A stretch of 64,000 nt of DNA from an uncultured bacterium (lineage in GTDB: Bacteria; Chlamydiota; Chlamydiia; Chlamydiales; SM23-39): assembly GCA_963716985.1 (NCBI GenBank), contig OY970323.1, positions 896,001 through 960,000 on the forward strand, given 5' to 3'. How positions within the stretch are numbered: position 1 is the first letter of the stretch; each line of letters begins with the position of its first letter. Of this stretch, positions 1 to 64,000 are shown in pieces. Position numbers and translations under genes: made by a program. Below the pieces are notes generated by a model, which was given only the letters and a program-made list of their open reading frames with translations, ran no database searches and was not told where the DNA came from.

Positions 1-3000
1 AGGAACGTAACATGCTCCAAGCTTTAACAGGCTCAAAATGGCTACAATGAATTCAATGGAGCGATCCGCATACAGTCCAACAGTGAAACCCTTTTGAATC
101 CCGAGCGATTCGAATTTTTGAGAGAGTAGATGGATATATTTACCCAGCTCATGATAGCTAATGGAGCGTCTCTCATCTTCCAGAGCTATGGACTGTGGAG
201 TTAGATTTACTTGTTTAAGAAAGATCTCGTAAATCGAAAGGTCTTTCGGATAAGAAGATGTGGTTTGATTCCATTCTGTGAGCATGGTTGTTTTCTCTTC
301 TCGAGAGAGAAGATCTAGTTGCTGAACAGCCGTGTCCATGTGATCCAGGGCATTCTCTAACAAAATGACAAAGTGAGAGGCCATTCTTTCAATCATCGAA
401 TGATCCAGAGCATCTGCTTTATAATCGAACCAAGCGTGAAGATTTTGTTTGCCTAGAGTCATTTCTAGGGAGAGTTCATAACGAGAGGTTCTTAGATGAA
501 GCTCCTGAAAGCTGAAAGATTCATCTTTTAAATCAGACGTAGGATCTTTTTCGAAGCTGAATGCGGCCTGAAAAAGAGGAGAAATGAGAGGATCTCTGGG
601 AGCATGAATATGGCGCAGTATCTGCTCGAAAGAGACATTACTGTGATCATAGGCTGCAAGTAAAGTAGCTTTGATTCGAGTCAAATAGTCTCGGAACGTA
701 ATTTCCTTAAATAAATCGATGACGATTGGCAATGTATTGATGAAGCAGCCGATCAGATCTTCCGTTTCTTTTGTCTGTCTGCCTGCTGTAATAACGCCGA
801 TGGCAAAGCTTTCTTGGCCGGAGTATCTTTCGAGCAAAATGCTATAGACTGCAAAGAAAATCATGAAAGGGGTGGTCTGTTCTTGTTTTGCAAGGTCTTT
901 GACACGAATGACAAGGTGTTCAGGGATTGTAAATGCAACGCGCCGCCCTGCAAATGAGGGCATTTTGGTCGCACTTCGGGGCAGTTCTAACACAGGAGGA
1001 ACAATCTGAAGCGTGCGTTCCCAAAATTGCAGATCATCCGCGTAGCTTTTTTGACGTTGATCAATCGCGTAATCGGCATATTGAAATGTTGGTGGAGAAA
1101 GAGTTTGTGAGCGTAGGATAGAAAATACATTTTGCATGAGTATGCGAGTAGAGACGCCGTCGCAGATCAAATGGTGCATGACGACTAAGACGCGATATTC
1201 TTGCTCTTTAATTTTCACACAGAGAATGCGCAAGAGACGTCCTGTTTCAAGATCGAAAGAGCGTCGGGCTTCTTGCTCGCATGTCTGATGAAAGATTTGT
1301 TCTTTTTCTTCTTTGCTCAAATGACTCAAATCGAGGAAGTTTCGATTTATAGGTGCTGGAGGCAAAACCGTTGCGTAAGGAACCCCCTCTTCTGCAGAGA
1401 ATGCCGTACGAAGAATCTCTTGGCTTACAATGACTTCATCCACAGCGCGATAGAATAGGGTGGGATCAAAGGCTCCTAAATGAGTGGCAATCCCTGCAAT
1501 ATTAAAGGAGAATTGATTTTCTGATTTTTCTAAAAACCAGATTCCTTCTTGCGCGTAGGACAAGGGGATTTTATGATGAGAAAGGGGCAAACGAGTTCTA
1601 GTTTCTTGTGGTGTAGCTACAAGTTCTAGACTTTGCGCAAGATGCTCAAGGCTCATTTCCTGTAGAAGCTGAGACATTGCAACTTGAATGCCTATTTTGA
1701 CAGCCAATAGATTTTTAAGCTCCGTTGCCATCAAAGAATCTAAGCCCATTTGCGCAAGGGAATGAGTCATGACAATTTCTTCTTTTGCAATCTGAAGAAC
1801 AGAGGCGGCATACTCTTTTAGTTGTTCCAGTAGGGAAAGCACGGGTTTTGAAACAAGAGAGTTGTTTTTCGAATGAGAAGCGGGCATTGAGCCAAGTTCC
1901 CTAATCATGGGTGGAGAATAGGCTCTGGAGCGATGAACTTGAGACCAGTCTGCAGCGGTCACTACGACAGAGGGAAGATTGCTTTGCAGGATTTGCCCCA
2001 TGATGTCCCAACAGAGGTAAGGCTCCATCGGGAACATGCCCCGTTTGGCATGCAGATTTTTATTCTCCAAGGCGGCAGCCATTCCGAGCTGCACCGGTCC
2101 CCAATCAATAGAGAAGGCGGGAAGGTTTTGCCCACGCAAGAAATGGACAAATGCATCCAAGAAAGCATTTGCTGCGGCGTAGACGCTCTGCCCGATGATG
2201 GGGAGAGTGGCTGCTAAAGATGAAAAAAAGAGGAGAAAGTCAAGCGGCTCATCCTTAAAGGCTGTACAGAGGTTTATAGCCCCGTCTACTTTGGGAGGCA
2301 AGATCGCTTGTATATGTTCTTCGGTCACAAGAGGAATGGGAGCGTCTTTGACCGCTCCTGCTGCGTGTATAATTCCTTGAATAGAGGGAAGACCCTTTTC
2401 TTTTCTCTGTTGCAGCAGGTTTGTGAGCGAGGCGAGATTGGTTGTGTCAAGCGTTAGACTCTCTATTTGACAGCCTTGCGATTCGAGAGTGAGGATTTTT
2501 TGAATGGCCTGAAATCGGGGGTGTTCGGCGGAGATACTTTTCCACATTTCTTTTGAGGGAATTTCGTTGACTCCCGTAAGAATCAAATGGTGTGCCCCCC
2601 GATGAGCCATCCATTGCGCAACAGAGAGTCCCAACTCTCCTAATCCCCCTGTGATTAAATATGCAGCACCTGCCCGGAAAGAAATCGGCGGAACAATCGG
2701 CAATGGGGCTTTTTTAAGCCTAATCTGATAACGAACGTTTTGTCGCCAAGCAATTTGATCTTCTGAATCGAGCCACATCTCTAAAATGCGCTGTGCCTCC
2801 ACTGAAGAAGAAGCCTCCGCGAGATCAAGGTCGATCAATTTCCCTTTGAGCGCAGGATGTTCAATATGCGCTGCGGCCCTTGCAAGGCCCCAGATAAGGC
2901 TTTGGTATGTAAGAGAGATGGGTTCATCTCCGATTGCTTGAGTTCCTCTGGTTACAAAACAGAGAGTAGGAGCAATGCTTGCTTCTATACAGATCTGAGT

Positions 3001-5676
3001 AAGTGCCAAAGCTTCTGCAAACGGCTCTGGCATTAGGGCGATGACATTCCATTTGCGAGAGGATAGATTTTCTTTAAAGGAGATAAAATCGCAACTCTTC
3101 TCGATTTGTACGACGTGATCTCCTTTCCTTGTTAAAATCTTTTTTAATGCGTTGGAGAGCTTCTCTTTCTTGCCAAAAATGAGCCAAGGGTTATGTTTTT
3201 CATCCACCGATGATGGCGAAGGATTTGAGCTCTTTTCCCAGTTTAGAGCAAGGACGGAGGGAGTGGGCGAATCGAAAACAGTCAATAATTGAAGGGAGGT
3301 AATTCGAGCAAGCAAGCGGCCTGTCTGATCTAGCAATTCTAGGTGAATGTGCAAAGAGGCGTCTTGTCCTTCTAAATATGCATATCCGTAAACCCAAGAA
3401 GATGAAGGGAGAGCGAAACATTCAAATTTTTTAACGCCTATCGGCAAACGTCGTTCATGCCCTTCGCCTGCCTTGCCGAGGGAAGAGGCCATCTGAAAGA
3501 GCGCATCGATGCAGATGGTCCATGGATGAGTAGATGGGCACTCAATTTTTGCGATCGCTTCGGAGATTCCTAAATGAATGTCTTGTAGAGCTTGAAAAGC
3601 AACTCCGTAATGCAACCCTTGCATAGACATAGTTCGGTAATGATTTTTGGCAGAAAGAACATTGGGACATGCAGCGAGAATTTTTTCAGGGTTTTTATCG
3701 GGCGGAATCTGGACAGAGGAAATGATAGAACCCGTTGCAAAACTCATTTGAGAAGTGTGTACTTCAAATTGGATTTCGGCAGGTTCATCCGTCAAGGAGA
3801 GCTGAATCGAGTCGGTTTGAGGGAGTTTTAGCTTGTGAAGGAAGCGAATATTTTGTAATTGGATTGGAGTCGAGATGCCTCGCTTTTGAGCCGCCTCCAG
3901 AACCATTTCTAGGTAACCTGATCCTGGAAACACCACATCAGTTCCAACTTTGTGGTCGCTAAATAGAGCGCTTTTAGGAATGTCCACATTCCACACATGG
4001 AGCAAGGGCGTTTTGATCGGATTTATGTAGGAGCTTAATAGATTGCTCGCGATGTTTTTTTGCGTCTCAATCCAAAAGTGTTTTTTATTCCAGGTTGTGG
4101 TCGGCAAAGAGAGGGGAGGAGCTTGCGCGGAGGCTGGAGTGGAAGAGAGCACCACATGTCCGTTTGTTCCACCGAATCCGAAAGCGCTTACGCCTGCAAT
4201 GAGTTCTTGGGATAAATCGGGCCACGCACCGGATGCGGTAATAACCTCAAAAGGAGATGACTCTTGTGGGATAAGAGGGTTTAAATTTTGGAAATGCAAA
4301 CTTTTCGGAAGCTTTTTGTGATAGACGGCAAGGCTTGTTTTGATGACCCCGGCAATCCCTGCTGCAGCTTCCGTGTGGCCTATATTTGTCTTTACCGATC
4401 CGACAAAACATTTTGAGAGAGGCGATCTCTCCTCCTTGAGAACGGCGGTGAGAGCTTGCGCTTCAATAGGGTCTCCGATTTTCGTCCCCGTGCCGTGCAA
4501 TTCAATATATTGCACTTGAGAAGGGGATATGCGCGCTTGTCGATAAGCTTCTCGCAAAACTGCTTCTTGCGCTTTAGGATTTGGCGCCATGGTGCCGTTT
4601 GTTCGTCCATCCTGATTGATCGCAGAGCCTTTGATGATCGCATAGATGCGATCTTTACTTGATATGGCATCCGACAGGCGCTTTAGGACGACGATACCTG
4701 CTCCTTCGCTGCGAACGAAGCCATCGGCGTTGGCATCAAACGTTTTACATCTGCCATCCTTTGATAGAGCTTGAGCCCGTGAAAAAAAAATCGAGCTATC
4801 GGGAGTGAGCAATACATTGACACCTCCGACTAGTGCGATGCTGCATTCTCGCGCCTTAAGGCTATGGTTTGCCAGATGAAGAGCTACCAGAGAGCCGGAA
4901 CAGGCCGTATCAATGGCAAGGCTTGGACCATGAAAATCGTAAAAGTAGGAGAGGCGATTGGCCACCATGCTGTGCGCCGTTCCAGAGCCAGAATAGGCTT
5001 CTATACGCTCGGAATTAGAAAAGACCAATTTTCCATAATCATCACTGAGAGTCGCAAGAAATACGCCTGTATTTGATCCTTTTAAACAATGCGGCTCAAT
5101 GCCAGCATCTTGCAGAGCTTCCCAAGATGTTTCGAGCATGAGGCGCTGTCTCGGATCCAAATGAAAAGCTTCTCTGGGAGAGATGCCGAAAAAAGAGGCG
5201 TCAAATTGATCTAAATGATCAAGAAATCCTCCCCAACGCGAATAAATTTTTCCTTTGGCCGATGGATCGGGATCGTAAAGGCTGGCCAGATCCCAACGTT
5301 CGGCAGGAACCTGGGTAATCGCATCGACTCCCTCCCAACAGAGATCCCAAAAAGCTTTTAAGTTTTTAGCCATCGGAAATCTGCATGACATTCCAACAAT
5401 TGCAATATCATCTTGCATAGATTGCGAAGAATTAGAGAATTGCGTAGATATTTCATTAGAAAGAAATCGAGAAAGTTCCTCGATTGAGGGGTATTCCCAT
5501 CCTAGAGTTAAGCGGAGCGATCGGTTGTATTCTGTTTCTAGGGATTGCACTAAGGCAATTAATTGAGAAGATGTGAGGCCATAATGATCAAAAGGGAGAT
5601 CGATTTGAATGGAGCTAATATCGAGGCCTGTTTGGTTTGCAATAAATTTAGTAATAAAAGAGTGAAATTTATTCAT
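1..5676 (-). CDS. Hybrid AT-less PKS-NRPS (ACP-KS-DH-KR-ACP-C-A...), 3' end beyond the window
   Basis: Manual translation from the ATG at 5676, which overlaps the permease stop as ATGA; the same frame holds at checkpoints down to position 1. Motifs: ACP YGLTSS; KS DIAIVGMSCRFP, DTACS, HGTGT, GHTEAAAG, SAFGFGGTN; DH HKVGTDVVFPG; KR ITGGLGELG and GQSVYAAAN; ACP GLDSLM; C domain HHLICDG; A-domain start LKLGACYVP. Missing from the ORF track because there is no stop in the window. Confidence 0.95.
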   Translation of the reverse strand, partial: MNKFHSFITKFIANQTGLDISSIQIDLPFDHYGLTSSQLIALVQSLETEYNRSLRLTLGWEYPSIEELSRFLSNEISTQFSNSSQSMQDDIAIVGMSCRFPMAKNLKAFWDLCWEGVDAITQVPAERWDLASLYDPDPSAKGKIYSRWGGFLDHLDQFDASFFGISPREAFHLDPRQRLMLETSWEALQDAGIEPHCLKGSNTGVFLATLSDDYGKLVFSNSERIEAYSGSGTAHSMVANRLSYFYDFHGPSLAIDTACSGSLVALHLANHSLKARECSIALVGGVNVLLTPDSSIFFSRAQALSKDGRCKTFDANADGFVRSEGAGIVVLKRLSDAISSKDRIYAIIKGSAINQDGRTNGTMAPNPKAQEAVLREAYRQARISPSQVQYIELHGTGTKIGDPIEAQALTAVLKEERSPLSKCFVGSVKTNIGHTEAAAGIAGVIKTSLAVYHKKLPKSLHFQNLNPLIPQESSPFEVITASGAWPDLSQELIAGVSAFGFGGTNGHVVLSSTPASAQAPPLSLPTTTWNKKHFWIETQKNIASNLLSSYINPIKTPLLHVWNVDIPKSALFSDHKVGTDVVFPGSGYLEMVLEAAQKRGISTPIQLQNIRFLHKLKLPQTDSIQLSLTDEPAEIQFEVHTSQMSFATGSIISSVQIPPDKNPEKILAACPNVLSAKNHYRTMSMQGLHYGVAFQALQDIHLGISEAIAKIECPSTHPWTICIDALFQMASSLGKAGEGHERRLPIGVKKFECFALPSSSWVYGYAYLEGQDASLHIHLELLDQTGRLLARITSLQLLTVFDSPTPSVLALNWEKSSNPSPSSVDEKHNPWLIFGKKEKLSNALKKILTRKGDHVVQIEKSCDFISFKENLSSRKWNVIALMPEPFAEALALTQICIEASIAPTLCFVTRGTQAIGDEPISLTYQSLIWGLARAAAHIEHPALKGKLIDLDLAEASSSVEAQRILEMWLDSEDQIAWRQNVRYQIRLKKAPLPIVPPISFRAGAAYLITGGLGELGLSVAQWMAHRGAHHLILTGVNEIPSKEMWKSISAEHPRFQAIQKILTLESQGCQIESLTLDTTNLASLTNLLQQRKEKGLPSIQGIIHAAGAVKDAPIPLVTEEHIQAILPPKVDGAINLCTAFKDEPLDFLLFFSSLAATLPIIGQSVYAAANAFLDAFVHFLRGQNLPAFSIDWGPVQLGMAAALENKNLHAKRGMFPMEPYLCWDIMGQILQSNLPSVVVTAADWSQVHRSRAYSPPMIRELGSMPASHSKNNSLVSKPVLSLLEQLKEYAASVLQIAKEEIVMTHSLAQMGLDSLMATELKNLLAVKIGIQVAMSQLLQEMSLEHLAQSLELVATPQETRTRLPLSHHKIPLSYAQEGIWFLEKSENQFSFNIAGIATHLGAFDPTLFYRAVDEVIVSQEILRTAFSAEEGVPYATVLPPAPINRNFLDLSHLSKEEKEQIFHQTCEQEARRSFDLETGRLLRILCVKIKEQEYRVLVVMHHLICDGVSTRILMQNVFSILRSQTLSPPTFQYADYAIDQRQKSYADDLQFWERTLQIVPPVLELPRSATKMPSFAGRRVAFTIPEHLVIRVKDLAKQEQTTPFMIFFAVYSILLERYSGQESFAIGVITAGRQTKETEDLIGCFINTLPIVIDLFKEITFRDYLTRIKATLLAAYDHSNVSFEQILRHIHAPRDPLISPLFQAAFSFEKDPTSDLKDESFSFQELHLRTSRYELSLEMTLGKQNLHAWFDYKADALDHSMIERMASHFVILLENALDHMDTAVQQLDLLSREEKTTMLTEWNQTTSSYPKDLSIYEIFLKQVNLTPQSIALEDERRSISYHELGKYIHLLSQKFESLGIQKGFTVGLYADRSIEFIVAILSLLKLGACYVP

Positions 5677-6854
5677 GCATTTCGTTGAGAGGATTGAATT
5701 TTTAGCAAAGCAAGGGTGTAGAAGATGAGAGAAAAACAGAGTAGAATAGCAATGGTTGGGAGGATCGCAGAAACGGTATAGCCTCTTACTAAGACGTCTT
5801 GAAAACCTTTTAAAGCCCAAGCGTGAGGAGTGAGAAAGGAAATGCTTTGGAGCAATTTGGGCATTTCAAAGAAGGGGATAAAAATCCCGCCCACTGTTGC
5901 CATGCAGATAAGAATAAGACTGGATAGAGGACCCATTTGTTCCGTTGTTTTAGAGATCGATGCGATTAAAAGTCCGAGCGAGTTCGCTGTCGCTGCAGTA
6001 GCGAAAGTAACCAGTAGTAGTCCTGGTAGGCACTTTTCTAGCACTATATTAAAGACGAAGGAGCCGAAAAGGAACATGAAGGCCACTTGAACCAAATTTA
6101 CTAGATAAAATGGAGCAAGCTTACCAATTAACATTCGGGCGGGAGAGATGGGAGCGGTCATCAATCGATCGTAGGTGCCTCCTTCTCTTTCTCTCAAAAT
6201 CGTCGTGCCAATCACTTGCACAATAAAAAAAATGCCAAAAATCGTATAGCCCGGGACATTTTGCTCTTCTGCGCTGATGGGGCGTGTTAGTTTCATCCCC
6301 TTAGGGGCAATTCTTGCAAAATGAACGGCATCGTAGATGGGACTGTCGATCGAGCTTATTTGAGCGTTTCCGGCTTTTACTCCGGCCACATATCCGGCCA
6401 CATTCATGATATGCATTTTGATGAGGCGCTCGATGGGATTTAGATTAGATCCTCCGGTGGCAGGATCGGCAATAAACTCTACCAGGGGCCTAGATTCTGT
6501 TTGCAATGCACTGGAGAAATTGGAAGGGAATTTTAAAACGAGTGAATAGGAAGAACTGCGTTTAAGTAAGAGTGTTTCGCTCTCTTTTTCTTGAATTGCG
6601 GAACCATCGATTTGATCGACGACAATCAGTCCCTTTTCTTCTCGCAACTGATCGATGATATAGGATGCAAGCGGGCCTTGGTCTTGGTTTACGACGAGGA
6701 TTTTTGCGCTGGCAACGCTCTGGTTACCGACGCCCGCATAAGTCATCAGGAGGACAAAAACAATCGGTAGAATGAAAAGAACAGACAAGACGCCTCGATC
6801 TCTACAGATAAGTTTTAGCTCTTTGATGGTAATTGCAAGTAGTTGCCGAAGCAT
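5673..6854 (-). CDS. ABC-2 type exporter permease
   Basis: N-terminal TM helix, large loop, C-terminal TM bundle, and REREGGTYDRLMTAPIS motif. Confidence 0.92.
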   Translation of the reverse strand: MLRQLLAITIKELKLICRDRGVLSVLFILPIVFVLLMTYAGVGNQSVASAKILVVNQDQGPLASYIIDQLREEKGLIVVDQIDGSAIQEKESETLLLKRSSSYSLVLKFPSNFSSALQTESRPLVEFIADPATGGSNLNPIERLIKMHIMNVAGYVAGVKAGNAQISSIDSPIYDAVHFARIAPKGMKLTRPISAEEQNVPGYTIFGIFFIVQVIGTTILREREGGTYDRLMTAPISPARMLIGKLAPFYLVNLVQVAFMFLFGSFVFNIVLEKCLPGLLLVTFATAATANSLGLLIASISKTTEQMGPLSSLILICMATVGGIFIPFFEMPKLLQSISFLTPHAWALKGFQDVLVRGYTVSAILPTIAILLCFSLIFYTLALLKIQSSQRNA

Positions 6855-6855
6855 T

Positions 6856-7824
6856 TTATCCGTCCTGTTGATCTCGCAGCTCTTTGCCGGTGAGTTTCAG
6901 AAAAACCGTCTCCAAGGAAGGATTAGAAATATTGAGAGAAGAAATTTGGATGTCGAGTTTGTCTGTTATTCCGAGGAAAGACTGGAGAACTTTTTGTGGC
7001 TCTTTCGTCGTGATTTCTAGAGAAGAGTTTTTTAAATTAACCTCAGTAATAAAATCCATTTGCGATAAGATGTCCACCAAAGGGCGTTTGTTTTCCCCTT
7101 GGATGCCGACTCGAAAGAATGCCCCACCGATTGATTCGCAAAGATTTTGCGGGCTGTCCATGGCAATAATTTGTCCTTGATCGACAATGGCCACGTTTTT
7201 GCAGAGGCGCTCCGTCTCCTCCATATAGTGGGTGCTGTAGATGACTGTTGTCCCTGTTTGGCTAAGCTGTTCAATGCACTCAAAAATGGAATTACGGCTA
7301 TGGGGGTCGACTCCCGCAGTCGGCTCATCCATGAGCAAAATTTTAGGTTCGTGAAGCAGCGCAATTGCGATGTTTAAACGTCGCTTCATGCCGCCTGAAT
7401 AGGTCTCTACGATGTCTTTTGCGCGATCGATTAAGCCGACGACTTTTAGTACATGTTGGATACGCTTTTTGGCAGCGTCGCCAAGAATTTGATAAATTCC
7501 GCAAAAGAATTGAAGGTTTTCAAGGGCAGTTAATGTGGGGTAAAAAGCTAAAGACTGAGGGACGTAGCCGATTAGGCGTTTGATTTGATTGCGGTGGTTA
7601 GAATAGGCGAAGCCATGGATCAGAATGGAGCCATTGGAGGGACACTTGATCCCCGCAAGCATGGATAAAATAGAGGTCTTTCCCGCGCCATTCGGGCCTA
7701 GCAGCCCAAACACTTCTCCTTGCGCAACCTGAAAGGAAACACCTTTTACGGCAATCACATTTCCATAGTTACAGCGGACATTATTACATACAATTGCTGA
7801 TGCCATGGGAAACATGCTACGCAA
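6856..7824 (-). CDS. ABC exporter ATP-binding protein
   Basis: Walker A GPNGAGKT, signature YSGGM, Walker B LLMDEPT. Confidence 0.95.
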   Translation of the reverse strand: MRSMFPMASAIVCNNVRCNYGNVIAVKGVSFQVAQGEVFGLLGPNGAGKTSILSMLAGIKCPSNGSILIHGFAYSNHRNQIKRLIGYVPQSLAFYPTLTALENLQFFCGIYQILGDAAKKRIQHVLKVVGLIDRAKDIVETYSGGMKRRLNIAIALLHEPKILLMDEPTAGVDPHSRNSIFECIEQLSQTGTTVIYSTHYMEETERLCKNVAIVDQGQIIAMDSPQNLCESIGGAFFRVGIQGENKRPLVDILSQMDFITEVNLKNSSLEITTKEPQKVLQSFLGITDKLDIQISSLNISNPSLETVFLKLTGKELRDQQDG

Positions 7825-7829
7825 ATCCC

Positions 7830-8525
7830 TTATTTATTGCAAAGAATTAGCAGAGGATTTTGCGCGTTAGTAGCTATTGCGCCAGCCCACCCAGTTCCCA
7901 CGGGAAGCGTGCAGAGAGTCCATTGATCCAAGGAAAAGCTGTCGTAATGATCCTGCCGGATCACCTCGACATTGCGAATGTCGGTATTTAGGCCGCTTCC
8001 TAGCGCTTTTACATAAGCTTCTTTGAGCGTCCAGGCTTGGAAAAGCTGGTCCTTTTTGGCGTGTTCAGGTAATTTATTGTAAATTGCAGATTCTTGTTCT
8101 GAGAATATTATTTTTGACAAATCTTTATCTTTTGAATGTCGTTCTATATCGATTCCTACTTGTGAATTCGTGGTTAGAGCAATGGCAAGGCGGTCATGGG
8201 AATGGGAAAGGTTGAAGTGAAGAGGTGAAAGATGTTTCGAATGCAGAGATGGCTTGCCAAACGGATTATAGATGAACTCGATTTGGTGAGGGGAAGTATT
8301 TAAATGGATGCCTAAGATTTCTCTCAGACGACCTCGCGCTGCAATAAATCGAGTCTGTAGCTCTTCAGTCTTATATCTCGCTGCGCGTTCCTTTTCCGCA
8401 AGGGATAGATAGCTTGTCAGTAGGGCAAGTTTGGAGGAGTGAGTGAGGGACTCAAGCCAAATAAAGATTTTATCCAAATCTAGAAGCTTTTTTGAGTGTG
8501 GATTCGGGGGAGGCAAGATCTTCAT
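7830..8525 (-). CDS. Sfp-type 4'-phosphopantetheinyl transferase
   Basis: GKP, FNLSHS, VGIDIE and WTLKEAYVKALG motifs. The true start may lie slightly downstream, since it overlaps the upstream gene. Confidence 0.93.
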   Translation of the reverse strand: MKILPPPNPHSKKLLDLDKIFIWLESLTHSSKLALLTSYLSLAEKERAARYKTEELQTRFIAARGRLREILGIHLNTSPHQIEFIYNPFGKPSLHSKHLSPLHFNLSHSHDRLAIALTTNSQVGIDIERHSKDKDLSKIIFSEQESAIYNKLPEHAKKDQLFQAWTLKEAYVKALGSGLNTDIRNVEVIRQDHYDSFSLDQWTLCTLPVGTGWAGAIATNAQNPLLILCNK

Positions 8526-10833
8526 TCAATAGTGCTACTTGTTCATCAAGCTTTTGATCATCATCATTCCAGAGCCAGGGTTTTTTAGGTTCTGAAGGAT
8601 GTTGAGTGATTTCCCTCACTGTTTGGTAAAGAACCTGTGTAGCGGGCGATATAAAAGATTTTCCTTCGTAGTTCCCGAACATTTTTTGAGAGCGGAGATC
8701 GATTGCCTGGACTGCAAACAGCAGGGCCAGGGAAAGATACTGTCGGAATAGTTCTAATGATTGACGAGTGAGATTCGCTGAATTAAACCCTTGACTATTG
8801 ATGTTCTGATTGAATTGTTCTGCATGCGTTGGGAAACGATCAGCAATTGAATGCCCATAGAATTCCAATAGGGGAAGGATGGAATTGCCCACAATTTGAA
8901 GCCCTTTCATTCCCATATTGATAGGGCGTTCAAGATTTCCCACAAGACAAGGAGATAAGCCATTGCTAAATTTGGGCTCTACCAGTAAAGCAATTTGCAC
9001 GTCTAAGCCTTTTGTTGTAAGGCTTAACATCATGCGCAGCTGATCCATTCCGATTCCGATGTATTCTCCCAGAAAATTCCCTCCATAGAAAATTTCTCCA
9101 GTATCCGGATTCATTAGGGGGTTATCATTGGAGGAGTTCATTTCGACTTCGATTTGCCGTTTTAGATTCCATAAATTCTCAAAAATCGGTCCTAAGTATT
9201 GGGGCAAACAGCGCGATGAGTAACGATCTTGTACCAGATCGTCTTTTGCATTCCTGTCAAATCCATCGTTTCGACGGACCAAAAGAGAGTTCTCTAACAG
9301 ATGGAATATTTTTTCAGCAACCCATAGCTGCCCTGGATGGGGTTTAATCTGGTGCAAATATGGATGAAATGAGAGAGTTGTTCCATGAAGTCCTTGAATG
9401 AACATGGCCTGAATATGCAGCGCAAGCATGAGGAGCTCCTCGGCTTCTTTTACACAGCCTGCTCCGATTGCTGTCATCATGGAAGTGCCGTTTAACATGG
9501 CGAGAGCTTCTTTTGGTTCTAACGATAAAGGCGATAAATTCAGCTTCTTTAGCGCTTCAGTGGCTGGCAATAGCTTTCCGTTCATATCGACCTTATAGTT
9601 GGCTTCATGGCCAACAAGAGCGCCTGCGATATAAGACAGTGGCACTAGATCTCCACTTGCACCAATTGATCCTAACTCAGGAACGCAAGGTGTTATTCCT
9701 TCATTAACGAAAGTGACCAACCGCTCGATTAGAGAGAGACGAATACTAGAATTCCCCCGCAAGTGCGAATTTGCCCGAAGAATCATTGCTGATCGAACGT
9801 CTTGTTTGGGAAGATATTTCCCCGCGCCGGCTTTGTGGATCCATAGCATATTTTGTTGCATATGGGCAGCGTTTTGGGGGGAGATGAGGTGATTAGCCAT
9901 CCCACCAAAAGCAGTGGTGACACCGTAAATTGTCTCTCCAGATGCAACCGCTTGCTGCATTTTTTTATGTGATAATTCAATTCGATTGAGAATAGTCGAA
10001 TCTTTTGTGATGGACACTGTAGAATGTCTGGTTGCAGCCGATATTAATTGGTCGATTGTTAAATTGTTTCCGTTTAATTCTATTGATGCTTGTTTCATTG
10101 TTTTGCTTATTTTTTCAGCCATCTCTTTTCCAGATGTTTTACAAAAGAGATGGCCGCCTTTAAAAGTTTCAAAATAGAAATCGCTTTTTGTATATTGTTT
10201 CCATTGTCTTATTTCACTAGCAGAAGCAAAGATATCTTCACTGCCGCCAAAAGCGAAAATGGGTATTGTCATGTTAGATAGGCTAGATATTGTATGACTT
10301 TCACAAACCGAAAAATCAGCACGTATGATGTGCAGAAACATATCTAATATGTCGGGTGATTTTAGAATATTTTCTGGCAATTCTTCTAATTTCCGAATTT
10401 GATTTAGTAAATCATTTTTTGGTAATAATGCCATTGCGGGAAGTTGAGAAGGGAGATGGGGAGCTCTCATAGCGGACAAGAAGAGGTAATTTGCTTTTTT
10501 TTGAAAGTAGGATTCTAGGTAGCGAGCTAGTTCGAAAGCAATCAAAGCTCCCATTGAATGGCCGAAAAAGGCAAATGGGATATCCAAGTGATCGCGAATA
10601 CCTTGTGCAATAGCAGGTATGAGTTCGTTCATGCTATGGTAAGCAGTCTCATTGATTCTGGTGCCCCGGCCTGGAAGTTCGATAGTGCACATATCGATTT
10701 CAGGAGACATATGGGGCTCCATAGAGCGATATGCAAAACTGCTCCCTCCTGCGAAAGGAAAGCAAAAAAGGCGTGCAGCAGCGGGATAATTTCTTTTCTG
10801 TGCTGAAGGGATCCAGGAATTCTTGGGCATCAT
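8470..10833 (-). CDS. Type II thioesterase fused to an MIO-dependent aromatic amino acid ammonia-lyase/aminomutase (PAL-like)
   Basis: The N-terminal ~245 aa contain LFCFPFAGG, GHSMG and GGHLF. The C-terminal ~540 aa contain YGVTTAFGGMA, the MIO motif SIGASGDL, QDRYS and EQFNQNINSQG. Confidence 0.92.
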   Translation of the reverse strand: MMPKNSWIPSAQKRNYPAAARLFCFPFAGGSSFAYRSMEPHMSPEIDMCTIELPGRGTRINETAYHSMNELIPAIAQGIRDHLDIPFAFFGHSMGALIAFELARYLESYFQKKANYLFLSAMRAPHLPSQLPAMALLPKNDLLNQIRKLEELPENILKSPDILDMFLHIIRADFSVCESHTISSLSNMTIPIFAFGGSEDIFASASEIRQWKQYTKSDFYFETFKGGHLFCKTSGKEMAEKISKTMKQASIELNGNNLTIDQLISAATRHSTVSITKDSTILNRIELSHKKMQQAVASGETIYGVTTAFGGMANHLISPQNAAHMQQNMLWIHKAGAGKYLPKQDVRSAMILRANSHLRGNSSIRLSLIERLVTFVNEGITPCVPELGSIGASGDLVPLSYIAGALVGHEANYKVDMNGKLLPATEALKKLNLSPLSLEPKEALAMLNGTSMMTAIGAGCVKEAEELLMLALHIQAMFIQGLHGTTLSFHPYLHQIKPHPGQLWVAEKIFHLLENSLLVRRNDGFDRNAKDDLVQDRYSSRCLPQYLGPIFENLWNLKRQIEVEMNSSNDNPLMNPDTGEIFYGGNFLGEYIGIGMDQLRMMLSLTTKGLDVQIALLVEPKFSNGLSPCLVGNLERPINMGMKGLQIVGNSILPLLEFYGHSIADRFPTHAEQFNQNINSQGFNSANLTRQSLELFRQYLSLALLFAVQAIDLRSQKMFGNYEGKSFISPATQVLYQTVREITQHPSEPKKPWLWNDDDQKLDEQVALLNEDLASPESTLKKASRFG

Positions 10834-11270
10834 GAAGCAAAAAAGGCGATGAGTGCAGTTTCTATAAGGATGATGAGATAAATGCCGCAGAGACGTAAGG
10901 CATCTTTATCTCCAAGTATTCTTAACGGGTTTTTCCAAATGACAGTTGATTCCAAAACTTCAACCCCAAGATGGCTTATGAATACCATCCCCCCCATAAT
11001 AAACATGTGAACTGTGGGAAGGTGGTGTATGCTCCTGAATACACTCGTTCCTTGCCAAAAAAATAGGGTAGCTAGTAAGCAAAAGAAGGTGGCTATATAA
11101 AAAGGAGAGAGAATGAACTCTTCGAGCTTTTTGTTAATGCTTTCTCTGTTCCCTTTAGTTTTTATTCCGGTTAGAGTTCCTGCGATTCCGCAAGCCAGAT
11201 AGCTATAGATTGTAGTGATCCAGAAAATCGGCCAAGCGCTTTTGATTAAGAATAGCCACTGAATATCCAT
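10830..11270 (-). CDS. Small integral membrane protein, first gene of the biosynthetic operon
   Basis: About four hydrophobic segments; ATGA overlap with the TE-lyase gene. Confidence 0.7.
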   Translation of the reverse strand: MDIQWLFLIKSAWPIFWITTIYSYLACGIAGTLTGIKTKGNRESINKKLEEFILSPFYIATFFCLLATLFFWQGTSVFRSIHHLPTVHMFIMGGMVFISHLGVEVLESTVIWKNPLRILGDKDALRLCGIYLIILIETALIAFFAS

Positions 11271-11390
11271 GTAAATGCCTCTGCAAGAATTGGAAGAGTC
11301 TAAACGTTTTGTGGTTTTTAGCCAAATGAAAAAATTGTAGATTTTTAAGGAAACGAGGAGAATAATCGCTCCTTATCTTGACCGAGGAGG

Positions 11391-11741
11391 TTGTTAATGT
11401 TTTCAAAGATTCAGAGGGTGTGCGGCAATGTTTTAAACAACGAGCCTTGGGGAATTTCTATCAGGCCTTTTTTAAAATTTAGTGCTTCCTCGTTGGCTTG
11501 TGGAAGCCTTGCAAATAGGATGTGGATTACCGCTAATCAACTTGTCGAAGATCCTCACGCAAGGGAACAAGTGTTTCGAGCGGGACAACGTTTATTTGCC
11601 TTGATGGCAGAGCAAAAAGATACAGCCGTAGATAGTTTTGCCATGGTCAATCGAGTCGGAGCGATGGCTCTTGGCTTGATTAGTACTGCATTGGCGATAA
11701 AGGCTATAACAATTGTTTGGAATCGTAAGGATAGGAGTTGA
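11391..11741 (+). CDS. Hypothetical small membrane-associated protein (paralog 1)
   Basis: GAGGAGG RBS upstream; similar to the next ORF (DPHAREQVFRAGQRLF versus ENPRARDQVFRAAQRVF). Confidence 0.65.
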   Translation: MLMFSKIQRVCGNVLNNEPWGISIRPFLKFSASSLACGSLANRMWITANQLVEDPHAREQVFRAGQRLFALMAEQKDTAVDSFAMVNRVGAMALGLISTALAIKAITIVWNRKDRS

Positions 11742-11748
11742 GGTGATT

Positions 11749-12015
11749 ATGAGTGGAGTTATATTTTCTGCAGTGGCGTCTTTTGCTTGCGCCAGCCTTA
11801 CTAGGCAGATGTGGCGCAGCGCAAATAAAGTAAGGGAGAATCCAAGAGCGCGTGATCAAGTTTTTAGAGCGGCTCAACGAGTGTTTCCTTCAATTCAGGC
11901 AAATCAGAAAGAAGTGATAGTAAATCGTTTTGAATATTGTACTCGAGCGGGATCATTGCTCGCAGGCGGAGGAAGCGCGGTGCTTGCAGCGAAGGTTTTA
12001 TTGAAAATGATATAG
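11749..12015 (+). CDS. Hypothetical small membrane-associated protein (paralog 2)
   Basis: ATG at 11749 after GAGGTG; clear paralogy to the upstream ORF. Confidence 0.65.
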   Translation: MSGVIFSAVASFACASLTRQMWRSANKVRENPRARDQVFRAAQRVFPSIQANQKEVIVNRFEYCTRAGSLLAGGGSAVLAAKVLLKMI

Positions 12016-12288
12016 CTGTTGAAATCCATCCTTTACTCACAGTTGCATGGTCAGAAAATCTGCATTCGAGGAAATCATGATGGTCCCTCTGCCAAAATGC
12101 ATAAGATCGGATTCTCGCTTGCTCTAGAGTTAGTTGCGCCAAACTTGCAATAAATTCTAATCATTTTCATAGATCCTCTAAATGCCAATCCAGTGAAGTT
12201 TCTCACCGACGCCATTTTTCGTTCCAACAGTTTGCGATAAAATTCAAACATGTACAACTAATCTCGTGCTATAACAATAGGAGGAGGC

Positions 12289-13434
12289 ATGGAAAAGGTG
12301 GAAATGTCGGCAAACTTAAAAGCTGAAGATTTGAGAGGAATCACGATGCGCACGCATAGGCATTGCCAGTCTTATCGGGTTCGCATTCGAATGAAGGGAG
12401 GGCAGTATTTTGATAGGTCATTTAAGTCGAAGACCCTAGCTAAAAAATGGAAGAGAGATATGGAATCGGCGATTGAGCATGATCGGTATGAATTCACCAA
12501 CCCAGCAACCAAGCATACGCTTGCAGAATTGATCGATCTTTACATAGAGAGGGTGCTCCCATCCAAGCCCAAAAATGCGAAGAATACTCGGAGACACCTG
12601 ATTTGGTGGAAGCAGGAGCTTGGCCATCTTTTTTTGGCTCAGATCCGACCGAGCTTGATTGCGGAAAAGAGGGATGATTTGCTTGCGGGGTTTGTGAGAA
12701 AAGGCAAGCTGCGCTCTTCTTCGACTGTTGTCCGCTATTTGAGCAGCCTTTCTCACGTTTTTTCAAAAGCTGTTAAGGAGTGGGAATGGGTGAGAGAGAA
12801 TCCAGTCCTCAAGATTGAAAAACCAAAGCAGTCGCAGGGACGTAGGCGGGTTTTGGATGAAGGGGAGCAAAAAAATCTTCTCAAAGCATGTGAAGAGAGT
12901 GGGTCAAAGGATCTGTTTTTGATCGTTGCAATGGCCCTGGGGACTGGGATGCGCAAAGGAGAGATCATGGGTTTGCGCTGGAAGAATTTGAATTTGCATC
13001 TTGCTGCAGAGAAAGGGATTATTTTTCTCGAGAACACAAAAAATGGAAAGCCACGGCCAATTCTTGTCACTGGGCTATTGTTGAATCTTTTGCGAGAGCG
13101 GTGCGCAAATCAGCGGGATGACGCTCTGGTTTTCCCTTCTCCCAATTGTCCAAGCAGACCTGTCGACATTCGATCAGCGTGGGAATGCGCCCTAAAAAAG
13201 GCGAGCATCGAGGGCTTTGTATTTCATGGATTGCGCCACCAGACAGCTTCCTGTGCAGCTACGATCGAAGATAATCCGCTTGTAATCGGAGAGCTACTTG
13301 GCCACGAAACGCTTCAAATGACGAAACATTACGTCCACCTTCCCAGCAGCCACATGCATGCAATGGTAGAGACTCTTCAGACCAAAATTTTTCAAAATTA
13401 TCGGGAGGAAAAAAATGAACAGCTTAGAAAATGA
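12289..13434 (+). CDS. Tyrosine recombinase/integrase (IntA)
   Basis: GMRKGEI, TKNG, FHGLRH, LLGH and MTKHY catalytic motifs. Confidence 0.95.
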   Translation: MEKVEMSANLKAEDLRGITMRTHRHCQSYRVRIRMKGGQYFDRSFKSKTLAKKWKRDMESAIEHDRYEFTNPATKHTLAELIDLYIERVLPSKPKNAKNTRRHLIWWKQELGHLFLAQIRPSLIAEKRDDLLAGFVRKGKLRSSSTVVRYLSSLSHVFSKAVKEWEWVRENPVLKIEKPKQSQGRRRVLDEGEQKNLLKACEESGSKDLFLIVAMALGTGMRKGEIMGLRWKNLNLHLAAEKGIIFLENTKNGKPRPILVTGLLLNLLRERCANQRDDALVFPSPNCPSRPVDIRSAWECALKKASIEGFVFHGLRHQTASCAATIEDNPLVIGELLGHETLQMTKHYVHLPSSHMHAMVETLQTKIFQNYREEKNEQLRK

Positions 13435-14143
13435 TGATTTTCCCGTTCGCTCGCTTTGGCGACCCGAATTGTTGACCAGTGAAGAGTTGCAGGCGAGTCT
13501 GAAAGATGATTATTGGACGGCAAGAATCGCCGCCTATCGAGCTTTGGGCATGAAAACTCCCGATGCGGGTAGCCTTGAAGAGGAGAAACGGCTTTGCCCA
13601 GATTTTGAGAAATACCATGCACTTTTTGAATCTTGCTTTGAAAACAAGAAGATAGCGGTCCAGTGCCATTGCTTGGAACAGGGCAAAATGGTCTGTGCCG
13701 CAATGCCTGTTGATTGGCTCAAACTCATTCACAAAGGTCGGCTGACCGACGATGGGATTGAGGACAAGGATGTGAAGAAAGCAGGGCTTTACATTTCTCC
13801 GGAGCTTACTGCTGCATGGCTTCTAATCGAAGGGAAGGCTTGCTTATCGAAAAGGCGCCCAGCTCACGAGCGAGAAGACATGGTTTTTATATGGAAAGCG
13901 GCGAGAAAAGTCCGAAAGAATTTCCCTCATCTACCTCCTCGCATGATCGCGCAGATCGTTCATCAGCACGCCTTGAAACAAAGAAAATACCCTTTCAAGA
14001 CGGTCTATGGTTGGGTCATTGCTTCCTTTACTCCCATGAATGAATGGTCAGCTCGAAAAAGGCGCGATCGAAATGGTCGTCCGAAAAAAGGAAGCTACCC
14101 CAAGATTACGTTTGATTTCTCCTCGTATTTCTCAGATCTCTAA
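13415..14143 (+). CDS. Hypothetical integrase-associated protein with possible C-terminal HTH
   Basis: Conserved second copy at 49763-50491; overlaps the integrase 3' end. Confidence 0.75.
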   Translation: MNSLENDDFPVRSLWRPELLTSEELQASLKDDYWTARIAAYRALGMKTPDAGSLEEEKRLCPDFEKYHALFESCFENKKIAVQCHCLEQGKMVCAAMPVDWLKLIHKGRLTDDGIEDKDVKKAGLYISPELTAAWLLIEGKACLSKRRPAHEREDMVFIWKAARKVRKNFPHLPPRMIAQIVHQHALKQRKYPFKTVYGWVIASFTPMNEWSARKRRDRNGRPKKGSYPKITFDFSSYFSDL

Positions 14144-14259
14144 TCCACATTCAAGCATCGCTTTTAAAACTTTCGACCGAGGCCATTTTTAATGGCGATG
14201 CTTTGCCATAAAATACGGTTATTTAATTCAAACTGCGAGCAACGCAGAAGGAGGACGAC

Positions 14260-14559
14260 ATGAGAAACGATAGACAAGATTCAAAAAAGAGTGCTGAGGG
14301 AATGGGGGATGAGCCAAAGCAAACACGGTTCATTCCTGCGTCGAAATGGAATGAGTTTCACGAATGGCCGCCTGTCGGAGGGATGCGCCACTTGATCTTT
14401 TTCCGTAACGACAACGGATTTGCCAAAGTCTTAAAGCGGCCCAATAGGACATGGCTGATTGATGAAAAGGCTTTCTTCAAATGGGTCTCAGAAAGGAAAT
14501 ATAAGCCTCGCAAAAAAGAGCTGGAGGACATTGTTATCACAAAAATAGCATCTGAATAG
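14260..14559 (+). CDS. Excisionase-like small DNA-binding protein
   Basis: AAGGAGG RBS; motif FIPASKWNEFHEWP...LIDEKAFFKW shared with 50611-50910 and 41831-42034. Confidence 0.7.
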   Translation: MRNDRQDSKKSAEGMGDEPKQTRFIPASKWNEFHEWPPVGGMRHLIFFRNDNGFAKVLKRPNRTWLIDEKAFFKWVSERKYKPRKKELEDIVITKIASE

Positions 14560-14567
14560 GTCGTAAG

Positions 14568-15614
14568 ATGCCGAAGACTGGATTCATAAAGCTTCATCGC
14601 GAAGGGCTTGAGTTGCTTGAAGCCAGCCCATCAGCATTCTTGCTCCTGGCTTTGATTGCATTCCGTGCTAGGCGAACAGGGTCAACGTATTCAACGCATA
14701 AGCTGAAGATGAATGAAGCAGTCATCGGAGATCATGAGACTATCGGTTTGACCAGGCAGCAGTATAGAGGCGCTATGGAGAAGCTGGAAAAATATGGACT
14801 CGCGGTTTTCAAAAGAGATAAGAGAGGAACGATTGTGACTCTGACCAGTACGGCTATCTTCGATATCAATGCTGAATCAGAGGATGATGCCTTCAATAAC
14901 AAACAGCCATTTCAGAACCTTTTAGGAGCCATTCAGCAACCAACCGACAACCGCAAAGCAACCATATTGGAACCATCTGAACAACCATCAGATTTGTCTA
15001 TGGAAAATCGAAGAGAGCAACCATCTGAACAACCAACCCGTAACCATCAAGCAACCACTAGAGAACCAGAAAGGAACCAGTTCGTAACCACAAGACAGCC
15101 ACTAACAAAGAAAGAAGAAAAAGAAGAAGAAAGGGCAGCAGCAGCTCTTTTGCGCACTTTCTACAAATGCTTGGGCGGATTGGATCTGAGCGATCAGGAA
15201 AAACGCTCTCTGATGCGCTACGGAGAGAGTCGAGTGGCCCATGCTGTCGAATTTGTGAAGAGGAAGCAAGACGTGGATAGCGTCATTGGGATGTTGACAT
15301 GGGTATGCCAACAACCGGAACCGCCCGAACTTCCTCGAGAGAAACGGAAAAATCTGACTCCGCAGCAAAAACTCGCCTGGGAGTACAACCAGTTTCTCAG
15401 CAGCAATGGCTATGCTGCGTTAGCCAAGCAAAATGAAGAGACGATTCCTAATGACAGGATAATGATTTTAGAGCTGGGTCGGCCGATGTCGATCATTTTG
15501 AATCATTCACTTCCGACGTTGCAGGATGATTTTGGTAAGTCCAAAGACGAAATTTTGAAAAGTCAGCGGATTGTTCGGGAGCTTCAGGGCGACAAATTGT
15601 CACCGGTTCGGTAG
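14568..15614 (+). CDS. Phage-type replication initiator-like protein (Rep)
   Basis: N-terminal GFIKLHR and HTH-like region, followed by a Q/P/T/N-rich repetitive linker as in lambdoid O-type initiators. Confidence 0.6.
   Translation: MPKTGFIKLHREGLELLEASPSAFLLLALIAFRARRTGSTYSTHKLKMNEAVIGDHETIGLTRQQYRGAMEKLEKYGLAVFKRDKRGTIVTLTSTAIFDINAESEDDAFNNKQPFQNLLGAIQQPTDNRKATILEPSEQPSDLSMENRREQPSEQPTRNHQATTREPERNQFVTTRQPLTKKEEKEEERAAAALLRTFYKCLGGLDLSDQEKRSLMRYGESRVAHAVEFVKRKQDVDSVIGMLTWVCQQPEPPELPREKRKNLTPQQKLAWEYNQFLSSNGYAALAKQNEETIPNDRIMILELGRPMSIILNHSLPTLQDDFGKSKDEILKSQRIVRELQGDKLSPVR
14935..15090 (+). repeat. Intragenic AACC(A) iteron-like repeat cluster
   Basis: 14 AACC units in ~155 bp; exact 17-mer aaccatctgaacaacca at 14971 and 15019. 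Conserved in copy 2 (~51285-51440). Confidence 0.6.
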
Positions 15615-15713
15615 GGCAAATCGGGGGGACTTTGGGGAGGGTTTTGCGGAGCTAGTAAAAAGGAGGGCTTTTTCTGAAAAACCAGCCCCTACATTAGCCA
15701 AATATGGTTTGAT

Positions 15714-18590
15714 TCACTTCTCCAGAATTTCACGAATATTAGTAGCTATTTTGAAATTGACTCCAAGAGCTTCGAAATGAGCTTTCCCGCAATCAGTCTT
15801 TAAATTTTCGGTCTCTCTTCGTTTGGATGCATCATGCGTGCTTTTAGTTTCACGGATAAGATAGAGCTTTTCGTCGTCTTCAATGGCAACGGCCCAATCT
15901 GGATTATAATTTCCAAGAGGAGTGGGAACGATAAATTCCCTTGGTAATTTGCAGAAGAATTTAACGCGTTTATTGGAATCAAGACCTTCAGCTACTTGCC
16001 GCTCCAGTTCTGAATCAAAAGGAACGCAGTCGTAAGGAGTGCGATTGTCTTTGCTTTGTATTTCGTAAAGATTGTTCAAATATCCAATGATCTCTTCATG
16101 CTGAAAGAGCCTCATCTCATAATATTGATCCTCGATTTGTTCGTACTTGATCCCTTGGGATACCGTTTCATGAAGGGTGCGGGTTATTAGTTTGGCTATT
16201 TGGGACATAAAAGCTTGTGGATTGATTAAAAAATCCTGCAGCCGTCCCGATTGCTTGAGAATTTCTACAAGAGTTCCTCGTGTTAGCTCAGTTTCTCGCT
16301 GGAGAAAAGCAAGAATGTCTGGCAAGGTATAAGAACTGGTGACCATCGCAGTTTTGCTATCGAGAACTCGTCCGCATTCTACGCCTGCTTTATTAATTTC
16401 GATTTCAGTTTTGTCGATTAGAATGCTGATAGGTCGGATAGCATCCATTTTGTGGATTTTTGCAACGGCGCTTCTGATAAGATCTTTAGTTTCAAACTCT
16501 ACGAAGTAGCGGGTTTTTTTAGAAATTTTCTCCCATAGAATTTTAAAATCTTCGTTCAATTCAATTTGCTTGTTGTATTTGAGAGTTCGACGCTCTCTTG
16601 TATTTACGATACGATCTTTGAAAGTATGCCGTTTCAGTTCATCGATAATAGTTGAGGACATATGTTGAAGTGCTTCGGGCAGTTCAAGCTGAAATCCGGG
16701 CTTTTCTGGTGCAAATTTGTCCGTGATACGGCCTTGTTTGTCGATATAGCCTTGGTTTTCAAGGGCAACCCAAATTTCTTTGCTAATAGCACCATTAAAG
16801 AGAGAGCTGAAAGTGATTGGCTCAATACGTCCAAACTTAATCCCCAGATCATTTTCTATATCTTCTTGAAGTCCCTTGGCATAATCCTGAAAGGGCTCAC
16901 TTGCGATCACAGTCAATCTATTAATTGCATCATCATGGATACGGTCACCGCAGTGGTTTACTGGCAATCTAAGCCCTCTTCCAAGGGTCTGACGCCGTTC
17001 TCGTTCTGCGCCCATATCTCGTAAAGAACAGATCTGGAAAATATTTGGGTTATCCCACCCTTCTTTTAGGGCAGAATGGGTGAAAATAAATCGCAAAGGT
17101 TCTTCTTGTGAGAGCAAGCGCTCTTTATCTTTCATAATCAGCTTGTAGGTGTCATCATCTGCTTTGGTTGATCCATTAGTGTCCACTATTTGATTCTTCT
17201 TGCGATCGGCAGAAAAATAACCATCATGGAGCTTTTCAACATCAAAAGGAATCAGACCCGCATAGATGGGCCTTTGAGAGATTTTTTGATAAGACTCTTC
17301 AAACCACTGTGCAAATTTCCCCTTTTGAGCTTTACCTTGGTCGTCATACAAACGGTAATGTGCAACTTTATCGACGAAGAAAAGGGACAGCACTTTGATT
17401 CCTTTGTCTTTTAGTCTGTATTCCTTATGGAAATGTTCTTCAATAGTTCGATGGATTTGCGCTTTGAGCAGCTCATCACCCATCCCGCCCTCTTCTTGCT
17501 TAACATGAATGATTTTTCCATTGGAAAACTCAACTCGTTCTAGCCCCTTTTCGGCAGAAATATTTGCCACGATGTAACCATCATAGCCGGGTCGATCTGT
17601 ATGAGCGCTTACGTTGGTACCTTGATACAGGGTGATCTTCTTTTCTTTGGAGTCATCATCGAAAATTGTCGCTTTGGCATGGGGTGTTTTTGCTCCTTTT
17701 GCGTAACCGATCTTATCAATTCGTAGAAAAACTCCATTGAAGTTGTTTTCTGTTCGAACAGAATCCACCTCTATTCGTTTGACGAGCCGCATATCATAGG
17801 CGCGAATAGGATCAAGTTTGTAGAGCAGGTTATAAGGAGTCAAATGGGTCGCAGAATAACGAAGACAAAAGAGAGGATTCAAGGTTGTGATTGCCTGTCT
17901 CGCCTTGTCCGTGTTGTCTACGCTTTGTGGTTCATCGATAATTACGATCGGACTCGTGGCTTCAATATAATCGATCGGCTTCCGTCCGGACATCTTGTCT
18001 TGTTCCTGATTGATAATATTTAGCTCTTTTTGAAAAGCCTGAATATTAATGATCATGATCTGGATGCTGTTATTCAGCGCAAATTGACGAACGCGGCTTA
18101 AATCGTTTGAGCTATAGACAAAGTGGTCAAAAGGAACTTTATCGTAAAGGTTATCAAAATGGTCGCGCATTAATGCAATGGAAGACAGTACCCCTTCTCG
18201 AACCGCAACAGAAGGAACAACAATCACGAACTTTTTGAATCCATGCTTGTGATGCAACTCAAAAATGGTGCGCAAGTACACATAGGTTTTGCCCGTTCCT
18301 GTTTCCATTTCTATTGAGAAATGAGGAGTGCCATTACTTTTTTCAATTGCGGAAGACTTAGGAAGGCGATTTCGCTCTTGAATCGATTGCAAGTTATTCA
18401 GCAATAAATCATTGCACATCAGGCAGTGATTCCCAATTCCGAGCTCCTGAAGCAGTTCACCCTGTTTTCGTGCAAAATGAATATTTAATGAGCCCTGCAT
18501 TGTTATTGGGGGCAGTCCTTCGAAAAGGTCTGTAACCGATTGAATCGCATCGAGTTGGTATGAGAGCCCCGCATCAAATTTCAATTTCAT
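15714..18590 (-). CDS. res: Type III restriction endonuclease subunit
   Basis: METGTGKT, DEPQ, EGWDNP, and a C-terminal NPDW...ETK nuclease motif. Confidence 0.93.
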   Translation of the reverse strand: MKLKFDAGLSYQLDAIQSVTDLFEGLPPITMQGSLNIHFARKQGELLQELGIGNHCLMCNDLLLNNLQSIQERNRLPKSSAIEKSNGTPHFSIEMETGTGKTYVYLRTIFELHHKHGFKKFVIVVPSVAVREGVLSSIALMRDHFDNLYDKVPFDHFVYSSNDLSRVRQFALNNSIQIMIINIQAFQKELNIINQEQDKMSGRKPIDYIEATSPIVIIDEPQSVDNTDKARQAITTLNPLFCLRYSATHLTPYNLLYKLDPIRAYDMRLVKRIEVDSVRTENNFNGVFLRIDKIGYAKGAKTPHAKATIFDDDSKEKKITLYQGTNVSAHTDRPGYDGYIVANISAEKGLERVEFSNGKIIHVKQEEGGMGDELLKAQIHRTIEEHFHKEYRLKDKGIKVLSLFFVDKVAHYRLYDDQGKAQKGKFAQWFEESYQKISQRPIYAGLIPFDVEKLHDGYFSADRKKNQIVDTNGSTKADDDTYKLIMKDKERLLSQEEPLRFIFTHSALKEGWDNPNIFQICSLRDMGAERERRQTLGRGLRLPVNHCGDRIHDDAINRLTVIASEPFQDYAKGLQEDIENDLGIKFGRIEPITFSSLFNGAISKEIWVALENQGYIDKQGRITDKFAPEKPGFQLELPEALQHMSSTIIDELKRHTFKDRIVNTRERRTLKYNKQIELNEDFKILWEKISKKTRYFVEFETKDLIRSAVAKIHKMDAIRPISILIDKTEIEINKAGVECGRVLDSKTAMVTSSYTLPDILAFLQRETELTRGTLVEILKQSGRLQDFLINPQAFMSQIAKLITRTLHETVSQGIKYEQIEDQYYEMRLFQHEEIIGYLNNLYEIQSKDNRTPYDCVPFDSELERQVAEGLDSNKRVKFFCKLPREFIVPTPLGNYNPDWAVAIEDDEKLYLIRETKSTHDASKRRETENLKTDCGKAHFEALGVNFKIATNIREILEK

Positions 18591-18602
18591 AAGCCAATCT
18601 CC

Positions 18603-20525
18603 TTAGATCGTTCGGAATACATCTTGATTTCCTCCGGATCTTCGAGAAGAAAACGCATGCATAGCATTCGCTTTCAATTGGTCATTGCCTTTGAATGCAT
18701 GATCGAGACAGATAAATCTTTCGGGATCGGTTGCTGCAACAGCTTCAATGAACTCTCTTGTAATTTCCGATTCCAGACAGATCATCAGCACACCATCTCC
18801 AATAGAATAGACTGTTTTTCCAGCTATTTGCTGTTTCTCGATTTTTGCAGTAGGTAGATAGCCTGATTTCAGAAGCAATTCATAAAGAATGTCTTCTTGA
18901 GACGCCTTGGGATCGATATGAGGGATATGTCCTTCAAGCTTAAGGAGTAGTTCGTTTATAGTTATTTGAGAGGTTGGTTCCCATATCTTGAAGTTGGATT
19001 TATCGAGTTTTAAGACTTTAAAGCCTAAATCGAGATTTGGTTGATCCCCCATCTCTTGCTTGATTTTGTTAATCACCCGGCGGATTCTCTCTTTTCCTAT
19101 ATCTGCAATTGTAGTGTAACCGGCTTTATAGGCATCAGATTCTGGTGCGCATGGTTCTGGCAGTTGGACCATGATGAATTTTCGGTTGCCAGCATCTTCT
19201 TTATTCATATCCAAAACAGCATGGGCAGTAGTGCTCGAACCAGAGAAAAAGTCTAAAATAATATCATCTTTTCCAGTGGCGCCTTGCTCAATCAAAATTT
19301 TCAGCAAAGAAATTGGTTTGGGAAAGTCAAAAAACTTGCCCTCCAATAAGGATCGGACTTCTCTACTTCCGTTTAAAGTATATCCCACATCTTCTGCCAA
19401 AACTGATGAAAATCCAGTTTGATTACTTGATAATTCAGATAAAAATTTCTTTTCTCTTGGCCTGCCGTCTTGTTTTTTGGGAAAAATAATCCGATTATCT
19501 TTTATTTTTTCTTGTAATGTTTGATGAGAGTATCGCCATCCACTATCTTGGGGGGGAGCAAATTTCCATCCAGTTTTTGGATCTTCTATTTTAAAATGAA
19601 GGTTAGGTCTTTGAGAGGCATTTGCCAGTCCAAGTATACTATTGCTCATCCATGCTCCTCTCGGGTCATTATCAGGATTAGTATATTTTGACAGATCAAT
19701 GTCTTTTCCTCGAAGTGCGGAGGTTTCAGATCTCTTTGAATAAACCACAATGTATTCATGATCAATTGAAGCGTTACTTTGATTGCGGCTATCTACAATT
19801 TGTCGACTTTTCCAAATGAAATTTCCTATGAAGTTCTCCTCTCCAAATACCATATCGCAAAGTTTTCTTAGGTTAACCATTTCGTTATCATCAATTGAAA
19901 TGAATATTGTCCCATCTTCGCGAAGTAAATTTCTTGCTAAATACAGGCGTGAATACATCATATTCAGCCACTTGGTATGAAAGCGGCCTTCGTTAGCGGT
20001 ATTTGTGGAAAATTTCTTTCCCTTGTCGTCAACGAATCCAGCATATGCAAGATAAGTGTCGAGAGATTCTGCAAAGTTATCGGGGTAGATAAACTCTTTT
20101 CCAGTATTGTAAGGAGGATCGATGTAGATCATTTTGACTTTACCGAAATAGGACTTCTGAAGCAGTTTCAGCACTTCAAGATTATCGCCCTCGATAAAGA
20201 GATTTTCAGTAGTGTCGAAATTAACAGATTCTTCTCGGAATGGCTTTAGAGTTGCAAGAGATGGTTGCTGAATAATCTTTAAGCATTCCTTTTTTCCAGG
20301 CCAATCCATCCCATAGCGTTCTTTACGGCCCTCAAAAAGATCGCTAAAGGTTCCGAGATCGGCTTTTAGTTTTTCAAAATCGATGGATTCAATCAGGTTG
20401 CCTTTTTCATTTAGAGTCTCAGTAAAAACAGAAGGGAAAAGAGCTTTAAGTCTTTTTATTTTTTCAGAATCTATAGTCATAGATTTTAAATCTATTTTGC
20501 TTTGTAAATTTGTGCCTGTATTCAT
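18603..20525 (-). CDS. mod: Type III adenine DNA methyltransferase
   Basis: IEGDNL, IYIDPPYN and DFFSGSSTT motifs; adjacent to res. Confidence 0.94.
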   Translation of the reverse strand: MNTGTNLQSKIDLKSMTIDSEKIKRLKALFPSVFTETLNEKGNLIESIDFEKLKADLGTFSDLFEGRKERYGMDWPGKKECLKIIQQPSLATLKPFREESVNFDTTENLFIEGDNLEVLKLLQKSYFGKVKMIYIDPPYNTGKEFIYPDNFAESLDTYLAYAGFVDDKGKKFSTNTANEGRFHTKWLNMMYSRLYLARNLLREDGTIFISIDDNEMVNLRKLCDMVFGEENFIGNFIWKSRQIVDSRNQSNASIDHEYIVVYSKRSETSALRGKDIDLSKYTNPDNDPRGAWMSNSILGLANASQRPNLHFKIEDPKTGWKFAPPQDSGWRYSHQTLQEKIKDNRIIFPKKQDGRPREKKFLSELSSNQTGFSSVLAEDVGYTLNGSREVRSLLEGKFFDFPKPISLLKILIEQGATGKDDIILDFFSGSSTTAHAVLDMNKEDAGNRKFIMVQLPEPCAPESDAYKAGYTTIADIGKERIRRVINKIKQEMGDQPNLDLGFKVLKLDKSNFKIWEPTSQITINELLLKLEGHIPHIDPKASQEDILYELLLKSGYLPTAKIEKQQIAGKTVYSIGDGVLMICLESEITREFIEAVAATDPERFICLDHAFKGNDQLKANAMHAFSSRRSGGNQDVFRTI

Positions 20526-21802
20526 TAAAAACCCTCTTCTTTATCTTGGTTTTTTGTTCTTTTGTGTTTTTTTAGACTAATATCTCCGAGCCATTCTTTA
20601 AAAACTTTTACGAATAAATTAATTTTGAATTTTAAATTGCCAATTTTAGTTTTCAGTTTATTTTGTTCTGAGAAAAATTGCTGCACATTGATTGTTTTAA
20701 CGTGAGAAAACTTACGGTTCGCACCATAATTTAGACAAATTATTGTTCCAGGGCATAAAGGGAGATTCCATCCTGTAACTTGCTGACTAAGTTCTTTATG
20801 AGTACCTTGACAAAGGGCTAATCGCAGCTCAATGCTCTCAATCGGGTCGCATGTAACGCAAATTACTTCTCTTCTTTTTGAGTCACCTTTCATGCTGCCA
20901 CTAGAAAATCCATATATCGCAAAATGCATGAGTTTTATATCTAGTAAATCGCTATTGGGCTTGAAGGCCCAATTATATTGTTTTACCCACATTTCTAGTC
21001 GTCTGATTTGATATAAATTTAATAATCTCTTTAAACCGCGAAGTTTTTTGTTTTCGTGTTTTAAATGTTTAAGACGAAAAATATGATTTATAAAACGTCT
21101 GTGTAGAATTAGCCTTGTGAAGGGCGCGTCGGAATTAATAAAATGTTGGTTATGATAAGTAGCAAACAAACAGTCATAGAATTTTTCTGCCTGCAACCAC
21201 GTTTCATTCGCAATCTTATCTTCAATCCACTCTGGGCACTCCCACAAAACAGGAAAGACAACTAAACGATCCCATAAAAGATTCCACTCAATTAATTTAA
21301 GATGATTCTCTTTAGGATCACAAATCATTTTTCCAACACGATAAAAGGTGTTGTTTAGGAGTTCAGTTGACTTTTTGTTGCCAACAAAATTACAACTTTC
21401 CTGATACAATGTATTGAGATTTTCTTTTGAAAAGAACTCGTGAGATCTGATGTTTTGAAGCATTTCTTTGGATATTTTATCAATTTGATCGGCCAGCTTT
21501 TTTCCATCAGAAAATGCAGCTAGAGGAATGGAAACTCCCTTATAAATAGTGATTTTTTCCCAGATCGTTCCCTTTCCAATGCGCTCAAGGAACCCTTCTA
21601 TTGTAAAACAAGGATCGAATCCGTTTTCAAAAATAGGATTTAAATTACACAATAAGTCAGAGAGTTGATCATAAATTGCTTCCTGTCCTTTTTTAGATAT
21701 AGGATCTACGACATTATCATCGAAGAGAACTAGAGGTGAAATGACATCTGTCTTATCCGCAGAAGGGTAAGGGTTTTTAATATTTTTAGTTTCTATGCTC
21801 AT
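20525..21802 (-). CDS. AT-rich hypothetical protein, possibly a PIN-like ribonuclease
   Basis: 425-aa ORF coupled to the mod start (TAATG). Acidic motifs LVLFDDNV, IEGFLE, SDLLD and VTCD occur in PIN-like order. Confidence 0.55.
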   Translation of the reverse strand: MSIETKNIKNPYPSADKTDVISPLVLFDDNVVDPISKKGQEAIYDQLSDLLCNLNPIFENGFDPCFTIEGFLERIGKGTIWEKITIYKGVSIPLAAFSDGKKLADQIDKISKEMLQNIRSHEFFSKENLNTLYQESCNFVGNKKSTELLNNTFYRVGKMICDPKENHLKLIEWNLLWDRLVVFPVLWECPEWIEDKIANETWLQAEKFYDCLFATYHNQHFINSDAPFTRLILHRRFINHIFRLKHLKHENKKLRGLKRLLNLYQIRRLEMWVKQYNWAFKPNSDLLDIKLMHFAIYGFSSGSMKGDSKRREVICVTCDPIESIELRLALCQGTHKELSQQVTGWNLPLCPGTIICLNYGANRKFSHVKTINVQQFFSEQNKLKTKIGNLKFKINLFVKVFKEWLGDISLKKHKRTKNQDKEEGF

Positions 21803-21828
21803 TTTACCTTTTCAAATCCATACATTCT

Positions 21829-24666
21829 TCAAATCAGTTTCCACCGGATGGTGAAAAGAGTTTGTTCCTCAACATTTTGTTTTAACCTAGCCTGGGTTTG
21901 ATCGATCAGGCCATCTTTTTGTCTATCGATTCCTCTGACAGCTTCATCATACTCTCTCCATGCGGAGTCCCTCTTTTTCTCGAGTGCGCGTAAATTTCTC
22001 TGGATTGCCAACTTTTCAGGAAAATTGAGAGCTGTCCGCACCTGTTTTTTTAACTCCGTAATTTCGGTATCATAATCATCCAGTGTAGTTTTTAGCGACT
22101 GCCGTTTATCGTTGGCCCAACGGTCAAGTTTGTCCATCTCTTCTTGGAAGAAAACGCCGCTTTTCTCAGATATAGTGGAAAGGAGATCGGCTTTCATGCG
22201 CTGATAGGCTAAATCGATGAGATGATTAGGAATAGAGGAACAGCCTCGAACATCGGCCGGTAGATTAAAGAGTCGACGAGCTTGGTCTGCATCTAGTTCG
22301 TTGCCATTATCAGTTAAAGCGATAGAGAGAATGTGGTCTTCGGAGTCAAGCGTATTGATGATTGTCAATTGTTTCACTGCAAGGATGCCGGAATGTCCAA
22401 TAAGAGGCTCCAGGGCTGATATTTTCCTTCCATGCCCTGTGTAGTAGAAAGTAAGCTCGGCTAGGGGGAGCTGCTTTTCTTGCGCTGAGCTAAGAACCCA
22501 GTGTGCAAGAGGGTGCTGGCTTCGATAATGGTAGCCAGTAGCGTCTTGTCGTTTGAGTGTGTAGAGGCCGGTTTGAATTCCCGGCTGAGGAGATGTTTTC
22601 AGTGTAAATGCGAGAGCAGCTTCATTGAAAACAGCTTGTTCTTTGAGGATGTGTTGCGTGGTGTCCCAGAGCAGAGCCTCGTAGAGACTGAGAGATTCAG
22701 TCGTTTTTTCTTTATAGATGTTAAGTTTTTCTGCCACCTCCGCATCAAAATTCTCCAAAAGCTTTTGTCGTGTGGACCGCATATTCTCGATAATCTCGGC
22801 ACTGAGGTCGTGTTGCAAAGCGTCGAAGGCTGATTGGATGTCTTCTTTTTTTCTGCAGGTTTGGTAAATGTCGGCTATCCGTTTTTCAAAGTCGATTCCA
22901 GATTCAATACTACCAAGCACTTCGTCACTGGCTCCAAAAACACCGTTGAAAAGACGGAATTTTTCAGAAAGAAGTTGATAAACCCGTTGATCAGCGGCGT
23001 TGTTTTTGTTGAGGAAATTTACTACTACAACATCGTGTTTTTGGCCGTATCGGTGACATCTGCCAATTCGCTGCTCAATTCTCTGGGGATTCCAAGGAAG
23101 GTCATAGTTGACTACGAGGGAGCAGAATTGGAGGTTGATTCCTTCAGCTGCTGCCTCAGTGGCGATCATGATTTTGGCTTTTTCGCGGAAATAGTCGACA
23201 AGAGCTGCTCGGGTGTCGGCAGTTTTTGAACCTGTAATTTTATCTGTGCCACTAAAGCGAGATTCCCATTCGGTGTAAATACTTCGTGATTGTCCATCGC
23301 TATTAGAGCCGTTAAAAAGAACGAGATCATCAGTATATCCATTTTCTGAAAGGAGCTTGACAAGGTAGTTTTGAGTTCGGCGAGATTCAGTAAAAATGAT
23401 TGCTTTTTCTGCTCCACCGAGCTCTCCTGTCATTTGAAACCCTATTTTCAGGGCTTTGAGAAGCGATTCTCCCTTTGCGTTCTGAGTGATTTTCATGGAG
23501 AGGTCAAAAAAGCTTCGCAGTTCTAGGATCTCTTCTTGTATAATTTGTCGCTCTTCTGACGTGAGGGGCTGGGGTAGTTCGTCATCATCGATTTCTAATT
23601 CATCTGCCAATTCTTCAAATCTCTCAAAATCTTCTTCAAAAGATAGATCGGATTTTTTGTCGTTTTTAAGACGCTTTTCGAGCTTGTTGATGAGAGACTC
23701 TAAGGCCCCGGCAATGGCAAATGTCGACGATGCAAGTAATCTGCGTAAAACGAGTGTCATCAAGCTACGTTGACTTGACGGAAGAGCCTGAAGATTGGGG
23801 CGACAAAGATAGTCTGAAATCATGTCGTAAAGAATTTCTTCATCTTCAGTGGGTATAAATTCTTCAGTGTGAGCTTTCCTCTCGGTATATTGGATGTATT
23901 TAAGCACTTGGCGTCGAAGGGTGCGCTTACAAATCTTATTGAGACGGTTTTTCAGATCATCGAAATTATCTTCAGAAGTAAGCCTTGCGAACTGAGATCG
24001 GAAGCTTTTTAGGTCGCCAAAAGTGTGTACGTCAATGAAACTGACTAGCCCATAAAGCTCGAGCAGTGAGTTTTGAAGAGGTGTGGCAGTGAGAAGGAGT
24101 TTGGGCGCATGTTCTGTTGCCTGTTTTAACTCTCGAGCAACCTTGTTCCCAGTTTTATAGACATTGCGGAGGCGATGGGCTTCATCTATAACGATGAGGT
24201 CCCATTGAACAGATTTGATGAAGTCTGCTTTATTGCGAGCGAAGGAATAAGAGCAGATGACGATTTCAGAAACATCGAAGGGATTGCATTCGCCTTCTTT
24301 AATGACTTTTTTAAAAGAGGAAGTTTCCAAGATGATAGAGGGGAGATAAAATTTTTCTTGGAGTTCTTGATGCCATTGCTTTCGTAAGCTTGAAGGAAGA
24401 ATAATTAAAAGTTTTCGTTTTCGCTCAGCCCATTTCTGAGAGAGGACGATCCCGGCTTCAATGGTTTTCCCAAGACCCACTTCATCGGCAAGGATGGCAC
24501 CTTTAGAAAGAGGAGAGCGAAAAGCAAATAAAGCTGCGTCTACTTGGTGAGGGTTTAGATCGACCTGAGAATCCATTAAGGCTGCTGTAAAACGTTCCAC
24601 GCTATCCGATGGACAACGTCGGAGCAATTCATAAGCAAAAAGCTTTGCGTGGTAGTCCGTAATCAT
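21829..24666 (-). CDS. SNF2-family helicase/ATPase with C-terminal coiled coil
   Basis: LADEVGLGKT, DEAH, TATP, EGINLQ and QRIGRCHRYGQ. The ATG at 24666 overlaps the nuclease stop (ATGA). Confidence 0.93.
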   Translation of the reverse strand: MITDYHAKLFAYELLRRCPSDSVERFTAALMDSQVDLNPHQVDAALFAFRSPLSKGAILADEVGLGKTIEAGIVLSQKWAERKRKLLIILPSSLRKQWHQELQEKFYLPSIILETSSFKKVIKEGECNPFDVSEIVICSYSFARNKADFIKSVQWDLIVIDEAHRLRNVYKTGNKVARELKQATEHAPKLLLTATPLQNSLLELYGLVSFIDVHTFGDLKSFRSQFARLTSEDNFDDLKNRLNKICKRTLRRQVLKYIQYTERKAHTEEFIPTEDEEILYDMISDYLCRPNLQALPSSQRSLMTLVLRRLLASSTFAIAGALESLINKLEKRLKNDKKSDLSFEEDFERFEELADELEIDDDELPQPLTSEERQIIQEEILELRSFFDLSMKITQNAKGESLLKALKIGFQMTGELGGAEKAIIFTESRRTQNYLVKLLSENGYTDDLVLFNGSNSDGQSRSIYTEWESRFSGTDKITGSKTADTRAALVDYFREKAKIMIATEAAAEGINLQFCSLVVNYDLPWNPQRIEQRIGRCHRYGQKHDVVVVNFLNKNNAADQRVYQLLSEKFRLFNGVFGASDEVLGSIESGIDFEKRIADIYQTCRKKEDIQSAFDALQHDLSAEIIENMRSTRQKLLENFDAEVAEKLNIYKEKTTESLSLYEALLWDTTQHILKEQAVFNEAALAFTLKTSPQPGIQTGLYTLKRQDATGYHYRSQHPLAHWVLSSAQEKQLPLAELTFYYTGHGRKISALEPLIGHSGILAVKQLTIINTLDSEDHILSIALTDNGNELDADQARRLFNLPADVRGCSSIPNHLIDLAYQRMKADLLSTISEKSGVFFQEEMDKLDRWANDKRQSLKTTLDDYDTEITELKKQVRTALNFPEKLAIQRNLRALEKKRDSAWREYDEAVRGIDRQKDGLIDQTQARLKQNVEEQTLFTIRWKLI

Positions 24667-25391
24667 TCGAGCACACCATTTGCGGCAAGCCGATAGGAAC
24701 AAAGGCTGCAAGAGGGGTTGGGTTCTGGCGGGTGTTCTGTTGTTAGGGCGGAATGAATCTCAAGTAATTTAGGCTCTATCCAGCTGTCATCGCCAAGATA
24801 GGGGATGACTGAGATTTCGAATTTCAGGCATTCGCCAAATTCAGGAACGTCTTTCTTGCCATTGCAGTAGATGAAATAGCCGGTGTGTGAGACTTGAAAA
24901 CCGTTTTTCCTGAATAGCCATTGGTAAATTTCCATTTGTCTTTTGTAGCTAAGCTGCCAGTCGGCATCTAAATTGATTTCGCCCGCCTTGCTGGTTGCTT
25001 TGTAGTCTACGATGATCAGTTCTCCGGAGGGAGTGATCCAGACGTCATCGATGGCCCCCGTAACTAAAAATCGGGTCGGTTCGTGTAAATAGGAAATGCC
25101 CTTCTGATTCTTTCGCCATTCATCCAGTTTTTCATGTTGGAAGGGGATTGCGTCAATCTTGTGCTTGATCATCAGGGGATGAGCCTCTCCCTTTGCTCGA
25201 TAGAGGTCGAATTCCTTTTTCAGAAGATGGTCAACAGCAGAGTTTAGGTTGAACGGAAGTCCTCCAGGTTGCGCAACTCCAAGTTTGCGATCGAGGTAGA
25301 AGCAAAAGGGACATTCACAAAAAAGCTCGATCTTTGAGCGGCTTAATTTGAATGGTTTTGTGTCTTGAGGATCAAAGCCCTTTCTTTTCAT
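24663..25391 (-). CDS. Cas4/RecB-like PD-(D/E)XK nuclease
   Basis: LSRSKIELFCECPFCFY, GAIDD...VDYKAT, QMEIY and C-terminal CSLCSY. Confidence 0.88.
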   Translation of the reverse strand: MKRKGFDPQDTKPFKLSRSKIELFCECPFCFYLDRKLGVAQPGGLPFNLNSAVDHLLKKEFDLYRAKGEAHPLMIKHKIDAIPFQHEKLDEWRKNQKGISYLHEPTRFLVTGAIDDVWITPSGELIIVDYKATSKAGEINLDADWQLSYKRQMEIYQWLFRKNGFQVSHTGYFIYCNGKKDVPEFGECLKFEISVIPYLGDDSWIEPKLLEIHSALTTEHPPEPNPSCSLCSYRLAANGVLE

Positions 25392-25600
25392 TTTCTTCCA
25401 TTTTAAGTTGTTGATTTAACGTATAATAAGATAGCAGGATTGCAAATAAGATGATATTGTGATTTTTCGTCAATTAAACTATTTTATTTGAATTCCGCAA
25501 GATGGCTGTTTTAGGGAAAATGACTGAAATGCAGAATATTTTTAGGATGTTCTAAATCAATGTGTAAGGGGTGACCTCTGCATCCAAGCGGATGCGCATT

Positions 25601-26695
25601 CTATTTTTTATTATTGAATAATTTCTCATTCAGTTTCGCTGCTGCTGAGTAGATGTGCGCGTTGGAAAGATGGGCATATCTTTTGGTCATTTGGACTGTT
25701 TTATGACCGAGCAGGGTCCCGATTTCTAGCAGGCTCGCTTGGTTCATGGCCAGGTAGGAAGCGGCTGTATGACGAAGATCGTGAAAGCGGAAGTTCGCGA
25801 TGCCTGTATTTCTCAGAGCGGTATTCCAAGCGGATCGGATGTCGAGAGGTTTAGATTGCGAGTGAGGGGCGGGGAATATAAGAGCATTTGTGGCTTGATT
25901 GATGTATCTTGCGCGCAGAAGATCCAGCGCCTTCCCAAGCAGTGGAATATATCGGCGCTCCCCATTTTTGGTGGTTTGTAAGAGGATTGCGCCTTTCACG
26001 AGATCGACATCGCTCCATTTGAGATTCATGATTTCGCTTCTTCTCATGCCTGTCGAAAGGGCCAGTATTACAATTGGGTAGAGTCCTTTTGATTTACTTT
26101 CTCGGCAGGCTTGAATGAGCTTTGCTTTCTCATCCTCATTGAGAAATCGCGTTCTGCCATTGGAGATTTTCGGTTTTGAGATTTTCATGACGGGATTTTC
26201 TTGGACCCATTCCCAATCTTTAACGGCGATCGCAAAGGCGTGAGAGAGACTGGCAAGATAGCGGACCACGGTTGTAGAAGAACGGAGCTTGCCTTTGCAA
26301 GTCAGCCCAGCAAGGAGCTCGTCTCGCTTTTGTACAACGAGATTGGGTTTGATATCGGAAAGGAGGCAATGTCCCAGTTCTTGTTTCCACCAGAGAAGAT
26401 GCTGGCGGACGTTTCTCGCGTTTTTTGGCTTTGAAGGAAGAACTTGTTCGATATAGCGATCAATCAATTCGGCTAAAGTGTTTTTGCTGCCAGGTTTGGC
26501 ATACTCGTACTTGCCTTGTTCAACGGCTGATTCAGTGTCGCGTTTCCATTTCATGGCGAGATTTTTGGAAGCGAACGATTGGATGAGGACGGGGTGTCCT
26601 TTGATGCGGACTCGGGCGCGGTAAGAAACCGTCCCGTCTTTGTGAATGCGTTTGTCGATGCCTTTCACGAGCTTACCTTTGTTATCAGTTTTCAA
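25601..26695 (-). CDS. Tyrosine recombinase/integrase (IntB)
   Basis: GMRRSEI, TKNG, FHDLRH, LLGH and MTKRY; lies next to a tRNA-derived att core. Confidence 0.95.
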   Translation of the reverse strand: MKTDNKGKLVKGIDKRIHKDGTVSYRARVRIKGHPVLIQSFASKNLAMKWKRDTESAVEQGKYEYAKPGSKNTLAELIDRYIEQVLPSKPKNARNVRQHLLWWKQELGHCLLSDIKPNLVVQKRDELLAGLTCKGKLRSSTTVVRYLASLSHAFAIAVKDWEWVQENPVMKISKPKISNGRTRFLNEDEKAKLIQACRESKSKGLYPIVILALSTGMRRSEIMNLKWSDVDLVKGAILLQTTKNGERRYIPLLGKALDLLRARYINQATNALIFPAPHSQSKPLDIRSAWNTALRNTGIANFRFHDLRHTAASYLAMNQASLLEIGTLLGHKTVQMTKRYAHLSNAHIYSAAAKLNEKLFNNKK

Positions 26696-26753
26696 AGGTT
26701 AGCTGCTGTTTGATGGCGGGGGATGGTGCTTCTATCGCCAATTGTTGTAGGCG

Positions 26754-26774
26754 AGTGGTCCACAAGTGGTCCAC
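26754..26774. repeat. Putative integrase arm-type sites (outer left)
   Basis: agtggtccac-a-agtggtccac, 11-bp period. Confidence 0.7.
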
Positions 26775-26853
26775 GGATGCGGACCGAGCTTTTTTCTGGT
26801 TTGGTCGATTTGTCGCAACCAGCTCATTTTTAGACTTATGAAGCCAAAAATAA

Positions 26854-26903
26854 AAGTGGGGCAACCTGGACTTGAACCAGGGACCGACGGGTTATGAGTC
26901 CGC
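26854..26903 (-). other. att core: 3' half of a tRNA with CAT anticodon (Ile2/Met type), not a full tRNA
   Basis: The minus strand reads GCGGACTCATAACCCGTCGGTCCCTGGTTCAAGTCCAGGTTGCCCCA. The D-arm and 5' acceptor strand are absent. 48/50 identical to 44711-44760. Confidence 0.88.
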
Positions 26904-27016
26904 GGTGTCCCTTCTATTGGCAACAATTCGCAATAACTAACAGAAGAAGTTTAAACGACTTGGAGCATTTCAATCTATGGCAATCTTTGGTGGCATGTTG
27001 TCTTTTTTAGTGCGTT

Positions 27017-27038
27017 AGTGGTCATCCAGTGGTCTTTT
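27017..27038. repeat. Putative integrase arm-type sites (inner left)
   Basis: agtggtcatcc-agtggtctttt, 11-bp period. Confidence 0.65.
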
Positions 27039-27074
27039 TAAGCATAGATTTAAGGATTTGGAATTTGTTTTCGG

Positions 27075-27109
27075 ACCCTGGAGGTTGAACCTCCAAGGTT
27101 CTCCAGGGT
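27075..27109. terminator. Stem-loop downstream of the AlbA-domain gene
   Basis: accctggag...ctccagggt inverted repeat with an alternative ggagg/cctcc hairpin. Confidence 0.4.
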
Positions 27110-27119
27110 TCTATTTAAC

Positions 27120-28478
27120 TTAACTCTTAGGCTTGGCTAAAACAAAGATTTTGTGAGGGTCGAATGGTCCTTTAGAAATTTCAATGAGGATGCCTTCTTT
27201 ACTCAGCTGTTTTAATCGCTGGTTAGCTGTTTTACGGGTGACTTTCCATATTTTATCAGCCTCTAAGACAGAGATTTTACCATATTGCTGAATGTGATCG
27301 AAAATGGGGGTGTACCATGGATGCTGCGGTCTGGCGTAAGCTATCCTTGGATAGAGGGTTACTCGGAAGAAGAAGCCCAACTCTTCAAATTTAGGAGTGA
27401 TCAGTCCGTGTTGAAGGCAGATTGCGCTCATGCGAGCGAGTCCAGATCCCCACTGCTCGATAAGTCGAAGCTCTCTGAATACCCGTCCCAATACTTTGTT
27501 GCGCAGTTGGGAGACCCCAGAGAGGGCGGCTTCCAGGCTCAGTCCGAGGGGTAGTGGCCCGGGATTGGTAATTTCCATGCGATCATCAAAAATGGCTACT
27601 TGGATGGATGAGCGCATGGTTGAGTAATCTGTATGTAAGAGGGCATTGATTACCGCTTCGCGTACAGCTTCGGGCGGATATTCTGGAATATCTATTCTAC
27701 GAACGGATTGGATCACAGCTCTCATGGAAGTATTGCGCCGAATGAAGGTCAAGATTTCATCGATCGCCAGAGGAAATGTGCTTTTGATGTCCGCATGGTC
27801 GATAGCAGTTGTTTTTGTCGTTCCTTCAAAGCGGATCAGGCGCACAAATGGATCCGGAAACAATCTATCGCGTTGTTTTCCAAAGAGCATCAAGGCGCCT
27901 TTGGTGGGGCGTGGACTGCCTCGAAGATCTACAATGAGTTCTAGCGATTGAGCGGTAGTCTGAGTGAACGGTTTGTCAACCGCCATAAACAGCTTGCGAG
28001 CCAGGTCCATGTCCAAATCATCAGGGGATGCATTTGGCTCGGGTAGTTGATCGAACGAGGTATGTTCTTTGATGCGTTTGATTTCAGCGATCAGAGAGGC
28101 ATCTGCAATGCGATTGGTAGATCCCAAACGTACAAAGACTCCGGCTTCTTCTCCCTTTTCCTTGAGATAAAATGGGCCGGGGCTATGGGATACATTAACG
28201 ATCAGTAAATCCTTGCCCCTCCATGAGATGAATTGGAGATTGGGCAGCAGGATAGGACTCACGGAGTCAGCGATGGCGTTTGCGACACGCTCTTCGTCTT
28301 GTTGGATGTTTTCTACTCCGATGACGTTCTTGGTCTTGTCTTGAATGCCAATGACCAACGTGCCTCCTGCTGTGTTAGCGAATGCGATGACAGTTTGAAC
28401 GATCTTAGACACGGATTGGGCATTTTCTTTAAACTCAAGAGTTTTACTCTCAGATTTTGCAAGTAGTTCTTCTAACAA
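27120..28478 (-). CDS. Schlafen/AlbA_2 domain + HATPase_c_4 (RecG-C-like) + wHTH protein
   Basis: ESKTLEFKE, AFANTAGGTLVIG, REAVINALLHTDY, ITNPG, RNKVL and EQWGSG motifs. Confidence 0.85.
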   Translation of the reverse strand: MLEELLAKSESKTLEFKENAQSVSKIVQTVIAFANTAGGTLVIGIQDKTKNVIGVENIQQDEERVANAIADSVSPILLPNLQFISWRGKDLLIVNVSHSPGPFYLKEKGEEAGVFVRLGSTNRIADASLIAEIKRIKEHTSFDQLPEPNASPDDLDMDLARKLFMAVDKPFTQTTAQSLELIVDLRGSPRPTKGALMLFGKQRDRLFPDPFVRLIRFEGTTKTTAIDHADIKSTFPLAIDEILTFIRRNTSMRAVIQSVRRIDIPEYPPEAVREAVINALLHTDYSTMRSSIQVAIFDDRMEITNPGPLPLGLSLEAALSGVSQLRNKVLGRVFRELRLIEQWGSGLARMSAICLQHGLITPKFEELGFFFRVTLYPRIAYARPQHPWYTPIFDHIQQYGKISVLEADKIWKVTRKTANQRLKQLSKEGILIEISKGPFDPHKIFVLAKPKS

Positions 28479-28709
28479 GAGATCCTCTCATGCCAATTTT
28501 TTCTATTTAGACAGATTTGGCAATCTTCTGATTTCATGCTTCTGAAATCAGTTTTCCATCAAAGAATATATTACCCATCGTTGCTTTTTGCAAGAGGGTT
28601 CATTTGGGGTGTGAAACGTGTAAGAGGTGTTTAGGCAGGATTAACGATTTGATTCTGAAGTGAATGTGAAAAACACTTGAATGCACACTTATGATGCTGC
28701 GAGGTAAGC

Positions 28710-29279
28710 CTACATTATTGAGAACTTTCCACACATCTGCGAAATCCTTTGTACTGCCAGCACATTCAATCGCGAAATTTCTTCTTGCATCCGATCGAAT
28801 GTCTTTTGATGCATTCTTTTTGGTTTGTAAATGAGAATGTCTGAATCTGCACCCAATTTTTGAACCAAGTCCCATTTTTTATCGATGATTCGATTGATCG
28901 CAGATTTATTCTGGCTGGAGTAGGCGAGATTGAGGCATTTCCGGCAGATGAAGATGCCCTTGGGATGAAGATAAAGCTTTTTGCTTCTCCTATTGCAATT
29001 TGGAATTGGACACAGGAACCAATGACGAGTTCCTCCATAGTTGCAGGAGGTTGTCTCGATGGGAATGCGATAAGAACAGTCTGATTCGCTGTAGAAGGAA
29101 AAAAGGGCGTATGAAGAGTAGCATTTGATTTTATATCCATAGATAAATGACTCTTCACCTTCTTCGAAAGGGGAAAGACGATTGTCGTAGATTTCGCTGC
29201 TGTCTACGCTGAGGTATCTTTCCACTCTGTTCTTTGTAATGTGCCTCTTTCTTCTCCAATGGTTCCACCATCCGCTCAT
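28710..29279 (-). CDS. Hypothetical zinc-ribbon protein
   Basis: ATG at 29279 after AAGGAAG; CNYGGTRHWFLCP..C...CRKC..LAYSSQ motif. Confidence 0.65.
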   Translation of the reverse strand: MSGWWNHWRRKRHITKNRVERYLSVDSSEIYDNRLSPFEEGEESFIYGYKIKCYSSYALFSFYSESDCSYRIPIETTSCNYGGTRHWFLCPIPNCNRRSKKLYLHPKGIFICRKCLNLAYSSQNKSAINRIIDKKWDLVQKLGADSDILIYKPKRMHQKTFDRMQEEISRLNVLAVQRISQMCGKFSIM

Positions 29280-29359
29280 GATACTTCCTTTTTTCCCTTT
29301 ATCGAAATCATTAGGGAAAACACCTGGTTTTAACAGGTGCATCCAATGCGGATTGTATC

Positions 29360-30118
29360 TTAGGCGTTGATTTTCTGGGAGGTGGTGGATAAAACCCGAC
29401 AGGAGGTTTGCTGATAGCGACAGAATTTGCATTCGGGCGCTGAATCAGGAATTAGATCGGTATCCATAATGCTCTTGATTTCAAGAAGTTTCAATTCTAT
29501 CCAGGAATCATCCGCATCGTAAGGAATGACGAATACATCGAATGCAAGTGAGCAGCCGGAAGAGTTTTCGTCCTTTTTCCCGTTGCAATAGACAAAGTAG
29601 CCGCGTTTTGAGACCTTGAAGCCGTTTCGTCGAAGGAGCCATTGATAGATTTCCATCTGCCGCTTATAGGAAATTTGCCATTCGGAATCGAGATTGATTT
29701 CCGATGCTTTGCTTGTTGCTTTTACGTCGACAACAACGAGTTCTCCGTCTTCATTGATACAAATCTCGTCGGGAGCTCCGTAAATCAGAAATTGGGTAGG
29801 CTCATGAAGGAATTTAACCCCTCGGCGATTATTCCTCCAATCATCGATATTTTCATGCTGGAAGGGGATGATATTGAGGCCATTCTCGAGTAGAGTAGGG
29901 TGGGGTTTTTGCTCGATTCTGTAGCGATCGAATTCCTTTTTCCACAGAGCATCGATGGCGTTATTAAGAGTGAAGGGAGGTCCGCTTGGACGAGATACTC
30001 CGAATTTTCGATCGAGTACGAAGCAACGAGGGCATTCGCAGAAGAGTTCGATTTTTGATCGACTGAGTTTAAAGGGAGTTGTTGCAATGGAATCTAAATT
30101 TTTCTTTCTTTTTGCCAT
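29360..30118 (-). CDS. Cas4/RecB-like PD-(D/E)XK nuclease (paralog of 24663-25391)
   Basis: LSRSKIELFCECPRCF, GAPDE...VDVKAT, QMEIY and CKFCRY. Confidence 0.88.
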   Translation of the reverse strand: MAKRKKNLDSIATTPFKLSRSKIELFCECPRCFVLDRKFGVSRPSGPPFTLNNAIDALWKKEFDRYRIEQKPHPTLLENGLNIIPFQHENIDDWRNNRRGVKFLHEPTQFLIYGAPDEICINEDGELVVVDVKATSKASEINLDSEWQISYKRQMEIYQWLLRRNGFKVSKRGYFVYCNGKKDENSSGCSLAFDVFVIPYDADDSWIELKLLEIKSIMDTDLIPDSAPECKFCRYQQTSCRVLSTTSQKINA

Positions 30119-30127
30119 ATTGTTTTC

Positions 30128-32719
30128 CTATGATTTCCAGGTAAATTTTGCGATTAGTCCCTCAAGAGATGCTGAAAGATCAACAGAATCATGGGGGATT
30201 AAAAGATAAAGCCATGGTTTAGTAGAGTGTTGCTTAGCATGTTTGCTAGCCAGGTTGCACCAGTGAGTTGCTGCTCGAGCTTTTTGAATTACTACTGGGT
30301 CCTGAAGATCGGAGCTTCTCTTAATTTCACAAAGCAAGAATTTTTGGTCGGTTTCGACAACAAAGTCTGGTTCATATCCAAAATCTGGGTGATAAAAAAT
30401 TTGGAAAACACCTCGAGGAGGCTTTACCCATTTTATCACAGAGATGTCTTGCTCTAGGATACATGCAAATACTCTTTCGGAGTCCGAATCAAATTTTGTT
30501 ATTGGGTAGATGGATTTCCGAAAACCTGAGAACAACAGATTCTTAATTGCAGATTTCTGATCAATAGGTAAGTCAAATGGTTGCGGATCTTGCCCAACAG
30601 GAACTACGTAACGAGCACTCTTTAGAAATGTGAAATCTCGAGCTACTTCCTCGGAAAAACGTTGCTCTGGAGGATCAAAGTGGGCTTGCATTTGCACATG
30701 GATAAGATTAACTAAAGAAGTTTTATGATTGAGTAACACATTTTGTACGTCATTCTCGTTTTTGAGATAGGATCGTAAATGAGCAATCATCTGCTCAGCT
30801 AGAACAAGGATGATGGGTAAGTTCTCTTCAGTATCGGCAATATCATCGAAGTCCAAAAGAGCATTGGCTAACATGTGTTCTGGCGACTCAAGAAATTCGA
30901 AAGGATTTTCGGTGTTTAGGTTTTCTCTAGAACCATCCTCGAGACTTTCCATTACAATTGGATGAGCGATTGTCTGTGGAAAAACATTATCTAATTTCAG
31001 AGAGAATGGGTGATAATAGCCTGGTTTGATCACTTCTAGCTCAACATGAATTCGAGGGATTTTGATTGAAAGCGCTTCCTGTCTTTCTGTGGTCTTTTCA
31101 ACGATCTTTTTGATCTCTTGTTTTTTAACCTCGTCGGTTTCTCCCAATTCTTCTGTTACTTTTTCCAGGAGCTCCTCTTTTCGCCCAGTACCTATGATTT
31201 CGATCTGTTCAAGAGTCTTTTCAGCGATTTGGCGATCAACTTCGTTCAGCTTTGTTACTTCCAGGACAATGGAAGGCGGTATATCCACATTCTTTGATCC
31301 TTCGGGGGGTATATCTACCCCAATGAGGAAGCCTGATTTAATTATTGAATCGGGACGTTTAGCTTCATTAATGATTTCATCAAATCGGTCATGGGAGACA
31401 ATTGTTAATCGATCTATTTCGGTAATACCCGTTCTGCAACCATAAGGTAGACGAAGACCTCTTCCGAGAGATTGCTCAATCAACGTTTTTGAATTTGCAG
31501 CTCTAAGAGGAACAATTGTATAGAGATTAACGACGTCCCAGCCTTCTTTGAGCATATTCACATGGATAACAATTTCGGTTGGATTATCAAATGACTCGAC
31601 CTCGAGAAGATCTTTCACCATTCGTTCTTCTTCATCTGCCTTTATTCCTGAATGGACAACGCGTACCTTGTTTTTATATCGACCCTCGAAGAATTCATCA
31701 CTTTTGATAATAGTTTCGAGTTCATTGGCATGGGTTGTGTTTTGGGCAATAAGAAGCATAAAGGGCTTGATAGCTTTCTTGCCGGATTCATAAGCGTAAT
31801 TTTGAAGAAGAATTTTTGTGTGCTCGTGGATTCGAACCCCATCTTCAATTTTAAGTTTTTCGAGAGCCTGTTCATCATATTCGGAAGCTTTAAAGTTGGC
31901 CCTACCTCCGACCCAAGGCTCTTTAACAAATCCATCTTTTAGAGCTTCGGAAAGTGGATATTGATAAATGATGTTCTTGAAGGAAAGGGTTCGATTTCCC
32001 ATTTCTATTTGAGGCGTTGCGGTAAGCTCTATGCCGAGAATAGGTTTTAGCTCATCAATAGCTTTAGTTGCAGCAGGAGCTCTGTATCTATGAGCTTCGT
32101 CCATTATAACAACCAGGTCCTCGAGCTGTGCTAAATATTCGAAATAGCTCATGCAGTTAACAATTGTTTCGCGAGGATTTTTCATTCTTCGGTTATCAGA
32201 ATGGATCATTGCGATATTGAAAATGTTGATGTGGACTTCATCACCCTTTAAAAAATCAGTTTGTTTAGCATAGCGGTTGCGTATACCTATCCCTTGCTCA
32301 AAGTTAGCTTCGGTAATGATTTGGGGAGGTTTTGTAGCGAATTCAGCAATCCCCTGAAAAACGTACTTGGAGTTACTGGGGTTTGAAAACTCTCTGATGA
32401 GCTTTTCTGCAATCGTGTTATTTGGGGCTATAATGAAAAAGTTACGGAGACCTTTTACTGTGGAGAGGTAAGCGATCATTGCTCCCATCAGGCGTGTTTT
32501 CCCAACCCCTGTGGCTAAAGCAAAGCAGATGTTGGGGAAATTTCTTTCGAAGTCAGCGACATTGCTGAATTTTTCTTTGAGTAAACTTAAGGCCTTAGGA
32601 ATATCACTTTGTTTTTTCATTGGAAGACGATCTGCCAACCAAGCAAGAGCTTTCATTGAAAGTACTTGTGGTTGTCGCAAGCTCATTCTATCGCAAATCT
32701 GTCGTAAGTATTGGATCAT
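30128..32719 (-). CDS. res: Type III restriction endonuclease subunit (second, divergent)
   Basis: LATGVGKT, DEAH, TATP, EGWDV and YEPDF...EIK. Confidence 0.9.
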   Translation of the reverse strand: MIQYLRQICDRMSLRQPQVLSMKALAWLADRLPMKKQSDIPKALSLLKEKFSNVADFERNFPNICFALATGVGKTRLMGAMIAYLSTVKGLRNFFIIAPNNTIAEKLIREFSNPSNSKYVFQGIAEFATKPPQIITEANFEQGIGIRNRYAKQTDFLKGDEVHINIFNIAMIHSDNRRMKNPRETIVNCMSYFEYLAQLEDLVVIMDEAHRYRAPAATKAIDELKPILGIELTATPQIEMGNRTLSFKNIIYQYPLSEALKDGFVKEPWVGGRANFKASEYDEQALEKLKIEDGVRIHEHTKILLQNYAYESGKKAIKPFMLLIAQNTTHANELETIIKSDEFFEGRYKNKVRVVHSGIKADEEERMVKDLLEVESFDNPTEIVIHVNMLKEGWDVVNLYTIVPLRAANSKTLIEQSLGRGLRLPYGCRTGITEIDRLTIVSHDRFDEIINEAKRPDSIIKSGFLIGVDIPPEGSKNVDIPPSIVLEVTKLNEVDRQIAEKTLEQIEIIGTGRKEELLEKVTEELGETDEVKKQEIKKIVEKTTERQEALSIKIPRIHVELEVIKPGYYHPFSLKLDNVFPQTIAHPIVMESLEDGSRENLNTENPFEFLESPEHMLANALLDFDDIADTEENLPIILVLAEQMIAHLRSYLKNENDVQNVLLNHKTSLVNLIHVQMQAHFDPPEQRFSEEVARDFTFLKSARYVVPVGQDPQPFDLPIDQKSAIKNLLFSGFRKSIYPITKFDSDSERVFACILEQDISVIKWVKPPRGVFQIFYHPDFGYEPDFVVETDQKFLLCEIKRSSDLQDPVVIQKARAATHWCNLASKHAKQHSTKPWLYLLIPHDSVDLSASLEGLIAKFTWKS

Positions 32720-34451
32720 CTTGATATTCCTTGTGCTGCCATCGGGACGGTTACTCTTTCACCTGAAGAGGATCCTGATATTTTTTTTCTACGCTTGTTG
32801 GCAGTCTTAGCTTCTGATTCTAGGGCAATTTTAAGACTATAATCATCTCGCCCCCATTCACATCGATTAAGGATGGCTTTTGGGATTTTTTTAATCGTTA
32901 AATTGGGAAATTCCTCTGCATTGGAATTGAATGCTCCACAGTAAATAAGAAGTGTTCGATTAGGGCCAACTTCATCGCTTAGTCGTGCGAGTTGAGCTTT
33001 GCTGAGGATTGACGAAGTTACGTGGATAAAATCCCGTTCAGTTGAATAACCATGCATCCACCAAGGATCACGCTTTTGGCTGAAAGTAAATCCCGAATGT
33101 AGGCACATAGCCTCAGCGAGCATGACAGGATTATACTTTTTACTAATGCACCATCTTCCTAGTGCTCTGTCATAGTTAAAATTTAGGATTATAAGTTTGG
33201 CAACGGTCGGCATAAACTCAAGTCAATTTATCCTAAAATTAAAGGGTGACAGAGCACTAGTCGATTCTTTTCAAGTAAAGAGGGGGCAAGTTCGCAGTAA
33301 CGAAAGCCTCCACCTCCATCCCAATTTGCGGATTGAGTAATACCGCCTTTATCTGTGCCATCTATGACGCGTTCAAGCCGAGGAATAATATGAGTGTGAC
33401 AATGCTTGCCGAGCTCAATCATAATCCAGCGGCGACCCATTTTGTGAGCTACGGCACCAGTAGTTCCAGAACCGGCAAAGCAGTCTAGAACGAGATCGTC
33501 TGCATTTGTCGAAATTTGCAGGATTCGTGCAATTAATCTTTCTGGTTTTGGTGTTATAAAACAATCTTCTGAATTGATTTTTTTTACTTCATTTTTAGCT
33601 TCTGAGTTATCTCCGACTTCTAGCCGTTTCCATAGGGTTGTTGGGACCAGGCCATCTTGGACATCTTTTAGAAATCTTTTCATCATTGGAAGGGAATCAT
33701 TCTTTCCCCATATTATTCTGTTTTCTTTAATCATTTTTTTAATATTGTCTTCACTATATCTCCAATATCTACCTCGTGGCCTCTGGAGCACAATTCCATT
33801 AGGTTTTTTTATTACATAATCAGCAGAATAATAATTTCTTGCATGGATCGGATCTTTTTTCCAAGGACCTCTAGGGTCTTTGTCTGGATTTGAATATTTA
33901 CTTGTCGATTCGCCTCGCGGCATTAAATTCCTTTCCCAATTTTCTATTGATTTTGCATAGCAAAGAATAAAGTCATGGGAACTGGATAGATATTTAGAAG
34001 AATTTTTTCTTGTATGAACTTTTTCCCAAATTATTGAAGAAACAAAGTTTTTTCTGCCGAAAATCTCATCACACATCACCTTAAGATAATGGCATTCGCC
34101 ATCATCGATACTGATCCAAATCGACCCGTCTTCGCGCAATAGTTTTTGCATAATCATTAAGCGCTCTTTCATCATATTGAGCCAAAGAGAGTGCTCGAAA
34201 TTATCATCGTAATGTTTGAATAGGCTTTTAGTGTTGTAAGGAGGATCGATGTAAATGCACTTGGTCTTGCTGGCATAATCACGTTCGAGAGCTTTCAGAC
34301 CCAGTAAATTGTCACCGTAAATCAAAAGATTGTTGTTGATGCCCTTTTTCGAGGATTTATAGATCTCTTTTTCAAGTAAAATACGAGGCTCAGGGGATTC
34401 CCATTTTTCTTTATCAGGCCACATCAATTCTAACTTATGCTTAGGGGACAC
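32716..34451 (-). pseudogene. mod: Type III methyltransferase interrupted by a MITE (545 aa when repaired)
   Basis: IYIDPPYN and DCFAGSGTT. Removing the 98-bp insertion joins the 407-aa and 165-aa ORFs in frame as LLEKNRLGRWCISKKYN. Confidence 0.88.
33163..33256. mobile_element. 94-bp MITE with CTAG (or TA) target duplication
   Basis: ctag|tgctctgtca...tgacagagca|ctag; the TIR extends to 22/27 matches. Confidence 0.88.
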
Positions 34452-36070
34452 TAGACTTTCTCCATGGTTTATTTAAGAGCCCAGTTAATCGTAAAAATAG
34501 TTTCTGATGTCACGGATGGCTGAAGTCGCTTTTCTAGGCGCGAGATAAGGTCATCCCTTTGAAGTTCGATACGATCTTGCTCGGAAAATAGGGTGCGACG
34601 TTTAGCGGTGCGTTGGGATTCTAGGTTTTTGATCTTTTTTTGATTTTCGAGTTTTTCAGCGAAGGTCTTAGATAGAGCTGCAGCTTTTCTAGCGGCTCTA
34701 ATTTCTTTTTCAAGGTCTTTTAATTGATGTTCAAGACCTAATTTTAGGTCTTCGGACCAGGCATCGAGCTTTTCTACCTCTTGATCATAGAGACCTGAAG
34801 CTCTGGCTTCTGTTTGTTTAAGATATCTTTGTTGATGCTGGTCCCTTATTAAGGCGAGTTGTTGGAGTACATTGGTTGGGTCGCTAAAATTGATGACTTT
34901 TGCCTGGAGCTGAAAGAGTTTTTCGCATATTTCTGGATCTAAGATTTCGCCTGAGTCTGTAAAGGCACTTAATAGAAGAAATTCCTCTGAATCAAAGGTC
35001 TCGACGCGGAGTCGGCTCAATTCAAGCCATCCTGACTGGCCAATAAATGGCTCTAAAAGGGAGATCTTGTTTGGATAAGAACTATAATCGAACTCGATAT
35101 GTTGCGTAGTCAGGGGACGGGAAAGAGCTTGATTGATGAGTTTCTGTGCAAAAGGATCATCTTCGCGAAAGAAAGATCCTCCCCTTTCTTCAGCCTGTTT
35201 CCAATTAAGAAAATAATGAGTTCCTTCAATAGAGAAAGAAGGAGCAGTTGGAATTGGAAGCCCTAGCTCATGATAGGTAAGACTTACAAGCCAACGCTCT
35301 CGTTCATTTAATGAGGATTCTGTTTCGCTTTTACGAATTTTTAGACGAGAGGAGACTACCTCGTCAAAATTGTCGAATATACTTTCACGGGTTTGTTTAA
35401 GCTTGGTTTGGATTTGTTCGTCCAGTTCATGCTGAAGGGTGGCAAAAGCTGTCTTAATTTCTTCACTCGTTCGACAAGTTTGATATACTTGGCTGATTCT
35501 CTTTTCAATATCGACTCCCGATTCGATAACACCCAAAACATCATCGCTTGCACCAAAGACCCCATCAAATAGATGGAACTTTTCATCAAGAAGCTCAAAA
35601 ACTCGCTGATCAGCTTCATTTCGTGTGTTAAGGAAATTCACGACAACAACGTCGTGCTTTTGCCCATATCTGTGACAGCGTCCGATACGCTGCTCTATTC
35701 TTTGTGGGTTCCAAGGGAGGTCATAATTGACAACAAGAGAACAAAATTGAAGGTTGATTCCCTCAGCAGCAGCTTCTGTAGCTAAGAGTATTGTTGCTTT
35801 GCTTCGAAAGTGATGAACCAGTGCTGCTTTAATGTCGATGGCTTTTGAGCCCGAAGATTTAGACCCTTCAGGTTGATTTTCTAGCCAGTCCTCATAGATA
35901 GCTTTAGAAGATGGATCGCTATTAGAGCCGTTGATTAAAACAAGTTGGTCTTTATAACCTCTCGTAGAAAGTAAATCATAAAGATAGGCTTGAGTCCTTT
36001 TAGATTCGGTGAAGATGACAGCTTTGCGAGAGGCTCCCAATTGTTGCGCTTTGTCAAAGGCTTCATCTAG

Positions 36071-38047
36071 CCCGACTTTCCTAGTTACGAAATACAAAAA
36101 TGAAAACATTCCCCCACAACTATGTTTGGGTCAATTTTTTTTGCGATACGCTGTCACCCTAAAACAGTTGAGCCTTATCTTGCAGCCTGAGGATGTTTAC
36201 CAGCTTTTGCTGGATTCCTGACATCCTTGTAAGCGTTGTCTCTGTTTTATCTTTGGTTCCTTTGTGTTTGGCTAATTCGTAAGTATTTACAACCTCATTG
36301 ATTCTTCCCAGCTCAGTCTCCAGCCGTTTGTATGATATATTGATTCCGGCTGCTGCAACTCTTCGCTGTAGCGTTTGCCGAAGAAGTAGCGCAATGGAAC
36401 AGTATAAGGCGTGCACCTTAATATGAGCGTCTATCCAGTGATAAAGCGGCCACCAGGTCCCGGTAGCGCGATCCTTGGTTTTCTTGAATATGCCTTCCAC
36501 CAAGTATTGGCTGCGATAAGCTTTGATAATCCTATCTGTATCCCATTCGTGCCTTGTCGTTACGATAATAGTCTTACCAAGATAAGTATCCTCCAGCTTT
36601 GCGAGGGCCTCTCTATCAATATGATATTGCAAAAATGGCACTCCTGTCGTGTCATCTAACGTTACCTCAGTTACTATTACACGGGAAAGAAACTGTCTGT
36701 GCAGTTTGTCCTTGCACTGATTCTCGATACTGGTCTTGGTGGGCTTTTTTCCCTTCGTCACGAGGCCATTCCGCCGATCATTCAATTTCTTTTGCAACTC
36801 TTGCAGCCCATCTATAGCGTGCGTGATATCGTTTTGTAATGTTTTGCGCTGAGTATCAAATAATTCCGGATTGTAGGTGGTTATTGTGGTGAGAAGTATG
36901 CCGCTCACGCGCTTCTTCTTTCGTAGGGCTTTGTTTCCAAGAAGATCTTTGTCCTGACAGGGTCGCAATACTCCGCTACTGTTAGAGATAGCGGCTAACT
37001 CTGTGTGCTCGCCAAGCTTGACCGAACCTACAAAATGAAGCTTCGCCAATTTCAAGAGTTTAAAGTTGTCTTTCGAATTATTTCCCTTGTCAAAGATTAT
37101 CGTTACTTCCGGCTTGCGTGACACTCCAAAGGTGATTTTCAGGAACTTGTCGAATCTACCAATAACATCCAGAAACTCCTTAGCGTCGTTCCGGTTACCC
37201 TCATATACATCATAGTAAAGAGGTATTTGACCGTCGGCGGCGCAAAAGAGTGAATAGCTGACCTGGCGTAGATTGTCCTGGCCCTGCTTATTCTTGCCTC
37301 GCTTGGCAATAGAGCATCGTTCATTGAATGTGTCGATAAAAGTATAGTAGTTGGTGCCGTCATAAGAAATTGATGCCGGATCGATGTTTTCTCTGGTAAT
37401 GACACCCTTAAGAATGGTCGTCCAGATCTGTAGGCATTCTTCGTGACCAAACCGTCGCATATGATCCCAGAATCTCTGAGAACAGAGGCTATCGGCAGAA
37501 GCTTGGGGAACATATCGCACAAGTGCAGTTTCACGGAACCACTGCCACATTGAATTTTTGCTGCTGGCCTGAATCGCTCTATTGAGTGCTGCAATGAGTA
37601 TATACTGTCCAATCGTCAGTCCTTGTGATCGTTTCATGCAAATATTATCGATAATCGCAATGACCTCGGCCCGTCGAGCTTCAAGCCACAGAGCGGTTAT
37701 AATGCCCCACTGGAATACCTGTGCAAACAATGGCTTGCGTCCCGAGCCCTCCACCGCTCTTAGAATATCCTCTGCCTTCCCTAAATACTTTTGCCACACC
37801 CGACGTGGCTTCCCATCAACTCTACGCCATTCGCAGGCGTAATAGTACTTATGACCATTTATTACCTTAGCTTCCACCTGAGCCATACGACTCCTATTCT
37901 TATAGGATTTCTATTTTAGGGGGACACCATACTGGAAAGTCAAGGTAAAAAATTTAGGGTGACAATATTAGTCGCAAAAAAATGCCCTCAGATAATCCTG
38001 TAAGGGCAAATTAGGATGAATGAGTTTGTCTAACTAGGAAAGTCGGG
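36071..38047 (-). mobile_element. IS1634-family insertion sequence, 1977 bp
   Basis: Perfect 17-bp TIR cccgactttcctagtta at 36071-36087 and 38031-38047; CTAG duplicated at 36067-36070 and 38048-38051. Confidence 0.92.
36159..37886 (-). CDS. IS1634-family DDE transposase
   Basis: N-terminal GHKYYY...RRVDGKPR...YLG; catalytic YDGT, FDKG and VEGIFK. Confidence 0.88.
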   Translation of the reverse strand: MAQVEAKVINGHKYYYACEWRRVDGKPRRVWQKYLGKAEDILRAVEGSGRKPLFAQVFQWGIITALWLEARRAEVIAIIDNICMKRSQGLTIGQYILIAALNRAIQASSKNSMWQWFRETALVRYVPQASADSLCSQRFWDHMRRFGHEECLQIWTTILKGVITRENIDPASISYDGTNYYTFIDTFNERCSIAKRGKNKQGQDNLRQVSYSLFCAADGQIPLYYDVYEGNRNDAKEFLDVIGRFDKFLKITFGVSRKPEVTIIFDKGNNSKDNFKLLKLAKLHFVGSVKLGEHTELAAISNSSGVLRPCQDKDLLGNKALRKKKRVSGILLTTITTYNPELFDTQRKTLQNDITHAIDGLQELQKKLNDRRNGLVTKGKKPTKTSIENQCKDKLHRQFLSRVIVTEVTLDDTTGVPFLQYHIDREALAKLEDTYLGKTIIVTTRHEWDTDRIIKAYRSQYLVEGIFKKTKDRATGTWWPLYHWIDAHIKVHALYCSIALLLRQTLQRRVAAAGINISYKRLETELGRINEVVNTYELAKHKGTKDKTETTLTRMSGIQQKLVNILRLQDKAQLF

Positions 38048-39391
38048 CTAGAGCAGACACAAGAGCTTCTCCTTTGGAATTAATGCGAATTTTTTCGACC
38101 AGTTCTAAGTAGCTCCGAAGTTCAAGAATCTCTTCACGAATTTTATCATGGTGGACTTTGGTTTCCTCATCTTGTGGAGGCAGAAGATTTTCTTTCCATT
38201 CTTGGCTGATCGTTTCTAGTAACTCTATTTCTTGAGTGTCCAACAGCGCTTGAGCGCCTGCTTGTTTTTCTAGCCTTCCAACTAAGACGCGTAAAGTATG
38301 TGCGATAGCGTAAGAAGAGGAGGCTAAAAGCTTGCGTAAGATGAGAGTGATGAGTTCTCTTTGGCTGTTTGGAAGGGCATATAATGAATCTTTTTGTAAA
38401 TAAGCTGAGAGTCCTTCATAGAGTCTTTGTTCATCATCACTAGGATCAAATTTCTGAGTAATCGCAACTCTATTAGTGAAAGGGATGTATTCTTTCACTT
38501 GTTTACGTAAAGTACGAGTAACAACAGGAGCAATGCGCTCTTTTAGTTGTCTATTGCGCGATTCCTCATCCTTGGATTGAACGAATTGTTGTTTAAAAGA
38601 GTTTTCATCTCCAAAAATGTAAGGATCGATAACGCTTACGAGGCCGAAAAGTTCCATGAGGTTATTTTGTAGAGGTGTTGCTGTCAGTAAAAGCTTCGGA
38701 CGGTCTTTCAGAGCAGTAGCGATGGCTCTTGCTTGCTTGTTTCCGCTTTTGTAGACATTGCGAAGACGGTGCGCTTCATCGATAACGGCAAGATCCCATG
38801 AAATCTCTGAGATTAAATTTTCTTTTTCTACTGCAAACTGATACGAACAGATCAAGACTTTCTCGTCGGAAAGGAAGGGATTACCATTTCCTTCAGTTCG
38901 AGCATTTTGAAAGGTTTTGGAATCAAGAACCGCAGCGGGTAGAAAAAATTTATCTGCTAGCTCTTGCTCCCACTGTTTTCGAAGGAATGCTGGTACGATC
39001 AAGAGAATTCGTCTCTTTTTTTCTGCCCATTTTTGAGCAATGACAATACCAGCCTCGATTGTCTTCCCAAGGCCCACTTCATCAGCAAAAATGACTCCTT
39101 TAGATAGGGGGGATTGTAAAGCAAACAATGCTGCGTGGACTTGATGTGGATTGAGATCTACACGAGCATTAGCAATTGAGCGCGAAAGATTATGCACGCT
39201 GCTGGATGCATTTTTTAACGTGAGGGCATATGCCCAATATTTGCTGTGAAAGTCTGTCATGCTTTTTATATCCTGATCCCGAAAATAATATATAATTAGC
39301 ACATTTAAGTTAATTTAAATTAATTGCTTAAAATGAGTTAAATAATTATTGCGATGTAAAATTCTTGTTTAATAAGATTATTATACTGATT

Positions 39392-39492
39392 AGTGTGTAA
39401 GGCACATGAAAGAAGAGAGAAAGGTGTGTGATAAGAGCTATTCATTTTAAAGAACTTACAGAAATCACACACCATGTACACAAGAGTTCACA
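39392..39492. repeat. Convergent TGTG/CACA repeats downstream of the helicase gene (ori-like)
   Basis: ggtgtgtgat (39423-39432) and atcacacacc (39464-39473) form a perfect IR around an AT-rich spacer, with extra gtgtgtaa and tacaca units. Confidence 0.4.
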
Positions 39493-41844
39493 TCATTGAG
39501 GCTTTTCCTCAGAAGGAGATGGCCCCTCTTCGTTAGTGGGTGTCAAGGTAATGAGGTAGAAGCGCTGAGATTTGGTTTCAGAAGGAGGCTTCGCTGATCG
39601 TGTATACTTTCCTTCCGAATCTTTCTTGAGGAGACCATGTCTGAAAAGAACTTCTTTGACAAATTTCTCATCATGGCCCTTACAAATATCCCTTTTGAAA
39701 GTCTCTGGGAAGATATAGAACTCCGTTCCCTCGCTACTGGGTTTTCTGAAGCCAGCACGATTGTGAGTGCGTGAGATAGGAGTATCTCTATCAACTGGAT
39801 TGGCATGCCAATCTGTAAAACGTGATTCGGCATGTTGCTCAAGAAAATAACGCAAATCAGCTAAAAGTTGAGTTTCTTCTTGAGGTTTCATCCCCCCGAA
39901 AGCTTCAAGCCAGTCTCGGAAACACTTCATTGCAGCCCATTTTGCCATTCCTCCATCCCAACCAATGGAGGCAATGGCATCAGCTCCTATTACTCTTGTA
40001 ATATTATAATGTGTGGCAAGCTCTCCTGCTGCTGCGACAAGAGCAAAGCGGGTGGCTACACGGTAAATTTGACCATGGTCTCCATAAGGAATAGCCTCCG
40101 AGAGGAATTCATTCATCTTTTTTTTGAGGAATCCTTTTGCTTCTGAGATATTTTCTGTAAGTCTTTTCAAAAATGCATGACTGGCAACTCCATAGTATTT
40201 TTGAGCATCTTTGGTGAGTGTCTCTGCAAACACAGATCCATTTGGGAATCCGTGCAGTTCTTCAAATATTCCATATTTACCTGTGTCAGAGGGAATCTCA
40301 GCAAGTCTAATTTCTTGGCCTGCTTTTGCTTTTTTTCCAGCTTGCTCCATATGAGCAGATAAGCTGATTTCTCCGCTTGAGAGGAAAAGAATTTTCCAAG
40401 ACAAGGACTCTCTTAAACCTCCCTCCGACCGTGATCTTTCTTTTCCTGAACCGTTGGCCAACATATATGAAGAAGCTCCCAAATCATGGCCGCTCATTTC
40501 TCCGATCTCATCTAAGCAAAGAAGAGTGTCATTATGCTGGAAAGCTATTGCTTCTAAACCATTCACTGTAGCCTTCCATTTTCTCATGAAATTTTTATCA
40601 CCAAAAATAGAAGCAGCTGCGCGAAGGGCTGTTGTTTTACCGGAGCTGCTCTGTGAACGAAAGTGAAATCCACCACTTTCCGTTTCCATCAAGCCAAGAC
40701 ATGGGCCGGCAAACCCAGCACTAATTGCAAAAATCAACCTTGAGTTGCCGACAGCACGATCGGCAATAAGTTGTTGCCAATCTTGTAGGGTCCCTGCAGT
40801 AGCATAAGATCGAAAATTGAAATGTTTACTCTGAATGACAACGCTTTCTTTTTCCATTTTTCCGAAGTTTTTATCAGGAAGAATAAAAGCTTCTTTATAC
40901 CAACCTGTCTTCGATACACAGCGAATAGTTTTTGGTGGATCAGATCGTTGGATATAGTCGGCAAGGAGTTGTCTAGCCCTTACTGCTGTGGAAATCTCAA
41001 GACCTGCATTCAAAAGAGACTTTCTAAATTCTGAACAATCTCCTGCAAGCATTTCCATTGGCATTGCCCAAATATGATGGACATTATCTGCATCATCAAA
41101 TTCCAATAGTTTCCCATGGCTGAGACCATTTTCATCACGAGTGCGAGCTGTGACATGCAGTGAAGAGGAGATCCAGATTTTATTTTCCTCGTCTTCAAGG
41201 AACCATAGTCCATTTTCATCGAGTCGATAAGAATGAGTGCCTTGTCGCATCTTAGGAGAACTATTCTGGAGGGATTCAAGGTCTTTTTGCTTCTCTAGAA
41301 TCGCAAGCCTTCTTTCATGGAATTCTGCTTCTTTTTGAACTTGGTAGGATGTCTTTCCTTCTCTGGAAGGCTTCTCATCAAAGTCAAGTTCTGAGAGTGA
41401 AGGATTGTAAGCATTGATATCTACCATCAACTGCATCGATTCTTTATGTATCTGCTCATGCAATATAGAAAATCGAAGATCTCTTTGATCTTCTGCTTTT
41501 CCTTCAAAAGAAAAGTGATGAGGGTCGATGTACCCTGTAGAAAAGCTTATCTTTTCTTTCCATGGAGCAAGCAGCCCTTCCACGGCAATCTTTTTGTCCA
41601 ACAGAATGGCATAGGCTTGATAAGCATCATTCCAAACAGCTCCCATTTTTTTCATTTTCTCCTTAATGGATTTGGGTAGCTTAATTTTTGACCTGATTAT
41701 CAGAGCATTAACTTCAACTGGAACATTTTCCTTCCCTGTTCCATGGGTTGCTGCTATATTCATATTTAAGTTGATATCTTGGGAGCGTTGGTCACTCTTG
41801 GTAGGGGTTACAACGCTTCCATTGTTTTCTTTAGATGTTTCCAT
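39493..41844 (-). CDS. DUF927-domain (Cch-like) replicative helicase/ATPase
   Basis: ARTRD..HGKLLEF, KTGW, Walker A SQSSSGKTT, LCLDEI, YMLANGSGKER and LSSGE motifs. Confidence 0.82.
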   Translation of the reverse strand: METSKENNGSVVTPTKSDQRSQDINLNMNIAATHGTGKENVPVEVNALIIRSKIKLPKSIKEKMKKMGAVWNDAYQAYAILLDKKIAVEGLLAPWKEKISFSTGYIDPHHFSFEGKAEDQRDLRFSILHEQIHKESMQLMVDINAYNPSLSELDFDEKPSREGKTSYQVQKEAEFHERRLAILEKQKDLESLQNSSPKMRQGTHSYRLDENGLWFLEDEENKIWISSSLHVTARTRDENGLSHGKLLEFDDADNVHHIWAMPMEMLAGDCSEFRKSLLNAGLEISTAVRARQLLADYIQRSDPPKTIRCVSKTGWYKEAFILPDKNFGKMEKESVVIQSKHFNFRSYATAGTLQDWQQLIADRAVGNSRLIFAISAGFAGPCLGLMETESGGFHFRSQSSSGKTTALRAAASIFGDKNFMRKWKATVNGLEAIAFQHNDTLLCLDEIGEMSGHDLGASSYMLANGSGKERSRSEGGLRESLSWKILFLSSGEISLSAHMEQAGKKAKAGQEIRLAEIPSDTGKYGIFEELHGFPNGSVFAETLTKDAQKYYGVASHAFLKRLTENISEAKGFLKKKMNEFLSEAIPYGDHGQIYRVATRFALVAAAGELATHYNITRVIGADAIASIGWDGGMAKWAAMKCFRDWLEAFGGMKPQEETQLLADLRYFLEQHAESRFTDWHANPVDRDTPISRTHNRAGFRKPSSEGTEFYIFPETFKRDICKGHDEKFVKEVLFRHGLLKKDSEGKYTRSAKPPSETKSQRFYLITLTPTNEEGPSPSEEKPQ

Positions 41845-42034
41845 TTTGGTTACTCCTTTTTTCTGTCCATGTAAAAAATGCAGCTTCGTCGATCAGGATT
41901 CGTCTGCCGATCCTTTTGATCACTTGATCGAAGCCATTGAACTCAGCATTAAAAATGTAGAAGCGAAGACCTGCTTCTGTTGGCCAAATATGGAAATCAT
42001 TCCACTTTGGTACGGGTATTAGTCTTGTCATCAA
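41831..42034 (-). CDS. Excisionase-like small DNA-binding protein
   Basis: GGAGG RBS; homologous to 14260-14559 (IPVPKWNDFHIWP...ILIDEAAFFTW). Confidence 0.72.
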   Translation of the reverse strand: MMTRLIPVPKWNDFHIWPTEAGLRFYIFNAEFNGFDQVIKRIGRRILIDEAAFFTWTEKRSNQNGNI

Positions 42035-42283
42035 GTACCTCCAGGGTATTTGGGGTGATCAAGCGCAATATTTCGATTTATTGAGTTTTTGAAAATCTCT
42101 GCAGAAAAAAAAGATAACTGCACAGTTTGGAGGGAATGTTCCCATCGAGAAAAAGTTGCGAAGAGGAAAGTGGAGCCAAGCGGATATAGCTGAAGCGGGA
42201 ATGTGTTCGAAGTGCTGCGAATGATTACGATCTAGATGAGGAGCGGCATAAATCTTTAGCGGGGAATAAAATTGATAGGAGAA

Positions 42284-43495
42284 CTATTTTTTTGGTTTAT
42301 AATGTGGGTTCAAGTCTCGAATCCAATCTTCAACTGTTTTCTTGTCGTATTCTTTTTTAAACAGTTCTTGTGTGAAAGTTCTAGTTTTTTTGAGATGTTC
42401 CCACATTTTGGAGAGTTTGGGAGAAGGTTTGGTGTTTTTCCAGATGTGGCAAGCTGCCGCTCGAAAAATGATTTTGGCTAATTGATCTTTCTTCATATGG
42501 TTCAGATCGTAATTTAGCAGTTGTTCTTTGAAAGATTCATTGCCTTGTGCATTTTGGTATTTTTCGTTGTCAGAGGAGGGAAAGTAGAAGGATTTTGATC
42601 TCATCCACTCGACTATGGCAAATGTTTTAATATGAGTTTTGTAGGGTGATGGAGAAGAAGCTGTTGATGATCCAAAAATGCCTGCTTGCCATGCTCGATC
42701 TAGGAGATAAAAAAGATGGTCCTCATCTAAATTGACATTCAAAATGTGAACAGTTCCTCCACAATATTGGCGAATATAGAGAAGAAGTTCTTCTTCTGCT
42801 TTTGAAGAGGGTAGATCAGGCAAGCGCTCATCTGGACAGGTCAATAGCCGAGTTGGTTCAATGTTATAATGCAAAAGAACAGCTTCACAAATGGTTAGGT
42901 TGTCAGTTCGTTTCCATTTGTCAAAATTTTGCAGGGGAAAGAGCCTTGAAACAATAGAAAGCGCAGGCTCTGGAGGAATGGGAGGTAGCGATAATTTGGT
43001 TGGAGGAACTTGAATTTCGAGCGGACAATAACAATCGGGAAGATCCAAAGAAAGGTGCGGCCCAAATCGAACAGCGTCAACCAATTGTTGTGGCAGTATG
43101 ATTTCAAGATTTTGATGTTTTTGACAGTAATCAATCAATGCGCTGGGAGTGATCCGATAGTTCCTCTGATCCTTTCCCTCGCCCGTTAACAAGCCCGATT
43201 TCCCAATGATCCGATATACATTTTGCAGTCTTGTCAAATCAATCGGAGAGATGGGATAGGAAGGAGCAATTGTCTCTAGAGGAATAGGATCCTGCTCTCT
43301 TACCAAGAAAAAGAAAAGATTGCACGTTAAAGGAACAAGACCCGATATCAAACAGGTTGCTTGAGAAAAGCTCCATGCTCGTGCTGTAGCCCATAGTGCA
43401 TAATTTGGACGAGTTACTTCTTCGTAGGAATGTTCAATACATGCCTGCTTTTGGTGCAATTTTAGAAGAATTTCTTCAACAGACGGTTTACTCAT
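42284..43495 (-). CDS. Hypothetical integrase-associated protein with internal duplication and C-terminal HTH-like region
   Basis: Two similar segments (WATARAWSFSQATCLISGLVP and WKRTDNLTICEAVLLHYNIEP); overlaps the integrase end. Confidence 0.7.
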   Translation of the reverse strand: MSKPSVEEILLKLHQKQACIEHSYEEVTRPNYALWATARAWSFSQATCLISGLVPLTCNLFFFLVREQDPIPLETIAPSYPISPIDLTRLQNVYRIIGKSGLLTGEGKDQRNYRITPSALIDYCQKHQNLEIILPQQLVDAVRFGPHLSLDLPDCYCPLEIQVPPTKLSLPPIPPEPALSIVSRLFPLQNFDKWKRTDNLTICEAVLLHYNIEPTRLLTCPDERLPDLPSSKAEEELLLYIRQYCGGTVHILNVNLDEDHLFYLLDRAWQAGIFGSSTASSPSPYKTHIKTFAIVEWMRSKSFYFPSSDNEKYQNAQGNESFKEQLLNYDLNHMKKDQLAKIIFRAAACHIWKNTKPSPKLSKMWEHLKKTRTFTQELFKKEYDKKTVEDWIRDLNPHYKPKK

Positions 43496-44549
43496 TGATC
43501 ATCTTCTCCATTCGGGCAACGAGAGTTTTTTTATGCTCATTAGCGAGATGGGAATATCTTTTTGTGGTCTGCATGCTTTTATGGCCGAGCATATCGGAGA
43601 TCTCCCGAGTAGAAATGCCACTCATGGTCAAATAGCTGGCGGTTGTGTGCCTGAGGTCGTGGAAACGAAACTCAACGATCCCTGCTCGTTTCACAGCAGC
43701 TTCCCATGCAGTGCGAATGCAAATAGGCTGTGTGGAATCATTGTCTGAAGGGAACAAGAAGGCGTCTCTTTCAACATGCCGGTTGTGGACCAGTTCAAAA
43801 ACTTGATCACTCATTGGGAGTATTCGGTTCTCGGTATTTTTGGTGCCAACAAGCACGAAGAGTCGATTCTCCAGATCGATGTCTTTTCCCTTCAATCCTA
43901 AGACCTCTGATTTGCGAGCACCGGTCGTTAATGCGATTAAAAAGATAAGGTAAAGATCTTTGTTCTGGCTTTGCTTGCATTCTTCTGAGAGCCGTAGAAG
44001 CTCTTCTTTGCTGAGATAACGAATTCTCCCAGGAGAGCACTTGGGCTTTCTAACCTTTAGGCAAACATTTTCATTGACCAATTGCCATTCCCTCGCAGAG
44101 GTAGAGAGGACGTGAGATAAACTGGCCAAATATTTCGCAACTGTGCTGGAGGAGCGTTTTTTATCTGGGCGAATGTTTTCCGCGAGCAGTTTGTCTCGAA
44201 CTTCAGCAATTGTGGAAGGACTGATTCGGCTGAGTTTGAGATGACCAAGCTCTTTTTCCCAACGATCGAGATGTCTTGCGACATTACGGCCGTCTTTGAT
44301 TTTGAGGGGAAGAATTTCATTGCGATAGCGGCGGATGGCTTCAGCAAGAGTATGTTGATCTGCTTTGGAGAAGCTAACATAAAGCCCTTTTTCGATCTGG
44401 CCTTCTGTCACGCGCTTCCATTGCTTTGCATGGGTTAGTGTTTTGAAATTTTTGGAAACGGGCTTGTGCCCTTTAATACGAATGCGAACTCTATATCGAG
44501 AGGACCCATCCTTGATAGTTATCCTATCGATTCCTGGTGGAATATTCAT
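43488..44549 (-). CDS. Tyrosine recombinase/integrase (IntC)
   Basis: GARKSEV, TKN, FHDLRH, MLGH and TTKRY; ATG at 44549 after AAGGAG. Confidence 0.95.
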   Translation of the reverse strand: MNIPPGIDRITIKDGSSRYRVRIRIKGHKPVSKNFKTLTHAKQWKRVTEGQIEKGLYVSFSKADQHTLAEAIRRYRNEILPLKIKDGRNVARHLDRWEKELGHLKLSRISPSTIAEVRDKLLAENIRPDKKRSSSTVAKYLASLSHVLSTSAREWQLVNENVCLKVRKPKCSPGRIRYLSKEELLRLSEECKQSQNKDLYLIFLIALTTGARKSEVLGLKGKDIDLENRLFVLVGTKNTENRILPMSDQVFELVHNRHVERDAFLFPSDNDSTQPICIRTAWEAAVKRAGIVEFRFHDLRHTTASYLTMSGISTREISDMLGHKSMQTTKRYSHLANEHKKTLVARMEKMINE

Positions 44550-44622
44550 GGCATCTCCTTGTGTCTGTTTTTTCAAAGAGTTAGCCAAGCGAATGGAATC
44601 CTTTTGCTGCTTTTTGTAGTTT

Positions 44623-44644
44623 AGTGGTCTTTTAATGGCCCACA
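44623..44644. repeat. Putative integrase arm-type sites (inner right)
   Basis: agtggtctttt-aatggcccaca, 11-bp period. Confidence 0.6.
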
Positions 44645-44710
44645 GAGTTTAGCAAAGGATTTTTCAGCTGCCAAGAATTTTCTTTGGTAATTGAATTACA
44701 ACTACATAAG

Positions 44711-44760
44711 AAGTGGGGCAACCAGGACTTGAACCTGGGACCGACGGGTTATGAGTCCGC
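44711..44760 (-). other. att core: 3' half of tRNA(CAT), second copy
   Basis: 48/50 identical to 26854-26903; no 5' tRNA half. Confidence 0.88.
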
Positions 44761-44866
44761 AGCACCCATGCTACTTCCCAGCAGCTAACTTGCCGAAATC
44801 ATAGCGGAAAGCTAGCCTTTCAAGCTACTGTGAACTGTCGTCATTTATCGCGCTTTTTTGCATGCC

Positions 44867-44888
44867 AGTGGTCCACAAATGGTCCAGG
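44867..44888. repeat. Putative integrase arm-type sites (outer right)
   Basis: agtggtccaca-aatggtccagg, matching the 26754 pair. Confidence 0.7.
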
Positions 44889-44961
44889 GGAAAACGAGTC
44901 TCTTTATCTGCCTATTCGAACAATACCGATGAAATTAGCGTCGAGGTGATCGTTGCTTTTA

Positions 44962-44985
44962 ACTGTTCAATTTTTATTGAACAGT
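44962..44985. promoter_or_regulatory. Palindromic operator upstream of the AbiEi-like gene
   Basis: Perfect 10-bp IR actgttcaat-tttt-attgaacagt; extra tgaacagt half-site at 44995-45002. Confidence 0.6.
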
Positions 44986-45018
44986 GCAAATTAGTGAACA
45001 GTCGAGTGGGAGGATCTA

Positions 45019-45732
45019 ATGAAAGGGCAGTTTTTAGTGAGGTCGACTGCAATCTTTGTAGAAGGCAATATCTATGCTGATAAATCATCCCTCATCTTAG
45101 ATTGGCTTTTAAGAGTTGGAATAGAAAAAGATGGGTTTTCATTAAGAGAGGTAGCCAAAGATCGAGAAGTGAGCGTAGGTCTGGTCCAAAGGGTTTTTGG
45201 AGTCTTGGTATCAAATGGCATTCTCAGGACCAAAGGGGTAAGAACTGCCAAAAAGTTTTTCTTCAAAAAGTCCAGCCTGCTTCTCACAAGCTGGTTAAAA
45301 GAATATAGCATCGTGAGAAAATGTAAGATGAGGACTTATCGCTCAGGCTTCTCTGAAAAAGAAGAACTTCTTGATGCGCTAAAGAAATCAAAGTTAAGTC
45401 AAAAGGTGTCATTGGCTCTTCATTCTGCGGCTGAAGCTCTCGGCTATAAGAATACCAATTTGAACACTCTCGAATTGTACGTGCTCGATCCGACTGCCAG
45501 ATCAAACCTCGAAGAGGTTCTTCAATTAGAGCCTCAAGAAAGAGGGTATGAGGTCTTACTTATTGAACCTTACTACGAGAGCTTACTTAATCTCGAAGTG
45601 AGTTCCGGCAAAAGCATAAGAGCTTGTCCCGCTTTTTTGACTTTTCTTGACCTTTACCATTTCCCTTTGCGTGGACGAGAACAGGCCGAATTTATGGCAG
45701 AACGTATTCCCGAGCTAAACAGATGCTTTTGA
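45019..45732 (+). CDS. AbiEi-like (type IV TA antitoxin) transcriptional regulator
   Basis: N-terminal wHTH (SLREVAKDREVSVGLVQRV); C-terminal FLDLYHFPLRGREQAE resembles AbiEi_2-type tails. Confidence 0.6.
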   Translation: MKGQFLVRSTAIFVEGNIYADKSSLILDWLLRVGIEKDGFSLREVAKDREVSVGLVQRVFGVLVSNGILRTKGVRTAKKFFFKKSSLLLTSWLKEYSIVRKCKMRTYRSGFSEKEELLDALKKSKLSQKVSLALHSAAEALGYKNTNLNTLELYVLDPTARSNLEEVLQLEPQERGYEVLLIEPYYESLLNLEVSSGKSIRACPAFLTFLDLYHFPLRGREQAEFMAERIPELNRCF

Positions 45733-45734
45733 TT

Positions 45735-46427
45735 TTATTCTTCGGTTAAGTAGGGCAGTTCTTTTTCGATTTGACTATCTAGCGTATCCTGAAACAATTG
45801 CAATTTTGTATGAAATTGTATGCAAAGATCCCCAGTTCTAATGTCTTTACTTTGACTTCCCAAGTATGAAGTTAAAGTAGTAGTCATAAAGTCCAAATGC
45901 GTTTTCTTCCCCTCCTCTCTTGAGCTCAAAAAATTCTTCAGCTCCTTACATATCTTTAACGTTTCGGGCAAACTGGTGCAAGGAGTTAGAAAAATAATTT
46001 TTCGGCAATTTTTAATGATTCTTAAGCCCACTAAGTAAAATTGATGGGTTCTCTGAGCATAGGACATATCAAGACCTGTGCCATCTTTTTCTGAAAGGTT
46101 AGGGGCTCGATGTTCTAGTGGGGGACAAAATACTCCCCTGAATACAAAAGCTTGTTGAAGTACATGAAGGTCTTCTAATATTTCCAGCAAAACTGGCAGA
46201 TTATCTTTTGTATCCTGATACCTCTTTTGAAGCAGAAATTCTCTGCGGAGATTTTCGCTATCAGCATGGATTTGAGTTTTAAGATTTTTAATGCCGATCA
46301 CTACTGGGACTCCAATCCCCAGCAATGTTAATACGGCTGTAATATAAGCATGAATATTTTCATGGCTCATATAGATATTCAAGAATATCAAAATAGTTGC
46401 CAAAATGAAAATTAACAGATATTTCAT
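45735..46427 (-). CDS. Hypothetical protein with two N-terminal TM segments
   Basis: Hydrophobic N-terminus; ATGA overlap with the yhcG-like gene. Confidence 0.65.
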   Translation of the reverse strand: MKYLLIFILATILIFLNIYMSHENIHAYITAVLTLLGIGVPVVIGIKNLKTQIHADSENLRREFLLQKRYQDTKDNLPVLLEILEDLHVLQQAFVFRGVFCPPLEHRAPNLSEKDGTGLDMSYAQRTHQFYLVGLRIIKNCRKIIFLTPCTSLPETLKICKELKNFLSSREEGKKTHLDFMTTTLTSYLGSQSKDIRTGDLCIQFHTKLQLFQDTLDSQIEKELPYLTEE

Positions 46428-47518
46428 TGAGTATTTTCTTCCTCTGCAATTTGTGGAAAAGACTGCCCCAACTCTGCTTCAATTTCTTCAACTGTAGGAA
46501 GCGCCCCTTTGAGGTTATCGGGTAGGGCTTTAGAGAGTTGTGTCTCAAAATTAGCAACGGTAATAGGAGATGAGTTATTGCGCAGTGCATATTCCACAAT
46601 GAGGTTGTCTTTTCCTCTACAAAGGATAAGCCCAATGGTTGGATTATCTCCTGTTTGACGCATTTTATCATCAATGGCCGCAAGATAAAAATTGATCTGA
46701 CCCGCGAAGTCCGGCTTGAATTTCACTGCTTTTAGCTCAATAAGAAAATAGCAGCGAAGTTTGATGTGATAAAATAGAAGGTCGAGGTAAAAATCTTCAT
46801 TACCTACCCGAAGAGGGACCTGTCTGCCAACGAAGGCAAACCCATTACCCAGTTCAAGGAGAAATTTTTGAAGGTGGGCTATAAGACCGTCTTCAATCTC
46901 TTTTTCGCGGGCCTCGTCAATAAGGGTGAGGAAGTCAAAGCAATAAGGGTCTTTAATAACCTGCTCAGCAAGATCGGAATAGGGAGCTGGAAGGGATGTC
47001 TGGAAGTTATTTGGAGCCTTGCCCTGTCGATGGTAAAGACCTGTTTCGATCCACATCTCGAGGACTGATCGACTGCACCCGTTTTCGACCGCTTTGCGGG
47101 CATACCACTCTCGTTCATTTAAATTTTTTACTTTTTCGACAAGAATGACATTGTGCCACCACGGGATGTTCAGGCAGAAATCGGGAGGGACTTCTAAGAG
47201 TCCAGCAGCCTGCTGGATTCTTGCATAAGAGAGGTAAAAGCTTCTCATATAGAAGACGTTAGATCTAGAAAATCCCTTTAAGCCCGGGAAGCCAGATTGA
47301 ATGTCTTTGCAGAGGCGATCGATTACCTGAGCCTTCCATCCTTCAGTTTCCTGGCGCTTAACAATCTCCGCGCCGATCCACCAATGGAGCTTAATCAGCT
47401 CTTGGTTGACCGCCATCGCCGCTTTGACTTGCGACTCGCGAATGCGGGTCTTGATGTTCTCGAGGAGAGTGGGATAACTTTCAGGAAGAAGGAGTGGTGA
47501 GGTAGTTTGGGGATTCAT
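46424..47518 (-). CDS. YhcG/DUF1016 PD-(D/E)XK nuclease
   Basis: GFSRSNVFYMRSF, KDPYCFDFL, LLELGNGFAFVGRQ, DLLFYH...IELK and GQINFY. Confidence 0.93.
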   Translation of the reverse strand: MNPQTTSPLLLPESYPTLLENIKTRIRESQVKAAMAVNQELIKLHWWIGAEIVKRQETEGWKAQVIDRLCKDIQSGFPGLKGFSRSNVFYMRSFYLSYARIQQAAGLLEVPPDFCLNIPWWHNVILVEKVKNLNEREWYARKAVENGCSRSVLEMWIETGLYHRQGKAPNNFQTSLPAPYSDLAEQVIKDPYCFDFLTLIDEAREKEIEDGLIAHLQKFLLELGNGFAFVGRQVPLRVGNEDFYLDLLFYHIKLRCYFLIELKAVKFKPDFAGQINFYLAAIDDKMRQTGDNPTIGLILCRGKDNLIVEYALRNNSSPITVANFETQLSKALPDNLKGALPTVEEIEAELGQSFPQIAEEENTQ

Positions 47519-47525
47519 TAAAACT

Positions 47526-47840
47526 CTATTGTTTTAGTTTTTCAGCAACGTAAGAATTTAAGCTCAAGCCCAAAGCTTTTGCTCGGATAGATAATTTTGC
47601 GTGGAGATCTGGGTTGATTCTGAGATTGAACGTACCAGAGAAGGTTTTTTCCGGTTTTTCTCCACGCTCTTGGCACAATGAGAGATAGACTTCGATCGAG
47701 TCTCGAAAAGAGCGTTCTAGTTCTTCAACGGTCGTTCCTTGGAATGTAATAACGTCTTTTAGTCCGACGATTTCTCCATGAAATAGTTTAGCTTCGTCAT
47801 CATATTCGACGTGACCGAGGAATCCCTTATATTTCATCAT
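47526..47840 (-). CDS. hicB: HicB-family antitoxin
   Basis: MKYKGFLGHVEYD, DVITFQG, and SGTFNLRINPDLH...SLNSYV (RHH). Confidence 0.9.
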   Translation of the reverse strand: MMKYKGFLGHVEYDDEAKLFHGEIVGLKDVITFQGTTVEELERSFRDSIEVYLSLCQERGEKPEKTFSGTFNLRINPDLHAKLSIRAKALGLSLNSYVAEKLKQ

Positions 47841-47850
47841 GAGGTTGGTC

Positions 47851-48393
47851 CTACGGTTTCAAAGAACGTAAAATTTTACTCTCAAGAATCAAGACGGCCT
47901 CTCTTGCTCTCTTAGAGAATTCATCTAATCCGCCGTTACGTTCTATACATATGGCTCCTTCGATTATGTCATCTTCTTCTAGAGGCTTACGTTTCAAAGT
48001 ATGCGGATCAATTTCTCTCCCAAGAGCCTCCCCATTTAGTGCTATCATCAGCTCCGCAAAGCTGGCGTGAGATGTTTTATTTCTTGGAGGACGGCAGTTG
48101 GTTATTTTTTCTCGTTCTATCGAATTAAGGTTACTTTGGAATACTTCGAGGACGGCAGGGATGAGATGCTCGAGTTCAGCTTTATGAAATGGTTTTTTGG
48201 TTTTTTTTCTTAACTCGTCCCTTACCTTGCTATCGAGCTGAGCAATGGTGCGCAAGCGGAGTTCTAGAGCGGTTGCAGCACCTGCGGCAGCATCAATTTT
48301 TGATTGGATGTTATGGAGAACTGAGATTAATCCTTCGATCGGAACGGGCATCCTCACCTTCTTTTGAATTTTCGGTTGGATTGTATTGCTCAT
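47851..48393 (-). CDS. Hypothetical protein, possible HEPN RNase
   Basis: Helical protein with ALELRL and an Rx4H motif RNKTSH; ends 10 nt upstream of hicB. Confidence 0.55.
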   Translation of the reverse strand: MSNTIQPKIQKKVRMPVPIEGLISVLHNIQSKIDAAAGAATALELRLRTIAQLDSKVRDELRKKTKKPFHKAELEHLIPAVLEVFQSNLNSIEREKITNCRPPRNKTSHASFAELMIALNGEALGREIDPHTLKRKPLEEDDIIEGAICIERNGGLDEFSKRAREAVLILESKILRSLKP

Positions 48394-48645
48394 AGGCTGT
48401 CCTTATTTAAAATGTTAATACGGTACCAAAAGCAGGTACTATTCAGCAAGTGGTTTTCATGTGGGATTTGTAGGCATGGACTGGCAAATATCAGCATCAA
48501 AATCGCAGGAAATATAGAACTTTTTCCGAACCTCAAAATACCAATCTATTAAATTTTTTCCACTGACGCCATTTTTCGTTCCAACAGTTTGCGATAGAAT
48601 TCAAACATTTACAACTAAACTCGTGGTATAACAATAGGAGCAAAC

Positions 48646-49782
48646 ATGGAACGGAGAGAAAGCTTGCATAGAGCTGATAATGACCTGAAAGGAATTACGA
48701 TGCGGACGCACAAGCATTGCCAGTCTTATCGGGTGCGCATTCGGATGAAGGGCGGGCAGTATTTTGACAGGTCCTTCAAATCGAAGACGCTGGCTAAAAA
48801 GTGGAAAAGAGATATGGAATCAGCCATTGAACACGATAGGTACGAATTTACCAACCCTGCAACGAAGCATACTCTTGCAGAATTGATCGATCTGTACATA
48901 GAAAGGGTTCTTCCTTCCAAGCCAAAGAATGCAAAAAATACTCTTCGACATTTGCTTTGGTGGAAGCAAGAGCTTGGCCATCTCTTGTTGGCTCAGATAA
49001 GACCGAGCCTGATCGCTGAAAAGCGAGATGAATTGCTTGCAGGTTTTGTTAGGGATGGCAAGCTGCGCTCTCCCTCTACTGTTGTGCGCTATTTGAGCAG
49101 CCTCTCGCATGTCTTTTCAAAGGCTGTCAAAGAGTGGGAATGGCTGAGAGAAAACCCCGTCTTCAAGATTGAAAAGCCGAGACAAGCACAGGGACGCAAG
49201 CGGGTTTTAGATGAAGTAGAGCAAAAGAGGCTTCTACAGGCATGCGAAGAGAGTTGTTCAAAGGACTTGTTTTTGGTTGTCGCTCTTGCACTTGGTACAG
49301 GAATGCGCAAAGGAGAAATTATGAGCCTTCGATGGAAGGACATCAACTTTAGCGATGAGAAGGCGATTATCTTCTTGGAGAAGACCAAAAATGGCAGGCC
49401 GCGATCGATTCTTATCACAGGACTGTTATTGAACCTTTTACAGAATCGCCGAGCAAATCAGCGAGGGGATAGTCTTCTCTTTCCTTCCCCCAATTGTCCA
49501 AGTCGACCTATTGATATTAGATCCGCTTGGGAAAAGGCTTTGGATAAGGCTGGCATAGAGGGATTTGTTTTTCATGGGTTGCGCCATCAGGCTGCTTCCT
49601 GTGCAGCCACCATCGAAAATAACCCGTTGGTCATCGGAGAACTGCTCGGTCATAAAACGCTTCAAATGACAAGGCACTATGTTCATCTTCCTAGCGTGCA
49701 CATGCATGCAATGGTGGAGGCTCTTCAAACCAAAGTTTTTCAAAATTATCGGGAGGTCAAAAATGAGCAACCCAGAAAGTAA
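48646..49782 (+). CDS. Tyrosine recombinase/integrase (IntA')
   Basis: Same catalytic motifs as 12289-13434. Confidence 0.95.
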   Translation: MERRESLHRADNDLKGITMRTHKHCQSYRVRIRMKGGQYFDRSFKSKTLAKKWKRDMESAIEHDRYEFTNPATKHTLAELIDLYIERVLPSKPKNAKNTLRHLLWWKQELGHLLLAQIRPSLIAEKRDELLAGFVRDGKLRSPSTVVRYLSSLSHVFSKAVKEWEWLRENPVFKIEKPRQAQGRKRVLDEVEQKRLLQACEESCSKDLFLVVALALGTGMRKGEIMSLRWKDINFSDEKAIIFLEKTKNGRPRSILITGLLLNLLQNRRANQRGDSLLFPSPNCPSRPIDIRSAWEKALDKAGIEGFVFHGLRHQAASCAATIENNPLVIGELLGHKTLQMTRHYVHLPSVHMHAMVEALQTKVFQNYREVKNEQPRK

Positions 49783-50491
49783 ACTACTCCCGACTCGAGA
49801 GTTTTGGAGATCCGAGCTTTTGACCGAAGAAGAGATCTATAAGAGTTTGAAAGATGATTATTGGACCGCCAGAACAGCAGCCTACTACATTTTGGGTCTA
49901 AAAGCTCCTGATTTAGAAAGCCTTCAAGAGGAAAAAAAACTCTGCCCTGACTTCGAAAAGTATCATGACCTCTTCGAGGAATGCTTTAAAAAGGGGAAAA
50001 TAGCAGTTCACTCCTACTGCTTGGAATATGGAAAAACAGTCTGCACAGCTCTTCCTGTTGACTGGCTGAAGCTCGTTCATAAAGGCAGGCTGAAGGACGA
50101 TGCAATCGAAGATAGGGGCGTTAAAAGAGATGGGCTTTATGTGGCTCCAGCACTTACCGCAGCATGGCTTCTAATGCAAGGAAAAGCCGTCTTTTCAAAG
50201 AGGCGGCCTGCTCAAGAGCGGGAAGACATGCTTTTTTCTTGGAGTGCAGCAAGAAAGCTGAGAAAGAATTTTTCAAATCTTTCAACTCGTCAGATGGCGC
50301 AAATCATCTATAAGCATTGTTCTAAGCTCCAGAAATATCCCTTCAAGACCGTGTATGGCTGGGTAATTGATTCAGCGACACCCATGAATGAGGTTCCTCA
50401 GCAGCAGAGACGGGATAGAAATGGCCGTCCCAAAAAAGACAGCTATACAAAGCTTGTTTTTGATTTTGCTTCGTATTTCAACGATCTCTAA
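49763..50491 (+). CDS. Hypothetical integrase-associated protein (copy 2)
   Basis: ATG at 49763 after GGGAGG gives 242 aa, the same length as copy 1. Confidence 0.75.
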   Translation: MSNPESKLLPTREFWRSELLTEEEIYKSLKDDYWTARTAAYYILGLKAPDLESLQEEKKLCPDFEKYHDLFEECFKKGKIAVHSYCLEYGKTVCTALPVDWLKLVHKGRLKDDAIEDRGVKRDGLYVAPALTAAWLLMQGKAVFSKRRPAQEREDMLFSWSAARKLRKNFSNLSTRQMAQIIYKHCSKLQKYPFKTVYGWVIDSATPMNEVPQQQRRDRNGRPKKDSYTKLVFDFASYFNDL

Positions 50492-50610
50492 TCCACTCAT
50501 ACTCAATGAATTTTGTGTGTTTTCCACCGAAGACATTTTTTAATCGCGGCAAGTTGCCATAAAATACGGTTATTTAATTCAAACTGCGAGCAATGCAGAA
50601 GGAGAACGAC

Positions 50611-50910
50611 ATGAGAAACGATAGACAAGATTCTAAAAAGAGTACTGAGGGAACGGGGGATGAGCCAAAGCAAACGCGCTTCATTCCTGCTTCCAAATGG
50701 AATGAGTTTCACGAATGGCCTCCCGTTGGAGGGATGCGCCATCTGATCTTTTTCCGTAATGACAACGGATTTGCCAAAGTCTTAAAGCGGCCCAATAGGA
50801 CATGGCTGATCGATGAAAAGGCTTTCTTCAAGTGGGTCTCAGAAAGGAAATATAAGCCCCGCAAAAGAGACCTGGAAAGCCTTGTTACTGCAAAAACGTC
50901 ATCTGAATAG
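50611..50910 (+). CDS. Excisionase-like protein (copy 2)
   Basis: Near-identical to 14260-14559; AAGGAG RBS. Confidence 0.7.
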   Translation: MRNDRQDSKKSTEGTGDEPKQTRFIPASKWNEFHEWPPVGGMRHLIFFRNDNGFAKVLKRPNRTWLIDEKAFFKWVSERKYKPRKRDLESLVTAKTSSE

Positions 50911-50918
50911 GCCGTAGG

Positions 50919-51965
50919 ATGTCGAAGAATGGATTCATAAAGCTGTATCGCGAAGGGCTCGAGTTGCTTGAAGCCAGCCCATCAGCCTTTTTGCTTTTGG
51001 CTTTGATTGCATTCCGTGCTAGGCGAACGGGATCAACGTATTCAACGCATAAGCTGAAGATGAATGAAGCAGTTATCGGAGATCATGAGACGATTGGTTT
51101 GACCAGGCAGCAGTATAGAGGTGCTATGGAGAAGCTGGAAAAATATGGGCTCGCGGTTTTCAAAAGAGATAAGAGAGGAACGATTGCGACTCTGATCAGT
51201 ACGGCCATCTTCGATATCAACGCAGAATCAGAAGAAGATGCCTTAACCGACAAGCAGCCATTTCAGAACCTTTTAGGAGCCATTCAGCAACCAACTGACA
51301 ACCACAAAGCAACCATGTTGGAACCATCTGAACAACCATCAGATTTGTCTATGGAAAATCGAAGGGAGCAACCATCTGAACAACCAACCCGTAACCATCA
51401 AGCAACCACAAGAGAACCAGAAAGGAACCAGTTCGCAACCACAGGGCAGCCACTAACAAAGAAAGAAGAAAAAGAAGAAGAAAGGGCAGCAGCAGCTTTT
51501 TCGCACACTTTCTTCAAATGCTTGGACGGTTTGGATCTGAGCGATCAGGAAAAACGTTCTCTAATGCGCTACGGAGAGAGACGAGTCGCTCATGCTGTCG
51601 AATTTGTGAAGAGGAAGCAAGATGTGGATAGCGTCATTGGGATGTTGACATGGGTATGCCAACAACCAGAACTGCCCGAGCTTCCGCGAGAGAAACGGAA
51701 AAATCTGACTCCACAGCAAAAGCTTGCTCTGGAATACAATCGGTTTTTGGAGAGCAACGGGTATCCCGCGTTAGCTAAGCAAAATGAGGAGACGATTCCC
51801 AATGACAAAATGATGATTTTAGAGCTTGGAAGACCAATGTCCATCGTCTTGAATCATTCTCTTCTAACGCTGCAAGATGATTTTGGTAAGTCCAAAGACG
51901 AAATTTTGAAAAGTCAGCGGATTGTTCGGGAGCTTCAGGGTGACAAATTGTCGCCGGTTCGGTAG
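50919..51965 (+). CDS. Rep-like protein (copy 2)
   Basis: Near-identical to 14568-15614. Confidence 0.6.
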   Translation: MSKNGFIKLYREGLELLEASPSAFLLLALIAFRARRTGSTYSTHKLKMNEAVIGDHETIGLTRQQYRGAMEKLEKYGLAVFKRDKRGTIATLISTAIFDINAESEEDALTDKQPFQNLLGAIQQPTDNHKATMLEPSEQPSDLSMENRREQPSEQPTRNHQATTREPERNQFATTGQPLTKKEEKEEERAAAAFSHTFFKCLDGLDLSDQEKRSLMRYGERRVAHAVEFVKRKQDVDSVIGMLTWVCQQPELPELPREKRKNLTPQQKLALEYNRFLESNGYPALAKQNEETIPNDKMMILELGRPMSIVLNHSLLTLQDDFGKSKDEILKSQRIVRELQGDKLSPVR

Positions 51966-52278
51966 GGCAAATCGGGGAGGCTTTAGGGAGGGTTTTGCGG
52001 AGCTAATAAAAAGGGGGATTTTTCTGAAAAACCCACCCTTATTTATTGAAAATATCTGTTACATTATAAGCTAATGTAGCTCCGCGAAATCCCATCCTAT
52101 TTGGGTTATTACCTTTTTCCTCGGATGTCATAGCTTTTGTATGACGACACAAGTTCTTTAAAATAAACAAAATAAACCTACAGAAAAAAAATTGACTTTT
52201 TTCACTTTTTATATCAGAAGGAAGAAAAGATAGACTATTTGTTATGCAGTCTTATTTAACACATTTTGAGGTATATGT

Positions 52279-53637
52279 TTGTTTGATTGGCTGCGTCCCG
52301 CATCTTTTCCCAAGGAAATCAAAGATGAAACCTTGGTCAAATCACAATATAAGTACTGGCGCATTCGAACTTTTTATGGAATGTATATTGGATATGCCTT
52401 CTATTACTTCACCCGCAAAAGCTTTACTTTTGCGATCCCTTCAATGCTCGATTATGGTTTTACCCTTTCTGAATTAGGGATTTTAGGAACCATCCTCTCC
52501 ATTATTTATGGTTTTAGCAAATTTATCAGCGGAATTTTTGGCGACCGGACAAATCCTCGCTATTTTATGTCCATAGGTCTGATTTTAACAGGCTTCTGCA
52601 ATATCTGTTTCGGACTGTCTTCAACGTGGGTCCTCCTAGCTCTTTTTTGGGGTCTAAATGCCTGGTTCCAGGGTTGGGGATGGCCTGGGTGCGCTAAATT
52701 GCTCACACATTGGTACTCTCAATCGGAAAGAGGAACCTGGTGGAGCTTATGGAATACCTCTCATAACGTAGGCGGAGCCATCATACCTTTGCTCGCTGCC
52801 TTCTGCGTCCAATGCTATGGGTGGCGATTTGCTATGTTCATCCCAGGGATCCTTTGTATTTTGATCGGATTTTTCCTGATGAATCGCCTGCGTGATATTC
52901 CCCAGTCATTAGGGCTTCCTCCGATTGAAAAATTCAGAGGAGAAGTTTGTCAATCGGCTCTCGGAGATGAGACAAAAAACGCTCTACCCATCCGAGAGCT
53001 TCTTTTTAAATATGTTCTTTCTAATAAGTACATTTGGCTCATGGCTTTCGCCTATTTTTTCATCTATATCATACGGACTGGTTTTAATGACTGGTGCATG
53101 GTCTATCTCATTAAGTTTAAAGGCTACTCAGACATGAAAGCCGCAGCCTGTATCCTTTGCTTTGAAATAGGAGGTTTTTTAGGAAGCCTTTTTGCAGGTT
53201 GGTCCTCCGATAAACTATTCGACGGCAAACGCAATCCAGTGAATGTTCTTTTTGCCCTTGGAGCAACCGTGATGCTTCTCGCCATGCATTGGAATGGGAT
53301 GAATTTTCCCTTTTTGGATGGAATCATCATTTTTTTCATCGGTTTTTTTATCTTCGGTCCCCAGATGCTCATTGGGATGGTTGCAGCAGAGCTTACCCAT
53401 AAAAAGGCGGCGGCTACTTCAAGTGGGTTTGCTGGATGTTTTGCATACATAGGCGCTGCCATGGCTGGGGGCCCTCTCGGAAGTCTGATCAGCGCTTGGG
53501 GATGGGACTGTTTTTTTGCCATTTTATGTGCGTGCGGGATTCTAGCCATTGCCTTGATGTCGCCGCTTTGGTCTATCAAAACCACTCCTGAGACAACTTT
53601 GCAAGAAGATGAAAACACAGCCGAGGAGAAAACATGA
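52279..53637 (+). CDS. uhpC: Hexose-phosphate transporter (MFS, OPA family)
   Basis: YKYWRIR, FYYFTRKSF, WYSQSERGTWW...SHNVGG and GPQMLIG motifs. Confidence 0.9.
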   Translation: MFDWLRPASFPKEIKDETLVKSQYKYWRIRTFYGMYIGYAFYYFTRKSFTFAIPSMLDYGFTLSELGILGTILSIIYGFSKFISGIFGDRTNPRYFMSIGLILTGFCNICFGLSSTWVLLALFWGLNAWFQGWGWPGCAKLLTHWYSQSERGTWWSLWNTSHNVGGAIIPLLAAFCVQCYGWRFAMFIPGILCILIGFFLMNRLRDIPQSLGLPPIEKFRGEVCQSALGDETKNALPIRELLFKYVLSNKYIWLMAFAYFFIYIIRTGFNDWCMVYLIKFKGYSDMKAAACILCFEIGGFLGSLFAGWSSDKLFDGKRNPVNVLFALGATVMLLAMHWNGMNFPFLDGIIIFFIGFFIFGPQMLIGMVAAELTHKKAAATSSGFAGCFAYIGAAMAGGPLGSLISAWGWDCFFAILCACGILAIALMSPLWSIKTTPETTLQEDENTAEEKT

Positions 53638-54887
53638 AAGTTGCGACCATCATTCTTGCAGGTGGACAAGGAACCAGGCTTCAACCCCTAACAACCCATC
53701 ACTCCAAACCGGCCGTATCCTATGGGGGACGCTACCGCTTGATCGATATTCCCATTTCCAATTCAATCAATTCTGATTTTCGCCAAATTTTTGTAATCAC
53801 CCAATATCTTCCCGAAGAACTACACCATCATATTCACCAAACGTATCGATTTGATACCAAACACCCTGGCTCTCTAGAAATTTTGTCTCCGCAAAAAAAT
53901 CTCAATGGCGAATTGCAGCTATATGCAGGAACAGCTGATGCTGTAAGGAAAAATTTACCTTCCATTCTTAATTCTCCCGCTGACTATTTCCTCATCCTCT
54001 CAGGAGATCAGCTTTATAATATCAATTTTCAGGAAATGATCCAATTTGCCAAATCCAAAAATGCCGAATTGACGATTGCCTCTCTGCCAGTCTCTGAAAA
54101 AGATGCACGAAGGATGGGCCTTCTCAATATTGATCCTCAAAATAAAGTGATTGATTTCATAGAGAAACCCCAAGATCCGCAAGTACTTTGTAAGTTTGAA
54201 CTGTCGAATCGGTTTTTTGAGAATTTCCAAATCTCTCCGCCACTAACTCCTTGTTACCTCGGATCTATGGGGATTTACGTCTTTACAAGAGAGGCCCTTT
54301 GCTCTCTTCTTCATGCCGATCAACGTCATGATTTTGGCTATCATTTAATCACGACGGCCGTCAAAAAAGGAAATACGGTAGCCTATGTTTATAAAGGCTA
54401 TTGGGAAGATATAGGCACAGTAGCGTCTTACTATGAGGCCAATCTTTGCCTTGCTCAATCAGGCAAGGGACTCAACACATATGATCAGAAAAACCCGATC
54501 TATGCCCGTCCAACCTTTCTTCCAGGGCCAAAAATAAAAAGCGCTAAGATCTCTCAATCTATCATCTGCGAAGGGTGCGTCATAGAAGCGGAGGAGATCT
54601 CAAATAGCATCATTGGATTTCGCTCGCATATTAAACAAGGATCGATCATTCGAGATACGATTATGATGGGAAATCACCTTTGCGATGCAACAGGGGTAGA
54701 TTATTGGATTGGAGAAGATTGCCATATTGAAAAAACGATCATTGATGAACGGGTTCAAATCGGCGATCGGGTGAGAATAACGAATCAAAACAAACACGTT
54801 ACTTTTGATGGAGAAGGGATCTTTGTACGCGATGGGATCACAATCATCACAGCAGGGGCAAAAATTCCCGATGGGTATGAGTTTTAA
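53634..54887 (+). CDS. glgC: Glucose-1-phosphate adenylyltransferase
   Basis: ILAGGQGTRL.PLT, KPAV..GGRYRLID, GTADAV, LSGDQLY and YWEDIGT. Confidence 0.95.
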   Translation: MKVATIILAGGQGTRLQPLTTHHSKPAVSYGGRYRLIDIPISNSINSDFRQIFVITQYLPEELHHHIHQTYRFDTKHPGSLEILSPQKNLNGELQLYAGTADAVRKNLPSILNSPADYFLILSGDQLYNINFQEMIQFAKSKNAELTIASLPVSEKDARRMGLLNIDPQNKVIDFIEKPQDPQVLCKFELSNRFFENFQISPPLTPCYLGSMGIYVFTREALCSLLHADQRHDFGYHLITTAVKKGNTVAYVYKGYWEDIGTVASYYEANLCLAQSGKGLNTYDQKNPIYARPTFLPGPKIKSAKISQSIICEGCVIEAEEISNSIIGFRSHIKQGSIIRDTIMMGNHLCDATGVDYWIGEDCHIEKTIIDERVQIGDRVRITNQNKHVTFDGEGIFVRDGITIITAGAKIPDGYEF

Positions 54888-54999
54888 AATAAGGTAATTC
54901 ATTTGTACGCGTTCAGAGAATAAGATCAAGAAATACTGTTACAAGCTCCAACGATAAGCTTCGCATCCGCGGAGATGATGTTGCCCAAACGGAGACGAT

Positions 55000-56109
55000 C
55001 TAGGTCTCCGGGGATAAGTTTTTCCAACATTCCCTAGCGATCTCAAATGCTTCTTGTGTATGGATCAAAAGGACTTTAACTTTTGAATCAGAAGAAGAAA
55101 GTACGCGGTCTTCGGGAGCTTTTGATTGATGTTTAGAGAGATGAATCCCTAGAAAAGCAAACGAATCGCAGACTTGCTGTCTGATAGGAAAAGCATTTTC
55201 TCCAATTCCTCCAGTGAAAACAAGGGCATCTATGCCGCCAAGCGTTGCTATCATCGATCCAATCAGCGAGACTAGCCGATGAACATAGATATCGATCGCG
55301 AGTCTGGCTCGTGCATTGCCTTGGCTTGCTTTGTCTAAAATATCGCGCATATCGCTTGATATCCCAGAAATACCTAGCAACCCTGATTCTTCATAGAGTT
55401 CTTTTGAGAGTTCATCAGGAGTCTTGTCTTTAGATAGATAGAGAAGAATGCCGGGATCGACAGTGCCGGAGCGAGTATCCATCATTAAGCCTTCCAATGG
55501 AGTAAATCCCATCGTGGTATCGATGCTTTTCCCATTCTTAAGGGCGCAAAGAGAAGCTCCAGAGCCTAAATGGCAAATCACCAGTTTAGGGTGTTCTTGT
55601 TCTAAAAAATGCTTCGCCCTTCTCGAACAATATTGAAAACTGGTTCCATGGAACCCAAATCTCTGAATCCCTTCCTCAAACCACTTGTATGGACCAGGAT
55701 AAATAGCTGCATAGGCTGGCATCGTGTGATGAAAAGCCGTATCAAAAACAGCTATCTGCGGAATGTCTGGAAAGAGCTGCTCTAAAATCTCGATTCCTTC
55801 AAGGTCCGCCAAATTATGGAGGGGAGCGAGATCGGCAAGTTTGCGGATTTCCTTTTTTACTTCATTGTCAATCAAGACGCTTGTTTGGTACTTTTTGCCG
55901 CCATGAACAATCCGGTGGCCAATACAACGGATCTCTTTATCCGCAAGGAGGGATTTAAGCTCCTTTTTGATTGAGCCCTTTGTTTGAATGTTTTTCCATT
56001 CAATTTTGTCTTCCCAAATTGGATCAACCAGTTTATCTGGAAAGTTTGCAAAATCGTATATGCAGCATTTTATACTGCTCGATCCTCTATTTAAGACTAA
56101 TATTTTCAT
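55000..56109 (-). CDS. ackA: Acetate kinase
   Basis: [29 protein letters not shown] and MGFTPLEG. Confidence 0.95.
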
Positions 56110-56161
56110 GTTTCACAAATATCACAAAATAAGTCAGTATGCGAGAAAAAAGGCTATTATC

Positions 56162-58522
56162 ATGTCAGCGCCCCTCTCTAAAGATCTCTTGCAAAAAATG
56201 AACGCCTATTGGCGTGCTGCGAACTATCTATCGGTCGGTCAGATTTACCTATACGACAATCCTCTGCTGAAGCGGGAACTAGTATTGTCTGATGTGAAGC
56301 CGTTGGTTGTAGGTCACTGGGGGACAACGCCGGGGCAGAACTTCATCTATGTGCATTTGAATCGGGTTATCAAGAAATACGATCTGAATATGTTCTATAT
56401 CGCCGGTCCTGGCCATGGCGGCCCGGCATTGGTGGGAAATACTTACCTCGAAGGTTCTTATACTGAGATTTATCCGGACATAAGCCAAGACGAAGATGGA
56501 ATGAAAAAGCTGTTCACGCAATTTTCGTTTCCTGGGGGAATTTCAAGTCACGTTGCTCCAACGACTCCAGGTTCAATCCACGAAGGGGGCGAGTTGGGGT
56601 ATTCTCTTAGTCATGCTTTCGGAGCTGTGTTCGACAATCCTGATCTTGTCGTGGCTTGCGTAATTGGCGACGGCGAAGCAGAAACTGGCCCCTTGGCAAC
56701 TGCATGGCAGTCCAATAAATTTCTTGACCCAATTACCGATGGAGCTGTGCTGCCCATCCTGCACCTCAATGGTTTCAAGATCAGCAATCCAACTGTCCTG
56801 TCCCGCATTGAACATGAGGAACTTGAGAAATTTTTCCAAGGCTGTGGTTGGACGCCTTATTTTGTGGAAGGGGATGATCCAGAGATAATGCATCAACTCA
56901 TGGCAGAAATTTTAGACAAGGCCGTTGAAGAGATTCGACAAATCCAAAGAAACGCGCGCGCGAACAATGACACCACTCGGCGTCGTTGGCCGATGATTGT
57001 CCTGAGGTCGCCTAAAGGTTGGACAGGGCCAAAATTTGTCGATGGTCTGAAAATTGAGGGGACATTTAGAGCACATCAAGTACCTCTTTTGGTAAATCCC
57101 GAGCATCCTGAGCATGTTCAACTGCTGGAAACCTGGATGAAAAGCTACAAGGCAGAAGAACTATTCGATGAGAATGGGAGACTTATTCCAGAATTGGCTG
57201 AGCTAGCGCCGAAGGGTAATCAACGGATGGGCGCTAATCCTCACGCTAATGGCGGTATTTTATTACGCGATTTGCGAATGCCAGACTTTCACGATCACGC
57301 GGTGAATGTGCCGTCCCCTGGCGCTGTAAATGCCGAAGACACTCTAGTTCTGGGCAATTTCCTTCGCGACGTGGCCAAGCTGAATCAGGATCAACGCAAT
57401 TTCCGCGTTTTCGGACCTGATGAGACTCTTTCGAATCTCTTGGGAGCAGTCTTTGAGGTCACCAATCGTCAGTGGGATGCTCGGGAAGTAAAAAATGATG
57501 AGTTCCTTGCTCCACAAGGACAAGTGCTTGATTCGATGCTGAGTGAGCACCAGTGCGAGGGGTGGTTGGAAGGCTATTTGCTAACAGGGCGCCACGGGCT
57601 GTTCAACAGCTATGAGGCGTTCATTCGGATCGTCGATTCGATGTTCAGCCAGCATGCCAAGTGGCTAAAAGTATGCTTAGAACTTCCTTGGCGTCGGAAG
57701 ATCTCATCGCTGAACTACCTGCTCGCCTCTCATGTCTGGCAGCAGGATCACAACGGTTTCACGCATCAGGATCCAGGCTTTCTTGACCATGTGATCAATA
57801 AGAAGGCCACGATTGTGCGCGTTTACTTACCGCCCGATGCCAACTGCCTACTATCAGTCTTTGATCATTGCTTGCGCAGTCGAAATTATGTCAATGTGGT
57901 GGTGGCTGGAAAACACCCACTCCCTCAATGGCTGAACATGGACGCTGCGGTGATCCATTGCACAGAGGGAATTGGGATCTGGCAATGGGCTAGTAACGAC
58001 CAGAATGATGAGCCTGACGTAGTGATGGGCTGCTGCGGAGATACTCCAACGCTCGAGGTTTTAGCTGCTGTTTCAATCCTTCGAGAACATCTGCCCGATC
58101 TGAAAATCAGGGTAGTCAATGTTGTCGATCTGATGAAACTACAGCCTCAAAGCGAGCATCCGCATGGACTTTCCGACAAAGATTACGATTCGCTTTTCAC
58201 AAAAGATAAGCACATCATCTTTAATTTCCATGGATACCCATGGCTGATCCATCGACTAACTTATCGTCGAAACAACCGCAATCTCCATGTTAGAGGCTAT
58301 AAAGAAGAAGGTACAATCACGACTCCGTTTGATTTGAGAGTGCAAAATGATATCGATCGGTTCCACCTGGTGCAAGACGTGGTTGATCGCTTACCACATT
58401 TAGGCGGCAAGGGATCCTATCTAAAGCAGATGATGCAAGATAAGCTGATCGAGCATAAGCACTACGTAGACAAGCACGGTCAAGATATGCCCGAAATCCG
58501 GAACTGGAAATGGGGTCAATAA
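56162..58522 (+). CDS. xfp: Phosphoketolase (XFP/XPK family)
   Basis: [24 protein letters not shown] and QDHNGFTHQ. The ATG at 56162 is preferred because the longer ORF overlaps ackA. Confidence 0.95.
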
Positions 58523-58526
58523 AGAT

Positions 58527-59645
58527 ATGAAAGACAATCCCTTAAAGAAAGTGGGAGTTCTCGGTCAGTCAATCTGGCTCGACTATATCAGACGAGATCT
58601 CCTCGTCAGTGGAGAACTCAAACGTATGATTAAGGAGGACGGACTGCGGGGGATGACCTCGAATCCTTCCATCTTTGAGAAGGCTATTGCTGACAGCCAT
58701 GATTACGATAAGGATATTCAAGTTATGGTACGTGAGGGAAAAGACGTAAAGGCCATCTATGAATCTATCAGTCAGCAAGACGTACGAAGCGCCGCTGATC
58801 AGTTCCGTCCTTTGTATAACGAGACTGAAGGAAAAGATGGATATGTAAGTCTAGAGGTCAATCCTCACCTAGCGCACGACACTAAAGGCACAATCGAAGA
58901 GGCGAGGAAGTTATGGGCTGCGCTGAACAGGCCCAACGTCTTAATCAAGGTACCAGCGACTAAAGAAGGGCTGCCTGTCATCCAGCAACTCATCAGCGAA
59001 GGAATCAACGTCAATGTTACGTTGCTTTTTGGGATCCCTCGCTATCGTCAAGTTGTGGAAGCTTATCTTAAAGGCATCGAAGCGCGCGCGAACCAAGAAA
59101 AACCTGTAAAGATGGTGGCCTCTGTGGCTAGCTTCTTTTTGAGTCGCATCGATGTGTTGGTCGATCCCATGCTCGAAAAATTCATCGTTAAAGGTGGCAA
59201 AGATGCAGAATTAGCAAAAATGCTACATGGACAGATTGCTATCGCCAGTGCGAAGGCGGCCTATCAAATCTACAAGGAACTATTCGATAGTGTTCGGTTT
59301 AAGAAATTAGCTGATCAGGGAGCCTTTACTCAGAGGCTTCTCTGGGCTAGCACCAGCACGAAGAATCCGAAGTATAGCGATGTGTTATACATCGACTCCC
59401 TGATCGGAAAGGACACCATAAACACTATTCCGCTCGAAACTCTCGATGCGTATCGCGACCATGGCAATCCAAAAGATCGTATCGAACAAGAGGTTGTGAA
59501 GGCTCAATGGATGTTAGATCAATTGCCAAACTTAAGTATCAGCATCGATCATTTAACACAGCAGCTTGAAAACGAAGGAGTTGAAAAGTTTAGCATTTCC
59601 TTTGATAAACTGATGAAAGCCTTGGAAAAAGCGGTGCAAAAGTGA
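58527..59645 (+). CDS. tal: Transaldolase
   Basis: [27 protein letters not shown] and QRLLWAST. Confidence 0.95.
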
Positions 59646-62320
59646 AAACTATTCAAGAGCTTATAAACACTGCTACGGTCCTGGTTGGTTGCGATAAAGG
59701 CTTATTAGCGATCGATGAAAGTAACCCAACCTGTAACAAACGATTTGCCAAATTAGGAATTCCCCAAACCGAAGAAACTCGAAGATCCTACCGGGAATTG
59801 ATTGTAACTACACCCGGTTTAGGTGAGTTTATCAGCGGCGTCATTCTTTACGATGAGACGATCCGCCAGTCCACGAAAAATGGGACTCCTTTTATTCAAG
59901 TTATTACCGATGCAGGGATCATTCCTGGCATCAAAGTCGATACCGGTGCAAAGGAAATGGCAGATTTCCCTGGAGAAAAGATCACTGAAGGTCTGGACGG
60001 ATTGCGCGAACGTCTGGCTGAATACTCTGAAATGGGCGCCCGTTTTTGCAAGTGGCGCGCAGTGTTTGCTGTGAGCGATTTGCTTCCAAGCAAGGGATGC
60101 ATCGAGGCAAATGCGCTAGGCTTAGCTCGCTATGCCGCATTATGCCAGGAAGCTGGCCTGGTTCCGGTCGTTGAGCCTGAAGTGCTCATGGAAGGCGAGC
60201 ATACCTTAGAACGCTGCTGCGAGGTAACGGAGGATGTTCTGCGAACAGTTTTCAATCAACTTTATACTCAAGGAGTAATGCTGGAAGGGATGCTTTTGAA
60301 GCCCAATATGGTGCTTCCTGGATTGAGCTGTCCAAAACAAGAAACTATTGACGAGGTAGCTGATGCCACGGTGAGATGCCTATTGCGCACTGTCCCAGCG
60401 GCCGTTCCTGGGATTATGTTCCTATCGGGCGGTCAATCCGGTGAACTGGCCTCAGCTCGCCTGAATGCCATGAATATCAGATTCAAGTCAAAACTTCCTT
60501 GGGCGTTGGGGTTTTCATTTGCTCGAGCTATTCAACAGCCAGCTTTGGAGATTTGGCAAGGCAAGGAAGTAAACGTACCTGCAGCACAAAAGGCTTTGTA
60601 CCATCGAGCCAGATGCAACCAGGCTGCACGCCGTGGCGATTATAATGCCATGCTGGAAAAAGATAGAGCCATACCAACAAATAAAGTGCCACTCACAAAA
60701 CTCGCTGCATGGAATGCTCTCAAATCCCATTACCCAAAAGTTCGAGAATTGCATCTTAGGGAACTTTTCGCAAATGATCCAAAGCGCGCAAAACACATGA
60801 CAGCTGAAGCAGTTGGCATCTATTTTGACTATTCGAAGCATCGCATTACTGACGAGACACTTAAGCTCCTTCTGAAATTGGCGGAGGAATCTGGGTTGCG
60901 TTCTCGCATTGATTCTATGTTTAGGGGTGACAAAATTAACGTCACGGAGAAGAGAGCCGTCCTGCACGTGGCGCTGCGTGCCCCAAAAGGGCAATCTATT
61001 GTCCTAGACGGTGAAGACGTCGTACCTCAAGTCCACGCAGTTCTCGAAAAGATGGCCCATTTTTCCAATCGAATTCGGAGCGGGGAATGGAGAGGTCACA
61101 CAGGCAAGCCCATCCGCAATGTCATCAATATCGGCATTGGTGGATCTGATCTAGGTCCTGTGATGGCGTATGAGGCATTACGTCATTATAGCCAGAGGAA
61201 CTTAACCTTCCGTTTCATCTCTAATATCGATGGCACAGACTTCGCTGAGGCCACCCGCGACCTCGATGCTGGAGAGACTCTATTTATTATCTCGTCGAAG
61301 ACCTTTACGACATTAGAGACGATGACGAATGCTCACACAGCCCGTGAATGGGTTCTCAAGACTTTGAAACACGCTTCTGCTGTGGCTAAGCATTTTGTCG
61401 CTGTCTCGACTAACGCGGAGGAAGTGGCTAAATTTGGTATCGATACTGCAAATATGTTTGTATTTTGGGACTGGGTTGGTGGCAGGTATTCAATGGATTC
61501 AGCGATTGGTCTTTCAACAATGATCGCTATCGGCCCGGACAATTTTCGTTCCATGCTCGACGGATTCCATCAGATGGATGAACATTTTCGCACGGCCCCT
61601 TTCGAGTGCAATTTACCAGTGCTTATGGGATTGCTTGCTCTCTGGTATAACAACTTCTTTGATACACAGACTATAGCAGTTCTTCCGTATGAACAGTACT
61701 TGAAGCGTTTCCCCGCTTATCTCCAGCAGTTGACGATGGAAAGCAATGGCAAGCATGTTACGCTTGATGGGACTAAGATCCCTTACCAAACCGGACCAAT
61801 TTTCTGGGGTGAACCAGGAACCAATGGTCAGCATTCCTTCTATCAACTGATTCATCAAGGGACCAAGCTCATCCCTTGCGACTTCATTGCGTTTGAGTCT
61901 CCATTAAATCCTATTGGTCGTCACCATGATTTACTCTTGGCCAACGTCTTTGCTCAGGCAGAGGCCCTGGCTTTTGGAAAAACGGCACAGGAGCTACAAG
62001 CAGAAAACATCCCGGAGTGGCTAATCCCACATCGAACTTTCGAGGGCAACCGTCCTTCCAGTATGATCTTCCTGGAACAGCTAACCCCCCAGGCATTGGG
62101 AAAACTGGTTGCTCTATATGAACACAGTGTTTTCACTCAAGGCGCTATATGGGAAATTGATTCATTCGACCAGTGGGGGGTTGAACTGGGAAAAGCACTT
62201 GCTGAGCGGATCATCCCTGAACTTGAAAGAGGGAACAAATCTCAACTCAAGCATGATAGTTCAACTAACAACTTAATCCAGCGCTATACGAGATCGAAGG
62301 AGCAATTGCATGAGCGATAA
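59642..62320 (+). CDS. Class I fructose-bisphosphate aldolase fused to glucose-6-phosphate isomerase
   Basis: The N-terminal ~340 aa contain [25 protein letters not shown] and FLSGGQ. The C-terminal part contains [15 protein letters not shown] and DQWGVELGK. Confidence 0.92.
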
Positions 62321-63089
62321 TTCATCCCATCGAACCCCTGTGATTGCGGCTAACTGGAAAATGTATAAGACGATTGAAGAAGCAGTGCATTTTGTGAAGA
62401 GTTTGATTCCTTTAATTCAAGATGTTCCCGTTAAGGTCTATATTGCAGTTCCGTATACAGCGCTATATTCTGCTGCCTCTGAAGCCAAAGGTTCTTCTAT
62501 CGTGATGGGAGCGCAAAACATGTACGATGCTACCGAAGGTGCTTTCACTGGAGAAATTTCGGCGAATATGTTGAAAGATGCGGGAGCGAAATTTGTCATC
62601 TTAGGCCATTCAGAACGGCGGCGCCTTTTTCACGAAACGAACGCTTTCATTCGTCGCAAGGTTGAAAAAGCCTTATCGGAAAGCCTGCAACCCATTTTCT
62701 GCATCGGAGAAACGGAGCAAGAGCGTGAAGGTGGAAAAACAGAAGAAATTCTAAAACAACAATTGGATCAATCTCTAGGCAATATCTCTGCCGAACAGAT
62801 GACATCCATCATTCTAGCTTACGAACCTATCTGGGCTATTGGATCTGGTAAGTCAGCTCTTCCAAAAAAAGTTCAAGCAGTGCACGCATTTTGCCGTCAG
62901 TGGGTGAGCGAAAAGTGGGGGAAAGAAACAGCTCAAAAAATAATTATTCTGTACGGTGGTTCAGTGCATCCTAATGATACTAAGGATTTCATGGAACAAC
63001 CAGATGTAGATGGCGTATTAGTGGGAGGCGCTTCGCTCAAGGTAGAATCGTTTAATCAAATTATCCACTATCCAATCGTAAGAAAATAA
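62310..63089 (+). CDS. tpiA: Triosephosphate isomerase
   Basis: [25 protein letters not shown] and LVGGAS. Confidence 0.97.
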
Positions 63090-63151
63090 AAAATCTTTAA
63101 TTTAATTGTTGTAAAGCATTAAGCAGAAACATCACATGCAACAAGTATTGT

Positions 63152-63180
63152 TTGACACTTTAATGAGTTCTGTGTATTTC
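63152..63180 (+). promoter_or_regulatory. Possible sigma70-type promoter for the CBS gene
   Basis: TTGACA, 17-nt spacer, weak -10 (TG-TATTTC). Confidence 0.3.
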
Positions 63181-63227
63181 CAAGACTAGCCTAACCGCTC
63201 AATGAACCCCAAGTAACAGGAGATTTT

Positions 63228-63665
63228 ATGACAAAACTAGTTAAGGATGTTATGAATAAGGCCCCAAAAGCCATACACCCAGAAGAACCGATTCATAAAG
63301 CGGCTTCACTGATGCACAAACATGACATTAGTCATCTGCCAGTCATCGACGATGATAAACAAGTGGTTGGCCACGTTCATACTAATGATGTTCTCAAAGC
63401 AGTAGCTGAGCAAAAACCTCATACTACTCCTGTCAAACACATTATGAGCGAGCCGCCAGTAGTATTGCCGGAAAATACCCCTATACATGAAGCGGCTAAT
63501 CAGCTTGCTAAAGCAAAAGTTAAAGGAGCTGCTGCAGTAAACGACAACGGAGAGCTAAGCGGATTCGTTCATGCTCGTGATATTGAAGAAAAAGTGCCAG
63601 ATGCTAAACCGCATGTGGATAAAATTCTTAATGCCACTAAGCATAACCCCAAAAAAGCTGCTTAA
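63228..63665 (+). CDS. Tandem CBS-domain protein
   Basis: VKDVM...HLPVID...VVG and VKHIM...LSG repeats; AGGAG RBS. Confidence 0.88.
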   Translation: MTKLVKDVMNKAPKAIHPEEPIHKAASLMHKHDISHLPVIDDDKQVVGHVHTNDVLKAVAEQKPHTTPVKHIMSEPPVVLPENTPIHEAANQLAKAKVKGAAAVNDNGELSGFVHARDIEEKVPDAKPHVDKILNATKHNPKKAA

Positions 63666-63812
63666 GGCTAGGATTCAGATCACAACTTACGCCAAATGCT
63701 CAACCTACACGATGTGTGCCGGTTGAGTATTTGGTTTCCTACAATATGAAAAGGCTCAATTTGAATGCGCAAAAGCTTATAGACACTGCGATGGAAAAGA
63801 CGAGGAAATGTC

Positions 63813-64000
63813 ATGGAACCTGATGCCGATAACTCCAAAGCTCCAGAATCGAAGGTTCCGGCTAGAGCTTCGTCCAAAACTCCTGCAACAAAGTCAGGAT
63901 CGCAGCCTGATGCGAAGGAAGATCTAAAGTCCTTGTCTTTGGCTGAAGTGGGAAAAAAATTGGGATTCTCGCCGGAAGGACTCACAGAGGCTGAGGCGGC
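63813..64000 (+). CDS. N-terminus of a P-type ATPase (probably H+-efflux type), truncated by the window
   Basis: Manual translation MEPDADNSK...EDLKSLSLAEVGKKLGFSPEGLTEAEA matches the cation-ATPase N-terminal GLT..EA motif; GAGG RBS. Confidence 0.7.
   Translation, partial: MEPDADNSKAPESKVPARASSKTPATKSGSQPDAKEDLKSLSLAEVGKKLGFSPEGLTEAEA

Follow-up and report, generated by a model that had tools for sequence, protein, structure and literature searches.

Restriction-modification (R-M) systems of Type III that carry an additional helicase-like ATPase gene 5' of mod and res have been described in more than 500 genomes (Murray et al., 2021; PMC8259958). The two characterised systems of this 5'-ATPase group, Eco86II and BspHIV, produce m4C modification, and the DPPY motif of the methyltransferase cannot tell m6A from m4C. 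In Eco86II, the ATPase was dispensable for methylation and was undetected in the cutting fraction (PMC8259958). As for nucleases associated with such systems, the part of Hudaiberdiev et al. (2017; PMC5704561) covered here describes pfam12705 proteins as ancillary nucleases common to methylation-based systems, with solo forms common in CPR bacteria, and counts among them UvrD-Cas4 fusions, ancillary both to Type III R-M and to Dcm/Vsr.

The 64,000-nt stretch of chlamydial DNA analysed here (the window) holds two related cassettes, A and B (Table 1). Cassette A reads nuclease-SNF2-425-aa ORF-mod-res, with successive gaps of -4, 26, -1 and 12 bp, and cassette B reads SNF2 (from 39260)-mod (from 34451)-res-nuclease, with gaps of 17, -4 and 9 bp. 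A sequence-only reading of the window had reported two tightly coupled cassettes with these gene types in these orders, and our coordinates and gaps (-4 to 26 bp) agree with it. It had also called the nucleases and the SNF2 ATPases clear paralogs and the Mod and Res proteins divergent, which the alignments bear out: the nucleases are 58% identical over 240 aa and the SNF2 proteins 46-51%, the Mods 36% over 357 aa and the Res proteins just 33% over 114 aa. A promoter scan gave no signal, with 27 sites found and 26.5 expected.

Table 1. Features of cassettes A and B and of their host elements, with positions in the window.
Feature	Position	Strand	Evidence or remark
tRNA-Met-derived att copy, element B start	44711..44780	-	repeat of element A att
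Tyrosine integrase, element B	43488..44588	-	domain match
DUF927 (Cch-like helicase), element B backbone gene	39493..41844	-	domain match
SNF2 ATPase B, IS1634-split	34469..39260	-	identity to SNF2-A 51% and 46% in the two halves
IS1634 family element	36067..38051	-	NF033559 above cut-off; inverted repeat; CTAG target duplication
Type III Mod B, MITE-split	32716..34451	-	two pieces are consecutive parts of PDLC03636
102-bp MITE, CTAG ends	33159..33260	.	31-nt inverted arms
Type III Res B, class other than Res A, frame intact	30128..32719	-	PDLC03648, E 2.4e-177
PD-(D/E)XK nuclease B	29360..30118	-	58% to nuclease A; invariant catalytic and Cys columns retained
Schlafen/AlbA_2 + RecG-C protein, element B end	27120..28478	-	domain match
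att copy of element A start, 3' part of tRNA-Met	26854..26916	-	87% repeat of 44711-44773
Tyrosine integrase, element A	25601..26695	-	PF00589
Nuclease A, PD-(D/E)XK, pfam12705, predicted Cas4/RecE/lambda-exonuclease fold, CxxC+CxxC	24663..25391	-	stop codon shares ATGA with the start of SNF2
SNF2-family ATPase A, intact, about 945 aa	21829..24666	-	PF00176+PF00271
Embedded 425-aa gene, PIN/VapC candidate	20525..21802	-	ORF
Type III Mod A, beta-class	18603..20525	-	PDLC03634, E 8e-212
Type III Res A, PRK15483-like	15714..18590	-	PDLC03647, E 1.5e-288; Walker A, DEPQ, PD-EXK motifs

Cassette A is the intact copy. Its Mod carries DPPY at 136 before FSGSST at 427 (motif IV ahead of motif I), and its Res matches PRK15483 over the full length, but at 337 bits, below the model cut-off of 564. 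SF2 helicase motifs and a C-terminal PD-(D/E)XK motif are present in both Res A and Res B. The SNF2 proteins A and B are, respectively, 45% and 43% identical over 965 aa to an SNF2 protein of E. coli NCTC86 encoded 5' of mod/res, a locus that we infer to be Eco86II from the strain, the gene order and the single Type III system of the paper. The cassettes share with Eco86II and BspHIV the ATPase-mod-res order, a beta-class DPPY Mod and a Res with helicase and PD-EXK motifs. They differ in that their Mods belong to other classes (25-26% identity with the NCTC86 Mod in an alignment of about 390 aa), their Res proteins have no BLAST match to the NCTC86 Res at E 1e-5, and a nuclease gene is added, together with a PIN-like gene in cassette A. 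Compared with classical Type III R-M systems (EcoP15I, EcoP1I, StyLTI), Mod and Res are present with every motif, but the SNF2 and nuclease genes are additional. Type III enzymes as a class methylate a single strand of an asymmetric site and, using ATP, cut 25/27 bp away from it.

In other phyla, Mod and Res were found beside 46 of the 49 SNF2 loci with at least 8 kb of downstream sequence (54/79 overall), as well as in all six plasmid SNF2 loci viewed, out of 43 records. Three Res classes occur across the 68 full-length SNF2 proteins (those under 850 aa were omitted from the SNF2 tree). These data support that SNF2 is kept together with widely different Mod/Res cores, and this part of the earlier idea of an accessory module retained across R-M cores stands; the part that joined SNF2 and nuclease into one unit does not, as detailed below. 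Both cassettes belong to the SNF2-Mod-Res variety of Type III R-M. This three-gene core had already been published (PMC8259958), an outcome named beforehand as counting against the proposal of a new, under-described system.

The best profile for the SNF2 proteins is DrmD_b of class 1 DISARM (NF038318, PDLC02619). The curated DrmD cut-offs were missed, with SNF2-A scoring 720 bits against 950 for NF038318, and also 268 against 610 bits. The core of class 1 DISARM consists of drmA, drmB (DUF1998) and drmC. DUF1998 (PF09369) had no match in this 99.5% complete genome and neither DrmB nor DrmC was matched among the 21 proteins of the region; DISARM was rejected on these grounds.

Cassette B is interrupted twice, by an IS1634 element in SNF2 and by a MITE in mod. 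The IS1634 element has three identical copies genome-wide, and the 102-bp MITE has 29 full-length matches. Read across the insertions, both frames are open with 0 stops (SNF2-B, 936 aa; Mod B, 545 aa), and Mod B shows DPPY at 69 and FAGSGT at 325. Copy B is likely inactive, as cutting by Type III enzymes depends on Mod. Of six low-share DNA sequencing runs, four were analysed, and they yielded just dispersed, short contigs. Neither interruption appears in the sequence-only reading.

The 425-aa protein embedded in cassette A has nine homologues and no match among the Pfam, PADLOC or NCBIfam profiles, nor any in Foldseek. Its best Atlas match was 'PIN domain' (0.90, with low recognition), and about 130 residues aligned with several VapC chains at weak Z scores of 4.1-4.9. 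Conserved residues of the family are D28, N30, D285, D288 and D319. The gene may encode a PIN/VapC fold carrying a big helical insert.

The structure model of the nuclease (pLDDT 90.7) aligned with Cas4 8d3l at Z 12.0 (rmsd 4.0, 184 aligned residues), and Cas4 8d3l, 3l0a, AdnA and RecE were tied at Z 11-12. Invariant positions comprise D115, D129, K131, Q152 and Y156 (D, DxK and QxxxY motifs) as well as two CxxC pairs, C27/C30 and C228/C231. By its modelled fold and its motifs, the nuclease belongs to the RecB/Cas4/lambda-exonuclease superfamily. CRISPR-associated Cas4 proteins have a 1+3 cysteine pattern, unlike the 2+2 pattern found here. The description of a Cas4-like, cysteine-bearing nuclease thus holds for the fold; the Cas4 model TIGR00372 gave 27 and 38 bits, below its cut-off of 65, and the cysteines are arranged 2+2. 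With cas1 (PF01867) having no match genome-wide, a CRISPR-associated Cas4 acting in adaptation was rejected. Searched against the sequences of solved structures, the nuclease profile gave one marginal match. The stand-alone family is very large (8000 of 8000 candidates scored). Compared with the UvrD-Cas4 proteins in the part of PMC5704561 covered here, the nuclease shares pfam12705 and the notion of one ancillary nuclease serving several methylation-based systems, and differs in being a free 240-aa domain with CxxC+CxxC, no UvrD fusion and six partner types.

Within the phylum, a methylation-based system lies within about two genes of the nuclease in 30 of 39 distinct loci: Type I in 14, this SNF2 in 8, MmeI-type in 4, DUF1156+PLD-SNF2 in 2, and Hma and Type II in one each. 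Four of five additional, fragmentary nuclease loci are likewise near such a system. The genome studied here has four nuclease copies, all beside R-M genes, and the two extra copies adjoin Type I hsdMSR without SNF2. Locus L147, identical to L131, was dropped, split or fused nucleases (L144-L146) were excluded from the tree, and genome G065 was left out of part of the scoring.

The sequence-only reading had taken SNF2 and nuclease as one module. As a single helicase-nuclease unit (AddAB- or DrmD-like) within a four-gene defence system, it would explain why 11 of the 14 SNF2 places in the phylum, from three SNF2 clades, have the nuclease within 5.1 kb, and why the two genes overlap at ATGA in cassette A; UvrD-Cas4 fusions also accompany Type III R-M (section 8 of PMC5704561, in the part covered). 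This link is tighter than the one with Type I, the nuclease being within 7 kb of 17 of 59 N6_Mtase places. However, the nuclease HMM matched in none of the 79 SNF2 loci of other phyla and in none of seven plasmid or viral SNF2 loci. In the nuclease-A clade, the identical overlap with the next gene is found in 9/9 loci, four with SNF2 and five with Type I hsdR, and Type I partners outnumber SNF2 (14 vs 8 of 39). The trees are incongruent: partner labels require 14 changes on the nuclease tree, a single clade of SNF2-linked nucleases is rejected (p-AU 5.7e-7), the nuclease-linked SNF2s fall into three separate clades, each beside nuclease-free SNF2s of other phyla, and the partners within the SNF2-B clade come from three nuclease lineages. 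We consider the one-module explanation very improbable. The best reading is that the nuclease is a separate, lineage-specific partner that adjoins restriction systems of many kinds within the phylum.

The nuclease could also have no functional tie to R-M, being an independent single-gene defence or a neutral passenger in island hotspots. Nine of the 39 phylum loci have no R-M near the nuclease, the stand-alone family is huge, and defence genes are frequently embedded or clustered (bioRxiv 2024.01.29.577857, in the part covered). Only 17 of the 59 N6_Mtase places have a nuclease nearby and 42 have none, so the R-M systems do not depend on it. Methylation systems adjoin the nuclease in 77% of the loci, in three different layouts, and a translational overlap survives the partner swap, both of which speak against this view; we regard this explanation as quite unlikely. 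The nuclease-A clade has dN/dS values of 0.03-0.14 across 11 pairs. Viral contigs yielded two nuclease loci and one SNF2 locus, and the single nuclease-bearing plasmid had no R-M annotated within 8 kb.

Elements A and B are both integrated at tRNA-Met. The att sequence has six copies in the genome, from 858.8 to 970.1 kb, and a fuller, 75-nt tRNA-Met lies at genome (G000) positions 970033-970107. The element A integrase was found at 21 more places in the phylum sample at 76% identity or more, one of them in the same genome. Among integrase-A elements, those with the nuclease carry R-M genes in 7/7 cases and those without it carry typical R-M, as judged by the reference set and Pfam, in 0/13; two of these 13 controls have a helicase-methyltransferase fusion and one stops at a contig edge. 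The seven cases are not independent because all belong to one nuclease clade, and the matched control for island adjacency is this integrase family alone (7/20). Given 13 sibling elements without it, the nuclease was ruled out as element backbone.

The nuclease might instead serve the element or the host, by resecting or repairing self-inflicted restriction breaks in a still unmethylated host that the element enters, or as a homology anchor for exchange of R-M cargo. The fold matches that tie include RecE, lambda Exo and AdnAB, the nuclease opens the operon in element A, and the sequence switch between SNF2- and hsdR-linked copies falls in the final codons of the nuclease. The best 80 metagenome nuclease loci, many on short contigs, lie mostly among housekeeping and repair genes (4/80 near Type III genes, 0/80 near this SNF2), and a part in defence or in repair has been suggested for solo-Cas4 in small genomes (PMC5704561, in the part covered). 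Early protection fits less well with the position of the nuclease, which is operon-final or divergent at many loci, and the 13 sibling elements swap other cargo without it. This role appears rather unlikely.

We slightly favour a known SNF2-Mod-Res system on two tRNA-Met elements, accompanied by a separate nuclease likely degrading cut ends. The architecture of this reading, a known core plus a swappable partner, is held with high confidence; for the nuclease as a 'finishing exonuclease', a role suggested by its modelled fold, the chances are a little under even. Mod would methylate one strand of host sites and Mod2-Res would cut unmethylated invader DNA, a step inferred from the intact motifs and the Eco86II precedent (PMC8259958). 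SNF2, likely an ATP-driven DNA translocase, may aid in vivo; it could, for instance, remove proteins from the DNA or reset complexes. The nuclease, with its predicted end-loading exonuclease fold (Cas4, RecE, AdnAB, lambda Exo), would chew the breaks made by its partner; coupling could be kept through partner swaps because it processes the breaks of whichever enzyme it is coupled to. More tentatively, and with the odds somewhat against it, the nuclease, a resident of ultra-small bacteria, may have been recruited in chlamydiae as a plug-in that boosts methylation-based defence of any kind, finishing cut DNA and forming a fixed anchor for swaps of R-M cassettes with translational coupling preserved. 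The booster partners named are Type I, II, III+SNF2, MmeI, PLD-SNF2 and Hma. We found no paper on the nuclease-restriction partner pairing in an incomplete collection, and the supplements of PMC5704561 may contain this clade; the arrangement is undescribed in the covered parts of the BREX preprint, the Hma paper and the EcoSal R-M review, the last with no mention of SNF2 or Cas4 there.

What was proposed as a four-gene system breaks down into a passenger and a three-gene core that is already published, which spares bench effort. The additional ATPase of Type III systems has had no assigned function since 2021, and cassette A, being intact, lends itself to testing it, as a compact single clone that covers the questions of both the nuclease booster and the Type III SNF2. 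If it works as inferred, a system-agnostic nuclease that stays coupled while its restriction partner changes would reveal how restriction proceeds to completion once the first cut is made, and a very large, uncharacterised nuclease family would gain its first function.

Both cassettes lie on the minus strand and, as the sequence-only reading had claimed, each carries annotated Res, Mod, SNF2 ATPase and pfam12705 PD-(D/E)XK nuclease genes. The ORFs were present where claimed, tightly coupled and in the two proposed orders: nuclease-SNF2-425 aa ORF-mod-res in cassette A (gaps of -4, 26, -1 and 12 bp) and SNF2-mod-res-nuclease in cassette B (17, -4 and 9 bp). The presumed paralogy of the nucleases (58% identity) and SNF2s (46-51%) was borne out, as was the divergence of the Mods (36% over 357 aa) and Res proteins (33%, over 114 aa only). 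In cassette B, an IS1634 with three identical genome copies interrupts SNF2, and a 102-bp MITE with 29 near-identical full-length genome matches, some in tandem, interrupts mod. CTAG stands at both ends of each insertion, and both frames are open when read across them. Since the cassette is broken twice and Res requires Mod, cassette B is likely inactive. The MITE targets CTAG and the IS1634 likewise duplicates it; their terminal repeats differ.

The SNF2 family is widespread, with 43 plasmid records and at least 602 matches in species genomes. Among the matches listed, 54 of 79 SNF2 loci contained Mod and Res; where downstream sequence reached 8 kb or more, the share was 46 of 49. One to three genes separate SNF2 from mod in 28 of these 46 loci; such genes in the listed loci include those for AIPR, SMC-like ATPase and Schlafen-like proteins, and RhuM, GmrSD and YhcG genes occupy other places in the operons. 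Three Res classes accompany SNF2 and are intermixed on its tree, in agreement with the earlier proposal that SNF2 is kept across differing R-M cores. The suggestion of an under-described system did not hold, as the three-gene core matches a published form of Type III system in which a conserved gene for a helicase-like ATPase lies 5' of mod; Murray et al. (2021, PMC8259958) describe such systems from over 500 genomes. The ATPase of Eco86II is dispensable for methylation and was undetected in the cutting fraction (PMC8259958). Escherichia coli NCTC86 carries an SNF2-mod-res locus, which we infer to be Eco86II; its SNF2 and SNF2-A share 45% identity across 965 aa. DISARM was ruled out by profile searches of the region and genome. 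The SNF2 loci L161, L205 and L228 lacked Mod/Res.

The 425-aa PIN-like gene is one of the genes embedded between SNF2 and mod, and another embedded gene takes its place in the related locus L111. Its family is small (9 homologues). The protein likely has a PIN fold into which some 250 helical residues are inserted. This embedded family is a defence candidate.

The nuclease was rightly described as cysteine-bearing and Cas4-like: its model (pLDDT 90.7) matches Cas4, AdnA, RecE, MGME1, Exo5 and lambda exonuclease, with the six leading hits tied at Z 11-12; the protein has invariant catalytic residues and two CxxC pairs. No cas1 was found in the genome. A nuclease acting in repair or cassette exchange appears possible, if unlikely. 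The nuclease was present in 42 of 400 Chlamydiota genomes. All 45 loci besides our own were retrieved, and the first 40 (39 distinct) were classed. A methylation-based system lay within about two genes in 30 of the 39: Type I (14), this SNF2 (8; four complete, three cut by contig ends, one in which no res was detected), MmeI-type with helicase (4), DUF1156 with PLD-SNF2 (2), Hma (1) and Type II with Vsr (1); none was found in the other nine. Four of the five fragmentary loci, treated apart, were near methylation-based genes. Two further copies in this genome stand divergent to Type I operons. Within the phylum, the nuclease was near 11 of 14 SNF2 places (a count that takes in two of our own and a pair from identical contigs) and near 17 of 59 N6_Mtase places; kin are not independent, so a genome-level Fisher test was given no weight. 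The identical 11,460-bp contigs L131 and L147, filed under G289 and G007, two genomes that belong to separate families, probably reflect binning carry-over. The UvrD-Cas4 fusion, an ancillary pfam12705 nuclease common to Type III and Dcm/Vsr contexts, offers a precedent for such sharing (PMC5704561).

Partner types are scattered over the nuclease tree, requiring 14 changes. A clade of the 10 SNF2-linked rows was rejected, this group being set by neighbours, though after a first tree had been viewed. Nuclease-linked SNF2s are spread over three separate clades, each beside SNF2s of other phyla. A profile built from 28 nucleases had no match in the 79 listed or 7 plasmid/viral SNF2 loci; the best 80 of at least 589 metagenome nuclease loci, many on short contigs, had this SNF2 in none, Type III genes in four and commonly housekeeping neighbours. 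The nuclease is thus not SNF2's dedicated partner, and the single SNF2-nuclease accessory module claimed earlier is very improbable. An independent passenger is also improbable. In the nuclease-A clade, the nuclease overlaps the next gene by ATGA at 9/9 loci (SNF2 in four, hsdR in five), and dN/dS is 0.03-0.14 (11 pairs).

The named organisms among close homologues are Chlamydiales and Rhabdochlamydiaceae, so the source is most likely an environmental chlamydia. A tRNA-Met 3'-part copy and a tyrosine integrase precede each cassette, and the genome has six att copies of this kind, spread over 858.8-970.1 kb. Elements with this integrase and the nuclease carried R-M genes in 7/7 cases (all one clade), against typical R-M in 0/13 without it, whose cargo comprised sugar, transport, modification and other genes, with a helicase-methyltransferase fusion in two. 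In relatives, the cargo of this element family included R-M, sugar fermentation, RND efflux, APH/GNAT/ABC, LysR/transporter and AEP-TOTE genes.

Coordinates of the cassettes and associated features
Feature	Location	Remark
Cassette A	window 25391..15714 (-)	
Cassette B	window 39260..29360 (-)	
PIN-like gene	window 20525-21802	425 aa
MITE	window 33159-33260	
Tandem array of tRNA-Met-targeting elements	G000 (this genome) C1:858780-970107	six att copies; includes window 12289-52000
Two facing integrases flanking cargo slot	window 25601-26695 and 12289-15614 (trio)	recurring element family
Integrase, then 242-270 aa and 348 aa proteins	window 12289-15614; 48646-51965	both proteins without Pfam match, kept at far end of element family
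Short tandem repeats	window 14937-15090	in 348-aa protein
Unknown ORF, element B	window 28710-29432	also follows nuclease in L115, L131, L132
Unknown ORF, element B	window 42284-43495	
Class I aldolase-glucose-6-phosphate isomerase fusion	window 59642-62320	
SNF2 behind AAA_5 ATPase, DUF2357 and 833-aa unknown gene	L228:11378-19787 (G162)	no mod-res
PADLOC PDC-S14 (DUF4357) gene	L117:8808-9647; L131:7275-8120; L118:10372-11229	between restriction genes and nuclease, in SNF2-Mod-Res and PLD-SNF2 operons
Tandem nuclease domains	L145:8548-10806 (G041)	753 aa, two copies

Overall, a Type III variant that was already known is accompanied here by a swappable nuclease partner specific to this lineage. 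The data show the gene layout, the disruption of cassette B, the conservation and the swapping of partners. Mod-Res would restrict DNA, SNF2 may assist in vivo as a translocase, and the nuclease could degrade ends left by any restriction enzyme. The SNF2-Mod-Res core is already known; what is unusual is a nuclease beside many methylation-based systems in this phylum.
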